Assembly (NCBI RefSeq): GCF_031769215.1
Contig: NW_026782147.1
Span: 124,001-188,000, forward strand
Source: Ylistrum balloti
Taxonomy: Eukaryota
Direction of reading: 5' to 3'
Length of the DNA: 64,000 bases
Below are positions 1 to 64,000 of the stretch, piece by piece. The notes under the pieces were generated by a model. It ran no database searches and was not told the DNA's origin. It was given only the letters and a program-made list of their open reading frames with translations. Position 1 is the stretch's first letter. Every line of letters begins with the position of its first letter. The translations under genes were made by a program, and so were the position numbers.

Positions 1-223
1 GTTCAAAATTACCTGTACATTGTCGACGGAAATGCATTATTTTATTAGTGACTTGCTCATGGAATGGAATGCAAACAATGAAATGAATGAATGAAAACAA
101 TTTGCTTTATTGATGCTTGTTTTTCATTGACATCAGACAAATTATGAAACAATAAAAATACCTTTGCCACATGTATTAGAAAAAAATGTGTTTATTTTTA
201 TGTTTGTTGATCCTTATTTCCAG

Positions 224-520
224 ATCCAACATAACCCATGGGCCGGTAACCCACAGATTCCGTACACTATGCAAAACTCAACCTGCATGGTCACCCACTC
301 GAATGTGCCAAATTTCATGGGTCTTGCCCATCCTGGGCATCTTGCTTCACATCCGGGCGGTCCGCACCAACCTCCAACTCTGGCCCTGCATGGCGCTCAG
401 TCGCCTCCCCTTGACCCTTGTGAGAACGGTGAGCGACGGACGAGCAGTATAGCTTCCCTCCGGCTCAAAGCGCATGAACACAGTGTTGCTATGGGCATAT
501 TTAGTGCATATGGAAAGTAA
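224..520 (+). CDS. Alx: Terminal coding exon of an Alx/Cart1-type paired-class homeobox gene (upstream exons lie outside the window)
   Basis: Acceptor ccttatttccag ends at 223, then phase-0 IQHNPWAGN...ERRTSSIASLRLKAHEHS...YGK*. SSIASLRLKAHEH is an OAR motif. QIQHNPWAGN resembles the post-homeodomain QIQNNLWAGN segment of vertebrate ALX1 (recalled, not searched). Confidence 0.82.
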   Translation: MQHNPWAGNPQIPYTMQNSTCMVTHSNVPNFMGLAHPGHLASHPGGPHQPPTLALHGAQSPPLDPCENGERRTSSIASLRLKAHEHSVAMGIFSAYGK

Positions 521-1162
521 ACAATGTGCCACAAGGCATGGCAATGTTATTTTACTGGATAAACAAATATGATAATTTGCCAGTAATGTAATTTGGTCAT
601 CGCTGATGCGTTGGCTAGGTGTGAGTGCTGGCTGGGAAAATCCCAAGATTGTCGAAAGGGCTAGCCGACATATGGCGTCAACAGCTGTAGAATGGACACT
701 AAAGAAAACGAAAGCAAAGGAACGGTGTAAATGTAAAGGGTGGAGATAATATGGATTGTGACAGAAAGAATTAAGGAAGGTTACTACAGTACTGATGTTT
801 ATACACAGTGAATACCAGAGTGGTAATATAGGCTGATGAACGTAATAGACTGTCGCCGAAATCAGCATCGCATGCATTGTGTCGCGCGCATGTTTACACA
901 AGGGAATGTTTCACGTGCTAGATGCTGGTAATGACAACACATCTACCTGATGCGTGAGTTACGACGGAGCTCGATATACACATGAAGTCTGGAACAGTTG
1001 GACACGTGCTTAATTTGTGCAAAGAATGAGACTAACATTACAAGTTCTATTCCCATAACTCTTGTTTCACATAAAATTAATTTGAGAAAAATATAGAAAA
1101 TTATGCATTTTTTTATAATTCTAGATATTTGTGTTTCCGTCAATTACGCAACGCCGTGACCG

Positions 1163-1168
1163 AATAAA
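1163..1168 (+). promoter_or_regulatory. Candidate polyadenylation signal of the Alx gene
   Basis: AATAAA about 640 nt after the stop codon. AT-rich context, so weak. Confidence 0.25.
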
Positions 1169-2920
1169 TGATTACAACTGTGAAATGTACGTATATGAAT
1201 TTCACGTGTATTAAAGACATTCATAGAATTATGAATAACCTATAAAATAGGCAGTTATTTGCATCATCCCTTTGAAGTGCCGTAACACATGGGGGAGTTT
1301 CTATTTTACGACAGTAGGTGGTGAACATGTGAACAAAAATTAAACCTCGTAGATTGCATTTCTCGGGGTCTCGGGACACTCTTATTCAAGCAAGGAAAAC
1401 TTAAGGTGCAAAGGCCCGGGGATGAATGTCTCTGGCCACGATATTGTTAAATATTTTTATATTACAAAGGCATATTTGTAAACAAATAAAGGTGAATTAT
1501 CTCCATGATACCTCGCAATCTGCAGGCTGAAATAATCATCATTCGAAATCTCTCTGCAGTTTACCATATAATGTAATACCCACATTCCGGAAACATGCTT
1601 GCCGAAATGTTTCTATAATTAATATTTAGGTACTAGAAAATGTTATACATTTTTCAGTGTATAACGTAGTATATATCTACATCTGGTAGTTAACACTTTG
1701 ACCTTTCCCTCGTAATAAATCTGCAATTTTAAATTATGTAAACACGTTTATCCATTACAACTAATAAGTAGCAGGCCGAGGACTGTATGCAGGCTGTTAA
1801 CATGTAGAATTAAGTCGTGATAAAATCATATTATGGGAAGGAAGACTTACAATTCTTTCTTAATGATCGTAAATAAATTGGAAAAAGTAGGGAGTAGGGA
1901 ACAGATTAATTAATGATCAGATGGTGTAGGACCCGAAATATGGCAAGGAAATTGAGTAGGCCGTTAACGCTTTAATGGACTGCGGAAAGGACAGCCAAAA
2001 TATACGTTTTCTTGGGCAACTACATCAGCTGTAAAAATCCTGCAGGAGAATTCAGTTTCAAAATATCTTTAGTCAGTCAGTTTTGATGCTAAAACATGGA
2101 ACATTAATTATAAAAAAACTTTGGACTAAATCGTAGACTCTTCAGTATTTTCGTAATCAATGAAATATGAAGTTGATTGGTTTAATGGTGAAATATTTAA
2201 TACTTACTGTCAGGGGTAAAAACAAAAACGAACGTATTACTATTTTTTTTCTATTTTTACATGATACGTCTGTTTTTCTATTTTTTTTCAAATTTAATTA
2301 TGGGATCGAGATTGATTAAATTCAATAATTATTCATGTTATCACCAAGACATTCACATTCATTTTCCAAATAGCTTCACTCTGACTTTCGCGGTTCTCAT
2401 ATTAATATTAACGTGGTTTTATTTTCATGCTCTTTCAAATTGCATCAAAACAGAAAGAAGTCTTAACTTTCTGGAACGCCTATTCATTTCTTATCTTTGC
2501 TTTTCTGAGAGTCTCTGTGAAAATCTCATTATCTAATCTTTTGATGAATCAAGCATGACTTAGCTTATACATAATGAATGATTCGTCTTTCCATGGTGTA
2601 TAAATTTGATTTTTTTAATCTTCGTTTGAAACACGTTTGTGCTAAATACACCAGTACAATTATATTTGCATATGACATAAAATTCAAAGTGTTATTTATG
2701 TTTTAGTTAAAGCATTCATAAAATAAACATTTCGTAATTTATGGTCCATTCAAAAATTCTAAGCAAGAACCCTTCCATTTATTTGCAAAACATAAACACT
2801 GCTCATTGGCATTCATCACAACTCAACAGATCAAGTTATTGGTCATATTATCAATGAGGGATGTACATTAGACACAAGGTGAATAACAGTTTTTATTACA
2901 AATGATGTATAATTATTAAC

Positions 2921-2965
2921 TGCATAATACAGTTGTTTCGTCCTTTAAGACTCGGCAGTGATGTC
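2921..2965 (-). ncRNA. Minimal type I hammerhead ribozyme motif, degenerate (HHR-a)
   Basis: Minus strand GACATCA CTGCCGA GTCT TAAA GGAC GAAA CAACTG TA TTATGCA. Core A6 is changed and stem I is damaged. Family flanks span about 2860-3070. Confidence 0.7.
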
Positions 2966-3661
2966 AAAAGCCTTCAGTGTTGAAACCTAGGAGACGACCG
3001 AGGGAAATCCAAACTGGTCAAAAGAAATTCCGAAACATAGATGAAGAAGTGTACTAAACCAAAAGTATAATAAAATAAATTTCAAAATTTTCTTTGTAAA
3101 AAGTTTTTAAAAGAATGTCATGTACATGTGTATATTCTGAACCGGGCTCCTTTTTCGAATTAATTGAAATATGGCATGCAGGTCACAATTAATATCGTTA
3201 GCTTAAGCTCATCAGGGGTTTCTACCACAAAGAATCTAAACAACTATACAAAATATTTTCAAGTGAATAGCACGTCCCAGTGCAAAAAGGTTTTGATTTG
3301 GTAAAAATTAGCCAAATAATGGATTAAACTCTGTCTCAATATTTGAACTGTGTCTTAATTGGATATGATTTAATTCAATTTGTTCATTGAAGTATTTTTA
3401 TATCCATCGTTATGAAAGTTCTTCTACAATATTTGTGGAATTCTTAAACTTATCTTTTACTTTTGAGGTAGGTCGCCCGTAAGCAATGTTAATGCAAATA
3501 ATAAATAATCTTGCTGCGGAATTGTAAAATGATACTCTGACGATGAAATTCGAAGTTAATTAGAGTGTTGTCACATGGTCAATGATTATGAGAACAGAAA
3601 AAGTCACATAAACGATCAACAAGAATTCTTTTTTTCTAAAGTATCAAAGGATTAAGATTAC

Positions 3662-3772
3662 ACAAACAAAACCAGAAAACCGAAAAACAAAACAGAACAA
3701 ACCCGCTCCCCCCCCAAAAAAAACCCACAAAAAACAAAAACAAAACAAAACAAAAACAAAAAACAAAAAACA
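3662..3772. repeat. A-rich (CAAAA/CAAAAA)n low-complexity tract
   Basis: Read directly from the sequence. Confidence 0.7.
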
Positions 3773-3854
3773 ATTTTAAAAATTGTTGAAAGTAGTTTTA
3801 TTATGCAGATAAAGAGTCGGATTCAGCAGAGTCAAACAATGAATGAACTGAACT

Positions 3855-3891
3855 GCATCTGTTTCCTCCTTCTTGGACTTTTCAGTGATGC
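3855..3891 (-). ncRNA. Hammerhead motif, degenerate (HHR-b)
   Basis: Minus strand GCATCA CTGAAAA GTCC AAGAA GGAG GAAA CAG-ATGC. The cleavage triplet is deleted. The 3' flank ttcattgtttgactctgctgaatcc matches the flank of HHR-c. Confidence 0.6.
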
Positions 3892-4030
3892 TATTGACCT
3901 ATTGACTTTCGTATTGGACGAAATATATATAAGAAAAACCAGACAAGGAGATACAGTCAACCCAATTACTCAATAAATTTCATAAATGTCATAATATCAG
4001 TGGTTAATAATTCCAGAACGCCGTCAATTA

Positions 4031-4333
4031 TTATTGCATTCTGAATCGTGCTTCTATTTGAATTAATTGAAAAGTGGCATTCAGGTTACGGCAAATATCG
4101 GGGTTCCAAATCAACATGCGGTTTCTGAAATCTTTTGTGTCTTTCGTGCAATCCTCAATATTGCAGTTGTACTTACAGCTCCTGAGATATGCCGTAATAT
4201 ACATGCCATGCTTAAAAACGAGACCAAAGTATAAACAAAGGAAAGAATCAGAGACCCTTGGAGAGAACCGGGTTATAAAAGCAGGTGATTCAAAATGATA
4301 AGTGACATCTGTTTCATCGGCAATACCTGTCAT
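4031..4333 (-). other. Unidentified 100-aa ORF, open for about 16 more codons upstream; possibly a captured or decayed coding fragment
   Basis: ORF track. Mixed, protein-like composition (MTGIADETDVTYHFESPAF...RSCKYNCNIEDC...). No family recognised. Confidence 0.3.
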
Positions 4334-4508
4334 AGTAGTAATTATGCGTCTTGGTCCCGCATATGTAGTGATGCGTTCTTAAACCAGACCCTGATTTATA
4401 ACAAGGACAGTATTAGGTATAAACTTTGGCCAAGAGAACAGAATATTTTTAACCAAAATAACGCCCAATAATCTTCAACAACATGGATTGCTTGAGGTCA
4501 CGGCAAGG

Positions 4509-4703
4509 ATGACTGATGCGTCCTGAGGGTACTCGCCACAATCCCCGTGACGATGGATCATGCGTACTGGTGATACTTGCCAAAGTTCCGGAAGGGATGG
4601 CTTATGTTTCCTGGGGATACTTGCAACGGATCCGGTAATAATGGTTCATGCGTGTTGGGGATACCCGCAACAGATCCGGTAAGGATGGCTTATTTTCCTG
4701 GGA
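4509..4703. repeat. Diverged 44-bp tandem array, about 4.4 copies
   Basis: Units start at 4509, 4553, 4597, 4641 and 4685 (atgactgatg, atggatcatg, atggcttatg, atggttcatg, atggcttatt) with exact 44-bp spacing. Confidence 0.8.
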
Positions 4704-5006
4704 AACTATATATATCAATATTTTCTTTTTCTTTGAACGACAAAGTCAGATATATATTCAAGGAAAAAAATAGTTTACGGTCTGAAATGATGAAGCAAGC
4801 CCAATTTGAAAATGCGTAAACAAATAGATAAATGAATTAAAAGGCTGCAATGTGGGAACGTTTAACATATTATCAACGTGCCAAAATCTGTTAAACTTGA
4901 TATTTGTTTCTGCAATTTCTAAAGAGATTACAAAAGACACCTGTGAAAAACACCTTTTGATACAATTCTGGATTCAGATACAGTAGAGCCAAACAATGTA
5001 TTAAAC

Positions 5007-5038
5007 TGCATCATACAGCTATTTCATCCTTCTAGGAT
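5007..5038 (-). ncRNA. 3' half of a hammerhead motif (HHR-c)
   Basis: Minus strand ATCC TAGAA GGAT GAAA TAGCTG TA TGATGCA. The CUGANGA half is missing. Confidence 0.6.
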
Positions 5039-5589
5039 CTAAAATCATTATTTACAATAATTTCAAAATCTGGTAATTTAATTTTATACATGCTATCCAA
5101 GTGTATGCTGTATGCTATGAATTTTTATGAACAAAACATAAACGGAAAATCATGGGAGGAAAAAGAGAAGAAAAAAAACGATGGAATATATATTTCATAC
5201 AACCTTGCCAAAATAAGTTATTAAGGAATTTGTATTATAAGCTTATGAGTTTAAATGAAATTAGTCTCCTTAGATATCTGTATAATTTTGTTAGGCCGAA
5301 AGTGGTTTTTCCACCGCCTCAGATGATATGTGTCTGTTTTATCAGATCCTAAAATCTCTTTCTGCTCAAAGAAAAATCCCATAATCCAGGAAGTTGTTGT
5401 GAAGGATCGAACAGAATTTGTTATAAGACTAGCTGGTTGTTATGACAACAGGATCTATCTAGGCACTGGATATAGTCGGTAGTCCACTTTTTTCATTAGA
5501 ATTTTTTCTTGAAGCGAATAGTCTATAACTTTGTATCATCTTATAATTTTTTTCCAACTTTCATATCAGTGAAAACCAAAATTAAAAAA

Positions 5590-5830
5590 TTAATAATAAT
5601 TATAATAAAGATGAATTAATAAAAAATAATATCAATAACATAAATAAATAGATAAATAAATAAATAAATAATAACTTTTTCGAGTGGGAAATAAAAAAAA
5701 ACCCAAATAAAAAAAACATTATAAAACAAACAAACAAAACAAAACAAAAATAAAACAAAAAAGGACAATGATAATAAAAAGATTCGGGAGTAAAATCCAA
5801 AAACCAAAAACGAAAAATTAAGATAACAAC
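5590..5830. repeat. A-rich (AAAT)n/(AAAC)n low-complexity tract
   Basis: Read directly. Explains the F/L/I-rich ORFs at 5600-5848. Confidence 0.7.
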
Positions 5831-6668
5831 TAAAAATTCAATAACCAACTTTTTTGGGAGAGTAGATCATAGCTCTCTAGTAGTTTCAATACTTGAGCAA
5901 CTAGAATAAGATAATATGATGTACTGTAATTCATAAAAGCAAAGTTTATTGATGCACGTTAAATATCGTTCAATACACATCGAGATTTTCGGTTCTTAGA
6001 AACGGATATGCATTACATGCAACGGCATGAAGAACGGATCAAAAAGTAGTACCGCTAGCAGCAAAGGAAACATTGCCTGTCAAAGGCACATCGATTAGAT
6101 TTCCTTGGAACGGGAACCTTATAGTTTGTTTGACGGGTCTTATGTTCAAATGGTGTGTGGCTGTTGGCCATAATCAAGACCATGTCAAAAGTTACTTGAG
6201 AGCGTTACTTGTATTAGAATTTCATGCGGGGTGATGTTTACATTCATTTGCCAGAGGTAAATCAGCTTGTAATTCATTTCCAGCGTCTGTCTTTTGTATC
6301 ATTATAAGATAATGACACCTTCCGATGGAAATTTATGATAGGCGAGGTATTTGATGAATATTTTTAAAAAAGTGTTATTCATTTGTGTGCCCTTTTGTAC
6401 AATCGATTGAATAAAACTAGATCAAAGAGGTTTTTTCATTCTTCTATGACTCGTTATTGATACTAAAGGGCATAAGCATGGAAAGTCAAAAGGGACTTTG
6501 AAAGATCAACGTGAAAGTCACGCTACCTATCAATAAATCAAATTGGTAACTTTTGCGCGCTGAAATTTCTTAAAATTTGACAATATGGCATTTAAGACAA
6601 TGAATTTTGCAGGAATGATATATAAGAGAGTAAAGTGGAATAAAGTAATGGAGGAAAATTCTGCCAAC

Positions 6669-6805
6669 TACTGTTAAATCGTATATTTTCGCGGGGCTCT
6701 ATTTTCTCATTATAACAGTTCGTGGACATATCAATACGTGGATTAAGAGTACCCACGAAATCAATGAAAATAAAACCCCCGACGAAAATTAACAGTTTTA
6801 CAGTA
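6669..6805. mobile_element. Short MITE-like element with TACTGT...ACAGTA ends
   Basis: 5' tactgttaaa and 3' ttttacagta inverted termini. Internal ccacgaaa/ttcgtgg motifs recur near 30410-30570 and 42385-42520. Confidence 0.55.
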
Positions 6806-8904
6806 ATGAGTAGAACTCAATCACATAGCTGTTTATGGTGTCTGCGTGAACGACTCTCTATGATAGAGGGGACCGAAACTCAAAGGGAAAATTTGAATAG
6901 ATCTAGAATTAAAGGTTAGCTATTAAATCATTTATAGGAGACTATGAAAATTATCATTTCGTAATTTCTGAAAACGGGGCACTAGTCAAACACGATTATA
7001 GATGCTTTTAATGTTTGTTTGTACGACATATTGTTTAAACAAATTTAATATTCCATGGGCAAACAGCAAGAGAATTTAACAGCTAAACAGACATAGCATG
7101 TGAAGTCTGGTGACGTGTACAATGTCTGAAAATTTGTATATTTGATTTCCAAATGTAGAATGCTGTCATTTTTCGTATTTTTTTTTCACGAAAACAACAG
7201 TTATCTTCAAATTCGATGAAACAATGACTAAAAGAGAGCAAAAGAAATATTAACACGGATGTTTCTGAAATATACATTAAGACATTGTAGACTGATGCTA
7301 GTAATGTCGTCACGAGCAACCTGATGTATGTTTCTACGTATTCGCTCTTATATATTGATTAATTAATCATAAAATGTCACTACATAACTACAGCTTAGTA
7401 TTGTGCAAGGACATAATTTCATAATGCCTGCCGGTGATAAACTAAGCTGTCTAGAGATAATGAAGAATAAAGATAGAGTACACAAAACAAATAAAAGGAA
7501 ACAGTAATCGACGTGGAAAACAGACATTACGACATAAAAAGGTTTGACATTACATATCCTTGTCTTGTCAAACAAAACAAAAATAATAAGAAAAAGAATA
7601 AAAATACCAAACAAACAAACAAACAAAAAACAAACAAAAAATTGAAAACAACAAACAAAGCAAAAAACAAAACCAAATCCACGAAGGGACACACCAATAA
7701 CCAACATAAGCAGATACAACAAATATGAAGCAAAAACAAATAAACAGATATATTTTTCACTGCATAGATTATCTTCAAATTTGTTTCGTAAACATTTCAA
7801 AGAACCTAAACGAATTTTATAGTCTGCTTGAGTTTTTTTATGTTTCTCACATTGCACAAGGTTATGAGCATTTCTTAAATCAGGGCATTATTTGGCATTG
7901 TGCCAAAAGTCCTTTAATAAAAATGTATACTGATCTTACATGGCGCATTGGAATATTTTTTCTAAATTGGATTTGTCAAAAACGTATACTCCCTTATTTC
8001 ATTATAAAAGCTGAAGCTATATATAGGTCACTTGTAACAAATAGATAGCGAACATAAACAAGAAACAATACCTAAATGGAAAAAAAGTACGGAACTTTAA
8101 ACCTAAATCCAATAGCTTACCTGTTTGGAGGAGAATGGCATCGGTAAATTTTAGGGGAAAACATTCCAAAGGACAAATATGAATTACTTGATACAAACTT
8201 TAAATTGCGATTTATTTAATTAACATTTTTTAAAATCAGCTTTGTGTTTTTTTAGTTTAAAATATCCTCTAGCAAATCCAAATAACACACACAAAAATTT
8301 ATTTCGAATTTTATTATAATTGGTGTTAGCTACACTTCTCATCTAAACGGGTCGAAATGGCAGATAATGTTGCACAGACATACAGCGCTTGCGTTTTATA
8401 AACGTACCGATTTCTTTTCAACAAAGTTGTTGTTCATTCAGTCTTATCATATTAATTAGAAAGAATATCATGATTTGTCCTACAACAATCTGGACGAAGA
8501 CTCTACCAACACATTTCCAGGAAGAGAAACAATGGGATCGTCTACCAAACATTAACTTACCAAGGAATAGGATGTGGATTTAGAGTTAACAACAATATAC
8601 ATTAAGTGACATTGATTTGTAGAAAAAAAAAAAAAAAAAAAAAAAGATTGGAAACTTTACGTTTTTGACATATTTCTTAATCTATTTTTATTTTTTATCT
8701 GTCACAATGCAATTACCAAGCATCGTGCCTTGATGTTATGTTGATATCTTTATTAAAGTAAAGTGTAAGTTAGGCTATGTATGCAGATAGGTCAGATGTA
8801 AGTTAGCCTACCAAAGCAGATAAGTTAGATGTATGTTAGCCTTAGTACACATGTTAGAAGTAATTAAACCTATCTAAGTTTAAAAGAAAAAAAATCGCCA
8901 TGTC

Positions 8905-9750
8905 AGCCAAATCTTAATCCAAACTCACATTCAATAAAACTGGGGCAAAATACGAACAAAAGACTTCTGAAAAAGTACAAGAAGAATAAGAACACGTGTT
9001 CCGAAAGAGTGTCTTCTTCTAAACCTTGGTCAATCCAAATTAGTAATGCCACGTTCTCAAATGAATGAGAAAAAAGGGTATACAACAACGGAACCAACAA
9101 GCAAATAAATCTGTTTAATACCACACACACACAAAGAAATAAAACATTTCTTAATAAGATCACCATGACGCCCAATCTACCCAATAATTTTCATTAACTG
9201 CATCGTTTGAAACCTTGTGTTACAAGTTTGTCCGTCAGATGACGACTTCTTACATACAAATCGTGATAGTGATGACTATCCAGAAATAGAAATTTCACAT
9301 TAGGAATATTGAAATCACCCTCATATCATAGTTTGGTGAAAAACTGTCCATGTTGGATTCGATCGAGATGAGCAGATGATGTGGAAGAATCTGTCGTGCC
9401 TTTGATTTTCAATTCTATTGGGTATATACGATGGATGTTGTCAATAGTTTTTTGTTATTTAAAGACAAGACGTCAGCAATATATCTGAAAATGAAATTTA
9501 ACGACCTTGCAAGGTCTTTGTGACCTGTTCGATAAGCCCTTCGATAAATTCAGCTTCGTATGAAAAAAGTCATTCAAGAGAAGGGCGGAATTAGTTCCCA
9601 TAAGTATGACAATAGTCTGTTGAAAGAGCTTGCCACCCAACTCGACGAAGATATCGTCAACCAGAAACTCGATTATTTTCATTATTTCATCCTCCGTATA
9701 TTTCTCCTTTGATTTGGACGTATTTTTTGTTTTACGAAATACGCTACAGT
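8905..9750 (-). mobile_element. Penelope-like retroelement: decayed 3' part of the RT plus 3' UTR
   Basis: KYTEDEIMKIIEFLVDDIFVELGGKLFQQTIVILMGTNSALLL matches the PLE RT pattern (FQQxxGIPMGTNCAPLLA). Frameshifted remnants follow (HPIELKIKGTTDSS, TDKLVTQGFK), then the UTR shared with the other copies. Confidence 0.8.
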
Positions 9751-11747
9751 ATAGTTCACAACCATATATTGTTATTGCTAGAAACAAACTCTCACATCAA
9801 GAGAACGGACGCGTTTTTCAGTATAGAATGGGGTTCGGTGATGTACATGGTAGAAAAGTCAAACTTTTTTTTTTACAGAAGAAATGTTTTCTAGAAGAGC
9901 GTGTTGAAGACTGGTCAAGAGGTCTTTGGAGTTCTACACACTACTAATTGAACCTCTTGAGTAAATAATATCACAAAAAGACTGTAACCCAGATCTGATA
10001 GTACTAAGACTGGTGGTTAGTAGTTTGGACAAAGGCTTTTTGAACAGCTAGGCGACCCAGCAATAGCACTTTGTTTTTATGTATACTTCTTGTGACGAAT
10101 ATAATCGGGTAAGGTCCGTATCCTTATCATTAATAGGCAATCTTAATTATTGTTATACTGGAGCAATTATTTCGTCTTTGGAAAAATTGCATAATGTATA
10201 TGTGGCGTTTCCTTCGTTATCAAGTAAGCCTAGATATTTTTGTATACAGGAAATGTAAAACTGTTTGCAGACAAGGATAAAGTTATTGGACGTCATATCT
10301 GCAGGCACAATAACACAATTGTCATGTAAATCTTGAAGTGAGGATTACCTTTAGGATCAAGGAAATCTGTCCTGTGTTTTGTTTCCTTTTTAGATTTCAA
10401 GCTCCAAAATATTTTAAGACTGATGGAACTAGTGGATTTAACCCACTAAGAAAGTGAATCCAACGCAGCATGGTCTTGTTTCGCCTAGAAAGTAAGCAAG
10501 TTATATGTAAATCAGCCTATTTAAGCGGCAGTCATATTTTGAAAATAAATGTTAATTTAACATATTCAGTCACATGAGTAATTTATATCACGCTTTATGT
10601 TTAATTTTGTGAAGTTGTTGTCTGGTCTCCTCGTCTCTCCCTATTGTATTCTGATCCAGACAAACTGATACGTGTTAGGAGTCTTCGCTTCTTTCATGTC
10701 GTATCTGATAATTGATTTTATTAATATCACTTGTTTTTATTGTTTTGTATTATGTTTGTAAGGTTTTTTCCTAAATTGAAATAACTACTTTTTTCTGTTG
10801 AAATTAAATTGTTCATAGATGACATGTTTATCAAAATATTGCGTTTATAACACATTAAAAAATATGTGATCTAGTCGAGACTGGTGCGGTGATAAAAAGT
10901 AGAGGACAAACTTAAGGAAGTATGTTTTGTTTGCTTAACGTCTTAAAAAGCTTTAAACCACACACCAGGTGTCTGTTCTGTTTCATTATATATACGTATC
11001 TTGATGTTCTATTCCTTATTGAGATCATTATTCATTTCTAGGCATTAGGTTGCGCTAGATAGCGAACGTATATATCATTTCCCCATTTCTTTGTGACATA
11101 TCCAAGTATCGAAATAGATTGATCAAACATCACACTTGCCAGTGATGCTAGAGGCAAAATAGTGTTTATCTATTAATTAAGTCAGGAACAATACTCCCTA
11201 TCGACCTAAAGCATTAACAGAATAGAGAAGGGGTTGAATACTAACCTCGTTATTAAATTAATAGATTCATTTTCGAATTTAAGATTATTTCTCAAAAACA
11301 TTTACGTCAAATTTCAAGGACTAAAATTTACTAGCAGAGGTTGGTAGGAAGTTCCATATTCTTCAATAATGATACAAATTCATTATTTCCCTGCTTATTC
11401 GCCAGACGGTTAATTAATATTCTCTGATGAATTTAATCGGCAAAATGAAAGAGAATATCAGTGTAGTTATCTCAGGAGTGGATTAACAATAAAACTTTCG
11501 TGTGTTAGCCGGGTTTGTGTTGATTACATGTATCATTGGAAATGTGTTTAATCTATATTTAGTTATGTTAAAGAGTTTGTGTTATTGTAAGCGTAGTTTA
11601 TTCGTACACTGTATTTCCATTTACAATATGCTAAAAGAAATAACACGGAGGCCCCTGAAAACGTATAAGGATAATGAGATTTGGGTTTCGGAAGGGTAAG
11701 TGGCTTTTTTTTCAACCACCATGTAAATTCTGTTATTTATTATCGAA

Positions 11748-11960
11748 TACTGTATACCGGTAAATTTTCTCCAACGTTTATGTTTCGTCCTTTTCGTATA
11801 TAAACACAAAGGACGATTTTAAGATTAGGGGCGAACATTCCGTCCACACATAAAACGCTTTTATATAAACCTCAAATGGCGAAATGAACATGAGGCGAAT
11901 TTGTGTATCATGGAGAAAGGGTGAATATAACCTAGGGCGAAAATATCCCGGTATACAGCA
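11748..11960. mobile_element. MITE with about 22-bp terminal inverted repeats
   Basis: TACTGTATACCGGTAAATTTTC ... GAAAATATCCCGGTATACAGCA (19/22 match as inverted repeat). Confidence 0.75.
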
Positions 11961-14900
11961 AAATGGATCTTATTGTAAAATAAAGTTTAAGAGAAAAGTT
12001 GTGTTTGAGGTTTTTCTTTGAAAGACACTCATGTGTGTAAATATTAATACTTTGATTTTCGAGTTACATTTTGTGAATTCACCATATTTGTTCTGTAGAA
12101 AGTTGAAATAAGTGATAATAAGCGATGTACATTTAGGTTATTGCCCTAAAAGCTATAAATAATTCTAATATTCATCAATTAAGTCTTTCTTCTTTAACTT
12201 TGCATTTTTTCTTGAACCAAATCTTTGGAAATCTATGTAGTGTTGGTGAATAAATGATTGATATCCAACTTTTAAACACTGAACGTTAGACATCTATTTG
12301 AAATGTCTTACAAACTGATATAAGATATTGATATTATTCTGGTTATAGGTATTCACATAACGTCCTTCGAAATGTTTTATGAAAAACTAACAACACACCA
12401 CGTACATTTAACTAAATACATATTAAGAAATGTTGATAAAGTTCAGCATTCTATTGAAAGACTCTAACTGTACATAAAAGGCCTTCAGAAACTGGGAACA
12501 CTTTTTTCATATTTTTTTTTTTTTTTTTTTGACAAAATAATTTTTAAAATGACTTAACCAGCTAATATATTTGTCGATTTGCTGTCTTTCCGTATCCGTG
12601 ATTAAATATTGATTTTTGCTTGATGTTGACTTAACATAGACCGCTCTGTTGTTTTCCTTGTAACTTACATATTTTGTATAATCAAGTTATGAAATTATAT
12701 GTTAATTTTCATTCAATCCGAAACACCTGGTTTTCTTGTACTCTTTCAAGAATTTTAAATCTTTCTTTTGTTTTTATTTTGTCAAAGTTTTATTGAAGAT
12801 GAGTAAAGATTATCATTTTGTTTTAAATGGTTGAATTTTGTATTTTGAATGTTTTACAACAGTTTTTAAATCATTCATATCCGTAACTTATAATCACACA
12901 ATTTTGTGATATCACTTTTAAAGTTTATATTTTGTCTATTTTGTCCGCTTGAAATTTTAATACCGATTCTGTTGATAGATCGCATGAATTTTTCTGATAT
13001 CATTATTTATGTAAGTGCACTTTATCAACTACATCAACTGACGGCAGTAATATTAAACAAACTCTCTCAATGTCTGTCTTGTCATCATATTAACACGTTC
13101 AGACGTACCACAGTAGACTTAGGAAGGCACGTGTATACTAACATTAATAATAAGTAAGTATTACAAACTCTACAGCATTAAGAAGACATTGATAAAGTAA
13201 TAACTTGATATGAATACTATTCTTCTGGTAACGTTTTGTTAGTAGTAATTCTTACAATGTAAGATTTCTAACTCTTCATTCTGTTCCACGTGTGCCTTAA
13301 TTGCATCTTCATAGGTGGTAACTAGTGAAAACGTATAGGAAATTATATACGAGATAAAAGACGAACAGTAAGTACATGAACAAAATACGAATTATGAAAT
13401 GTTTATCAAACAATGCCATTCATTTATCACATCATAATGTCATCACAAGCATTGCTTTGACAATTTGGGTGTTGGCAACAAAACGCAAGCATTAAATTGT
13501 AAGTAGAAAAGTTAATGACATCCACATACTTAGTAAACGTACACGATAAAAGAGTTACCTGTGATGCATAATCATTGATGTTTGGAAATTGCATTAAGGA
13601 AATCAGACAAAGGGCGACGTTTGTGAGGTTTACAAACAACATGATGTATCTTGAGTCCTGTAGTAAATTAAGTTGTTACCTTCATTGTGATCATTCAAAT
13701 ATTTCCAGAATGCATGTTTCCGAGCAAAATGCATTGTTATACCAATTTAACAATTGTTATTGATTAACAGTAAAACTGGTAACATACGACTCAGCTATTG
13801 GTTTGTCTCAGTAAACCATAAAATTATATGTAAATATGAATAATATACTTTTAAATATATCTTGTTTTTATATTGCGCGAATATTTTGTCTTTCATCTCG
13901 TCGTTCTTAGTATCAGTATAATATAAGCCGTTTTGTTTTTGTTACCAATTAAATGTTCAATGAGTTAATCTATTCTAATATTATTTAAGTAGGAATGATT
14001 CTACTCATTTTAAAACATTTTATTTACTTTACTAAGAAATTTGGCGCAAATTTATTTAAGTTATATTATTTAAGAAGGCTTAAAGTCTTATTTCAAGCCT
14101 TTCATGAATTTTATTGTAAACACTTCAGCAGGTAAATTTGCCGATAAACTCAGAATCCAAACTGGTAAAATTGATCTAAGGAGCACCGATTTAAATACTT
14201 GCTCTCGCTCTATCTTTCAGTGTTTTATTGATGATCTGAATAAGTGTTTTAAATAAAAATTTACACGAAGATTTTCCAAGTTTGAATTCAATGTATCTAT
14301 GACTTGTAATACAATGGTATTAAAATGGTGTTAGAGTACATTTCTAAAACAGATAATATTTATCTAATAGATGAAATAGCAAGGATGGAATATAACAAAA
14401 AGTAAAAAAATGTATTTACTCGGTTATATATCAAGTTTTGTTTAATCAAAATAATTTTACAATATGTATAAAAAAGAGAATATGTATTAACAGCAGAAAG
14501 GTGAAAATAAATCAATTAATGTTGAAACCCAATACAATATAGAAGAAAATTATGTCATAAGCTAAATAAGCTTATCAATTCGATATTCGAACTGTAATGT
14601 AATTTTTATAGTTTAATTTGCATTTTCTATTCAATTTCTATGATAAAAATATTATCATTTGATCAAAAATGAATCTTTCATTTATGTTTCAAAATTCCAA
14701 AGTGATGGTAAGAAATATCAAAACCAGATGGGTGGTACACTTACCCAATAATTCAATAAATTTCGTAATTTTCAAATATCTGGTTGTTTTAGAACAACAT
14801 TAAGTATATATGTATATCCTGAACCGTGCCACTATTCGAATGATTAAAATAATGCGATTTTGATACAAAACCATTCGAGACATGTATCACTTATTAATAC

Positions 14901-15379
14901 AATGTTATCTTATTGTATTATTCTGTTTGGAAGAGTAATTGCGATATTTGTGGGATCTTTTATCATTTCCGTAAAGATGCAATTTTTGTTATTTTTTGGT
15001 CGTATGAATTCTCTGTTTGCGAGTTAATACAATTTGATAAATCGTATTGGCAAACATTTTATTTCCTTTATATATTGGGTTATATTTTACTTCCAACGAT
15101 AGATGTTTTTTAAACTATCTTACTATTAAAGTTACATTTGTTTTTAAATGAAATCTTTTGTAATGATTACGATTTTTAAGTAAATGCAATATTTATTAAG
15201 AAAGATAAGCAGACTAATGGGGAACGCTTCAAACAGAAATTGGAACAAATGGTACAAGAGTCAATCTTCGTTATCTCGACAGTGGCTATTACAAGCTGTC
15301 TTGTTTTTCTTAAACTACAATTGTCACAGGTATAATAAAAGAGTCAATCTTCGTTATCTCGACTGAGACTCACATAGAT

Positions 15380-15500
15380 ACTACTAGTCAGTTTTGTGGC
15401 TATCTCGATTGAGATTGATTAATTGACGGACATGGGCGACAGAGCAGATGACGCTCATCCTTCTGGAACACAAATCCATATTTTAGTGCATCCGGGTAAT
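15380..15500 (+). mobile_element. PLE 3'-end remnant
   Basis: gacgctcatccttctggaacac resembles the gacgcttactcttccggaacacctgg UTR motif seen in the other copies. Confidence 0.4.
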
Positions 15501-17569
15501 TATTTTATTCTATCTTGACCGCGGTTCATCAAACTTTTGCATCTGAGTGAAAATTTTGTTAAAGTGTCGATATTCTTTTTTAATAGTTTCTCCGTTCATC
15601 GTCTATTTCATCGTCGATTTCATCGAGTATTGTCTTCTGTCAGTGACCTCATTACTATCCTCTGAAATAACTTTATCATTCTTTCGTCTATTGTATAGTT
15701 TCCCAAGTTTCGTTACTATTATAAACCTAGACATTTCGTCATTTCCATCGAAAGCAGTTTCATCGTCTTATGCAGAATCGACGTCGTCATTTTTTCATTT
15801 ATCCTGGTATATTTCAAGTCTATTCCGCAGTCAATTTCATAATCGTTTACATAATTGTATAAAACCTCTCAAATGAAGGCAGGGTCATTCTTTTATACTT
15901 AATCAAATGAATATTTCGCGCTCAAGGTGCAAAACTAACATGATTAAGCCGGTTGTAAAGGTGTTCATTCTATCAAATTATATACTGTATGATTAATTGT
16001 CTTTGAAATATATCAGGCAAAAATTAATGGTTATTCAGGGTATTTTTATAAACATATTCATGAAATACAAGTTATGTTAAGAAGTGCTGGTATTATTGTT
16101 TTCTTTTATGTATAATTTGTTGCAGATTTTCTGCTAGACTAACTTTCAATTTCTGACTTTAATAATGTATATTAAATGATGATACAATTACTTACATATA
16201 GTTTGTAAACAATTTTTGTTTGAATACTTTAATAAAAATTGCGTGACGCTGTGATATAAATCGAACACGACCAAAACACGTTTTGTACTTTTACATTACC
16301 AGGAATCTTATCTGTTTTATCCCACAAATTAATCATTTGTAAATGAAATACGGAGTAAAATAATGAATTTTATTCAACATAATTAGAACAAATTGAACTA
16401 TTTTGAAAATTTGTTAATCCGAAAATAAAAACAATTTTACATCTAATATTCTTTAACTCCAAATAACACGATCAGTTTCTTAGAAGAACGTAAAATATGT
16501 CTAAAGTTGTTCAGAATCACTACAAATGAAAAGTTAAAAGAGAAACGTAACATAACGGGTCTTTGATACTTCTACACAAAGCCAACTAATGCTGAGGTTT
16601 CCTTAATTATGGTAAATAGATACATGTGTAGCCTATCAGTACTTACGTATGAACAATGCTTGAATCGAGTCTGTTATTATACCAGCGCATTAAAATAGAA
16701 AGAACTATTTAATCTGTTTAACGAAAACCGGTAAGAAGCAAGGAATTGACTACAAAGCAAAACGGCAACAAGTACTAATGTAATTTTGACGACGGAGAAA
16801 GTTATGATATGATGTAATACTACAAAGAAACGAAAACGGAAGAAAATTAGTACACATTTACAATGAACACGTACATTATGAACAAATAATCCTATTTGTT
16901 ATGTTTAGTTAAACATTACATGATACAACGTCTGTGATCTAGCTGACGAAAGATTGGGCTCTGCATTAAACCCATGTTATTCATTAAGTGTGCCTTATCA
17001 AAGACTTCACTCTTGGAGTTGACTTATTTAATGCATTCAAATCGATGTTAAACACATATATAGCGAGTGTGATGTATGCAAGTTTGAGTTCAACTATCTC
17101 ATTCTGTGAAATAAAGTATGATTTCATGATAGAATTTCATTATACTGAAGGATTATATGTAAATGCACTTTATCTTAGTCTTAAAATTACGTATACCACA
17201 CTGCATCATGTTATCTGGATAAAACGAATTTAGGCTGAATAATTCTATTTTATCTGTTTTGACATCTTAGCAGACACTCATAGAAAATGTTTATCCTTTG
17301 CATATCTTAGATCCATGTGCGCCTCGGAAATATCCGAATTAAGGATAGCATGAATTTCAACGGTTCTGATATGTCGAACATTTTCTTAGGGTGTAGAGCA
17401 GTTAGTTTTAGGATAAAGATATTAGTAACTTTATCTTAGTTTTAGGGTTTTCATTCGTTCTAAAATGAACGGGTTTTAGTTTTAGGGTAAATATACTACT
17501 AAAGGTTTTTTTAAGGTTTACATACCACTGAAAAGGGTTTAGCTTCAGGATAAAAATACTTCTTTACTT

Positions 17570-17940
17570 TCAGGGATAAGATAAGGTTTACTTTTTAGGG
17601 GCAAAAAACTTCTGAATAAGGTTTACTTTTAGAGATAAGATAATTCTGAATAAGGTTTACTTTTTAGGGGTAAGATACTTCTGAATAAGGTTTACTTTTA
17701 GGGGTAAGATACTTCTGAATAAGGTTTACTTTTAGGGGTAAGATATTTGTGAATAAAGTTAACTTTTAGGGGTAAGATATTTCTGAATAAGGTTTGTTTT
17801 TAGGGGTAAGATATTTCTGAATAAGGTTTAATTTTAGGGGTAAGATATTTCTGAATAAGGTTTAATTTGTAGGGTTAGATATTTCTGAATAAGATCTTTA
17901 TTTCTAGGGTTAGGGTTAGGGTTAGATATTTCTGAATATA
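17570..17940. repeat. 34-bp minisatellite, about 10 copies, ending in TTAGGG-like repeats
   Basis: Unit ataaggtttacttttaggggtaagatacttctga. tagggttagggttagggttag at about 17905-17925. Degenerate units extend left to about 17400. Confidence 0.9.
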
Positions 17941-20236
17941 TTTGTTTTATTTTCGTGTAAACAGAACTCCTGACCGGATCATTAGTAACATATAGTAACA
18001 ACATAGGTTTCAATCTTGAATAAACGAAAAGTTTTTATTCAGTAAAGAGAGTGGTTTTAGGGTACAAGATTTATCAAACTGGCTATAACTCTAGGAACTA
18101 TACATTTTAAAAAGTATTTTAGCACAATGCTGGTTTGAATTTCTCGTCATTTATTTATTTACATGTATTTGTTCTTTATTTGTTTATCAAATTAGCTGGA
18201 AAGGAAGGCCAGAATTGGCTGAAGAAATCCATACAAAAAAGTACATTTGTATTATCAGTTCTTGACTTGAGAACTGCTTTGATTTAGCTGGATATATTGC
18301 CGAAGTTACTTAATTATTGTAATAACGTTGTATTGTTATGTTGCTGTATATCTGAAATAATTGGATTATTTGATTCTTGTTTCTCAACAAGTTAGCAATA
18401 TTTTTGGATAAACTGTCTTCTCACATTAAGTTATTTCAGCCTTGCTATCAGTAATATGTCTTTGTTCTTTCCGTAAAGTACAGTGTATTTTTTGTTTTTG
18501 TTTTTCTTTTTTTAAATAGACAAGATTGTTGGTCTGGCTTCAAAGTATCTATTCACGATTACTTTCAATAAGAAAATCTAATGGTAGGTAAGGATGAAAG
18601 TTTTCTATGCTGAATATCTGCAATCCCATACACTTAATGGCCAAGGAAAGTGCTTTGTTTCTATAGATATTTTTTTTTTCAAAACAAAATAATGTTAAAA
18701 GAATTTTAATAATTCTACAGGGCTTATCTCTGTACACGCAAATTATTATTTATAAGTGTATAATTTAAAAAAAATCAATGCGACACAACCAGTAGAAAAG
18801 GAATTTACAAATAAATAACCTGTTAAATGAATGTTATATTATATCATGAACTAAATTTTTTAGACATAAATGTGTGATAATACTATTGTGACGTCATAAA
18901 TACGCAACGTCTTGATGACGTCACATGATTGTCTCAGTTTTGAAAAACGTACCGTCCGCATAGGAAACAACTCGGTCTTATAGTGAATATTTATTTGCTA
19001 GTTTTCACTTGTTTTTTTTCAGAAATGCGGATTGTATTGTGAAAAGAATCTTACACTCGTGCCGATGTGATATATACTTACTTAAATTAATTAACATTTG
19101 ATATGTCACTCTTCCAAAGACACTTTGTCTTTTCGCCATAAAATCAAATCAACCAATGAATTTGGATAATTAACAAATGATAATAAAATTTCAGCCAAAT
19201 AATCAATTCTATTCCATTATCATTCTGAAAAAGATGTACAAACATATTTGGCCCCTTCATCTTGATTCAATAACGCCCCCTCTTCGACGTATTAAAAAGG
19301 GACCTTTAATTGCCCGGTATGAAGCAAAGCGTAGCCAAATAGGCCTCAGTGATTTGTTTCGAATATATTTAGCACAATGAAGTTTGATCGTGTTGAAGTA
19401 TACAGAAACAACATAGTGTTAAAAACGATTTATTGGAGGGTAGTTTTGTTATAGCTTTTTTATACTGTATAGTTTGTTAATTTCGTGGTCGTCTATTTTG
19501 GCTATTTCAAGGGTTATTAAATTTCCCGTATGTCTATACATTGTGATAAATGCAGACAAGCATGTAACATATTTTCCTTTATTTCAGTTGATGTATTTAA
19601 TTTTGCGGTATCTTTGATAGCCGTAACAATAGCGAAATTAGATTCCCCGCGAATATTACCAACTAAACATTATTGTCAACTAAAACTCTTAATTGTTGAT
19701 GTTTGTTTAACACAATCCAAATCAGCTTTTTTTTCAAAACAGTGGAAAAAATACTCCTTGAGTGTGTGTTAATATACTGAACACGTACAAAAATGTGTAA
19801 ATACCACACAACTGAATGGCATTTTCAATACCAAATTTAGACACAAGTTGGCCAAATAATTAATTGAACTGCACAATACAGTTGTTTAATTCATGCAGGT
19901 TTTTCCAAAACGATCCATATCCACCCACTGCGTTATCTGTTCGGTTCACGCCATATCTACCATATCCTGGCTCACGCCATATCTGTCATACCCACCCACT
20001 GCGTTATATACACATCCGGTTCATGGCAGATCTGTCCTGACAAATATGGGTTTCAGGATGGTTAGACAAAATTACATACTTATATTATTTAGTGACAAAA
20101 GAGAAAACTATAAAAGGAACTCGAATTTATCCTTTATCTACAGAATAATGAATTAGTGTACCTCTCCGTCTAAATTTTGTCATGTTTTTCGATCACTTTG
20201 GGCCTACCTCTGTAAACTCCAAGGCTTTTTCGTCTA

Positions 20237-20281
20237 TCATCACAAATGAGTCCTGGAAAAACGAAACAGCTGTATGATTCA
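20237..20281 (+). ncRNA. Hammerhead motif, degenerate (HHR-d)
   Basis: TCATCA CAAATGA GTCC TGGAA AAAC GAAA CAGCTG TA TGATTC. Core and stem II are mutated. Family flanks span about 20150-20360. Confidence 0.6.
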
Positions 20282-22882
20282 GTTTAATTCATTGTTTGTC
20301 TCTACTGTATTTCATTAAATTCCTATTGGATGATGTTATTCGCGTCTTTTGCACAATCTATTATTATGACAAAAACGGTTGCATATTTTGGTCAGAAAAC
20401 GAGTATTTTTGTTATTCATTTCATAGTATATTTTTCTCTTCTTTTTTTTTCAAGCGGAGCATTTTACTGATTTTCATAACACTGTTTCTGCTAATGTTAT
20501 TTTTGCTACTGGTGGAAACATTTTCCGGTTTCATAATACTACCATTTTGGTACTTTTTCCCTAATTTAATGCTATATTTTTCAGTTTGTTTCATAATTCT
20601 GATAATGTTGGTACGTCTGTCCACTTCATATATATATAAAAATGATTTTTGACAAAAGAAGAAAGAAAAATCATTTTTATTTATAATTTACTCGCATCTC
20701 GTCAAATCAAGTTTTTTTTCTCTCTCTCTCTCTCTATATATATATATACAATTGGAGTTAGTATGTTCTATTTTTTTACTATTGTTGTTCCGATTCGTTT
20801 TTATTTAAAAAATCTGATTCTGATATTGGTGGCGAGCATTTTGTTTCCTTTTCAATCTTATTTCTATATTTTATTTTTATTTTTTCATTTCAACATTTTT
20901 TTTTTATTTTTGCCTTTTATTTTCTATATTTATTTTCCCCCTTTCTATAACATTTATATTAACAGTACGAGTGGTTGTTTTTATGATTCTACGATTCCTG
21001 TTACGATATTCCGTTTATCTACGGTTGGTTATATAACATGAGTTGCGATTCTATCTTGCCACGATTTTCTAGTTTTTGATGGTTCTGTTGTGGAGGCCTA
21101 TGATTTTGTTTCGAAGGTCATGTTGTTATTTTTGGTTTTTGATAATTTTGTTTTGGAGATCACGATTTTCGATTTTTTTTATCCTATTCTTGGTGCTAAA
21201 ATGATTTGTATAATTCCAATAATGCTGGCACGATTTTCCTTTCTTCGAAAATTATTTGTTATCAGTAAAAATGTAATTTATTAGTGAGGGATGCGTTCAT
21301 CTTTTTCTTATATCCCAATGTGTGTTCTCGGCTTTGATAAAGTAATTAGCGTTCTTTACGATGACATCGATATCAGACATTTTAGAAGAGGTAATGAGCA
21401 CTTTAGAGTGAGCTAATGGGGATTACAATTACCCGTGGTGCTATAAATTATTCTATTTTAGCTACTTTCTTATGTTTGCTTCTCATCCACGTACTTGAAG
21501 GCCAGTTGTAGGTAAATCGTTCTACTTTAGTGCCTTGTAGGTAAAGTGGGTTGATAGGATCGGTCACCAGCAGGGCTACTCCCTCCCTTAATACAAGGAT
21601 TCACTGAAATACATATCCTGCCGTTTCTATGTCATTATCAAAAAGAAAAGTGCATCCTGTGCTGGTTCTTATATGTCTCTCTTTTCTCCTCTATAAACAT
21701 ACACTTCATCTTGTGATCATCATCAACTGCCACCACGAGTAAAAAATATAGAGCTCTGCGCGACTGCGTATTCTTTTGAATTGCTATCACATTAGCAATA
21801 TGGTGTTATCCGCCCCTTTAATGCAGTTTATCAGATAAAGCTGAAGCTACATATATCTATTCTAATAATGTAGGTAAGATGATATTTATTTGATCATACT
21901 TATTTATATGGATCAAGGGAAGTCCAGGTCGGAAAGTATCAGATTTTGCGATGAGGACAAAACCGCTTATAGATAGAGGAGTGATGTTAGACAAGAAATC
22001 AGAATACAACTGTAGGTGAATTTTCGACTTTAAATTCTCATCATGAATACATTAAAAATGAATCAGTTATTGAAAAAAAATATCGTAATTAGAAAAAAAA
22101 ATAATATGAGAGCATACGTGTAAAACAGATTATGCAATGTCGTGAATTTATAGATATTAAGAATTATATAACATTAAAATGTCAAAAAGTACAAATTGAC
22201 AAACACTGCTGCAAATGGGCTTATCTATGTTGATATTATCATAGATTTATATCAAAGTATATTGATTTGGTTTGTGTTTAAAACATTTTATGTCTGAGTA
22301 TCAGAAACAGCTGTTTCTGTTTCAACGATAATTGGGTCATTTAAGGGATTGTTTTTATGTAAGACCACATCGAACTCTATCTGAGACTTCACATCACTTC
22401 CGGATCAAATGGACTGAATAAATTAGTCTGGGATGTCTATGGAGAAAATACCCATAATAATGGTAGAAAACTTATAAATGAAATATCATGGCTTCTAACT
22501 GTATGTGGACTAAAAATGGTTACCTCCCTTTTTAACCATAATACCCTATTAACCTTGTAATATAAAAAGTGTACGTTATCTACTCTTGGTACTTAACTTC
22601 TTCGACCAGTAAATTGCTGCAGTTTTGGGTTTTACATCTTTTTTATGTTTGCTTTCATTTTTGTTTCTTTTTTTTTTCCTTTTTTTTTTTTGTTGTTGTT
22701 TTGTGTATGTGTGTTTTCAGATTGTATATATATAATTTTATTGAAAATATCAGATATATATGAATAATGAAACTTATCAAATTATGGGGCGAGTGCATCT
22801 CTCTATCTCAATTTTGACGTTTCTTCCTATCAAATTTTGGTTTCCATCAGTCGTCTCATAGGTTTCAAATTTTAGGCCCTTA

Positions 22883-22926
22883 GCATCACTAACGAGTCCT
22901 AAAGGGACGAAACAGCTATATGATGC
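22883..22926 (+). ncRNA. Hammerhead motif (HHR-e) with G5A core change
   Basis: GCATCA CTAACGA GTCC TAAAG GGAC GAAA CAGCTA TA TGATGC. Stems I and II pair perfectly. Confidence 0.75.
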
Positions 22927-24160
22927 AGCTGAATTCATTATATTCCTCTGTGGTATCTTATACAAATTTATATTGAGAGGTGTTATTCACTTGTGTGTCT
23001 TTTGTGCAAACTATATACATCATATACGTCATCATTTTAGTATTCCTACTTAGAGTAAATTATATTGTTTCAAAGCTTGGTAAACAACTTTTTGTCGCAG
23101 ATATGTCTCTTTCTTACATATTGTTTTCGTGGTCAAAGCTATAATATAGAACACACCATTCACATAAATAAACATATATATCTGTGCATGCATTTCTTCA
23201 ATAAAAATTCTGATCTTTCCATTAGTTAATGTATTTACTGTGTAATTAAGATCTTATAATTAACTGATTAAACTAAATAGATTGTTACATAACTTTCTAT
23301 AATATAATCACGTCAGAAAGATGACTTTGTCTGATATCAATTTAGAAAATCGGTCTACATGTAGTACTGATAAATGAATGTGATACCCAAAACATCCAAA
23401 ACAAAACAATTCGTAAACAAAATTTAAAGTAAGACAAAAAACAATCAGAATAATCGATCAAGTTTACGTATTTGTACTTTACAAATTACATGTAACTCTT
23501 TCTTAACATCAATATTTTAGGGTACAGAGTACTAAGACACAATATTCCTAAATATTCTGACGATCGTCCGTGAACAATTAATAAAATTGGTTTTGTTTAA
23601 AATGATTTTCATTTGTTGTTGTTGTTGTTGTTGTTGTTAACTGTTTCTATTCCGAATGGTAATTTTATTGACGCTTTGTTTACCATGTCAAGGTACCAAG
23701 TCAAGATTTAAGACATTTTCATCCATTAAAACAGCATCTAAATTAGTAGTGACCAGATGGTACCGTTCTCAAATGTCATTTTCATATCTTAATATTTAAT
23801 AACAAAACGCTTTGATATTTAAATATAACAATAATATATTTTGATGTTTACAACAAATTACTGTATCTGGTCTACTGGTATTACAAACTTAGTTCCATTC
23901 TTCAAACTAAAAAATTACAACATTTAAAACACCATGCTTATGGCATTGCTTACTCTTAAATTACGTTTAAGCTTAATTTGAAAAAAAAATACATATCAAC
24001 AAAATTTTTATTTACACTTTACATTGATGAAATCATCCTTATGTAAAAAATGAGTAAGAGATCACGTGTTCTGGAAGGGAAAGCGTCCTAGCGTTTTCAC
24101 AAGATTGTACAAAAGACACACATTTAGAGTTAGAAATAGTAGATCATGATAAATTACACT

Positions 24161-24204
24161 GCATCATATAGTTGTTTCGTCCTTCTAGAACTCGTCAGTG
24201 ATGC
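24161..24204 (-). ncRNA. Hammerhead motif (HHR-f) with intact core
   Basis: Minus strand GCATCA CTGACGA GTTC TAGAA GGAC GAAA CAACTA TA TGATGC. The stem III palindrome is damaged. Confidence 0.8.
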
Positions 24205-25514
24205 TTAGGGCCTAAATGTTAAACCTAGACGGCAACCAAGAAAATTCCAAAGGAAATGTCTAAATCAAGATATAAAATCGTGTGCCTACATCGACGACAC
24301 TCCGTCATATAAGCATTGGTTCAATCGACTTCAAGCAACATTAGAGTTAATATTCATTATGCGATTTGTAGTCATGTAATCTTCTGTGTGTAAAAAGTTT
24401 TGACATATTTACCGCGCATGCGAACATTTTTTTCCCGGCTCCATTGCTGTTGTTATATTATAATTACATCTGCATCTTAAAAGCGAGGAAACGTTAGAGA
24501 GGAGCACTTCTAACCAGTTGCAGAGTGTCTGTGCCGGTAGTGTAATTCGGTTTAATGTCATATAGATGTTTTTTTCCTGTGATTGCACAAAAGGTGAATC
24601 AGAAGCGTCAAAATGACATGGTTCCTTTTGTATTCAAAGCCAAATGAATATGATTTTGGTGTATTTAAGGAGCTTGTATCGATGATGTTAATTCTCTTTG
24701 GTGATGAAGTCTGCCTTTATTCATGTAATGCCAGATGGAGACACTATTTCGTCATAATCAAATTAGTCTGATAATAAATTGTTAATTTGATTATAACTTC
24801 TAACGAGTCTAAGAAGATTCTCTAGATGTCTTAATCAAAATAATTTTCGTGATATTATCAAAACATTTTTTCTAATATAACTATGACCGGGAGGAGCAAA
24901 CTTTAATTTCTACGGTCATGTCGAAAGTCGGTTTAATTCAATCAGTTTAATATATAGATCTGACAAACACATCTGTCGTATTCAATGACTTCACATGGAA
25001 TCCTACTGGGTATCACCGCTGTGAGCAAATGTATCTCATCAACGCAAAAACAAGAATCATCTTTAATTAGCATAAGCGGCGGAATGCCAATAAATCTCAG
25101 AGATACAGATATAATGAATGGTGTTGAAAAGAACACTGTTCAGCGTGATCTATCAACACATTTTGTGTAGAAATTCTTTACGTTGATGCCCGTTTTTTAT
25201 CAGAAGTAATAACCGACCATAATGTAATGTCAAAGTATATACGGGGAATTTGTAGGTACTACATAATATTGAACCCTCTAAATCAGTATAGATACCCGTA
25301 GTATCAGAGAGACACACATAATTTAAATAGAGGAGATATATTTATGAATCATTGATTTCTTTAACTAGATATTTGCTCGCTTAAAGTAATATTGCACACA
25401 TATTTGCTTCAAATTTACCATATTTGTAGTTTTCAACATCTACCAAATATGAATTGAGTTAGATAAGGAGTGTTATATTAAATTTTTGTATAAACTATGT
25501 ACATCAAAGATATC

Positions 25515-25875
25515 GTAACTCTGTTACTGGCAATGTCGTGACATCAAGCAGTGTCGTAAATCTGTCATTGACAATATCCTGACAACAAAAGATTCGTAAC
25601 AATGTTTCTGGTAATGTCATGACATCAAGCAGTGTCGTAAATCTGTCATTGACAATATCCTGATAACAAAAGATTCCGTAACTCTGTTTCTGGTAATGTC
25701 ATGACATCAAGCAGTGTCGTCAATCTGTCATTGATAATATCCTGACATCAAACGATTATGCATCTCCGTTACTTGCAATATCATGTCATCAAACGGTTCC
25801 ATGTATCTACCATTGACAATGTCTTGACTTCAAAACGTTTCGTATCGCTGTTATTGGCAAAGTCATGACGTTAAA
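25515..25875. repeat. 81-82 bp tandem repeat, about 4.4 copies, each unit a dimer of about 41-bp halves
   Basis: Units start at about 25515, 25596, 25678, 25760 and 25842 (gtaactctgtt...tgacatcaagcagtgtcgtaaatctgtcattgacaatatcctgac). Confidence 0.85.
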
Positions 25876-27959
25876 TAGATTGAAGATCTCTCGCCTATTT
25901 TATTGAGGTGTCTTCCACCAATATAGAACACATGTCATTTGGTGCTATACTTAAGCATTAGTAATTTTTCCGTGCATAATTGTGTGCACATCGATGCAAC
26001 CAAATCGTTTCTAAAAGAAAAAATAATATCACATTCAGTCACAGATGGAAATTATTAATTAGATTACAAACAGAAGTCTGTTTTATCATGCTTGTACAAA
26101 CATGATCACTGTTCAACTCGCCTGTGATCTCGTCTAGCGTGCCATCACTTTCCTCGTCAAAATTGCGACATCCTGATATCGACTCTCTTATGCATTAGTT
26201 GTTAATATGTACAAACAAATGTGATAATGTCTCTTTGCACGCGTTACCGTTGTGTTGGAGTAACATACGACTGTATGGTTTAATGAAATCCACATGTCTG
26301 ATACGAATGATGGAGCCAGTTATTAAAGTTAGCCTACCTCCCGGAACGATTTCCTAATTATGTAACCCATTTCGAAAATGAGATATGCCTGTTTGTATAC
26401 AACCTGTGGCCTGTTATGATCGTCATCAAACGTCTGGGTAGACAGTATTTCTGTAACTGAGACAAATGTCATGTAATTTCTTGTAATGTTAAATTTATTA
26501 ATTCCCTGAATGTATTCGTTTATAAACTATAATTTGTGCCACACTTGAGTTCTAGATCATTATGCAGGTAAATGACACGAGATATTAATTTCTTTATACA
26601 AAACAGTCGGTTTACTAAACCTCATTAGCTGGTTTACGTCTATCTCAACTATGTTTTCTACGTTGGAGGTTTATTTCATTCAATTTAAAAAAAAAAAAAT
26701 CAAATTCAGAAGCGATGTAAAGCGTTTCATTAACCCAGTCGGTTCGTTTCGACTCTTTCTTAAATAGTACGTCAATTAGTGTTTCCATCCTGGTACGTAA
26801 AATTGTGTTTAAAATGTTCAATTGTAATCGATTAAGAATAGCATCAAAAAGTCATCAATCGTACAAGAATCAATAAATTCATCTAACTTTGAATGTAATC
26901 CACTGTATCAATTATAATTATCATTTATGCTTTCTGAATTTATTGAGAAATGAACGCAATTAGTTATATATTGTATCGCTGATTTCTTGATAATGTAGAT
27001 AATAAAAGTTGCAATCTGTACAGCAAAGGGATGGGAACCTAAAACACGAGATACACTATTAATACAAATATCTTTTGATACATTTTGCAAGAAGTAATTT
27101 ATAAGTTGCAGCACGTTAGCATGTTCGTGCTCTTAGATTCTAATGATAGATATTCTATATTTACTTAAGGCAAAGTAAGCTCTGTAATAAACATGAAGCC
27201 ATTTGAAAGCATCTCCTCATCACATGAAAATTTGAAAATAAATATGAAATATTAAAATCAAGTGTTTTGTGACTTTTTATTCTCTAGTTTTATATCCTAA
27301 TTATGTTTTAAAAGCCAAGGCATTGAAGTATACATCATGATTGATGTAATTGTATCTATTATGCTTGAATCAAGTTTTTAGTCTATTTTTTTACTCGATC
27401 CACAAGGAAAGTAGCTAATTGCTAATAGGAAGATGTAAGTGAAAAAGGTAAGAACAATATGTATGTGTTCGGTAATAATTACAGTGCTTTACATAATCCC
27501 TGTACCTTTTCATCACTATACTCTTTGATTGGGCAAAAGTTTTAGAGAAACTGAACTAAGTTGCATGCAGTAGAACATAGAGAAACATAGAAACATGAAT
27601 AATTGGTAGCATCGACCCGCTAGTAAAATATTGTTTTTAACATTTGAATAGTTCTACAAAAACTGAACTTTTCTATTGCAAAGTTTTGACAGAATTTTCC
27701 ATACATAACAATGTACATAAGTATACAACAAAGTCTTCTGTGATAGAAAGTAGTGTGTAACTTCATTTGAAGATTCAACTTACGGGCAATACAAACGAGT
27801 CCTTAATTTCCTAATGTCAAGTAGCATATTTAAAATTTTTCACGCTTAGTTGCGTTAATATGCATTTGTCTTTATGATAATTATGTTATGATCATGGAAA
27901 ATATGTTGACATCCCGTAATAACATGTGCCTTACCAAATGTCCAGTTGTACTAAAACAT

Positions 27960-28045
27960 CACAAAAAACACCAACACGTCAATATAATCATAATCCAAAC
28001 TCAAATTAGACAAAACTAGGGCAAAATATGAACAAAAGACAAACA
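27960..28045 (-). mobile_element. PLE 3' UTR remnant
   Basis: ccaaactcaaattagacaaaactagggcaaaatatgaacaaaagac matches 8910-8960 and 41770-41815. Confidence 0.55.
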
Positions 28046-28629
28046 AGTGTTATTGTATAGAGTTGACAGAAGGCGAATCAACTCGAAAACAATTTTTCCA
28101 AAACGAGCTTCAACTAGACTACGCAAAAACTTTTTTTCATAAGATCAGCATCGATCTAGAACAAATTACATGACCATATTGCTACTGCAGAAACTTTCAA
28201 TAGATTTTAAAATGAGTTAGACCGTTACTGAAAGAACCAAGAAGGTTTCTTCAGCTACAGAGCTGAAATAACTTAACTATTGAATTAACTTAATAAGAAA
28301 ATTTGTTTTATGAGAAACATACATAAATTATTTATCTATTTATTATAGAATCTTGAAACTTAACCTGCATTATTGAGTCAGGTAAAGAGGACTATTCACG
28401 TCCTGAACCGGAAATAAACTTATCTGATCTTATCGTGTATAACCGTTCACTTTGTTTTGTTTTATTCTTTTTTAATTTTCATTGTTTTTTTCTCTGATTT
28501 ATTCATTGACTGAACGATTTTTTATTTATCTATTTATTTTATTTTGGTTTTTTATTTATTTTATTCGTTCATTTGTGGGTATTGCTATTCGACAGCGCAT
28601 ATGCCTATTCACAATAAAACATTGAAAGA

Positions 28630-29240
28630 ACTGACATCAAAGCGCTCGGCCCAAGTAGATTTCGAAAGTTCTATCCATCCACAAAATCAACTGTTCACCA
28701 ATTACGAAATTTAAGTGCCACGGAAATATCTCAGTTTACAATATACCATAGTTAAACATTAATCCGAATGATAGGGTGCGAATCCAAGTCCGAAACACTA
28801 TCATCGTTCTAGTGGCCAACATAGTAAAACCATCAAGCATGCCATACATTTGGTGAATTCATATGATCAGTAGAATGAAATCACTAACTAATCCTGTGGT
28901 TAATTAAAACAATCAGAAACTTGACATCGGAAGTCGAATCCGAACACGTAAAAGTAAACGGTTTCTGTTAACGACACTTTTGACTGGAGAAACGCTGGAA
29001 GGGAGATAACTCAAATACGAAATTAAACCTCATTTGTATTCCCTTTCCTTTTAGTGATATCAACTTTAATATTGTTATATGCAAATTATATTACACTTAC
29101 ACATTGATTGATGTGATTTATAAATACACATATATATATCGGGACATAAATGAAATTTCATTTCATATTAGATTTTTCGCAATGAGGCTTTGAGGCAAGT
29201 TTCATAAAATCGCATATGAAATTAGAGATACATGTACTTT
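28630..29240. repeat. About 600-bp block duplicated at 33875-34420
   Basis: Shared colinear strings: ctgacatcaaag, gaatgatagggtgcgaa, catcgttctagtggccaac, cacgtaaaagtaa, aactcaaatacgaaat, gcaatgaggctttgag. Confidence 0.85.
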
Positions 29241-29279
29241 TTATCAAATAACTCATAAATGTTTCTAAGTACATAAAAG

Positions 29280-29700
29280 GCAATCACAATCGGAGTCGGC
29301 TATTTGCTGCGAGCTTTTCATTTCCTTACTACGTCATTGTCCATATGACATCACAATCGATTTCTGATTGGCGCAGCCGATAAATGAACGCGCTCGAGTA
29401 TACTAAACCAACGATACGTAAGAATATAACATGGTCGAATTAATTGGATAACAGGACGATTATAAATTGTTTTATTTGGCGTTTAGGTTTCCTCTGACCT
29501 CACCAACAACGTACAAACAACGAATTGCAATGGATTCCGTAAATCACTTCCGCTTGTGAGCAACATGTGTAAATCCGGTTGTCCGCGTTATAAGCCAATC
29601 ATAGTTCATCTCCATTTATCAGATCACAACACTGTTGTGATGAAATGTTACAAATGACTTCGAGACATACCGTGTACTATTCTAACCTATATTGGCTCTG
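29280..29700. promoter_or_regulatory. CpG-enriched promoter-like island
   Basis: CCAAT boxes (gattgg, agccaatca, attggc), ETS-like cacttccg and tgacatca. No adjacent gene found. Confidence 0.3.
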
Positions 29701-31550
29701 GTTTGTATAAAAAAAGTGAATATTTGCTCTGATTTCAAGAATTAAAAAGAAATTAAGACATCGTTAACGGCAACATCACAATAAAAAGGTAAAGAAAATA
29801 AATAAAAATGATAGAAGTTGAATCAGTTGGTTTAAATATATGTCGTTTATTACAATTACATAGTTTTGAAATAGACTAATATAGATATACTTTATCAGAT
29901 AAAGATGAGTTTTCCCGGAATTATCTACAGCTTACCGAAAGTATACCTCCTTCTCCCTGTCCTGTCTTGGCTCATAATCATAGCCAGCCACACTCATGTC
30001 TGACATGTTCCCTTGACCCAAAGTCTAGAGTAGGTTATTTTAATCATATAACAGTGTCATGTATTTAAATTCGGTATGCACTCTTCCGTATAATTATTAT
30101 GTTGTATAAATCATCTGTGTGGTTGAACATCATGATCTGAGAATAAACTTTAGTGGATTGGAACCTCATCATCGTGACAGATAAACAACGGTATGATGTT
30201 GTGTTTGTCAGTATTCATTTTATATGGAGTTACTTTGGGATGATTGATTTCTATTGATTAACATGTTATGTCGTTAATTAAACGAATTTTTCACTTTGAC
30301 ATTGTTGAAATCATTCACTAGCAAGTATTTGTGATTTATCATAAAATAAATTTCATTGCATATGATATAGTTTAGACACTACATAGAGTACAAGACATAA
30401 TTGTAAAATCATACATTTTAGTGCGTTTTTTATATGTGTTGAATTTTCAGTTCACGAATTCATATGTCCACGAATTGATGACCGATAGAAATTGATATAC
30501 ACCTCGGATCCATTGAAAAATATGTATTCATGAAATTTTAAGTGCCGACGATAATGCATATTTTGTAAAATCACGAAATTCTAAATGTTCATCACTGTAC
30601 ATTATGCAATTTTATAAGAAAAGGAAGAATATTTTTACGTCTGTTCTATAAAATACGTAAATGTGTCACAGTTACGTACACAGATCCTGGTCTGTCCGTT
30701 TAAACGTAAACTAAAGTTAAACACAACGCAATGTCAATATAAACTTAACGTGAAACAAACGCTAACTCAACTAAGCACCGTTTAAACACATTATAAACGA
30801 TTCAAGATGTCTGTTGCCTGGATTTAACGAGGCCATGAAATAATGTCTCTGTTGTTCAGAATGGTGTGTAAAGATAAATTCATATTCCCATATTCCCGTT
30901 TTCCCGTTTTCTTCTTACAGACTAAAGCAAAAATTGTGGTGTGTAACTCGTATTTGTGAAAAATTCTTTGTTAGGGTGTTATGTCATTCGGTTTTATAAT
31001 CGTTAATAGAAATTGAATATTTTAATCGCCATTATAACACCGAACTTAATGTCTCCCACTTGCCTGTACTAACTAACCTGTGGTTGCATTTTGTCGACAC
31101 GTATCTCATTTTTCTTTAATCTAATGATGTCAGAAGTCAGATACTAATTTAAAATATTTACTTACATATTCTCGCATTCAGCAAGAGATTAATATTGATG
31201 AGATTTAGGGGAATGTTTTGCATCTTGGCGTGTTTTATACATTGGAGTAAGTCCGGATCACAATGAGGTTTACATCAGCTTCAATTAAGTTTTAAATTGA
31301 ACTGTTATCGTAAAAACAAATTCACAGAAAAAAAGACTGCAGGAAAAAATGCCACAAGTTTAGTGCTTATCTAGTACTTGTATACACTTGTAACAAGCAC
31401 AGAAATCAGGAATGCTACCAATGTATGTCAAGTCGTAACTTCCGGTCAGTTATTCCACGACTCTCACTTTGAGGTTCTATTTTAAACGAAATATGTAAAA
31501 GAAAGAAGATTTTGTTATTTATTGATGGATATGAATCACCGATCTTGCCT

Positions 31551-33211
31551 TCAGGGACATTTGGGTATATCCTCGCGAATGTAGTCTGTAAAATACTTGT
31601 GTATATTGTGACACTGTCCACCACCATCAAGAAACTGCTGAAGGCCGATCCAATGTTTCATCCATCCGAGTTCTGAGCAGGAACACTCAATAGGTATGTT
31701 GTCTAATCCAACGGCTCTGAGGGCCGGAAGTCGTTCAATAGCTCTGGGAAACCCCGGAAGTTTTGTAAAATCTATATTCAGGTATTGAAGGCTGTACGTA
31801 TCGTTGAATGCATCCATTGATATATTGGCTAGAGGAGTTTTGTCCAGGCTTAATTCACGTAATTTTTGAAGACCTGCCAGGTCCCCTTGTCCAATATTTG
31901 TCACTTTGGTATTATGCATCGTAAGCGTATTTAAACTCCTGATATGGCGCACAGGGACTGGAATACGATCTATATCCGTGTTACTGAAATCTATTGACTG
32001 TATCAGTGGCTGTTTCGGTAATGTAGTTACATCCCATGTCGACAGTGGTGAGTTGGTTATGGTCAGATAGGTAAGAAATGGATTAGTGGATATATTTGGA
32101 ACACGCGTTAAACTGCTGTTACTTATGAAAATTACTCCAAGAGAGTCCATTCCACTCAAAGCGTCATCAGGTATGCCTTCAGATTTCAATTCAATATTAT
32201 CTGTGATAGACAGACCTGTCGTTGTCTTAAGTCTCTTCAGTGCTTTCGGAAAAGCTTTGAATTTTGTTGATGTAAACGTCAAAAGGCTGACAGCGTTTTC
32301 TAAACCTTCAAATGCATCTGAAGGTAGATCTGACATTGGTAAATTATATAGCGTTAAACTCCAAACGGATTTTAGAGTTCGAATTGAGTCAGGCCATGTC
32401 GTCATTTCCGGCGATCCGACATCGAGAAACCGTAGAGTTGACGAGAAAGCCATTTTCTGTGGAAGTGTTTCGATAGGGTTATCATTGATGCTGAGCATAG
32501 TGAGGTTTGGCATTCGTGCAATTTCGTTCGGAAGTTCCTTAAATTTATTGAACTGCATAAAAATAGTTCCAAGATATGGTTCTGATCCATTCAGTGCTCC
32601 ATCCTCCATTATTTCAAAGCCGTTATGGCTAATACGAAGATTACAAAATGGAACATTATCGAAAGCTCCAGCTGGAATCCTCTTAATATTGAAATTATTG
32701 TTCATGACGAGACTCCAACAGTTCCACGAAGCGTTTACCTTGGTGAAGGACGGAAATTCTGTCTGAGTAAGATTGCTGCATTCTATTTCGTTAAAGCTAC
32801 ATTTGCACGGAGTCTTCACTGGACAAGGTCTTGGATCGTCAGGTACAAAAGAACCATTTGTGTCAATAATCATTAACAACTGAAAGAATATATAAACATC
32901 AGACGTACATTACTATAAAAGGATAAGAGATGACGTTCACTGGTGAGAGGGTTACCAGCGATCGGCTTTAACACCAAGAGACGTCGTTTACTTGGGACAG
33001 GTACAACAAAGTGATATGGATATGTATGGGTTATGTTTACAAGGTTAATGTAAACAACTGATTGACAATCGATATGAAAGTACGATGTTTGTTGGGGAAG
33101 GGAACCTGGTCAGAGATTTCAATATGGAAGAATACTTCACTACATTACAGGACGACAAATCTACGTATTACTCACCGTGATTAGACAGACACTTACTCCA
33201 TGTGTTGCCAT
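31551..33211 (-). CDS. Secreted LRR-only protein, type A (LRR1), about 454 aa
   Basis: Exon 1 33211-33176 encodes MATHGVSVCLIT, donor gtgagt. Acceptor ttctttcag, exon 2 32879-31551. LRRNT CPVKTPCKC, tandem LRRs, cap CSCSELGWMKHW...C...IPKCP*. No TM or GPI tail. Confidence 0.92.
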
Positions 33212-33258
33212 TTTAACAAGTGGCCTTTGACCGAGTCTTGAACTTTTCTAACCTCAAT

Positions 33259-33288
33259 ATCTTATCTCGTCATCTGTCTGTTTACCTT
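33259..33288 (-). promoter_or_regulatory. Forkhead + TGACG + GATA module upstream of LRR1
   Basis: Minus strand GTAAACA-n6-TGACG-AGATAAG. The GATA site is 50 bp from the ATG. Confidence 0.6.
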
Positions 33289-33452
33289 GTAGGAACTTAT
33301 AGAGTTATATGATATTTCAATATGATTTTGACGTTGGGATTTCTTTAAAACGACACAGATATATGAAAATTTGAATTGTGGGGCTTTGACGTTTTTATCG
33401 ATCACTTTGGATTTTACTCAGTCGCCTCCTACTTTATGTAGGTTTGAACCGT

Positions 33453-33500
33453 GACATCACTGACGAGTCCTAGAAGGACGACGAAACAGGGATATGATGC
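33453..33500 (+). ncRNA. Hammerhead motif (HHR-g) with intact core and a 3-nt duplication
   Basis: ACATCA CTGACGA GTCC TAGAA GGAC GAC GAAA CAGGGA TA TGATGC. Confidence 0.75.
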
Positions 33501-33874
33501 AATTTAATTCCTTATTTGGCCCTATCTTATCTAAATTAGTAGTAAATGGTGTTACTCTATTAAGAATGTCAGTCGTCACACATAAAAGTATTTAAAGTAA
33601 ACTTATCAATATTCTTTCGGCTCATTATCACTTTATAGATATAGATCATTACGTATCCTTTATCCAAAATGATCGCAATTCTATGGTGTATTTTAAAACG
33701 CAAAATGCTGAAACCAGATAACTGTGGAGTAAGTATTGAATTCTAGGCGCTCTAGCAGGGTGATATTTTAATACAATTTACATAGAATCACATAGTGTTG
33801 AAAACGAGACAGCTAATCATTACTGTGAAACTGTACATTTGTGTGTGTGTATTGTTTTCATTTTAATTTTGTTA

Positions 33875-34420
33875 AGTGCTGACATCAAAGTGCTTGGTCA
33901 AAGTAGATTTGGTGATTTATATCAATACATAAAATCAACTGCTGGCTAGAAAGGAAAATTATGTACCACGCAATATCTTATTTTATTATCACCCAAAATT
34001 AAACATTAACCGGAATGATAGGGTGCGAAACATCGTCATCGTTCTAGTGGCCAACGCAATACAACCATCAAGCATTCCGTACATTTGGTTAATTCTTGTG
34101 ATCAATACAAAGAAATCACCAACAGTCAAGCCAAGTCGAAGTCGCACACGTAAAAGTAACGGTTTCTGTACACAACACTAGCTTTCTGACAGCAGTACTT
34201 TTGATTGAAGGAACGTTGAAAGGGAGGTAACTCAAATACGAAATCATACCTCATTTGTGTTCTATTTGATATTGATCTATAATGTATATTGTATTCATAT
34301 CTTGATGTGTGTTGGTTATAAACACAAATATATTATATCATAAATCAGTTTTCATTTTATATTAGATTTTTTGGCAATGAGGCTTTGAGTCAAGTTTCAT
34401 TTGATCGCATATGAAAAGAA
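33875..34420. repeat. Second copy of the 28630-29240 block
   Basis: Colinear matches as listed for the first copy. Confidence 0.85.
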
Positions 34421-34636
34421 AACAAGTGTAAGACACTTTCTTTCACATAAATCAAAACCTATGATTTTACATTATTAATTTTGATAAATAGGAAACATTT
34501 TAGTGCACATCATATATTAATGAAGTGTAATACCAGATTATTGTGTTGACAAAAAAAAAAAAAAAAAAAAGAGAGAGAATTAAGAAGTGAAAAGAATGGT
34601 ATCGTTAAAAATAGTTTCCAATATAAAAATAACCCA

Positions 34637-35971
34637 TCACGTTCCACATCTTGGTACATATTCTCGCATATACGTCATCAATTCCATGCCTATATTGTTA
34701 CACGTCCCTGACCCTGTCAAGCGTCTCAGAGACTTCCACTCCCTCATCCATCCTAGTTCTTTACAAGTACATTCTACATCATCACCTGACATGTTGAGGA
34801 CGTAAAGCGAGTCTACCTCACCTAAGGCTCTCGGCACACCGACGACGTTGGTGTTGTCAAAATCGATGGAATACAGCATCATGTTTTGTTTCAAAGCATT
34901 TACAGCAATAGTTTCCAAATGTGAGTGGCTAAGGTCAAGGTTTTTCAATAGACCCAAATTAGACAAATCAGAGTCATCAACGTTTGATACGTTTGTGTAT
35001 CTCATCGACAAGTTCTCTACCAGTGGTGTTTGACGAAGAGCTGCTGGAATATGATCGAAGTCTGTGTTATCGAGTGTGATATTTCTCAGTTTAGGGTTGC
35101 GTGGCAGGGTGTCTGGTTCCCAAGATTGTAATGGAGAATATGTTATGTTGATATCTTGTAAGTTAGGACTTTGTGAAATATTGGGCATGGCTGATAGACT
35201 ACTATTTTCTACAAGTAATGAAGTGAGTGATGTAAGATTGTGAATGTCAAGCGAGGAGAGAAGATGGTTCCCAGTAACCGATAAATGTTCTAAATTATTG
35301 AGCACGTGCACGCTGTCCGGCATTCCTTCACATTCATTAGCATGCAGCACCAGCGTCTTCATCTTACCGGCCATATTGAAGAATGCATCGAACGGTAAAG
35401 CTGAGCAAGGGAGACCTGTTATTGTGAGGAACTTCACTGCATTAAACTGGTCTATATACTTTGGCCATGGCATGTATTCAGATCCAATCGTAAGGTTTTG
35501 AAGTTTCGAGGCAAATGACATACTTGTTCCAAGAATTATAAAAGGATTGTCTTGCATTGTCAGTGTCTCCAGGTTTGTCAGATCGTCAATAGCGTTTGGC
35601 AGATAGCTAAACTGGTTCGACTCCATGTGAACGGAAGTGACGACATCATTTGAACCTACCAAGCAGTCCATGGACAAGGTGCTCATTTGATTGTGTGACA
35701 TATTAAGTGAGACGACTGTTATGTTTTCGAATGCTCGTTTGGGGATTGTAGTAAGCTGGTTGTTACTAATATCTACCACCCAGCGTTGCTGGCGGCCATT
35801 GATCATACCGGGAACATGGGTCAAGCCTTTCCCACTGCAGTCAATGATAATATCCTTGAGGCTACAAGTACATGGCGGCGGGGCTGGACATGCTGGACGT
35901 TCATCAACAACAAAACGTGCTTCTACTACTGCTATCACCACTGCCACCTGCATCAAATATAGACACATCAT
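34637..35971 (-). CDS. Secreted LRR-only protein, type B (LRR2), about 444 aa
   Basis: Signal-like N-terminus, CPAPPPCTC LRRNT, LRRs, CTCKELGWMREW...VPRCGT*. The true start is uncertain. An in-frame acceptor precedes 35947, and a candidate exon 1 at 36278-36240 encodes MDLKLQPYYVNAL with donor gttagg. Confidence 0.88.
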   Translation of the reverse strand: MMCLYLMQVAVVIAVVEARFVVDERPACPAPPPCTCSLKDIIIDCSGKGLTHVPGMINGRQQRWVVDISNNQLTTIPKRAFENITVVSLNMSHNQMSTLSMDCLVGSNDVVTSVHMESNQFSYLPNAIDDLTNLETLTMQDNPFIILGTSMSFASKLQNLTIGSEYMPWPKYIDQFNAVKFLTITGLPCSALPFDAFFNMAGKMKTLVLHANECEGMPDSVHVLNNLEHLSVTGNHLLSSLDIHNLTSLTSLLVENSSLSAMPNISQSPNLQDINITYSPLQSWEPDTLPRNPKLRNITLDNTDFDHIPAALRQTPLVENLSMRYTNVSNVDDSDLSNLGLLKNLDLSHSHLETIAVNALKQNMMLYSIDFDNTNVVGVPRALGEVDSLYVLNMSGDDVECTCKELGWMREWKSLRRLTGSGTCNNIGMELMTYMREYVPRCGT

Positions 35972-36724
35972 AAACCCATATTTTTATACGAAAATCAATA
36001 CACCTGATTCCGTGTTTCGATACCTGTTTCTTTAATTGTTAGATAATGCTTTGTTATGCAATGAAACAAGTACACATGCACTTAATGGTTAGGATTCAAT
36101 ATTGACGTTACTTAAATTACGACAATATGAATAGGTTTGACTATTTTATTTATTTCATGGTATTTACCTGAAGTATCACTGTCTTGTAATATAAATCCAA
36201 TATGGTTATACTGATTACAGATACATCTTACACCCTAACTAAAGCATTGACGTAATACGGCTGCAACTTCAAATCCATATGGAAATGAAGTCTGTTTAAC
36301 TATTTACCTAAACGCTTTAAATTCTGAGTAAATTAAGCGTCGTATAGACACAGTAAAAACGGCCGCTCATAAATTCACCCAAACAGTACATATTCTGAGA
36401 AGTGATCAGCTAAAATCAGTCTGCTTTGAGATTTTATCTATTATCGTCTACACCATTGCCATGAAGAATCACCAAAGGTAGATTCGAGAACAGACAAGAG
36501 ACAGGGTACCAGGGTACCGGACATAACCAGCACGCTGTGCTATAATTCATTTCAACAGCAGGCACGGATCATGAAAAATACATGAACTTATTTTTTTTTG
36601 CTAAATAATCACAGATATGAAATTTATTATTTAAATTATGGGGCTAGTGTACCTCCCCATCTAGATATGGGCATGTTTTGGATCACTAGTAAATTTTCCA
36701 CAGTCGCTTACAACGTTTAAAAAG

Positions 36725-36768
36725 GCATCACTGACGAGCCCTAGATGGACGAAACAGCTGTATGGTGC
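36725..36768 (+). ncRNA. Most intact minimal type I hammerhead ribozyme (HHR-h)
   Basis: GCATCA CTGACGA GCCC TAGAT GGAC GAAA CAGCTG TA^TGGTGC. Core complete, palindromic stem III ACAGCTGT, GUA cleavage triplet at 36760-36762, one mismatch in stem II. Confidence 0.85.
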
Positions 36769-36838
36769 AGTTTGGTTCTAGTGTATATAACTTTAAAATT
36801 ATATTAAACGGTGCTTTTTAATTGCGTGTCTTTCAACT

Positions 36839-37032
36839 TACGGTATACCTGGAAATGTTCGCCCTTTATTGCCCATGAACAGCGAGGACGAATTTAAGAT
36901 GGGACAAAACATGCTATACTTACATAACTCGTACATATAATCCACAGAGAGCCAAATGAACGCGAAGGCAATTCATGAATAATGGTACAATCGCGAAAAT
37001 AACCTGTAGCGAAAATATCCTGGCATACAGTA
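36839..37032. mobile_element. MITE, same family as 11748-11960
   Basis: TACGGTATACCTGGAAATGTTC ... GAAAATATCCTGGCATACAGTA termini, with similar internal gcgaa motifs. Confidence 0.7.
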
Positions 37033-37779
37033 TACCAAAACCATATCACTGGTACCAGATCACTATGGCATATTGTCTATAACAAGCATAAACAGTAGTA
37101 CTTACAAAGATAATTACGTAAATCATTTTGTGGTCGGCCACAGTGTTCCGTACTGTTTCATTCCTATCACACCAAGATAGACGGGGTATACGAGAAAGTG
37201 TCTCGCTTTAATGACATAACCCACTTATGTATAGAAACAAACACTTGTATTTCTGAAACAGAACCCATTGTGAATGGGAAAATATTTGACGTCTAGGCCA
37301 GGTAAAAATGTTGGTTAATGGACCGAAATATTAAGGTTACACCTTTTGTCGTGCTTTTATAAATGACACAAAACCGAATATAAAAAAGTATTGGACACAA
37401 CACTACCAGCTAGTGAGTTAAACTTCTCCGCATAGCCGTTTTATCTTCTTATGTCTTATCAGTAGTGTAAGAGGCCAAGGCTACAAAAATCGAGCGAGTG
37501 TATCTTAACACGGTTTTTAAACAGACATAGATCGGGAGATCACTAACTCCTCTAATTAAAGATTCTGATAATTTTTATCATTGTACAGTGTGTATTTCAT
37601 AGGAAAACGATTGTTATTTTACGTGTTCTATGTTCTATGTAAATATGCTACAGTTACATATACATTATATGAGTAAAAATGAATTCATGCTTCCATTTTC
37701 ATCCTTTACAGACTAATGCAATAATTATTGTTATTTAGACAGTTGAAAATTAAAGGGAAGCTTTAAGGTTGCCATGGGA

Positions 37780-38070
37780 TTTCGTTCAGAAATTTTGTAT
37801 GATATCACGCTGGACGTGCTTGATGCTAGTTACTTATTTCGTAGATTCTGTTGTTGTATACCTTGTTCTCATTTGAGATCATGACATTACTTACTTAGAT
37901 TGACCAATGTTTACACGGTGGGTATTGCCGTTGAAGCAGAAGACGCTTACTCTTCCTGAACACCTGTTCTAAGTCTACTTGTACTTTTTCAGGAGTCTCC
38001 GTGTAAAGCTTTCGTTCTTTTGTTCATATTTTGACGTAGTTCTATTGCGTTTGCATACGAGTATGTTGAC
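37780..38070 (+). mobile_element. PLE 3' UTR remnant
   Basis: gaagacgcttactcttcctgaacacctg and its flanks match the reverse complement of 41790-42030. Confidence 0.7.
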
Positions 38071-38953
38071 GTGTTGGTATTTTGATGATATTTTTTTTGT
38101 GAAAATGCTTTGATAGAATGTGATGTGATTTATATATGTTCATGGATGGACACGGAAAATTGGACTTTTTATCACCGTTGCATGTCTGTAATAACTGGCT
38201 TCAGGTTGAAGTTTTTGAAACGTGTTTCATTTTCCTCAAAGTAATGTATATCAGATGTGTCCTAACCTCGGTTAAATGCATAATCAAACAAAGAAAAAAA
38301 TCAATTTAACGGGAAAATCAAATTATAAATTACGAGTTAATAAGTCCCTGTGTTTTGATATACACAGATAAATTTGACTTGTTACCGATAATTTTAGAAT
38401 ATAAAAGAGATTATCATTAATGGCAATCACATAATGCTTTAAGGTCACATTAACTAAATTATCCATTTCCATTTGGAAATACCAAGCAAACGTAATCACA
38501 CAATCACTGGCTGTGGATCGCTATTTTACTTATCAGTGACACCAATTACATGTCTCATTATCTCAACGAGTCTTTTGTACAAATTTAATTGAAGAAGTTT
38601 TTTATCATAGTGAGGGTTGCATCATCTAGAATAAGTTTTTTTAAGACTGTGCTGTTATCGTATAAACAAAATCCGGATGCCTGTTTCCCTATAACTGACA
38701 CAGATAACTTATATTGCAAAATTCGAAGAAAGAAATCGAGCAGTGGTACAAGACAGTCCTCGTCAAGTATGCAGACACTGAAATCAGTATTGCTATGTCA
38801 GGTTTTAAAATTTTGGTAATTGTTTGAGAGAATCTTACCTGAACTTCTATCACAAACATACAAACAATTAAAATATAAAAATGAATAAATATATAAATTT
38901 CAGCGACTTTTTTCTTATCTGTTGATTTATTTGAAACAACGGTTGTGTCTTCT

Positions 38954-39420
38954 TCAAGGACACTTGGATACCTTCCCGCAAACCTAGTAAGTAACTCGTA
39001 ACACTCTCCACTAAAAATGCTTGACGACCAATCTAATTTTCATCCATTCTGTCAGTTCTGAGCATGAACATTCAAAGGTTTTTTTCTAACCTTATGAATC
39101 TGAGGGCCGAAAGTCGGTCAATACCTCTAGGGATTCCTTGGAGTTTTGTCAGATCTGATTTAAGGTCTTGAAGATGCAACGCAAAAACGCTAAAATACGA
39201 TAACCACTAATATCTTACGTATACAGGAACTCGCCTGTGCAATAAGGCAATGTTCTACTTGTTTCGTCTTTAGTGTTATGCATTTTCAATCAGAACGGAA
39301 CGTGGATTCATTTGGAGACATACGAATATTTCCTTCTGTGGGTGTTTCTTTGAGACAGTGATTGTTGTAGGAATACAAACTGCGTTTACCGGTGGTGGTA
39401 TAATAAGGATTTACATAATG
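38954..39420 (-). pseudogene. Decayed 3' half of a type A LRR gene
   Basis: tcaaggacacttggatacc equals the paralogs' VP/PKCP* end. gttctgagcatgaacattc (CSCSEL) and ctgagggccgaaagtcggtcaatacctctagggattcc (PRxIxRLxAL) are recognisable. Frameshifts and stops present. Confidence 0.8.
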
Positions 39421-40158
39421 TACAATTGGAAACTTCCATTGACGTGTTGTATATCCAAAAAGTTAAAGACGCACTCGGCAATGTTAATCATGTTTCATGG
39501 CGTTACTTTACATGTGGTGAGATGATTAAAAGCAAATTTTACAGAAAAATATTGCAAATTTCTTTTCTTTTCAAATCGAGACATCATCATGAAGTAGTAT
39601 TATCTAAACTCAGCAAAATGATTGCCCTCTATTTGTAGGGGTTTGCATTTCTAAGGAAGCCAAACGATGGCCACCTCTGTGTTGATGTGGTTGTGTCAAG
39701 TGATACGTGAGGTAGCCACCAACTACAGCAACCTTGCCTCAAACTGAGCTAACCAGAGCTATTCACGGGGCGACAAATTAAACAAAATATTTTATTTAAT
39801 AAACAAGACATCAACAGATAATATCTAAAGTATTCTTATCAAAAAAAAAAAAAAAAAAAAACATATATTGCACAAAAATATAAAGAAGATAATCATTACC
39901 AGGTAATAGTTTGTTTATTAAATATCTGATTCAGTAAAAGTTTCGTCTTCTAAGCATTTAAATGTCAAGTTCCTTAATTTACAGTTTTCATTCCTAAAAA
40001 TCAACTACTTCAACTGTCAAATCTCAAGCATCGTGTTTCACAAATTGAGAATATTTCATAAACTTCAATTCCGTATCAAATGAACAAAATATCAATTTGT
40101 ATTTCATTGTTTTTGTTTTGCAAGTATTTGACATATTCCAAACAACGTTAATGTCTTT

Positions 40159-42781
40159 TTAAGGGCACTTGGGTACCTCTTCGCGAATATAATCTGACAA
40201 ATACTTGTGTATATTGTGACACTCTCCATCGAAACCCAAGTACTGCTGCCGAGCAATCCAATTCTTCATCCATCCAAGTTCGGAACATGAACATTCGATA
40301 TTAATGTTATTTAACTCTACATTCCTCAGAGCCGGAAGTCGTTCAAGAGCTCTTGGAATTCCAGGGAGTTTTGTGGAATCGAAATTTAGGCTTTGAAGAC
40401 TGTATGCTTCGTTGAATGCGTCAATAGATATATTGGTCAAAGGGGTTTGATAAAAGCTAAGGAAGCGTAACTTCTGGAGTCCAGCGAAGTCCCCGGGTCC
40501 AATAGTTGATAACTTGGTATTGTCCAAAGTCAATGTAGTTAAACTCCTGATACGACGTATGGCAGCCGGAACGTGATCTATATCCGTGTTACTGAAATCT
40601 ATTGACTGCAGCAGTGGCTGTTCTGGTAATGTAGTTACATCCCATGTCGACAGTGGCGAGTTAGTCAACGTCAAGTGGGTAAGGAATGGAACAGCGGAAA
40701 CATTCGGAACACTCTTTATACTACTGTTGCTTAAGAAAATGTCTCCAAGTGATTCCATACCCATGAAAGCGTCATCTGGTATATTTTCAGATGATAATAC
40801 AATATTATCGAAGAAAGCCAAATCGGTCATTTTCTTCAGTCTCTTTAGTGCTTTTGGAATACCTTTGAGTACTGTTGATTGAAACGTCACACCCTGGATA
40901 ATGTCCTCTAAACCTTTAAATGCATCTAAGGGCAAATCAGACATCGGTAATTTATACAGTGTCAAACTCCAAACTGATTTCAGCGTTCCAATTGATTCCG
41001 GCCATGTCGTCATTTCCGGTGATCCTATATCAAGAAATTCAAGAGTGGGTGCAAATGCCATCATCATCGGAAGGGTCTTGATAGGGTTGTCATGGATACT
41101 TAACATGGTAAGGTTTGGCATTCGTGCGATTTCATTTGGAAGTTCTGTAAACTTATTGAACTGCATAAAAACAGAATCAAGATATTTTTCCGATCCATTC
41201 AATGCCCCATCGTCTATTACCTCAAAGCCATTACGATCAATCTGAAGAGTGCAAAAAGGGATATTATCGAAAGCTCCAGCCGGGATCCTTTTGATGTTGT
41301 AGTTATAATTCATGTTAAGTTTCCAACAGTTCCAGGTAGCGTTGACCTTTGTAAAGGTAGGAAATTCAGTTTGAGTGAGATTGTTGCATGTTATAGCATT
41401 GTAATCACAGCTGCAAGGAGCCTTTACAGGACACGGCCGGGGATCATGTGGATAAGCAGAACCATGTGTGGCTGTAGTTACCAGCAGCTGTTGAGGAATA
41501 CAAGCACCCAATACATTCTCTAGGACAGGATTTGTATTGTGGACATATAAAACAAAAGGGCGTTAATATGATGAACGAATTTTGTTAAGGATTGTATAAG
41601 AAAAGACAATACAAACACAAATTAGAATGCGAGAGAGAGAGGTTCCCTTTTATCAATGAAACTGTTGTAATATACAGCTGTTTGTCTTTTTAGAACTCAT
41701 CACTGATATGAAGTATCTACAATATTGAAAAAAAAATCAAGAAAATACCAACATGGCAATATCATCATAATTTAAACTCAAATTCCATAAAACTAGAGCA
41801 AATATGAACAAAACGAAGATTTACCCGGAGACCCTTAAAAAAGTGCAAGGAGAATATGACCAGGTGTTCCGGAAGAGTAAGCGTCTTCTACTTTATCGAC
41901 GACACCCGCCATGTAAACCTTGGTCAATCAAATCAAGTAATGTCACGTTCTCAAATGAGAACAAAGTATACAACAAAGGAATCAACAGGCAAACTAACGA
42001 GCATCAAATACGTCCAGCTTCATATCGCACAAAAGAATTAGAACATTTCGCAATGACATCACTATGGCGACCATAAAACTTCATCCTTTTAACATTTGTG
42101 TCACGAGCTTGTCAGTCTGTTGACGACTTCTTGCACGAAAATCGTGATGATGGGAACAGGCTCTTGAATATCGAATCAACTGTGACATGTTAATACCATA
42201 GATTGGAGATGAATTGATTGAAAAAGGTAATAACTGGTGAGAACCAATGTCATTATATAAATCGTCAGTAAACTTACCCTATAGTGCAATCATTGTTAGA
42301 AGGTTCGTTAATAGTCGATGTACAACAATATAGAAATATTTACAGAGGCTGACGTGTGCATAGGAAAACGAATGAAAAATCATAATTTTTCGTGGAGGAT
42401 TTCGAGGGATTTTCCAGGAATACATGTTTTCGTGAATCGATCAGCTGTTAAAATCAGTATCATCTGATGGCGTGGGTGTTATCTATTAATGAAATTAAGA
42501 CACCACGGAATTTGGCCACACGAAAACATATCATTTGACAAACAACGTATTGATTTTGATTTTAAAATGACGATGATGATTAACTGCTTTAAACAACGTA
42601 TTGAAATCAATATCCATCAAACGGTTGTAAACAACTTCTGGGCACTGATATGAAAGGACAAAATGACATTGATATTAAATAATGAAAAGGAAAACACGAT
42701 TTCAATATCAGCAGAATTTTGTAAAGATTTTAAACGATTACTCACCGTGATTAGACCGATATTTATTCCATGTGTTGCCAT
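40159..42781 (-). CDS. Secreted LRR-only protein, type A (LRR3), about 454 aa
   Basis: Exon 1 42781-42746 MATHGINIGLIT with gtgagt donor. Acceptor ctcaacag, exon 2 41487-40159. Same architecture as LRR1. Confidence 0.92.
41667..41708 (-). ncRNA. Hammerhead motif, degenerate (HHR-i), at the 3' end of a PLE remnant
   Basis: Minus strand ATCA GTGATGA GTTC TAAAA AGAC -AAA CAGCTG TA. Confidence 0.55.
41725..42190 (-). mobile_element. PLE C-terminal remnant plus 3' UTR inside LRR3 intron 1
   Basis: Minus strand SQLIRYSRACSHHHDFRARSRQQTDKLVTQ...FYGRH, typical of the PLE RT C-terminal region, then the UTR with gacgcttactcttccggaacacctggtc. Confidence 0.8.
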
Positions 42782-42828
42782 TTTAACAGGCAGTTTATCA
42801 GCGAGTCTTGAATTCATCTAACCTCAAT

Positions 42829-42858
42829 ATCTTATCTCGTCAACTATTTGTTTACCTT
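42829..42858 (-). promoter_or_regulatory. Forkhead + TGACG + GATA module upstream of LRR3
   Basis: cttatct at 42831-42837, cgtca, and tgtttac at 42849-42855. GATA is 50 bp from the ATG. Confidence 0.6.
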
Positions 42859-43513
42859 GAAAGACGTTAACGAGGGCGCTATGATATTTCGACACATCAA
42901 TGCTATGCGCATGTTATTTCCTGTTTAGGGTTCTAAACTTATAAAAGATGTTACTAGTTTTTCATAAAATATTACACTAAAACAATATTATCTTACTACG
43001 TTTATTGATAAAATTTAATCGAGACAAATAAATTTGTACAAGTGGTAAGAAAAAATTTTATTTCTGAAATCCGACAATATGAAACGTGTTGATTAACTGA
43101 ATCATTGTGTAGCTAAATCCATTTGTTTCATGCCAATGCTAAAACTTTTCACTGTAGAATAATGCCTTTTTTCGGAATTCTATTTTCGTTGATTTCGTTG
43201 GTACTGTTATCCGTGAACTGGTACATCCATGCAATTAAAAATAACATTGATTTTATCACTAGACAAGTGGACGTTGTAAGCAAGATCAATCAACGAAACT
43301 AGTAAGTGCCACCGAAAATGCATATCATATATTATGTAAGACCACAAAATTGGAGCCCTTCGATAATATGTTTCTTGGAATTTATGCAATGTATTCTAAT
43401 TCTGTACCTTTCTGTGATATTCAAATTATTAGTTGTCTTTGAGAATTTTATAATACAAACATTTGAAAGCAATATGGCGATAATGTTAATATCTAAAATC
43501 ATGTCGCCTTGAA

Positions 43514-43685
43514 GCACAAATATGTAAATGTACATATTCAGAAGTATTTGGTCTTGGAGCACAAATCTGAAATATGTACACACCCATCAGCGTGTATTAT
43601 TTGAGAGCACAAATTTGAAATATGTACACATCCATCAGCGTGTATTATTTGTGTTCTTGCAGCACAAATTTAAAATATGAACATT
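43514..43685. repeat. About 45-55 bp tandem repeat, about 4 copies
   Basis: gcacaaat...aaatatgtacaca.ccatcagcgtgtattattt units at 43514, 43559, 43607 and 43662. Confidence 0.8.
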
Positions 43686-43809
43686 TATATACACGTTTAA
43701 ACACTAGGACAAAGAGTTTAACAAACGTTTAAACAATAGGAGTTCAACACAGTCCCGCCGATGAATCCAGAACAATAATTGGCATAGTCTTTCATTTTTA
43801 TAAAGATAC

Positions 43810-43915
43810 CTTGCACCCAAAAGGTACAAGGATAATATAACCAGGAGTTCCGGATGAGAGAGCGTCTTCTGCTTCATCGACGACACCCGCCATGTAAACC
43901 GTGGTCAATTAAGAT
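43810..43915 (-). mobile_element. PLE 3' UTR remnant
   Basis: gcgtcttctgcttcatcgacgacacccgccatgtaaaccgtggtcaat is nearly identical to 41881-41930. Confidence 0.75.
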
Positions 43916-44048
43916 AATCAAAACTTTTAAATTATATAACATTACGCAAATATTTATTTTCCATAATCTCTTTTATGTATATTCTGTATTTGAAAATGTA
44001 TTTCAGAGACATCTTTTTCATTCTAATGGAAAATAAACATCTCAAGCT

Positions 44049-45961
44049 TCAGTGACATTTCGGCACGTCCTCCCGAATATAATCCGTCAAATACTTGTGT
44101 ATATTGTGACAATTTCCGCTGAAATACAGATATTGTTGCTGCCAACCAATCCAATCTTTCATCCAACCAAGATCTGTACATGAACATTCAATTGTTATGT
44201 TTAACAAACTCACAACCCTAAGAGCCGGAAGTCGTTCAATAGCTCTAGGAATTCCTGGAAGTTTAGTAGAATCTAAACCCAAGCCTTGGAGACTGTAAGT
44301 ATCGTTAAATGCGTCGATTGATATATCCGTCAGAGGAGTTTGATTCAGGCTAATGAAGCTTAACTTCTGGAGTCCTACTAAGTCATCTGATCCAATAGTT
44401 GTTACCTTGGTATTGTCAAGGTTTAATGAAGTTAAACTCCTGATACGTCGCACAGCGGCCGGAATATGATCTATATCCGTGTTACGGAATTCCACTGATT
44501 GTAGCAATGACTGTTCTGGTAAAGTAGTCACATCCCATGATGACAGTGGTGAATCGGTCAAGGATAGGTGGGTGAGAAATGGGACAGTGAACACATTCGG
44601 AACACTTTTTATACTACTGTTGCTTATGTAAATGTTTCGAAGCGACTCCATACCTTTGAAAGCGTCATCAGTTATGCCTTCAGATGCCAATGCAATACTA
44701 TCTGTGATAGACAAGTCTGTCATGTTCCTGAGTCTGCGCAGTGCCCTTGGAATAACCTTTAAGTTTGTTGACGAAAACGACACATACAGGATGACGCCCT
44801 CTAAACCGTCGAATGCATCTAAGGGTAAATCAGACATCGGTAACTTATAAAGGGTCAAGCTCCATACCGATTTTAGAGTTCGGATTGAAGCCGGCCATAT
44901 TGTCATTTCAGGTGATCCGATATCAAGCAATTGCAGACTGGGCGCAAACGCCATTTTCTGTGGAAGGGTCTTGATAGGATTGTCATGGATACTAAGCATA
45001 GTGAGGTTTGGCATTCGTGCAATTTCATTTGGAAGTTCTCTGAAGTTATTGAACTGCATAAAAACAGAATCAAGATACGGTTCCGATCCATTCAGCGCCC
45101 CATCCTCTATTACTTCAAACCCATTATGGCCAATCTGTAGGGAACAAAGTGGGAGATTATGAAAAGCTCCAGCCGGAATCCTTTTGATGTTGTAGTTGTA
45201 ATTCATAATAAGTGTCCAGCAGCGCCACGTAGCGTTGACCATTGTGAAGGTAGGAAACTCCGTTTGAGTAAGATTGCTACATTCCACTTTACTGATATCA
45301 CAAATGCACGGAGCCTTAGCGGGACACGGATGGGGGTCATCGTGTACAGAGACAGGGATACCCTGTAGGACTTTGGCCAGTAACAACTGTGGACGAAATG
45401 TTAACAATAATGGGCATTATAATAAATATACAACTTTTACATATAGACATAACCACAATAACATTGTGACGCTTACAAAGGAGTTAGCTTTACCTTTGCA
45501 TGACAATGCCAATATGTAAGCTATAACCATAAAGATGTGTGATTTGAATAAATGCCTCCAGTTCGTGACCATTATGTCGTCAGTATTATGGACATAAAAA
45601 CGTTCGTGGTGCACTTGAAGGAATGGTTATCGATAATAAATAGTAATAAGGTTATAATGTGCAAAATATAGCAACTTTGGAAAGGGCAGTATATATTAGA
45701 GTTTTGAAGGCATTCGTACAATTTTGTTCTGTGACATGTGCCCGCAAAGTTCTGTCAATTACAACGGCTATAAATAAAATAAGGTGATTTGTTCATGTTG
45801 AAGTAAACGTTTATATAACTGGCAAAAATTAAGGCGAGTGTAAACATGTATATAAAATATTTTTTATCATTATACATCAGATTTTTTTAATAAAAGATAA
45901 ATATTTTTTTTATTAATATACTTACCGTTATTACACCGACAAATATTCCATGACTATCCAT
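44049..45961 (-). CDS. Secreted LRR-only protein, type A (LRR4), about 457 aa
   Basis: Exon 1 45961-45926 MDSHGIFVGVIT with gtaagt donor. Acceptor gtccacag, exon 2 45386-44049. Ends VPKCH*. Confidence 0.92.
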
Positions 45962-46008
45962 TTTAATAAACTGCTTATCAGTGGAAGGCTTCACGTCTGC
46001 TAACACCA

Positions 46009-46038
46009 ATCTTATCTTGTCAATATCTTGTTTACCTT
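46009..46038 (-). promoter_or_regulatory. Forkhead + GATA module upstream of LRR4
   Basis: cttatct at 46011-46017 and tgtttac at 46029-46035. GATA is 50 bp from the ATG. Confidence 0.6.
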
Positions 46039-46559
46039 TTCCGATTATGTAGGGGGCGCTTCAGCTTGTTTATACGATATGTACGCAAACAAGTTTCTTT
46101 AATGCTTGCTGTTTGTGTGGATCATCGCCCTGTCAACATCCAATGTCATTTTGAGGCGGACTCTCTTTGTTGGTGCTGGTGGCTACATCACTGAACAACA
46201 TATGGGAGGCTCGCAACATAATATCCGTTGTGACTAGATGTAAAGCGTCTTGTCGCAAGATGTAATAGCCCAAACCTATTCTATCTATCCAAAACAACGT
46301 TGTTTTTTTTGTTTTTGTTTTAATCCTATGACGAAAGTTACGCTGTTTATAACATCGTCAGAAATGCATTGAGATGGGAACAGTTTGATGATTAGTGTTG
46401 TTTTGAAAATCCTCATCTCTCACGAGCAAAATTTAAACTATTGATAATTGTTTGCTGTTTTGTGATTGTCTCGTGTGAAAAAAACTCAGTCTGCACCTTA
46501 TCTAAAATTAATTATTTCTTTTCCTCAATGACATATTAAAAGTTTACAGACATCTCATG

Positions 46560-48850
46560 AATAACTTTCAGATATAATTCCTCTTTCGTCTCTTTCGAAG
46601 ACTGTTTCTATAATCTCTGCGTTTATAATATATATGAACACGAACATGACATTTTCCATACCTATTAAAAATAAAGAGTGGGTTTTTCTGATGACAGTAA
46701 CGTGAAGTAACGGTCACTTTACACATTCTAGGTGACGTCCTGAGCCTTCTACTCAGATCAGTCAATACAAAAATTATGAACGGGAACGAAGATCATGAAG
46801 AGACCAAATGTACAAGACTCTGTTCCGTTGTATTGTGATTAGACTATTTTGAAAAAAAAAACTAGTTATGAGCCGCGACCGAGCGTGACTTAACGACGAC
46901 ATTAGTAAAATCTCAGAAACTTGCTAAATGAGCTAATGAAGAATTCATACATTGTAGACTCCATTTAAAAGATTTGAATTGTATTTGCATATCTTTATAA
47001 TTACAGATTTTAATATTTTAAGGTGGGTTAAGACGGGTAAAGGCAGTATCGAAATGTACCCAGATTTAAATCTAGAGTTAATAATTACCTTTCGTGATGT
47101 ACTAGAACTGAAGTCTGCTAATAGTCAGACTTTTTTCGGGGTTGGGGGGTGGGTGGGTTATCATTCTTTGTTTAACTTTTGTTTTGGGTGGGTTTTTATC
47201 AATCGATTTTTTCTATGTTCATTTAAAGACATAAATCCACCACATCTTTGTTAAAAGAAAGTTTTATCATGTAGTTATGAAGTCAGTATTTCCAAGCTAT
47301 ATCCAAAATGATGTCCCAGAAACAAAAATAAGAAAACTGAATACAGCAAACTCTGTAAAGTCCATCACATATGTATATGCATGTGCACCAAGCACTAGAC
47401 ACGACAGATTTGACTGAGTCACTGAAACGTACACTCGGTCTTGATCACGTAAATGCCTTACAAGTAACACACGTGCAAGGTAATGACATGTGGTAGATTA
47501 TGTGAATTTTACCAGGGATATTTTGCTAACGGAAATAAATGAAATAGTTCAGCTTATAATACAGAAATTTATTTCTGTCTTTGGGATTGGGATGAGTTTA
47601 TTTGTTGAAATTTTTTTCTCCTGCAAGACACACGGCTCATTTGAGTTGTGTAAATCAACATGTAAATAAATGGTTTTTTCTGTGGTAACATTTATCTTTT
47701 TGACACGGACACCTAGTCAACGTCCATTTCCAGGTTCTTTATATAAATATAAAATATATGTGTTTTATATTTATATATTTGAGTCGCATTGCAATGTAAT
47801 CGAAATAATTATATTTACCTGCCCGTGTATGTTTCCAAGTAAGACTTGACCTAAATGTATGCCATTTCCGAAGACATGACGACCGGAAGATCGTAAGTAG
47901 AGGGAAAGGTCTTAAGCTCCTGTTTCCAAAACTTCATTTCAATACTTAATTTCAGTGAAATATTCATAAATGTTTTCTCTTCTTATAATCCAGTCAAATT
48001 GCTACGTAATAAACTCCTAACAGGCAAAATGATCACAACACAACTTAAACACGACCTTAAAGTTTAATTCCTTCGTCCAATTATTGTGAATTTATATCTC
48101 ACAGAAATTTGCATGACATAAGAAATGTTGGTCTGCTTGACCAATAGTCAAATCATCACCACAACCTTGTACAATAAGTGGACAGTGCAGAAAAAACGAA
48201 TCCAAATGTTTTGAATCACCTGCTCCGAACTGACCCATACAGTAAATCCCTGATGTAATCAATGTGACGTTATCATACAAAATGATGACGTCACTCCTTC
48301 AGTTTCTACATCAACGTCGACTAACATCAGCATTGTTCTCCATAAATCGTAAACAAATCTGAAATGATAAATAACCAGTCCACATTCTTTGTCAGGTAAT
48401 ATTAAATAAATACGATCATATATGTATCAAGTTAGTAAATTAACTCCCATGCATTGAACTGGAATTATGGGGTTACATGTACATACCTAGCGAGGGACGT
48501 GGTACCTACATAGTGGGGACAGGATACCTGGGCATACCTAGCGAGGTCAGGGTACCAGTAGTTGATCTGGCGCTGGATGTACAGTGGGAAAAGTATCAGG
48601 TGTTTTTCCTCAAAATAATAACAGAACTTCTTCTCCCAATAGAGCTCATCTTGGGGAAGCTCTGATCAATATCACTGACAACTCCAGTCCGAGACTAAAA
48701 AGCATCACGGTCTTGGAGCGCTCCTCAAAACTGGCTGCATCCTGTGTACAAGATCCAGGAGGCTTCTATAGGGATCTCCTTTTGACATGACACAGGACAG
48801 TTCCGCAGTGACGACACAGGGAAGGACCTGTACATACATATAACGTGTAG
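46560..48850 (-). pseudogene. Possible decayed multi-exon gene or transposon unrelated to the LRR genes
   Basis: GC-richer, exon-like patches with splice-like borders and in-frame stops, e.g. MKFWKQELKTFPSTYDLPVVMSSEMAYI*VKSYLETYTG/gt (about 47930-47815) and QDELYWEKKFCYYFEEKHLILFPLYIQRQINYWYPDLARYAQ (about 48655-48530). Not identified. Confidence 0.3.
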
Positions 48851-49866
48851 GTCTTACGGTTAAACAAAAATTTGAAATTGTCAGCAGTTAAAGCTGTCCT
48901 CACCAATACAGCTATTAAAGAAAGGAAATATTCGATATACCCATATAATTGGTAGAACAGTAATGCTGTTTAAGTCGACAGAATGATTGACCGCGAAAAT
49001 GAATAAATTCTGGAATTATATCAACATTATACCTTTAGTTCAATCAAGATGATAAAAAAATAACCAGGAAATACTCTGTGGAAGGACAATTCACATGTGT
49101 ATAGCCCACTAGCAGGGTTTAAAGTTCGAACATCAGAGTACAGAACAAGTTATTTCCAATTCACTTAAAAAAAACAAATAAAATACTTGAAAATACAATT
49201 CCACTTCATTCTTTTCTTAGAAATATGGATTCTGTAAATGGAATGAAGAATACCTCAATTCTGAAACAAAAATGAAGGTTGATAAAAGTGTGGAACACAT
49301 ACAATAAAATCAGACAAACGTCTTACCCTGTATTCGAATTGAAGCGTTTATGCAATGTAAAGGAAATTTCTATCATATTTATTTTATAATTTATTGATAC
49401 AATGCCTACCCATATCAAATCAGCTAGTTTTGAGCAATCTTTCTCAATATCTCTGGCTATGGCAAAATAGAACAATCTTTTGGCATATCCTGGTTCGGGT
49501 TCCACAATAAACAAGGTAGAAAGCTATGCATATGACGTATTACTTTCTAAGTTGCTGTAATTCAGCATCTGCACCATTAATAAACTGAGGTTTAACACTA
49601 ACGAACTGTCATCATATCTGATGTCAACCTAACCCCTAATCAATGTTCTTTTTCATTAAAGTCCCCCCCCCACACACACACCTTCCTCCCTCTGTCTTTC
49701 TTCGTGTTTGTTTTCATAAATTTTCGAAGTGAATGTCATCAATTATACCCCATAATATCGAATCGACTGACTTCCTTCATCATTTAACAAATACAAACAA
49801 ATGTTTCGAAAGCCGACTTTTGTTCCAAATTTATTTCATAAATGACAATCATCGACGACGTATTCT

Positions 49867-52085
49867 TTAAGGACACTTCGGTACGTCATTATGAATATAC
49901 TCGATCATATCCATGTGTACATTGCTACATTCTCCATCACCACCGAGGAATTGCTTAAATCCGATCCAGGTCTTCATCCAACCAAGTTCTGAACACGAGC
50001 ATTCAACAGTGACGTTCTGTAAACTTACAAATCTCAGCGCCGGAAGTCGCTCAATAGCCCTAGGGAATCCTGGGAGATTTGTGGAATCCAAGTTCAACCA
50101 TTGAAGACTGTACGTATCGTTAAATGCGTCTATGGATATATTGTTCAATGGAGTTTGTCTCAGACTAAGTTGTCGTAATTTCTGGAGCCCTGCCAAGTCA
50201 TGTGGTCCAATATGAGAAACTTTGGTATTGTCCAATGTCAGATCATATAGGTTCTTATTACGACGCACAGCGACCGGGATATGATCAATGTTGGTATAGC
50301 TGAAATCTATTGTCATCATGATTGGTTGTTCTGGTAGGGTAGTTATATCCCAAGTTGACAGCGGTGAGTTAGTCAAGGACAAAAGAGTAAGAGCCGGCAT
50401 ATCGGACATATTGAATACTGTTGTTAAACTGCTGTTGGATATAGAAATGTCCGTCAGCGCTTCCATACCACTGAATGCATCACTGGGTATACCTTCTGAT
50501 GTAAGGGCCAAATTATCCTCAACTAATAGGTCTGTCATTTTCCGAAGTCTTTGCATTGCTTTTGGAATACCCTTGAACTTGGTTGTAGTGAATGTTATAA
50601 AAAATATTGACTCCTCTAAACCTTCGAAAGCATCTAAAGGCAGATCAGACATCGGTAACTTATAGAGGGACAAACTCCCCACAGATTTTAGAGTTCGAAT
50701 TGAGTCGGGCCATGTCGTCATTTCCGGTGATCCGATATCAAGAAATTGCAAAGATGAAGCGAACTCCATTTTCTGTGGAAGGTCCTTGATAGGGTTGTCA
50801 TGGATACTAAGCATGGTGATGTTTGGCATTCTGGCGATTTCATTAGGAAGTTCTCTGAAGTTATTAAATTGCATAAAAACGGAATCAAGATACGGTTCCG
50901 ATCCTTTCAGTGCTCCATCCTCTATAACTTCAAATCCATTATGGCCAATTTGAAGGGAACAAAGTGGGATATATCTAAAAGCACCAGCTGGGATTCTTTT
51001 AAGGTTATAATTATAATTCATGTATAGTCGCCAGCACCGCACCGTTGTATTGACCATGGTGAAAGTCGGAAACTCTGATTGCGTAAGATTATAACACTCC
51101 ACTCTATTGTAGTCGCAACTACACGGAGCCTTGACGGGACAATGTGGGTCAACAGAAGAGCCCTGTGTGACTTTGGTCAGAAACAACTGTGGAGGAAACG
51201 AAAAGTTTAAGTGTTAGTTCTTCTTAATTTAAATGTCAAATACTAGTGTTTGGCTAATGTACAATACAGAAAAATGATTAAAACATAATTCAGACTTCAA
51301 ATTGCATTGTTTGTTTCTTACTGCTAATTCATCGAGGGTTGAACTTTTCTTTTTATTCGTGTATGGAATGCCACGACACAATAATGTACGTTAAGAAACA
51401 ATGAATCGTGGCATTTTATGACATTTGCTATCACCAAAATTTACACCATGAAAAATATTTATTTAAATGATACGAAGTTAAGTTTCAATTTAAAACACTT
51501 TAAAACGCTTGTAACACTTTGATGTCACACGTCAGGTGAGATTGTTCGCATAAAAAGATTAATTCAATAAATCGAACTGAAGAAGTCTTTTTAATGAAAA
51601 GAAAATATAAACAGAGTCTTCATCACACAATGAAAATGACAACGACAATATCAAGTAAACCTAAGATAAGATGACATGCAAATCAATTTATGTCAAGCAA
51701 ACATATCACTGCATATATCTATTCAAGCAAACACCAGGAAAATACCAATATGTGAACATAATAATATTCAAAACTCAAATAATTCATAAAACAAGGGCAA
51801 AATATGATCAAAAGAAAGATTACATGCACGCTATGATCTTGGTCTATCAAGTAAGTAATGTCACGTCCTCAAATGAGTAAAAGGTATACAACCAGCGGAG
51901 TCAACAGGTAAACTAACGAGCATTGAACATTTCCAGGTTCATATCGTTCGAAGAAATAGGATATTTATGAATGAGATCACTATGACGACCGTAAATCCTC
52001 CCCATGAATTTTAACTAATAGAAAGAGGAAATCATGTAAAGAATCTTACCAAAAGCCAATAGGCGTAAGATTTACGTATAGCCAT
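49867..52085 (-). CDS. Secreted LRR-only protein, type A (LRR5), about 451 aa
   Basis: Exon 1 52085-52050 MAIRKSYAYWLL with gtaaga donor. Acceptor cctccacag, exon 2 51186-49867. Ends VPKCP*. Confidence 0.92.
51620..51995 (-). mobile_element. PLE 3' UTR remnant inside LRR5 intron 1
   Basis: aagtaatgtcacgtcctcaaatgag...ggtatacaaccagcggagtcaacaggtaaactaacgagcat matches 41935-42005. Confidence 0.7.
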
Positions 52086-52908
52086 GTTTACAAGTGGGTT
52101 ATCAATGAGAGGTCCGAATTCTGTTACCTCAAATACCTTATCTCTTGTATTTTCATTGTGTGACCCAAAAGGAGAAATTTTCATGGCTTAAAAGTTTACA
52201 CAAGCTTGCCTATGTTTCTACAGCGATATAAAAGACATCGAAAAAGATATTACGGTGAAGTCGGTTTTTTTTAAATGAGTGGACATTTCTGTAAAAAAAA
52301 ATCTTGATTCCGTCTCGAATCGTCCGAGAACGCCCTCTCAAATATAGCACATGTAATGAAACATGGCAATTTCATAACGAGGCTGCCACATTTGTTAATT
52401 GTGGAAGAAGTTAATTTTCCTTCTGTGATTTGTTTCGTAATGAACATGGTAACCGGTTTATCATAACTTTAACTATATTCGATAAATAACATTTGTTATT
52501 ATACTATCACAGTTTCCCTACTTTGCTCACCTCTAAATTTAGAAATCTAAACGTGAATATAGCTCAAGCTTAAATGACTCGAGCACACGTATGGATTGAC
52601 CACATGACCACAACAAAATTAATCTGAAATTAATCGTCACCGTCAACGTTTGCTTACGTCTTTCTATGTTCTAATAACAAGTTTTTTCCATCATTTAATA
52701 TTGTTAACATGCTGCGTTGACGGAAATGTCTCCAGCTGTTGCGTAATTGTATATACGCCAACCTCACAGTTTTCATAGAATAAATAGCTGTACATGTCAG
52801 TCATGTTTAAGATAGGTAGTGATTCTACAAAATAGTTAGTAGTGATGCTACAAAATAGTTAGTGATGCTACCTCACCGAATATGCTGTAACTACATTGAT
52901 TAGTTACT

Positions 52909-52910
<2 letters not shown>

Positions 52911-52954
<44 letters not shown>
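52911..52954. repeat. (TC)n microsatellite, about 22 units
   Basis: Read directly from the sequence. Confidence 0.95.
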
Positions 52955-52957
<3 letters not shown>

Positions 52958-53059
52958 CAAGATTCTTGTTTTGGTTATATATCCATTCAATGTGGAGGGA
53001 GCAGTGAATGACTTCTTACTTCTCTTACTTCTCTGAACCCTAATATTTTAATGATAATC

Positions 53060-53530
53060 TTTTTTATTGATGTTACGTAGTGACATTTAACTAAATCCAG
53101 ATCCTAAAAATAATTCTAGTATTCACATTGATAATATTTCTATGTGTCACATTAACTTTTGCTCGTTGAGGAACAAAATACACATCCTAGATGCTGCATT
53201 TTTGGATTATATTTTATGTATTTTCGAAACATATCTTAATGACTCTATGATCATCACATGTATATCAATTGCCAGTCTTGGAAAAAGTTTTAGGGGGAAT
53301 AGAAATAAAGCTGCTGGTGGTGTATTTATTTATACTAAACATCATGTAAATATCAAACCAAGACGTGACCTTGAGACTACCGACCTTGAATTAATATGGT
53401 TTAAGTAACCATCCTCAATAAAGATATTCTACTTAGATATATATAAAGACCCCCTAATTATGCCGTCAATTACGGTGGGTGACTTATCTTAATATTTACA
53501 ATAACTATTTTATGATACTCATTAATAGAT
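53060..53530 (+). mobile_element. CR1/L2-type LINE fragment: decayed 2A-like motif plus APE endonuclease N-terminus
   Basis: In frame LMLRSDI*LNPDP (compare LLxGDIExNPGP), then HINFCSLRNK...IFETYL...FRGNRNKAAGGVFIY...LELIW, an APE motif series. Confidence 0.75.
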
Positions 53531-53662
53531 TGTTTGACGTTCCATTACCGAAACCTCGCTTACTTCTTCCCAAAATTATGGATTCTGGATTCACAGAGAC
53601 AACAGGTAATTTCATTATATAGTTTTTATTTCGCAACATCTCACAAAGTAAGCAGAAGAGAC

Positions 53663-55979
53663 TTACGAAATCATTGTTTCATCTGGACAATTTGGTACAT
53701 TGTCTCTATAGTAGCCAGCTAGACTGACATTCGGTAAGTTATCACAGTCACCTATTGGTATCATATAATTGCTACCGTCCCAATGTTTCAGCCATCCCAA
53801 ACTAGCACAGGTACAAATGATCTTGTTGCCTTCAAGGTCGACATTACGGAGATATGGGAGTCCATTGATTGCCTTTGGTATCGTCGTCAGGTTTGTGTTG
53901 CTGAGGAACAAGAACTGAAGGTTCCTTGTATCTCTTAACGCTTCATCAGAGAAGGAAATAAGCGGAGCATTTGTAATACCGATGTATGTTACCTTTGTTA
54001 GACCTTCGAAAGCTGATGAGGGCACAGAACGTATGCTACTGTTGCGAATAATTAGAGTTTGCAGATTTTTCATTTTGGCAATTGCGGTAGGAAATTTTTC
54101 CAATAAGGTATCTGAGAATTGTATATTTTGTAAATTGTTATCATCTGGAATTAATGAGGCATCAAAATGGGTAATAGGAGTTCCGGTAGTTTCGATGGTA
54201 GTTATTGTCAGGGCGTCATGAAAAATATCGGGAATTGTATCAAAGCTCTGGTTAGTGATAGAAATCTGGTTCAATGATTTAATACCGCTGAAAGCCTCCC
54301 TCGGAATTCCTGAAAGCGTCAGATTGGGGTTGCTGTCAAGAGACAGAAGATCAAGAGCATCTAACGTGCTCAGCGACAACGGCAAACTTCGGATGCGACA
54401 TCTCTCGAATTCAAGTAGACCTAGCTTTTTTTCAAGACCCGAGAACGCTGACAAGGGCAGGTAATCCATTGCTAGATCTCTGACCGAAAGACTGGTTAAG
54501 TTTGTTAAATATCGTATTGAATCAGGCCAAAATGACATTCCCGGGTAGCCGAAATTTAAGTACTGTAACGTGGAGGATACATTCTGAAAAACATCCGCTT
54601 GGAAATCTAGGACAGGGTTTCCGTCAATCCCAAGAGAGGACACATCCCTCATCATGCCTAATGCAGTAGGTATTTTCGTCATTTTATTATTTCTCATGAA
54701 CAGAAATTCAAGAGTGTTTTCGGCGCCATAGAGAGCGTCGTCTGCTATGTTCATAATCTGATTGTCTGCAAGTTTTAAATAATATAGACCTGTGATGTTC
54801 ATGAAAGCTTTACTTGGAATATCTTTGATGCTGTTTGAACTCAGATCAACCCATCGGAAACTTCCGTTTGAGAATGTGAATCGAGGCACTTCAGTCAGAT
54901 TCCTGGAATCGCAGTTTATACTGTTCCCGTCACAGTCACAGGGAGGTGGCGCTGGACATGGTATAGCTGATATACTTACATCTGGTGTCAGCAACTACAA
55001 GGAAATGAGATGTTTTGTGTACCGCAGAAAGAACACGCGTTTTCAAATTTGTTCGGTAATAAAAATGCAATTATGTTATAATCGGTAAAAAAGATATTTA
55101 AATTTTGAAAGAATTTTATCTCAAAATATGAATTCTTAAACAGTCGATGCTGAACAGCGAGTGTTCTTGTAGTCCAAATATATGCGGAAGCAGCATTACT
55201 GTTATCTAGAAATGGCAAATTCACAATGCAAAACTGAAAGCACCACTCTTAAATATTACAGCTTTGTGGAAAGCTGTGTCTGGAAGTTACGTTGTAGATC
55301 TGGAACTGAAGCAATAAATTGTCGTGCTCTTTGTTTTCATCTTTAGGAGTGTAATTATAACGGACAAGGTCCATAACTATCTACATGTAGTAATTAGTTA
55401 GTTAAAGACTGCTTCAATAGATCTAAATAGGAAATAAAGGTCTGATAAGATATGAAGTACATTTTCTCAACATCTCTGCGATAAATCCAACATTGTATGA
55501 AAACAAAAACAACTCAGCAAAGATCGGGACGTAGTTAGATTATATGGCTTTACCACATAAGACCTTAGGTATTTCACGAGGACGAAATTTCGGCCATGTC
55601 CATACATAGGTAGTTGTGTATACAGACATATAACATATATTTTCTTAGGTTTAGACTTGCTGAAAAATGTTTTATTTTGTTCTTAAATTCGCGATATTTC
55701 AATGACCACGAAAATGACGAATAAATTCCTCCGGGAATATTAAGCAAAACCCTATTGATTTCTTTCGAAAAAATCAAATCTTTATGTAATGATTTCCTTG
55801 AGTAAGTCAACGTTTATATAAAGTTCTTAAATTGTCCACAATTTCATCGATAAATGACCTCAGTAAAATGCATTTTATATCCAAACAGACCTGTCAATAC
55901 TATGGCTTTTCGTGAAAAATTGTTGATTATGATGTATACTTACAATATATATGAAAGGAATGATTGTGTAGACATACAT
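53663..55979 (-). CDS. Secreted LRR-only protein, type C (LRR6), about 455 aa
   Basis: Exon 1 55979-55944 MYVYTIIPFIYI with gtaagt donor. Acceptor ttccttgtag, exon 2 54994-53663. CPAPPPCDC LRRNT and CTCASLGWLKHW...VPNCPDETMIS*. AGATAAG lies 18 bp upstream of the ATG. Confidence 0.92.
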
Positions 55980-55997
55980 GTTGTAAGGTGTTAGGTC

Positions 55998-56186
55998 TTA
56001 TCTCGCATTGTCTACGTTTGCCGATAGATCGTCTATCTTTAATCCTTTTATCTTTTGTAAAAACGTCTGAGAAAGGTGTCCGGTTAACACTGTCTGTCGG
56101 TTTTTGAAGTTCCCAACTTCCTCTATAAGCCCAGAAAATTTGAAATTATAGTTCCGCTGTTTCATTTTTCTTTCAATATATTTCAA
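55998..56186 (-). mobile_element. Possible LINE ORF1 remnant
   Basis: RKMKQRNYNFKFSGLIEE loosely resembles the RxxNLxFxGIxE motif of LINE ORF1 proteins. Confidence 0.25.
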
Positions 56187-56688
56187 TATCTGAAAAAGTC
56201 ATGTTACTTTTACTATCAATATTGTGTGCCTCCATATCTCTCATTCCTGTATTTAGTATCCCCGAGTGGTGAAACTTCAGTGTAGAATTTTATATGTATA
56301 TTTAAAAGTGCCATTGACAGAAAAAAGGTGCTAAGATCTATAGCAGTTACTGTTGATGTAGCTTCTGTTGTGATGTTTCTTCAATACATATCTTCTACAT
56401 CATGTCGAAAGTAGGTGGAATATCCTCACGTGTCCATATGTTCATCACGCATGATTATTTAGTAAAATACACTTAATAATATATCTAGATATATTGTTCT
56501 AGAAAAAAACATTAGTTTTAGTTTAAATGTAATTGAATTATCGATGGTGTGAAAATGTTTGCGTCATGAAATAATCACATACCTATCTACAGCTAGACTA
56601 GACGATTTTAATACACATTAGCAATAGTTTATACCATCGAGATAGTCGTTTAGTGGGAATACAAGATAAGGCTGAAGATCTTAACGAC

Positions 56689-58976
56689 ATGTATCTGTAT
56701 ACAATGTTTCCCGTAATATTTACTGTAAGTATTAAATTCGTATAAAGTTTGTTTTTACATGCTATGTACTCTCTGCGAAGTGTTTTTGACTTTCACTGTT
56801 GAATTGAATCACCTTTGATTCGTTTGTCCTCTACTCCTTTCCTATTTTCCATATGCATCGTTTTGCATACTGGTAATCGTATTCTGATTGGGAACGTCAT
56901 ATTACTTCCTTGGACTGACCAAGATTTACACGACAATTGTCTTCCGGGACACCTGGTCTTGTTTTCTTTGTATTCCGTCTAAATTATTTTTTGTCCATAT
57001 TTGGCCCTAGTTTCGGTGTCCCCATCAGAAACACCTAGTGGTCACTAGAATCACTATTTCTTTCCCTTTTTTGTTTCTTTGATATGGTAACATGGAAGTC
57101 AAAATGATATTGGACCTGAAAAATTCGTTGAACAGAATATTTATTGTTTTCCCAAAATTTCTTACAAGGCGATTTCTACGAACCCTAACAAATGCACATT
57201 ATCGCTTCCCTTATAAATGTCGAACTTTACCATAAAAGACACGCCGTCTTTGTCCGTATCCTCGCTGCTCATGAATTACGTCTTCGATAATTGTGTCCCT
57301 GCAATGTAGTTTTTTCATTGTTTCAGTATTAAGGATATGATGATCAGAAAAAAAGGTTTTATGTAGATCCACTCATACAATCATTTTCAAATTGCATATT
57401 TATATGCTGTATAATTTAGTATTACATATATACAAGCAGGATAACAGTCCAGGGCTTTCGAACTCAGAATTGTTCGTATTTGATAAATTTGCCATTTCAT
57501 CCTCGTAGATTTCCGGAAAAATCATAAAACACAATTATTGATCAAAAAAATATCAAACTTGTTTGCATTTTAACAGTAAAAGTTTACGGTTTAATTGTAA
57601 GAAACGAAAACTTTGTCTTGAAACGGTGACTTTCATATTCACAGTTGCTGACAATCCTTCTCATACTAGATGTTTGTAAGGCAGTCATACCATGCCCAGC
57701 GCCACCTCCTTGTGACTGTGACGGGAATAACATCAACTGTGATTCCAGGAATCTGTCAGAAGTGCCTCGATTCAACCTGTCGAACAGAAGTTATTGGTCA
57801 CTTGATCTCAGTTCAAACAACATTACGTATATTCCTAGTAAAGCTTTCGTTAACATCACAGGTTTATATGAATTAACCCTTGTAGGTAACCAGATAGAAG
57901 ACATGGCAGACGACGCCCTCTCTGGGGCTGAATACACGCTGAATTTTCTGTTCATGAGAAACAATAAAATGTCGAAAATTCCTACTGCATTAGGCAAACT
58001 GAGAAACGTAAGTTCTCTTGGGATTGATGGAAACCCTGTCCTAGATTTCCAAGCAGACGTTTTATAGAATGTCTCATCCTCACTACAGTATCTAGCTTTC
58101 GGCTATCCGGGAATGTCATTTTGGCCTGAATCAATACAGTATCTAACGAACTTATTGAGTCTGTCAGCCAGAGATCTAAGTATGGATTACCTGCCCTTGT
58201 CAGCGTTCTCAGGCCTGGAAAATTCTCTAGGGCTGTTGGGTTTAGACAGATGTAGTATACAAAGCCTGCCGTTGTCTCTTAGCACATTAGACAATCTTGA
58301 AATTCTGTCACTTGTCGGCAACCCTAATCTGACGCTTTCAGGAATCCCGATGGAGGCTTTCAGCGGTATTAAATCATTGAACCAGATTTCTATCACTAAC
58401 CAGAGCTTTGATACAGTTCCCGATATTTTTCATGACGCCCTGACAATAACTACCATCGAAACTACCGGAACTCCTATCTCTCATTTTGACGCCTCATTAA
58501 TTCCAGATGATAACAATTTACAGACTATACGCTTCTCGGATACCTTGCTGAAGAACGTTCCTCCCGCAATCGCCAAAATGAAAAATCTACAATCTCTGAT
58601 TATTCACAACAGTAGTATGATTTCTGTTTCACCATCAGCATTTGAAGGTCTTAATGTGATAAGATACATTGGTATTACAAATGCTCCTCTGAGTTTCTTC
58701 TCCGATGACGCTTTGAAAGATACACACAACCTCCAGTTCTTGTTCCTCAGCAACACAAACCTGACGACGATACCAAAGGCAATCAATGGACTCCCATATC
58801 TCCGTAATGTCGACCTTGAAGGCAACAAGATCATTTGTACCTGTGCTAGTTTGGGATGGCTGAAACATTGGGATGAGAACAATTACATGACACCTATAGG
58901 TGACTGTGACAACTTACCGAATGTCGACCTCAATACCTACTTCCGAGACCACGTACCGAATTGTCCAGATGATTGA
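56689..58976 (+). pseudogene. Type C LRR gene (LRR7), intact except for one premature TAG
   Basis: Exon 1 56689-56724 MYLYTMFPVIFT with gtaagt donor. Exon 2 starts at 57645. TAG at 58065-58067 where LRR6 has CAG (DVFQNVSS). The frame continues to ...VPNCPDD* at 58976. Confidence 0.88.
56885..57015 (+). mobile_element. PLE 3' UTR remnant inside LRR7 intron 1
   Basis: ggaacgtcatattacttccttggactgaccaagatttacac...cttccgggacacctggtc matches the UTR family. Confidence 0.6.
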
Positions 58977-59289
58977 AAGTTTTCCATGTAATGTTCCAGT
59001 TTGATGATGGTTTCGGATATAAAACTTCTCTATAGAACACGATATTTTTGTTCCGTGTATGAACAACAGACCCTATCCTCACTAATGTTTTTCTTCGTAT
59101 CCAACAGCATAATTATGATGAATATAATGCATGTTTAACATTGTGTGTCCTTCGTGCAAATTCATTTCTTGATAAAAAATTATAATGAAAAACGATACAT
59201 CAATAAGACCGATTTCCAAATCTTTAATCAAAGTTCATTTGAAAACATCAAGAAATGCCTAGAAGTAAAGACAATCGTAATCCTAAATA

Positions 59290-59495
59290 AAAATCGACGA
59301 AACAAGTCAAAACATGAACAAACAAACGATTTACACGGAAACCCTTAAAAAAGTAATGAAATGAGTCCAGGTGTTTCGGACTGGTAACCGTTGTGTAATC
59401 CTTGGTGAATCTAAGTAATGTCAGGTACCCGAATAGCAACAGAGTTAACAAAATTGAAATCACAAGGCACACTCGCGAGCATTGAAGACATCTAA
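59290..59495 (-). mobile_element. PLE 3' UTR remnant
   Basis: gatttacacggaaacccttaaaaaagt...ccaggtgtttcgga...aagtaatgtca matches 41815-41945. Confidence 0.6.
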
Positions 59496-60426
59496 TTTTT
59501 ATTGCACAAAGAAATGGAATTGAAATACCCAGTGCTTCGTGGCATTCTACGATCGTTAACACATGTTGACTATTGGTATTTACTTGTAACAGTTACATTT
59601 CAACTAATACTGAAGAATGCAATATCATAAATATTTTGGCATATTCTTGTTTGCTTATCCTTCACACAATAGGCAAACACCTTTTCGTTTGAAACCAGAA
59701 TTGAAAAGTAACATGAAGCAATTATTTTTGTTAGAATCTGACGCCATCTAAACGTCACTTGTTCAATTGTGATTTGGACACTTGATGAAACATGTCATGG
59801 ATAACAACAATGATTGACTTATATTTAAAAATCATATATCGAGAATTATTTCTTTTTTCCATTATGAACGTGTTTATTTCATTTGGTTTACAGTTTATTT
59901 CTGAAAATCTTTCAGATTTAATATCGTTGTTTGGACCTTTTATCTAAGTGTGGAATTATGGGGATAAATACAATAGATAACTTTCTTTAACATTAATTCT
60001 TACACTGTTTGAATTTCCGCTATTTTGGTATCAAATAAAAATGAGGAATTGCAATATTTACTCCGACTGCTAGGGCTACTAGCAGTACGTTAAAAAATTG
60101 AAACATTGAAAAGTGAGACTCGAAAGTGTTCTAAAACTTTACTTGGAGCACAAAGGTTAAGAGTTTTGCTTTATCCAAGTTACATGTTAAAAACATTAAA
60201 GGCAATAAATGTCAAATTGAAATGAAATACATCAGACCAATCCGTTTCTAGTTTAATGTATCGATGGCAGATCAACATATATGGAATAATACACTTTTCG
60301 AAACAAATAAGCACAAATGTCTTTTGATTCAACCTGAAAGGTTTTCAATTCAAGAGCAACCATGTTTGAAACATATTACAGTCCCTCTGGGAGTAAACAC
60401 CCAGTTGACGACAACGCCCTCAATAT

Positions 60427-60451
60427 GTAAACAAACGGTTGACGAGATAAG
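60427..60451 (+). promoter_or_regulatory. Forkhead + TGACG + GATA module upstream of LRR8
   Basis: GTAAACA aacggt TGACG AGATAAG, with GATA about 45 bp before the ATG at 60496. Confidence 0.6.
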
Positions 60452-60495
60452 GTAATGTCAGACGTCTGATTCTCACTGATAAACTACTTACTAAA

Positions 60496-62049
60496 ATGGC
60501 TATACATGAAACATACGTCATCTTTACGGTAAGTGTTTGAACGTTTTCAGGCATTGACTAGAAACAAAAACTCATGTCAAATGTTCACATCCCCTCTGTA
60601 AACGTTCACTCTTTTAAAATATCGACTTGTTTATATAATATGTTAACCTTGTTGTTGACACTTTCTCTGTATGTCCTACTTCATATTAATATCATTTAGT
60701 TGTTTACTTTTCCATTTCAGCTGTTGCTGATCTTTGTAATAAAATGCTCCTCTGAACTCGTTGACCCTCGACCCTGTCCTGCTAAACCGCCTTGCAGTTG
60801 TGACTTTAACACAGTGGAATGTCATAATCTCACTCAAACAGAGTTTCCAACCTTTACCAGGGTTAATTCAACATGGCACTGCTGGCGACTTCATCTGAAT
60901 TACAACTACAATATCAAAAGCATCCCGGCTGGAGCTTTCAGTAATCTTCCAATCTGTTCCCTTCAAATTGGCCACAATGCACTTGAAGTTATAGAGGATT
61001 GGGCGTTGAATGGATCGGAACCGTATCTTGATTTCGTTTTTATGCAGTTCAATAACTTCACAGAACTTCCGAGTGAAATTGCACGAATGCCAAACATCAC
61101 CATGCTTAGTATCCATGACAACCCTATCAAGGACCTTCCACAGAAAATGGCATTTGCTTCCAAGCTCCAATTTCTCGATATCGGATCACCGGAAATGACG
61201 ACATGGCCGAGCTCAATACGAACTCTAAAATCCGTTTGGAGCTTGACCCTTTATAAGTTACCGATGACCGATCTACCTTTTGATGCGTTTGAAGGGCTAG
61301 AAGACTCGAAAATATCTGTGACATGCTATACAGCGAAATTCAAGGGTATTCCGAAAGCAATGAGAAGACTTCAGAAAATGACAGGCCTATTAATCGCTGA
61401 TGATGTTGAACTTTCATCTGCAGGTATACCTGAGGATGCTTTCAATGGTATAGAATCACTAACAGAAATTACTATATCCAACAGCAGTATAACGACCGTA
61501 TTCAATATGTCCGCTATTCCTACACTTACCCAATTATCAATTAGCAACTCACCGCTGTCGACATGGGATGTATCTACATTACCAGAACAGCCACTGCTGC
61601 AGTCTGTAGGATTCAGTAACACAAATATAGATCGTATCCCAGCCGCTGTGCGACGTATTAATCGTCTCTATACATTAGCCTTGGATAATACCAAAATTTC
61701 CAGTATTGGGCCAGGCGACTTGGCAGGGCTACAGAAATTACAGGAATTGAATTTTAGGCAAACTCCATTAACCAATATATCCATGGACGCATTTAATGAT
61801 ATGTACAGTCTTATGAGTCTAAATTTAGATTTTACAAACCTATCAGGATTCCCTAGAGCTATCGAACGACTTCCGGCTCTGCGATTTTTGAGTTTACAAA
61901 ACATTACTATTGACTGTTCATGTGCAGAACTTGGATGGATGAAGAAATGGATTGGTTATAAGCAGTTGCGTGCTAGTGATGGAGAGTGTCACAACATCCG
62001 AATGGATTTGTTCGAGTATATTCGTAATGAGGTGCCGAAGTGTCCCTGA
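60496..62049 (+). CDS. Secreted LRR-only protein, type A (LRR8), about 453 aa
   Basis: Exon 1 60496-60528 MAIHETYVIFT with gtaagt donor. Acceptor ccatttcag, exon 2 60721-62049. Ends VPKCP*. Confidence 0.92.
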
Positions 62050-63344
62050 AGTATAAATAGACCCTTAAATTCAATGTTCAGTGTTTTGACATTTAACGCT
62101 GTTTGTAGTTAATTTAAATACATCAATGGACATGAACATATCCCATATTTCACTAGAAATAAATGTAACCTACATTTTGTTTCTGGAATATTAATCGGGT
62201 TTTTATTCTAGTGCAAAGTTTGAGAATGAGTTATCAATATACGCTATACATATTTGAATGCAAGTCTGTTTAAGTGTTTCCTGCCTGATTTTTTTATGTC
62301 ATTTTATTAAATCATACTCATCGTTGGGCACAAATTTGGAACATTGGGAACATTGTTTCATGGGCATTATATTTCGGGGATAAGTAATCCTCTATTATTA
62401 TAATGATATTAATTCTAACACAGATCGGATGTCATGCTTTTATGAACACACTATAGTTTGGTACGTCTGATCTTATAAGCTTTGTAGCAAACAAATTTTA
62501 CTAATATGATTTTGGAGTATGACATGACTGACTTGGATCGACCAAATTCTTTATCGTCGTTGTTGTCTTGTCGTCGACGAAGCAGACCTGTTTACCCTCC
62601 AGGAGCATCTGATATTATATTATATGGTTTGTACTTTTTCACTATTCAATATTCGCGTAACCATTTATTTTGTTCATGTTTGACATTTTAAAGTCATACA
62701 AGTACAGAAATATTCTATCTTTAATTGAAAAATTTGCCTGTACGGTTTTGCTTCACGGTAATTAACGCTTAAACGTAGTAATTAAACATGTACACACACA
62801 AATCTGAAACGTCGAACGAGCCGCGGTCTGGTCTAGAGCAGAATCACCAGAGTGTTTGATATCAATGCACATCATAATGATATTAACAAGATCAAAACGT
62901 TAAATAATTATAGAATTAGATATTTCAAAAGGCAGCTTATTAAAGTAGACACGCCAGCCAACAAAGAATGTGTACAAAGCTCAATGATGGTGAATAGCCA
63001 GGATTTACCACAGAAAACACAGATCGCGACCAATTTCCTACACTACCTTGAATATATACATAGAAAACGTCTTCGTTGTCAACTAAACACAGCATTCATT
63101 ATTCAACTTCTTAAAATCAATGTTATATTGATAAATTTGATGTCATTTAAATGAAAAGGAAATTACTTATAACATTTCATTAACGTCAATCATTGTTATA
63201 CAATATCGCAACATAACGAAAAGCATAGGTCAAACTTATCACATGGCAAGGAGGGTGCGAATTTGCGTCATTCTGTGTGCATTAAAATATGTTTTTTTTT
63301 ATTATTATTTTATTTTAGTCAATTGTAAAGTTTACTATTAAAAA

Positions 63345-63530
63345 CCGACAAAGAAAATGCCGACTTGTCAATAAAATCTAAATACAAACTCCAGTTTGAT
63401 GAAACTTTATCACAATATCAACAGAATATTAACATAAATATCCATGAAAAAGGAGAGGGAGAATATGATAAGGTCTTCCGGTAGTCTACGTGTCCCTTGC
63501 TTTATCGACGATATCCGCCATATAAATCCT
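63345..63530 (-). mobile_element. PLE 3' UTR remnant
   Basis: ggagaatatgataaggtcttccgg...ctttatcgacgatatccgccatataaa matches 41848-41918. Confidence 0.6.
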
Positions 63531-63799
63531 ACTGTATCTCCATGCAAAACCAGCGTATTACTGAATAGTCACAGAATGGCCCCAATTGGCAATCTTCCTA
63601 ACACATGAACCAATTTACAACACACAAGATGTTCAATGGCAGTCAATCAACAACACTCGTCATACTACAATTAATCTTAATTTTTCAACGACAATATTGA
63701 CCACTTAGAAAATACCTCTGAATATCCAGTATCAGCAATCATTGAAAATTTGCCGAGGTATGTGTGTAATTTTGATTCAGTAAAACGGAAGTAGTTGTT

Positions 63800-64000
63800 T
63801 TAAGGACACTTAGGAACGTTCTGTCGCACATATTGCCAGACCTCCATGTTTCCTAGGTTGTTACAATGGCCGTTGATGCCGATTCTGCTAGCACCGGACC
63901 AGTTCTTCATCCAGCCCATCGACTGGCACGTACAGATTAATTTGTTTCCGAACAAACTCAAGATGTCAAATGTTACTTCCTCTACAGCACGTGGGATACT
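63800..64000 (-). CDS. 3' end of a further LRR-only gene (LRR9), running off the window
   Basis: Own translation: SIPRAVEEVTFDILSLFGNKLICTCQSMGWMKNWSGASRIGINGHCNNLGNMEVWQYVRQNVPKCP*. Same C-terminal cap as the other genes; absent from the ORF track. Confidence 0.88.
   Translation of the reverse strand, partial: SIPRAVEEVTFDILSLFGNKLICTCQSMGWMKNWSGASRIGINGHCNNLGNMEVWQYVRQNVPKCP

What the first reader, a model, noticed from the sequence alone, without database searches (positions are those of the whole stretch)
2921..41708. Dispersed repeat family carrying a minimal type I hammerhead ribozyme (at least 9 copies in 64 kb)
Seen: consensus GCATCA-CTGACGA-GTCC-TAGAA-GGAC-GAAA-CAGCTG-TA^TGATGC at 2921, 3855, 5007 (half), 20237, 22883, 24161, 33453, 36725 and 41667. 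It is embedded in a shared element of roughly 250-350 bp (5' attatggg..agtgtacctc..gatcactttgg; 3' cattgtttg..gtgtcttttg). Stem I and II pairing is kept in the better copies. Established: minimal type I hammerheads with a palindromic stem III occur in Penelope-like element pLTRs and in retrozymes, and are thought to cleave as dimers. Inference: a high-copy ribozyme-bearing retroelement family, possibly with a circular RNA intermediate; copy 36725 may still cleave.
Basis: partly seen in the sequence, partly recalled or inferred. Interest (0 to 1): 0.75.

Follow-up and report, generated by a model that had tools for sequence, protein, structure and literature searches.

The report
Decayed hammerhead-ribozyme retroelement family copies

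Summary
Profile searches add five or six fragments without a recognisable HHR.

It is 36% GC and non-coding.

Genome-wide, a 25-nt HHR core string occurs 18,580 times, against 0 for the reversed control. A 25-nt string from the 5' part occurs 1,678 times. Most HHR units lie in 44/45-bp arrays inside other copies of the element. This scan has already reported those arrays on other DNA of this genome.

Copies share a fixed 3' end and have evenly spread 5' ends. Some continue head-to-tail into a 22-48 nt or longer piece of a preceding unit. This is how Penelope-like elements (PLEs) and their non-autonomous derivatives insert.

The consensus HHR scores above Rfam's threshold elsewhere in the genome (up to 41.6 bits). 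Its helix III is a loopless 8-nt palindrome, so only a dimer or a tandem pair can adopt the active fold.

Window copies are 64-78% identical to the consensus. Eight of ten lack core bases. Copy 36725 keeps the core but has a C.A mismatch in helix II.

No RNA data exist, no partner element was found, and the stems show no covariation. It is a new member of a known kind, of moderate interest.

The parts
2845..3330 (-). More-than-unit copy. A partial upstream unit (about 3243-3330, starting about 2 nt after the HHR cut site) joins head-to-tail to a nearly full unit. The HHR lies at about 2921-2964 and is dead (core A6 changed to C).
   Evidence: nhmmer unit model positions 14-443, E=5.5e-84; CM hit 2917-2968, 64.7 bits; upstream piece aligns to unit positions 344-424; sequence read; core.
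3803..4132 (-). Element copy, unit positions 40-391. HHR at 3845-3895 is dead (G8 changed to A, helix I 3' strand lost).
4133..4215 (+). Weak plus-strand fragment: a 22-nt tail piece plus the 5' region. It abuts the previous copy head-to-head with a gap of 1 nt.
   Evidence: nhmmer E=0.46; tail and 5'-region motifs seen. Weak on its own.
4920..5054 (-). 5'-truncated half copy that starts inside helix II of the HHR (unit positions 314-433). No CUGANGA box.
   Evidence: (31.9 bits)
6401..6475 (-). A weak plus-strand 3'-end fragment lies beside it at 6358-6412.
   Evidence: CM 24.7 bits, E=3.4e-4; nhmmer
14695..14845 (-). Fragment of the 5' part only (unit positions 105-258), without an HHR.
   Evidence: nhmmer E=1.1e-30
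19786..19889 (-). 5'-truncated fragment of the 3' part only (unit positions 325-434).
   Evidence: nhmmer E=2.1e-9
20114..20368 (+). Element copy. HHR at 20237-20280 is dead (U4 and G5 changed to A).
   Evidence: nhmmer 183.6 bits; CM 65.5 bits
22717..23022 (+). Best-preserved window copy, 78% identical to the consensus. HHR at 22883-22926 is dead (G5 changed to A; helix III no longer palindromic).
24093..24331 (-). Element copy. HHR at 24161-24204 has an intact core and paired helices I and II. Helix III reads CAACTA and is not self-complementary.
   Evidence: Rfam RF00163 19.9 bits; CM 73.6 bits
33330..33590 (+). Element copy. The HHR at 33453-33500 has its core boxes, but carries a 3-nt duplication in helix II and a broken helix III.
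   Evidence: present in run X1
36522..36846 (+). Element copy, unit positions 83-420, 71% identical to the consensus. HHR at 36725-36768 has an intact core, helix I paired (one G.U), an intact helix III palindrome and a C.A mismatch in helix II. The predicted cut is after 36762.
   Evidence: Rfam RF00163 25.2 bits, E=0.089, below the cut-off of 34; CM 74.6 bits; fold z=-0.02; present in run X1
37348..37478 (-). Decayed fragment (unit positions 290-434) with no recognisable HHR.
   Evidence: nhmmer E=2.4e-5; no CM hit
41634..41729 (-). Strongly decayed fragment. The HHR remnant at 41662-41713 has C3 changed to G and the GAAA box damaged.
   Evidence: CM 26.4 bits, E=1.1e-4

Best explanation
These are relics of an old, very abundant family of short non-coding, non-autonomous retroelements of the retrozyme or Penelope-dependent type. 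The unit is about 410 bp and 36% GC.

Unit layout: a 5' region beginning AGATAGCAGGTGG; a roughly 275-nt body; one 44-nt minimal type I hammerhead; then about 95 nt ending in TGTACAATCTT. The hammerhead has a 6-bp helix I, a 4-bp helix II with a 5-nt loop, and a loopless 8-nt palindrome (ACAGCUGU) as helix III.

Proposed life cycle (inferred). The element is transcribed as a multimer or as read-through RNA. Two hammerheads, from neighbouring units or from two molecules, pair through the palindrome into a double hammerhead and cut after GUA. A reverse transcriptase supplied in trans, most likely from a Penelope-like element, starts cDNA synthesis at a fixed site at the unit's 3' end. The template is multimeric or circularised. 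Synthesis stops at variable points.

What this produces in the genome (shown):
- copies with a constant 3' end;
- evenly spread 5' truncations;
- copies longer than one unit, carrying a 22-48 nt or longer piece of the preceding unit's tail;
- abutting head-to-head inverted pairs.

After insertion the copies decay neutrally. In this window they are 64-78% identical to the consensus, and 8 of 10 hammerheads have lost essential core bases. They most likely do nothing now.

Status of each claim. Shown: the family, its anatomy, its copy numbers, the canonical hammerhead consensus and the decay. Inferred: transcription, cleavage in vivo, circular RNA, and the identity of the reverse transcriptase.
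For: Family and copy number:
- 10 CM hits in the window and alignment A1.
- Genome-wide, 18,580 matches to the 25-nt HHR core string against 0 for the reversed control.
- 1,678 matches to a 25-nt 5'-part string against 0 for the control.

Hammerhead identity:
- 27 genomic places reach Rfam RF00163's gathering score, the best at 41.6 bits.
- The consensus carries all core bases.
- The HHR is the best-kept segment across 42 dispersed copies: 0.86 identity to the consensus against 0.74-0.77 for the flanks, with the core at 0.87 and helix III at 0.92.

Dimer requirement:
- The monomer's lowest-energy fold pairs the core CUG with the CAG of helix III, which is inactive.
- The homodimer forms an 8-bp intermolecular helix III with swapped helix I strands, at -33.3 against -27.2 kcal/mol for two monomers.
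- A natural two-unit tandem folds the same way (L016).

Retroposition signature:
- 3' ends peak at unit positions 431-435, while 5' starts are flat from 1 to 260.
- 8 of 19 copies that reach the 5' region are preceded in register by a tail of another unit. The upstream pieces measure 22, 33, 45, 48, about 80 and 111 nt, or are whole units.
- There are 36 exact head-to-tail junction strings genome-wide against 0 for the control, out of 152 exact 5'-start strings.
- Three abutting head-to-head pairs have gaps of 0, 1 and 21 nt.
- Partial tandems, 30-40-bp tails and adjacent inverted 5'-truncated copies are the published hallmarks of PLE insertions and of their non-autonomous derivatives (PMC8557442, PMC11167929).
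- A 2026 preprint argues that animal retrozymes derive from PLE pLTRs (10.64898/2026.07.22.740005).
- PLEs with their own minimal HHRs are present in this genome.

Other:
- Non-coding: the longest ORF in a dimerised consensus is 45 aa.
- Window copies are 64-78% identical to the consensus, and their core mutations are listed.
Against: - No RNA evidence exists. The only public run that holds the stretch is DNA-like contigs.
- No partner was found. None of 30 GIY-YIG (PLE) loci shares sequence with the element except as apparent chance insertions: 3 same-orientation neighbours against about 1.3 expected.
- No target-site duplications were detectable.
- The stems show no significant covariation: 88.8% of cells paired against 88.3% in shuffles, with 58 of 500 shuffles as high.
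- The extra conservation of the HHR may partly reflect how the sample was gathered, since the searches included the HHR.
- 5' ends do not pile up at the cut site: 2 of about 75 lie within 5 nt, against about 1.9 expected.
- In vitro, HHR cleavage was not needed for PLE insertion (PMC11167929). The ribozyme's role in mobility is therefore open even for PLEs.
Confidence: 0.7

Rival explanations
1. It is a LINE-dependent SINE-like retroposon that happens to carry a hammerhead, as the Sm-alpha elements of Schistosoma do. It would be copied by a non-LTR (LINE) reverse transcriptase rather than by a PLE.
For: Constant 3' end and flat 5' truncation. Short, non-coding and dispersed. No PLE partner was found.
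Against: No tRNA-, 5S- or 7SL-like head was found. ARAGORN finds nothing, and Rfam in E-value mode finds nothing of that kind. There is no A-rich or microsatellite 3' tail. In-register head-to-tail junctions and short upstream tail pieces are typical of PLEs, not of LINE-mobilised SINEs.
Confidence: 0.12
2. It is a DNA-level element of the bivalve type with flanks and an internal tandem array (pearl, DTC84 or Helitron-N-like). It would spread by rolling-circle or cut-and-paste transposition, and the hammerhead would be a passenger.
For: Elsewhere in the genome the element has the modular shape of left flank, 44/45-bp array and right flank. That shape is described for tandem-repeat-containing MITEs of bivalves (PMC3879986). 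Units are somewhat more alike within an array than between arrays, 0.89 against 0.85, so arrays grow partly at the DNA level.
Against: The termini are not inverted repeats and do not resemble Helitron ends. The flat 5' truncation with a fixed 3' end points to reverse transcription. The best-conserved segment is an RNA catalytic motif in one fixed orientation.
Confidence: 0.06
3. The hammerhead resemblance has no functional meaning: a repeat that matches the motif by chance and was never a ribozyme.
For: Window copies fall below Rfam's gathering score. There is no covariation and no RNA data.
Against: The consensus has every conserved core base, three helices in the right places and a permitted cut-site base. 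It scores up to 41.6 bits against a cut-off of 34 in 27 places. It has the same architecture as the minimal HHRs of this genome's own PLEs and of published PLE and retrozyme HHRs (PMC4209133, PMC7229834).
Confidence: 0.03

Closest known systems
Non-LTR retrozymes of metazoans, e.g. the 350-390-bp repeats of the mussel Mytilus galloprovincialis (Cervera & de la Pena 2020, PMC7229834)
   Same: A short, AT-rich, non-coding unit of a few hundred bp. One type I hammerhead per unit, lacking the loop 1-loop 2 contacts. Thousands of copies. Head-to-tail junctions. A bivalve host, according to earlier notes of this scan, which I did not verify.
   Different: Most copies here are dispersed monomers or 5'-truncated pieces, not long whole-unit tandems. 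The hammerhead alone is multiplied into 44/45-bp arrays inside the element. Helix III is a loopless palindrome. Circular RNA is shown for the mussel elements and is untested here.
Minimal hammerheads in pLTRs of Penelope-like elements, and non-autonomous PLE derivatives (PMC4209133; PMC8557442; PMC11167929; bioRxiv 10.64898/2026.07.22.740005)
   Same: A hammerhead with a palindromic, loopless helix III that should act as a dimer. Partial tandems, a short tail extension, adjacent inverted 5'-truncated copies, and a fixed reverse-transcription start. PLEs with such HHRs coexist in this genome.
   Different: No RT or GIY-YIG ORF in or next to the element. No sequence similarity to the 3' regions of the 30 PLE loci sampled. 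Helix I is longer (6 bp) and helix II shorter (4 bp) than in the PLE HHRs of this genome.
Newt satellite 2 and Schistosoma Sm-alpha hammerhead repeats (from my own knowledge; cited within PMC4209133 and PMC7229834)
   Same: Type I hammerheads embedded in abundant short repeats. An unstable helix III that requires a dimer.
   Different: Different hosts and sequences. Those are long satellites (newt) or SINE-like units with other termini (Sm-alpha).
Tandem-repeat-containing MITE-like elements of bivalves (DTC84, pearl family; PMC3879986)
   Same: A modular layout of flank, internal short tandem array and flank in a high-copy bivalve element.
   Different: Those elements carry no ribozyme and are treated as DNA elements. 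Here the repeated module is a complete hammerhead, and the insertion anatomy points to reverse transcription.

Membership tests
Hammerhead ribozyme type I (Rfam RF00163) | Conserved catalytic core (CUGANGA ... GAAA, A15.1-U16.1, cut-site base not G) | tested here: met
   The family consensus and many genomic copies have it. In the window only 36725 and 24161 keep it, and 8 of 10 are mutated.
Hammerhead ribozyme type I (Rfam RF00163) | Score at or above the curated gathering threshold (34 bits) | tested here: not met
   Window: 25.2 and 19.9 bits. Elsewhere in the same genome the same family reaches it in 27 places, up to 41.6 bits. The family qualifies; the window copies are decayed.
Hammerhead ribozyme type I (Rfam RF00163) | Three helices around the core, supported by covariation | tested here: inconclusive
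   The helices are present: 88.8% of cells are paired, against 12-50% when the partner is slid by 1-3 columns. Covariation is not above the shuffles, 58 of 500 being as high. This is a single family decaying neutrally, so the test has little power.
Hammerhead ribozyme type I (Rfam RF00163) | Self-cleavage | not testable with these tools
   Only thermodynamic predictions are available: an inactive monomer fold and a dimer that forms the double hammerhead.
Non-LTR retrozyme | Short (about 170-400 bp), non-coding, low-GC unit with one type I HHR | tested here: met
   About 410 bp, 36% GC, longest ORF 45 aa, one HHR in the basic unit.
Non-LTR retrozyme | Head-to-tail tandem repeats of the whole unit | tested here: inconclusive
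   Junctions exist: 8 of 19 copies in my sample, and 36 exact strings genome-wide. Whole-unit dimers are few (L013, L045), and most copies are dispersed or truncated.
Non-LTR retrozyme | Expressed as linear and circular RNA of unit length | not testable with these tools
   No RNA run holds the stretch. The only run is DNA-like contigs.
Penelope-like element (autonomous) | ORF with RT and GIY-YIG endonuclease | tested here: not met
   No such ORF lies in or beside the element in 60 loci or in the window. The element is non-coding.
Non-autonomous PLE derivative | pLTR-type partial tandems, a 30-40-bp tail, adjacent inverted 5'-truncated copy | tested here: met
   Upstream tail pieces of 22-48 nt in 5 copies and longer pieces in others. 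Head-to-tail junctions. Three abutting head-to-head pairs, which are too few for statistics.
Non-autonomous PLE derivative | 3' end similar to that of an autonomous PLE in the same genome | tested here: not met
   No similarity in 30 GIY-YIG loci beyond chance insertions. Sampling was limited to 1.5-kb flanks and to the best-scoring loci, so PLEs with an N-terminal endonuclease were not covered at their 3' ends.
SINE | Pol III head (tRNA, 5S or 7SL-derived) and an A-rich or simple-repeat tail | tested here: not met
   ARAGORN finds nothing. Rfam E-value search finds nothing of that kind. The 3' end is TGTACAATCTT with no tail.
MITE / Helitron-N with internal array | Terminal inverted repeats or Helitron termini with fixed ends on both sides | tested here: not met
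   The termini are unrelated to each other, and the 5' ends are spread evenly.

The most novel reading that the evidence does not exclude
The family is, or recently was, a live retrozyme-like parasite of a Penelope-type reverse transcriptase in a bivalve. Its template would be a circular or multimeric RNA copied from one fixed internal start, which would explain the tails and the more-than-unit copies. Multiplying the 45-nt hammerhead inside the element would supply in cis the second ribozyme that its loopless helix III needs. That would tie PLE tail biology directly to retrozymes in an invertebrate, and would give the smallest natural self-cleaving repeat unit.
Probability: 0.2. Interest if true: 0.65.

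Novelty: new member of a known kind. Interest (0 to 1): 0.4.

Why it matters
Hammerheads in animal repeats have been known since 1987. They have been tied to retrozymes since 2020 and to Penelope-like elements since 2014, so the class is not new.

What this family adds is a well-resolved anatomy in a mollusc-like genome:
- a fixed cDNA start;
- flat 5' truncation;
- in-register head-to-tail junctions;
- short upstream tails.

These are the insertion marks of PLEs, here on a 410-bp non-coding element. That supports, outside vertebrates, the recent proposal that animal retrozymes are non-autonomous PLE derivatives.

With thousands of copies, the family is also a practical system for asking why a dimer-only ribozyme is kept by a mobile element.

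For annotation of this window, the copies are inert relics lying between leucine-rich-repeat genes.

Tried and rejected
1. Rfam at gathering thresholds gave no hit in the window. Only sub-threshold hits appear in E-value mode.
2. Covariation across 67 distinct copies gave no signal. I do not take this as refutation, because the copies are neutral descendants of one sequence.
3. Target-site duplications: the longest shared string between flanks averaged 5.45 nt, against 5.22 nt in the control. The copies are too old and their 5' ends too imprecise.
4. I asked whether the two members of a head-to-tail pair are sister copies. Their pair identity of 0.64-0.74 equals the background of 0.69 +/- 0.07. 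Under a star-like family history this test has no power.
5. Partner search: 30 GIY-YIG loci showed no shared 3' end.
6. I tested whether the about 1-kb spacing of the minus-strand copies at 2.9-6.5 kb reflects a larger repeat unit, as another first-stage note on this window suggested. It does not: only the element itself repeats.
7. The whole-unit RNA fold gave z=-1.41, which is not remarkable.
8. A pile-up of 5' ends at the ribozyme cut site: 2 cases (window copy 1, and L084) against about 1.9 expected.
9. Expression could not be tested. No RNA run is listed. Run X1 is DNA-like contigs and only shows that the copies and the 45-nt arrays exist in that sample (901 letters, within the operators' limit).
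'Scallop' and 'bivalve' come from earlier scan notes.
A first fuzzy-regex script timed out.

Full report
OBSERVATION

The core pattern with up to 3 mismatches hits 5 times, against 0.00 expected from shuffles. I built a covariance model (R1) from seven window copies with the hammerhead structure imposed. Run with filters off, it finds 10 copies at E<0.001.

- Plus strand: 20233, 22879, 33450, 36721.
- Minus strand: 2917, 3845, 5003, 6414, 24156, 41662.

The tenth copy, 6414-6467, is new. Alignment of 300-nt stretches shows a shared element around the ribozyme (A1). A profile of the whole unit adds fragments without a recognisable ribozyme at 14695-14845, 19786-19889 and 37348-37478. Three weak fragments also appear.

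Rfam's curated model finds nothing in the window at its gathering score. In E-value mode it reports RF00163 at 36725-36768 (25.2 bits, E=0.089) and at 24161-24204 (19.9 bits), against a cut-off of 34.

Read base by base, eight of the ten copies have lost essential core bases or half of the motif.

- 2921: A6 changed to C.
- 3855: G8 changed to A.
- 5007: truncated in helix II.
- 6414: C3 and G5 mutated.
- 20237: U4 and G5 mutated.
- 22883: G5 changed to A.
- 33453: a 3-nt duplication and a broken helix III.
- 41667: C3 changed to G.
- 24161: keeps the core, but its helix III is no longer self-complementary.
- 36725: keeps the core, helix I and the helix III palindrome, but has a C.A mismatch in the 4-bp helix II. 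It folds no better than shuffled sequence (z=-0.02).

THE FAMILY IN THE WHOLE GENOME

The window is contig C290:124001-188000 of a 648-Mb assembly. It is animal DNA of about 33% GC, and the window carries a cluster of leucine-rich-repeat genes. Earlier notes of this scan call the genome a scallop or bivalve. I could not verify that.

RF00163 reaches its gathering score in 27 of the scored places, the best at 41.6 bits. At family level this is therefore a bona fide type I hammerhead.

- A 25-nt string spanning the core and helix II, with up to 2 mismatches, occurs 18,580 times against 0 for the reversed control.
- A 25-nt string from the element's 5' part, with up to 3 mismatches, occurs 1,678 times against 0.

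The tenfold excess of ribozyme units arises because in many copies the 44/45-nt hammerhead is itself repeated head-to-tail between the two flanks. This scan has already reported those arrays several times on other DNA of this genome. None lies in this window. In my sample, units are somewhat more alike within an array (0.89) than between arrays (0.85). The arrays therefore grow at least partly as DNA.

ANATOMY OF THE ELEMENT

Extending the alignment upstream shows a unit of about 410 bp. It begins near AGATAGCAGGTGG and ends at TGTACAATCTT. The ribozyme occupies unit positions 300-343, and the cut falls at 337/338. The unit is 36% GC and has no ORF above 45 aa, even when dimerised.

Over about 75 copies, 3' ends peak sharply at positions 431-435, while 5' starts are spread evenly. 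That is the mark of cDNA made from a fixed start with variable completion.

The unit is also circularly continuous.

- In 8 of 19 copies that reach the 5' region, the 3' tail of another unit precedes it in register, with only 0-4 nt between.
- The upstream piece measures 22, 33, 45 or 48 nt in four or five copies, about 80 and 111 nt in two, and is a whole unit in two or three.
- Genome-wide, the exact junction string occurs 36 times against 0 for the control. This is out of 152 exact 5'-start strings against 6 for the control. Given sequence decay, most intact 5' starts are probably preceded by a tail.
- Three copies abut an inverted copy head-to-head, with gaps of 0, 1 and 21 nt. One of these lies in the window at 4132/4133.

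Window copy 1 (2845-3330, minus strand) is such a more-than-unit copy. Its upstream piece starts about 2 nt after the ribozyme cut site.

No target-site duplications could be seen. No tRNA-like or other pol III head is present. There is no A-rich tail and there are no terminal inverted repeats.

HOW IT MOST LIKELY WORKS

Helix III is a loopless 8-nt palindrome, so a lone ribozyme cannot form it. The predicted lowest-energy fold of the consensus monomer instead pairs the core CUG with the CAG of the palindrome.

Two copies are predicted to form the classical double hammerhead: an 8-bp intermolecular helix III with swapped helix I strands. Its energy is -33.3 kcal/mol, against -27.2 for two monomers. 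A natural two-unit tandem folds in the same way. This matches what is published for newt, PLE and retrozyme hammerheads (PMC4209133, PMC7229834).

The insertion anatomy has four published hallmarks of Penelope-like elements and their non-autonomous derivatives. These are a fixed start, truncation, partial tandems with a 30-40-bp tail, and adjacent inverted truncated copies (PMC8557442). The hallmarks have been traced to internal initiation of reverse transcription at two nearby sites (PMC11167929). A 2026 preprint argues from vertebrate genomes that animal retrozymes derive from PLE pLTRs, and reports retrozyme units as short as 51 bp (10.64898/2026.07.22.740005).

This genome has many PLEs, and they carry their own minimal hammerheads with 6-nt palindromic helix III downstream of the GIY-YIG domain.

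My reading is therefore a non-autonomous element of retrozyme type. It would be copied by a PLE-type reverse transcriptase from a multimeric or circular RNA, with the hammerhead processing multimers. The anatomy is shown. Transcription, cleavage, circles and the partner are inferred.

WHAT SPEAKS AGAINST IT, OR IS MISSING

- None of the 30 PLE loci sampled shares its 3' region with the element.
- The stems show no covariation above shuffles. I attribute this to neutral decay of copies of a single sequence.
- The better conservation of the ribozyme (0.86, against 0.74-0.77 for the flanks) may be inflated, because the loci were found with queries that included it.
- No RNA run exists. The one public run that holds the stretch is DNA-like contigs. 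It confirms the two copies at 33.3 and 36.5 kb, and shows array-type joints from elsewhere.
- HHR cleavage was dispensable for PLE insertion in vitro (PMC11167929).

RIVALS

- A LINE-dependent SINE (0.12). It lacks a pol III head and a tail.
- A DNA element of the bivalve flank-array-flank type (0.06; PMC3879986). It lacks fixed termini and does not explain the truncation pattern.
- A chance motif (0.03). This is contradicted by the Rfam scores and by the complete core.

VERDICT

The family is a new member of a known kind, and the window's copies are relics 64-78% identical to the consensus. Interest is moderate.

The more novel possibility is a live PLE-dependent retrozyme that multiplies its own ribozyme to obtain a partner in cis. 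It remains open at about 0.2.

Noticed in passing
window 31554-62046: A cluster of at least 8 intronless ORFs of about 450 aa, on both strands, each with an LRRNT domain plus LRR_8 repeats. It looks like a tandemly expanded family of secreted or membrane leucine-rich-repeat proteins. The element copies lie between these ORFs.
   Followed up: partly
window about 37846-38013: Another very high-copy repeat. Summed contig word depth in run X1 is 14,000-20,000, against about 9 for unique DNA. It is unrelated to the hammerhead element.
   Followed up: no
G000 C212:31449-31803; C246:416193-417753; C52:1307228-1307534; C389:270863-271204: A 47-bp minisatellite made of the element's own head-to-tail junction (the end of the tail plus the start of the unit). 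It is a second internally amplified module of the family, beside the 45-nt hammerhead arrays.
   Followed up: no
L049, minus strand, about 1129-1427: Deletion derivatives of the element that lack the ribozyme. The first 10 nt of the hammerhead are joined directly to the last 32 nt of the unit. They are arranged head-to-tail with a period of about 252 bp.
   Followed up: no
L068, L070, L071, L076, L077, L079, L083, L088, L069, L074: Penelope-like elements of this genome carry their own minimal hammerheads, about 800-1700 nt downstream of the GIY-YIG match. Helix I is 3-5 bp and helix III is a 6-nt palindrome (ACCGGT, ACATGT or ACTAGT). A tandem PLE array with a period of about 5.36 kb lies at C422:240415-261997.
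   Followed up: partly
L064, L078, L080-L082, L085-L087, about 130 nt downstream of the GIY-YIG match: A recurrent string with a CUGAAGA box, a GAAA box, a 6-nt palindrome (AGCGCU) and a 4-bp helix I, but almost no helix II. It may be an ultra-minimal hammerhead variant of one PLE family, or a chance resemblance.
   Followed up: no
window 17581-17893, 25506-25869, 4567-4702: Unrelated minisatellites with periods of 34, 82 (or 41) and 44 bp.
   Followed up: no
L084:685-768 (minus strand): A 5'-truncated copy of the element that starts 2-3 nt after the ribozyme cut site. It lies about 730 nt downstream of a GIY-YIG domain, in the same orientation. As a single case, it may be chance.
   Followed up: partly

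Follow-up and report, generated by a model that had tools for sequence, protein, structure and literature searches.

An old tandem cluster of LRR-only genes common to scallops, encoding probable soluble binding proteins

A 32-kb part of the genome of the saucer scallop Ylistrum balloti carries about nine two-exon genes for LRR-only proteins predicted to be secreted. It extends from 31.5 kb to the end of the window, that is, of the 64,000-nucleotide stretch of contig NW_026782147.1 analysed here. The favoured interpretation, held at a probability of about 0.55, is that these genes form an old tandem cluster common to scallops, and that their products are soluble, extracellular LRR-only glycoproteins with a binding role, whose specificities have split slowly. 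They look like ordinary soluble binding proteins and not like a fast-diversifying immune system.

The LRR genes were located by listing open reading frames (ORFs) and by tblastn across the window (Table 1). The cluster consists of five genes of subfamily A, one of B, and two of C. Further members are a decayed fragment of type A and a gene of a fourth type, D, of which only the 3' end lies in the window. Order and strands (A1-, B-, relic, A2-, A3-, A4-, C1-, C2+, A5+) are exactly as the initial annotation gave them, and the array does continue past the window, with the D gene running off at position 64000. The claim of at least ten genes needs correction: seven copies are intact, one carries a nonsense allele, one is partial, and one is a relic. 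C2 had been counted as intact, yet the reference has an in-frame TAG at 58065-58067. This codon aligns with a CAG in C1, and contigs of a second public DNA run have a C at 58065, giving CAG, so that the nonsense allele is absent there. The decayed 3' relic is the only intergenic LRR fragment within the array, and positions 1-31500 of the window contain none.

Table 1. Positions of the LRR genes and gene parts in the window
Feature	Position	Strand	Remarks
A1 exon 2 (full-length LRR reading frame)	31551-32879	-	ORF; mature protein: LRRNT, 15 LRR, LRRCT; acceptor TTTCAG
A1 exon 1	33176-33211	-	ATG at 33211; region 81% identical to A2 exon-1 region
B main coding exon	34637-35971	-	ORF; start is in-frame ATG at 35971 or acceptor at 35947
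B candidate exon 1	37106-37126	-	7 codons; goes with acceptor at 35947
A-type gene relic	~38930-39182	-	last LRR and LRRCT left; stops and frameshift
A2 reading frame	40159-41511	-	ORF; exon 2 is 40159-41487; acceptor CAACAG
A2 exon 1	42746-42781	-	12 codons; donor GTGAGT
A3 reading frame	44049-45407	-	ORF; exon 2 is 44049-45386; protein modelled
A3 exon 1	45926-45961	-	12 codons; donor GTAAGT
A4 exon 2	49867-51186	-	ORF
A4 exon 1	52050-52085	-	12 codons; donor GTAAGA; located via homology to A5 exon-1 region
C1 exon 2	53663-54994	-	ORF; 100% identical to XP_060070777 over exon
C1 proposed exon 1	55944-55979	-	12 codons; donor GTAAGT; homologous to exon 1 of A. irradians C gene (RNA-supported)
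C2 exon 1	56689-56724	+	12 codons
C2 exon 2	57645-58976	+	ORF with in-frame TAG 58065-58067 in this assembly
A5 exon 1	60496-60528	+	11 codons; matches XP_060070778
A5 reading frame	60700-62049	+	ORF; exon 2 is 60721-62049
D, last 66 codons	63803-64000	-	last LRR and LRRCT; fourth subfamily; runs past window end

The proposed division into three or four subfamilies is real. Identity is 67-74% among A copies and 80% between the two C copies, compared with about 34% for A with B or C and about 26% for B with C. D is a fourth type, whose 66 codons share 35-45% identity with A, B, and C. Homologues at 64-81% identity occur only in the Pectinidae, including B orthologues in three other scallops (67-81%). 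Distant relatives, at 25-28% identity, were found in Mytilus californianus and one ENA assembly, and outside bivalves the family is undetectable above about 28% identity. Three ORFs (A1, C1, and A5) match Y. balloti RefSeq proteins, while several copies had no exact protein record in database searches. A literature search found no paper mentioning these genes.

Full copies share a simple gene structure. A short exon 1 contains the 5' leader and the initial 7-12 signal-peptide codons; it is followed by a phase-0 GT-AG intron, canonical in all eight copies, and by one large exon encoding the remainder of the protein. Hydrophobic N-termini, judged by eye as signal peptides, can be put together from the two exons in 8 of 8 genes. 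The putative signal peptides reported earlier are split, with their first codons in a separate upstream exon. Evidence for this structure is provided by an RNA-derived contig of the C orthologue in Argopecten irradians, which is spliced exactly at the predicted site: its exon 1 has 12 codons and the intron 588 nt. For C1, NCBI models another first exon, which lacks a signal peptide and has no counterpart in orthologues. A1 equals XP_060070775 except in exon 1, where two donors are possible: one after 5 codons (GTAAGT), chosen in the NCBI model, and one after 12 codons (GTGAGT), at the same position as in A2 and A3. If the NCBI-chosen donor is used, the hydrophobic core is five residues long.

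The product is a protein of approximately 50 kDa and about 450 residues, with a pI of 4.5-5.5 and 7-11 N-glycosylation sequons (NxS/T). It consists of an LRRNT, 15 LRRs, and an LRRCT, with nothing else attached. The cap motifs described earlier, CPxxxPCxC at the N-terminus and CxCxxLGW...C...PxC at the C-terminus, are confirmed. In 26 family members, four cysteines at the N-terminal end and four at the C-terminal end show little or no variation, and the first cap loop has the spacing Cx5CxCx6C. An asparagine ladder is present only in LRR1-4, beyond which Ser, Thr, and other residues take its place, and about half of the repeats follow a 23-residue LxxLPxxI pattern. The reading frames stop 0-7 residues past the last LRRCT cysteine and therefore leave no room for a TM segment, GPI tail, or TIR domain, in agreement with the initial annotation. 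Pfam models LRR_8, LRR_4, LRR_14, and LRR_5 exceed their cut-offs, with no match to any other family; LRRNT falls just under its cut-off of 25.8 bits in B (24.7) and C (23.8) and does not match A. Taken together, the N-termini, caps, sequons, pI, and stop at the end of the LRRCT predict that the proteins are soluble and extracellular, and the description of a tandem family of probably secreted LRR-only proteins stands.

Structure prediction, proposed earlier as a check, returned one LRR solenoid: the AlphaFold2 model of A3 (pLDDT 91.9, pTM 0.87) is a single horseshoe of 15 repeats. Its fold is matched best by the ectodomains of LGR4/LGR5, LINGO-1, and LRIG1 (Foldseek E 1e-11 to 1e-13, TM 0.43-0.63), which likewise form a single horseshoe with LRRNT, LRRCT, and about 15-17 repeats. 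The window proteins lack the 7TM, Ig, or TM region of those receptors, and since identity is only 18-23%, the likeness is generic to extracellular LRR solenoids. Matches of the LGR4/5 type are the source of the NCBI name "LGR4-like".

Several known classes can be ruled out. A Toll-like receptor is excluded by the missing TIR match and the early stop of the frames, and an LGR-type GPCR by the absence of a 7tm_1 match and the length of the protein. Lamprey and hagfish variable lymphocyte receptors (VLRs) use the same LRRNT-LRR-LRRCT scaffold for recognition. In contrast to VLR genes, those of the window already have complete reading frames in the germline and lack cassettes, a stalk, a GPI signal, and a C-terminal hydrophobic tail, and variation lies between paralogues instead of arising somatically; a VLR is therefore excluded as well. 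Class IV SLRPs (chondroadherin type) are rejected by their cysteine cluster, Cx3CxCx6-17C, which differs from the loop found here; the chondroadherin match in the PDB (E about 1e-11) ranked under many unrelated LRR proteins.

Judged from gene order, the cluster is old and common to scallops, with a layout conserved between Ylistrum and Argopecten. In A. irradians the genes lie on one chromosome in the order B-, A-, A-, A-, A'-, C'+, C+, A+. In a tree, all B sequences fall into one clade. Each of the four scallops among the search results has a single B copy, and B looks one-to-one across the sampled species. A falls into two old subclades with lineage-specific pairs. The lineage-specific sister pairs are A2/A3, A4/A5, and C1/C2, although such within-species pairs could stem from gene conversion instead of duplication. 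Paralogues within a species are old (dS 0.5-1.5). The copy numbers of A and C differ among scallop species.

Omega is 0.18 over all sites. It is 0.10 in the core, 0.17 on the convex face and loops, and 0.14 on the concave face of LRR1-6, and it is highest, at 0.45, on the concave face of LRR7-14. No site class has an omega above 1, these values being pairwise and class-averaged, so that positive selection at a few sites could still be masked. By these ratios, the family is under purifying selection. Mean entropy points to the same surface: on the concave face it is 1.49 bits in LRR7-15 compared with 0.71 bits in LRR1-6, and on the convex face 0.77 compared with 0.65 bits. The concave face of LRR7-14 is the most variable surface and differs between paralogues, while that of LRR1-6 is conserved within each subfamily, above all in LRR4-5.

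These patterns of conservation suggest a model with two binding faces. The secreted proteins would act through binding, without signalling of their own. The conserved concave face of LRR1-6 would bind a partner that all paralogues share, and the variable face of LRR7-14 may give each copy its own ligand, whether microbial, matrix, or hormonal. With one face conserved and the other varying between paralogues, specificities would have split slowly under purifying selection, with no race against pathogens. Alternatively, constraints from folding or glycans, instead of two separate binding sites, could lie behind the conserved and variable halves.

A possible regulatory element lies close to the start codons. 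A conserved GATA-type motif, AGATAAG, precedes the ATG by 51-58 nt in each of the five A genes of the window and by 53-60 nt in three A genes of A. irradians. In the C genes of both species it stands 20-25 nt upstream. The sequence flanking it has diverged. A and C genes may thus be controlled by a GATA factor, which would point to the digestive gland or haemocytes. Because the motif is inside the 5'UTR of the one orthologue with RNA evidence, it may instead work through the RNA or have no function. Immune and gut genes of invertebrates often have GATA sites nearby, a point that counts for an immune role. The motif is a testable lead on regulation.

In the initial annotation, the cluster was read as a candidate diversified recognition system of germline-encoded soluble receptors. 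On this view the proteins would be humoral pattern-recognition receptors (PRRs) for microbial ligands, with birth-and-death under pathogen pressure. This is possible, though on balance unlikely. Soluble LRR-only proteins whose concave face varies most would suit it, and some birth-and-death is indeed seen in the sister pairs, the relic, the nonsense allele absent from the second DNA run, and the variable A and C numbers, but only some. The nearest language-model neighbours include a mosquito "leucine-rich immune protein (coil-less)", which serves as a lead only. An example from the same animal family is provided by the proteins CfLRRop-1 to -7 of the scallop Chlamys farreri, described as PRRs that bind several PAMPs and induce effectors (PMC5877582, PMC10178686). 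Their reported ligands are LPS, peptidoglycan, glucan, and poly I:C (PMC5877582). CfLRRops are likewise LRR-only, and some are secreted. However, they have 1-4 recognised LRR motifs each (PMC5877582) against the 15 found here, as compared from the review's description, and no C. farreri protein, CfLRRops included, is among the A, B, or C homologues in a collection that includes NCBI nr. The rapid diversification implied by the phrase "diversified recognition system" is contradicted by the low omega, 0.45 at most, by paralogue dS of at least 0.5, by the layout shared with Argopecten, and by the apparently one-to-one B. Furthermore, there are only about nine genes per species, compared with tens or hundreds.

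A more specific proposal, and a rather doubtful one, makes A, C, and D a scallop-specific humoral recognition module. A concave patch on LRR3-6 would dock a common partner, LRR7-14 would capture a microbial or dietary target specific to each paralogue, expression in digestive gland or haemocytes would be GATA-driven, and segregating null alleles would tune the repertoire of the individual.

It is more improbable still that the proteins are matrix or growth-factor regulators binding host proteins in mantle, ligament, muscle, or development, like chondroadherin, tsukushi, LRG1, or the IGF acid-labile subunit. The architecture of LRRNT, LRR run, and LRRCT in a soluble protein is the same, and strong purifying selection with conserved orthology groups would suit endogenous ligands. 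Chondroadherin and IGFALS are among the PDB sequence matches, clusters of tsukushi, podocan, and IGFALS-like proteins are among the Atlas neighbours, and NCBI has named one M. yessoensis member "chondroadherin-like". These likenesses are, however, generic to LRR proteins (15-23% identity), and the family fades from detection outside bivalves. Copy numbers of A and C that vary by species would be unusual for core matrix or signalling components, and searches found no proteomic or expression record. Binding is the sole mode of action of chondroadherin, tsukushi, LRG1/PLI-beta, IGFALS, Manduca leureptin (cited in PMC10178686), and the coil-less mosquito LRIMs, all of them secreted and LRR-only. 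None has detectable orthology to the window proteins, which are set apart by their Cx5CxCx6C loop and the restriction of the ladder to LRR1-4.

Finally, cytoplasmic scaffolds of the SHOC2, LRRC1, or flightless type, as in the automatic names, are highly improbable: SHOC2-like proteins typically have LxxLPxxI repeats, the top PDB sequence matches include SHOC2 and Leptospira LIC proteins, and the NCBI model of C1 lacks a signal peptide, but disulfide caps with eight cysteines conserved family-wide, hydrophobic N-termini, many sequons, a clear signal peptide in the A. irradians C RNA, and a C1 first exon peculiar to that model all speak against them.

Bivalves are without adaptive immunity and are thought to depend on expanded families of binding proteins, most of which are known as domain counts only. 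The cluster is a member of an already known kind of protein, the soluble LRR-only proteins. Its slow evolutionary tempo speaks against an arms-race system and lowers the payoff to be expected. The public annotation can be corrected in one gene model without a signal peptide and in its names: within the family RefSeq and NCBI automatically assign SHOC2-like, platelet glycoprotein V-like, LGR4-like, flightless, and LRRC1, of which at least SHOC2, LGR4, flightless, and platelet glycoprotein V mislead. Gene models and a syntenic scallop cluster are now in place for the family, its variable surface is mapped, and a regulatory motif is proposed. A vague "LRR expansion" has thereby become a small set of defined proteins fit for expression and testing.

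The LRR-only genes stand in a tandem cluster that is old and conserved among scallops. Its genes have two exons and encode proteins that consist of a cap, an LRR run and a second cap, with no other domain. The DNA of the window is eukaryotic and AT-rich, and contains no N runs. Eight full-length LRR reading frames were located between 31.5 and 62 kb by an ORF listing and by tblastn with each copy, and the gene order, strands and subfamilies (A, B, C and one other) given in the initial annotation match both. No relative of the array was found in the first 31 kb of the window.

LRR-only genes and other features of the window, with the corresponding cluster of Argopecten irradians
Feature	Position	Strand or order	Basis or remark
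A1	31551-32879	-	ORF listing, tblastn
B	34637-35971	-	ORF listing, tblastn
A2	40159-41511	-	ORF listing, tblastn
A3	44049-45407	-	ORF listing, tblastn
A4	49867-51186	-	ORF listing, tblastn
C1	53663-54994	-	ORF listing, tblastn
C2	57645-58976	+	ORF listing, tblastn
A5	60700-62049	+	ORF listing, tblastn
Decayed A-type fragment	~38930-39182	-	last repeat and C-terminal cap only; stops and frameshift
D, fourth type	63803-64000	-	last 66 codons; continues past window end
AGATAAG/TGATAA (approximate)	33260-33270, 42830-42840, 46010-46020, 52135-52145, 60440-60450, 56000-56005, 56660-56670		also in A. irradians genomic sequences L003 and L005
Direct repeat, ~590 bp	28631-29221, 33879-34416		70% identity; either side of A1
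Dispersed repeat, ~150-400 bp	41730-42150; copies 8911-9267, 37741-38097, 51838-52016, 59242-59391, 63351-63526	both orientations	65-81% identity
ORF ending in OAR motif	164-520	+	Pfam PF03826, E = 2.4e-8
A. irradians cluster	CM084271.1 38.159-38.204 Mb	B-, A-, A-, A-, A'-, C'+, C+, A+	then a PARP-domain gene

Protein identity is 67-74% between A copies, 80% between the C copies, about 34% between A and B and between A and C, and about 26% between B and C. At the DNA level, similarity between copies is limited to the coding exon and the short exon 1; the spacers have diverged past recognition. The dispersed repeat, probably a small transposable element, occupies the introns of A2 and A4 as well as spacers, and has copies outside the array too. 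The ORF with the OAR motif, 31 kb upstream of the array, probably represents the 3'-most coding exon of a homeobox gene of the paired-like class. An Rfam scan of all 64 kb at gathering thresholds returned zero RNA families, and a tandem-repeat scan nothing relevant.

Every large ORF opens immediately 3' of a splice acceptor. A phase 0 intron of 192-1258 nt parts it from a short upstream exon that contributes an ATG, 7-12 codons and a canonical GT donor. Exon-1 homology links A1, A2, A3 and A5 (the upstream match of A4 is weaker, 47 nt), and likewise C1, C2 and the C gene of A. irradians. This two-exon structure is independently backed by an RNA-derived contig (L007, from SRR19746228), in which the A. 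irradians C orthologue is spliced exactly as modelled: its exon 1 has 12 codons, and the intron that was spliced out is 588 nt long.

Public annotation of these genes appears to be incomplete. The large exons of A1, A5 and C1 are identical to the Y. balloti RefSeq proteins XP_060070775, XP_060070778 and XP_060070777, respectively, which carry the automatic names “LRR-containing protein 1-like”, “soc-2 homologue” and “platelet glycoprotein V-like”. Either of two donors could serve in A1: with the upstream one, chosen in the NCBI model, the hydrophobic core is very short, and with the ancestral one, common to A2 and A3, the signal peptide is normal. The NCBI model of C1 uses another first exon, without a signal peptide, which the homologous exon at 55944-55979 restores. 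No exact protein record was returned for A3 or B as queries, A2 and C2 had no matching protein in the homologue match lists, and A4 appeared among the matches only as an unsourced fragment beginning at an internal Met. Several array copies therefore seem to be without a protein model in the searched collection. In Pecten maximus, an XP record of 550 aa (P0001) wrongly merges two adjacent A genes of the tandem array, the C-terminal portion of one and the whole of the other.

The assembled products are 443-457 aa long (49-51 kDa, pI 4.5-5.5), with 9-12 cysteines and 7-11 NxS/T sequons, and end 0-7 residues past the last cap cysteine. Pfam recognizes LRR families only, plus a borderline match to LRRNT, the N-terminal cap. 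In a 26-sequence family alignment the cap cysteines are invariant or nearly so; the ladder asparagines are invariant in LRR1-4 and give way to Ser, Thr or other residues in later repeats. AlphaFold2 with this alignment confidently predicts one solenoid of 15 repeats between the caps (pLDDT 91.9, pTM 0.87). These proteins had been described as secreted and LRR-only, with no TM, GPI or TIR region. The domain content is sound, as Pfam, the C-termini and the fold agree; the products are presumably secreted.

Searches of the PDB by sequence and by fold matched nothing more specific than extracellular or SHOC2-like LRR proteins of a generic kind (15-23% identity), including LGR4/5, LINGO-1, LRIG1, chondroadherin and IGFALS. 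With the ESM Atlas included, no specific family emerged from these searches, generic LRR matches being all that was found. The language-model neighbours, which serve as leads only, are every one soluble LRR-only proteins. A TLR-derived decoy can be rejected as an origin, since proteins with a TIR domain came up only among the weak and distant matches.

Homologues at 64-81% identity are restricted to scallops, namely Pecten maximus, A. irradians, Mizuhopecten yessoensis and Y. balloti, itself a member of Pectinidae. Within each species, all family members lie on one contig or chromosome. The C-terminal cap is shared by more distant relatives, at 25-28% identity, from Mytilus californianus and an ENA assembly; the latter has a further copy, read in three pieces, at a distance of 9.5 kb from the first. 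There is no Chlamys farreri protein among the homologues of A, B and C, and so none of the published LRR-only receptors of that species.

The A. irradians layout is that of the window, save for A1 and local duplications. The 10 kb upstream of B, the position equivalent to that of A1, contain no A gene in A. irradians. The direct repeat on either side of A1 may be a repeat element or may date from the arrival of A1 upstream of B. The A. irradians copy C' (L003 7946-9218) matches C1 in two reading frames that meet near 8420, and NCBI annotates one 256-aa “vasorin-like” protein there; C' is likely a frameshifted pseudogene or an assembly error.

A tree of 33 proteins, built by maximum likelihood, places all B genes in one clade, with one gene per species in the four scallops. 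C has 1-2 copies per species, and C1 and C2 of Y. balloti are sisters (support 100/99). A divides into two old subclades, A4+A5 and A1+A2+A3, both with counterparts elsewhere and with lineage-specific pairs; a codon tree concurs on the pairs A4/A5 and A2/A3. By the initial annotation, conserved one-to-one orthologues in distant taxa, with no copy-number variation and no immune-tissue expression or induction, would count against its proposal. The family shows this in part: B looks one-to-one across scallops, and the copy number of A and C varies.

The mirror layout [A4- C1-][C2+ A5+] and the sister pairs A4/A5 and C1/C2 suggest a single inverted duplication of a C-A pair. Since dS is unequal between the pairs (0.83 vs 0.50), such a duplication is only a possibility. 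Alternatively, gene conversion could have produced the sister pairs.

C2 carries a TAG at 58065-58067 where the equivalent codon of C1 is CAG. The sole other public DNA run covering the C2-A5 region yields contigs, aligned to 56600-62100, in which 58065 is C and the codon CAG. The C2 stop is therefore either a null allele of the assembled haplotype or an assembly error, and not a fixed pseudogene. Over 56.6-62.1 kb about 1% of bases differ between the two sources, which also show a 534-bp intergenic indel polymorphism in the C2-A5 spacer: at 59554-60089 the second-run contig skips this stretch. The coding differences listed between them are, for C2, 5 nonsynonymous (with the stop-to-Gln change scored as such) and 4 synonymous, and for A5, 3 synonymous and 5 nonsynonymous at the nucleotide level, of which two nonsynonymous changes share a codon.

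Upstream of the A and C genes of both scallop genera lies a conserved AGATAAG, the consensus site for GATA factors. It occurs 51-58 nt upstream of the start codon in 5 of 5 A genes of the window, 53-60 nt upstream in three A genes of A. irradians, and 20-25 nt upstream in the C genes of either species. A2-A5 also have a TGATAA at -19. The sequence around AGATAAG differs between genes, and the heptamer occurs only 24 times on both strands of the whole 64-kb window. In the A. irradians C gene, the sole orthologue with RNA support, it falls within the 5'UTR. GATA factors drive gut and blood-cell genes in many invertebrates, and the placement of the motif suggests that the A and C genes may be under GATA control.

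By the Nei-Gojobori method, dN/dS is 0.07-0.23 for every A pair, with dS of 0.74-1.5 among the Y. balloti A paralogues and saturated across species. It is 0.24 for C1-C2 and 0.11 for the B pair of Y. balloti and M. yessoensis. Maximum-likelihood codon models of ten A genes give an omega of 0.18 over all sites, 0.10 at core positions, 0.17 at convex and loop positions, 0.20 in the caps and 0.30 over all concave xxLxLxx positions. The concave face itself is divided, with 0.14 in LRR1-6 and 0.45 in LRR7-14. At this resolution, by classes of sites, no positive selection is detectable in the A genes.

Variability among 14 A proteins follows the same division. On the concave face entropy averages 1.49 bits in LRR7-15 vs 0.71 in LRR1-6, and at convex positions it is nearly flat (0.77 vs 0.65). 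Within LRR4-5, conservation is higher on the concave face than on the convex. Concave positions make up 14 of the 36 most variable 10% of sites, where 7.6 are expected (p = 0.008). Such a pattern is consistent with a scaffold that evolves under constraint and has two surfaces, one shared and one specific to each paralogue.

Literature searches by accession for family members of M. yessoensis, P. maximus, A. irradians and Y. balloti returned no paper on the array genes, and searches on the transcript-bearing SRA runs, and on scallop with chondroadherin or LGR4, nothing relevant. A cadmium-binding paper that names Y. balloti concerns a different LRR protein. For Y. balloti, an index of sequencing runs lists a single DNA run and zero RNA runs.

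The array had been proposed as a diversified recognition system. A rapidly diversifying one is unlikely. The cluster is old and conserved, with purifying selection, moderate gene turnover and variability in a patch of the concave face. The proteins may bind through two surfaces, and the family is likely one of soluble binding proteins with divided specificities.
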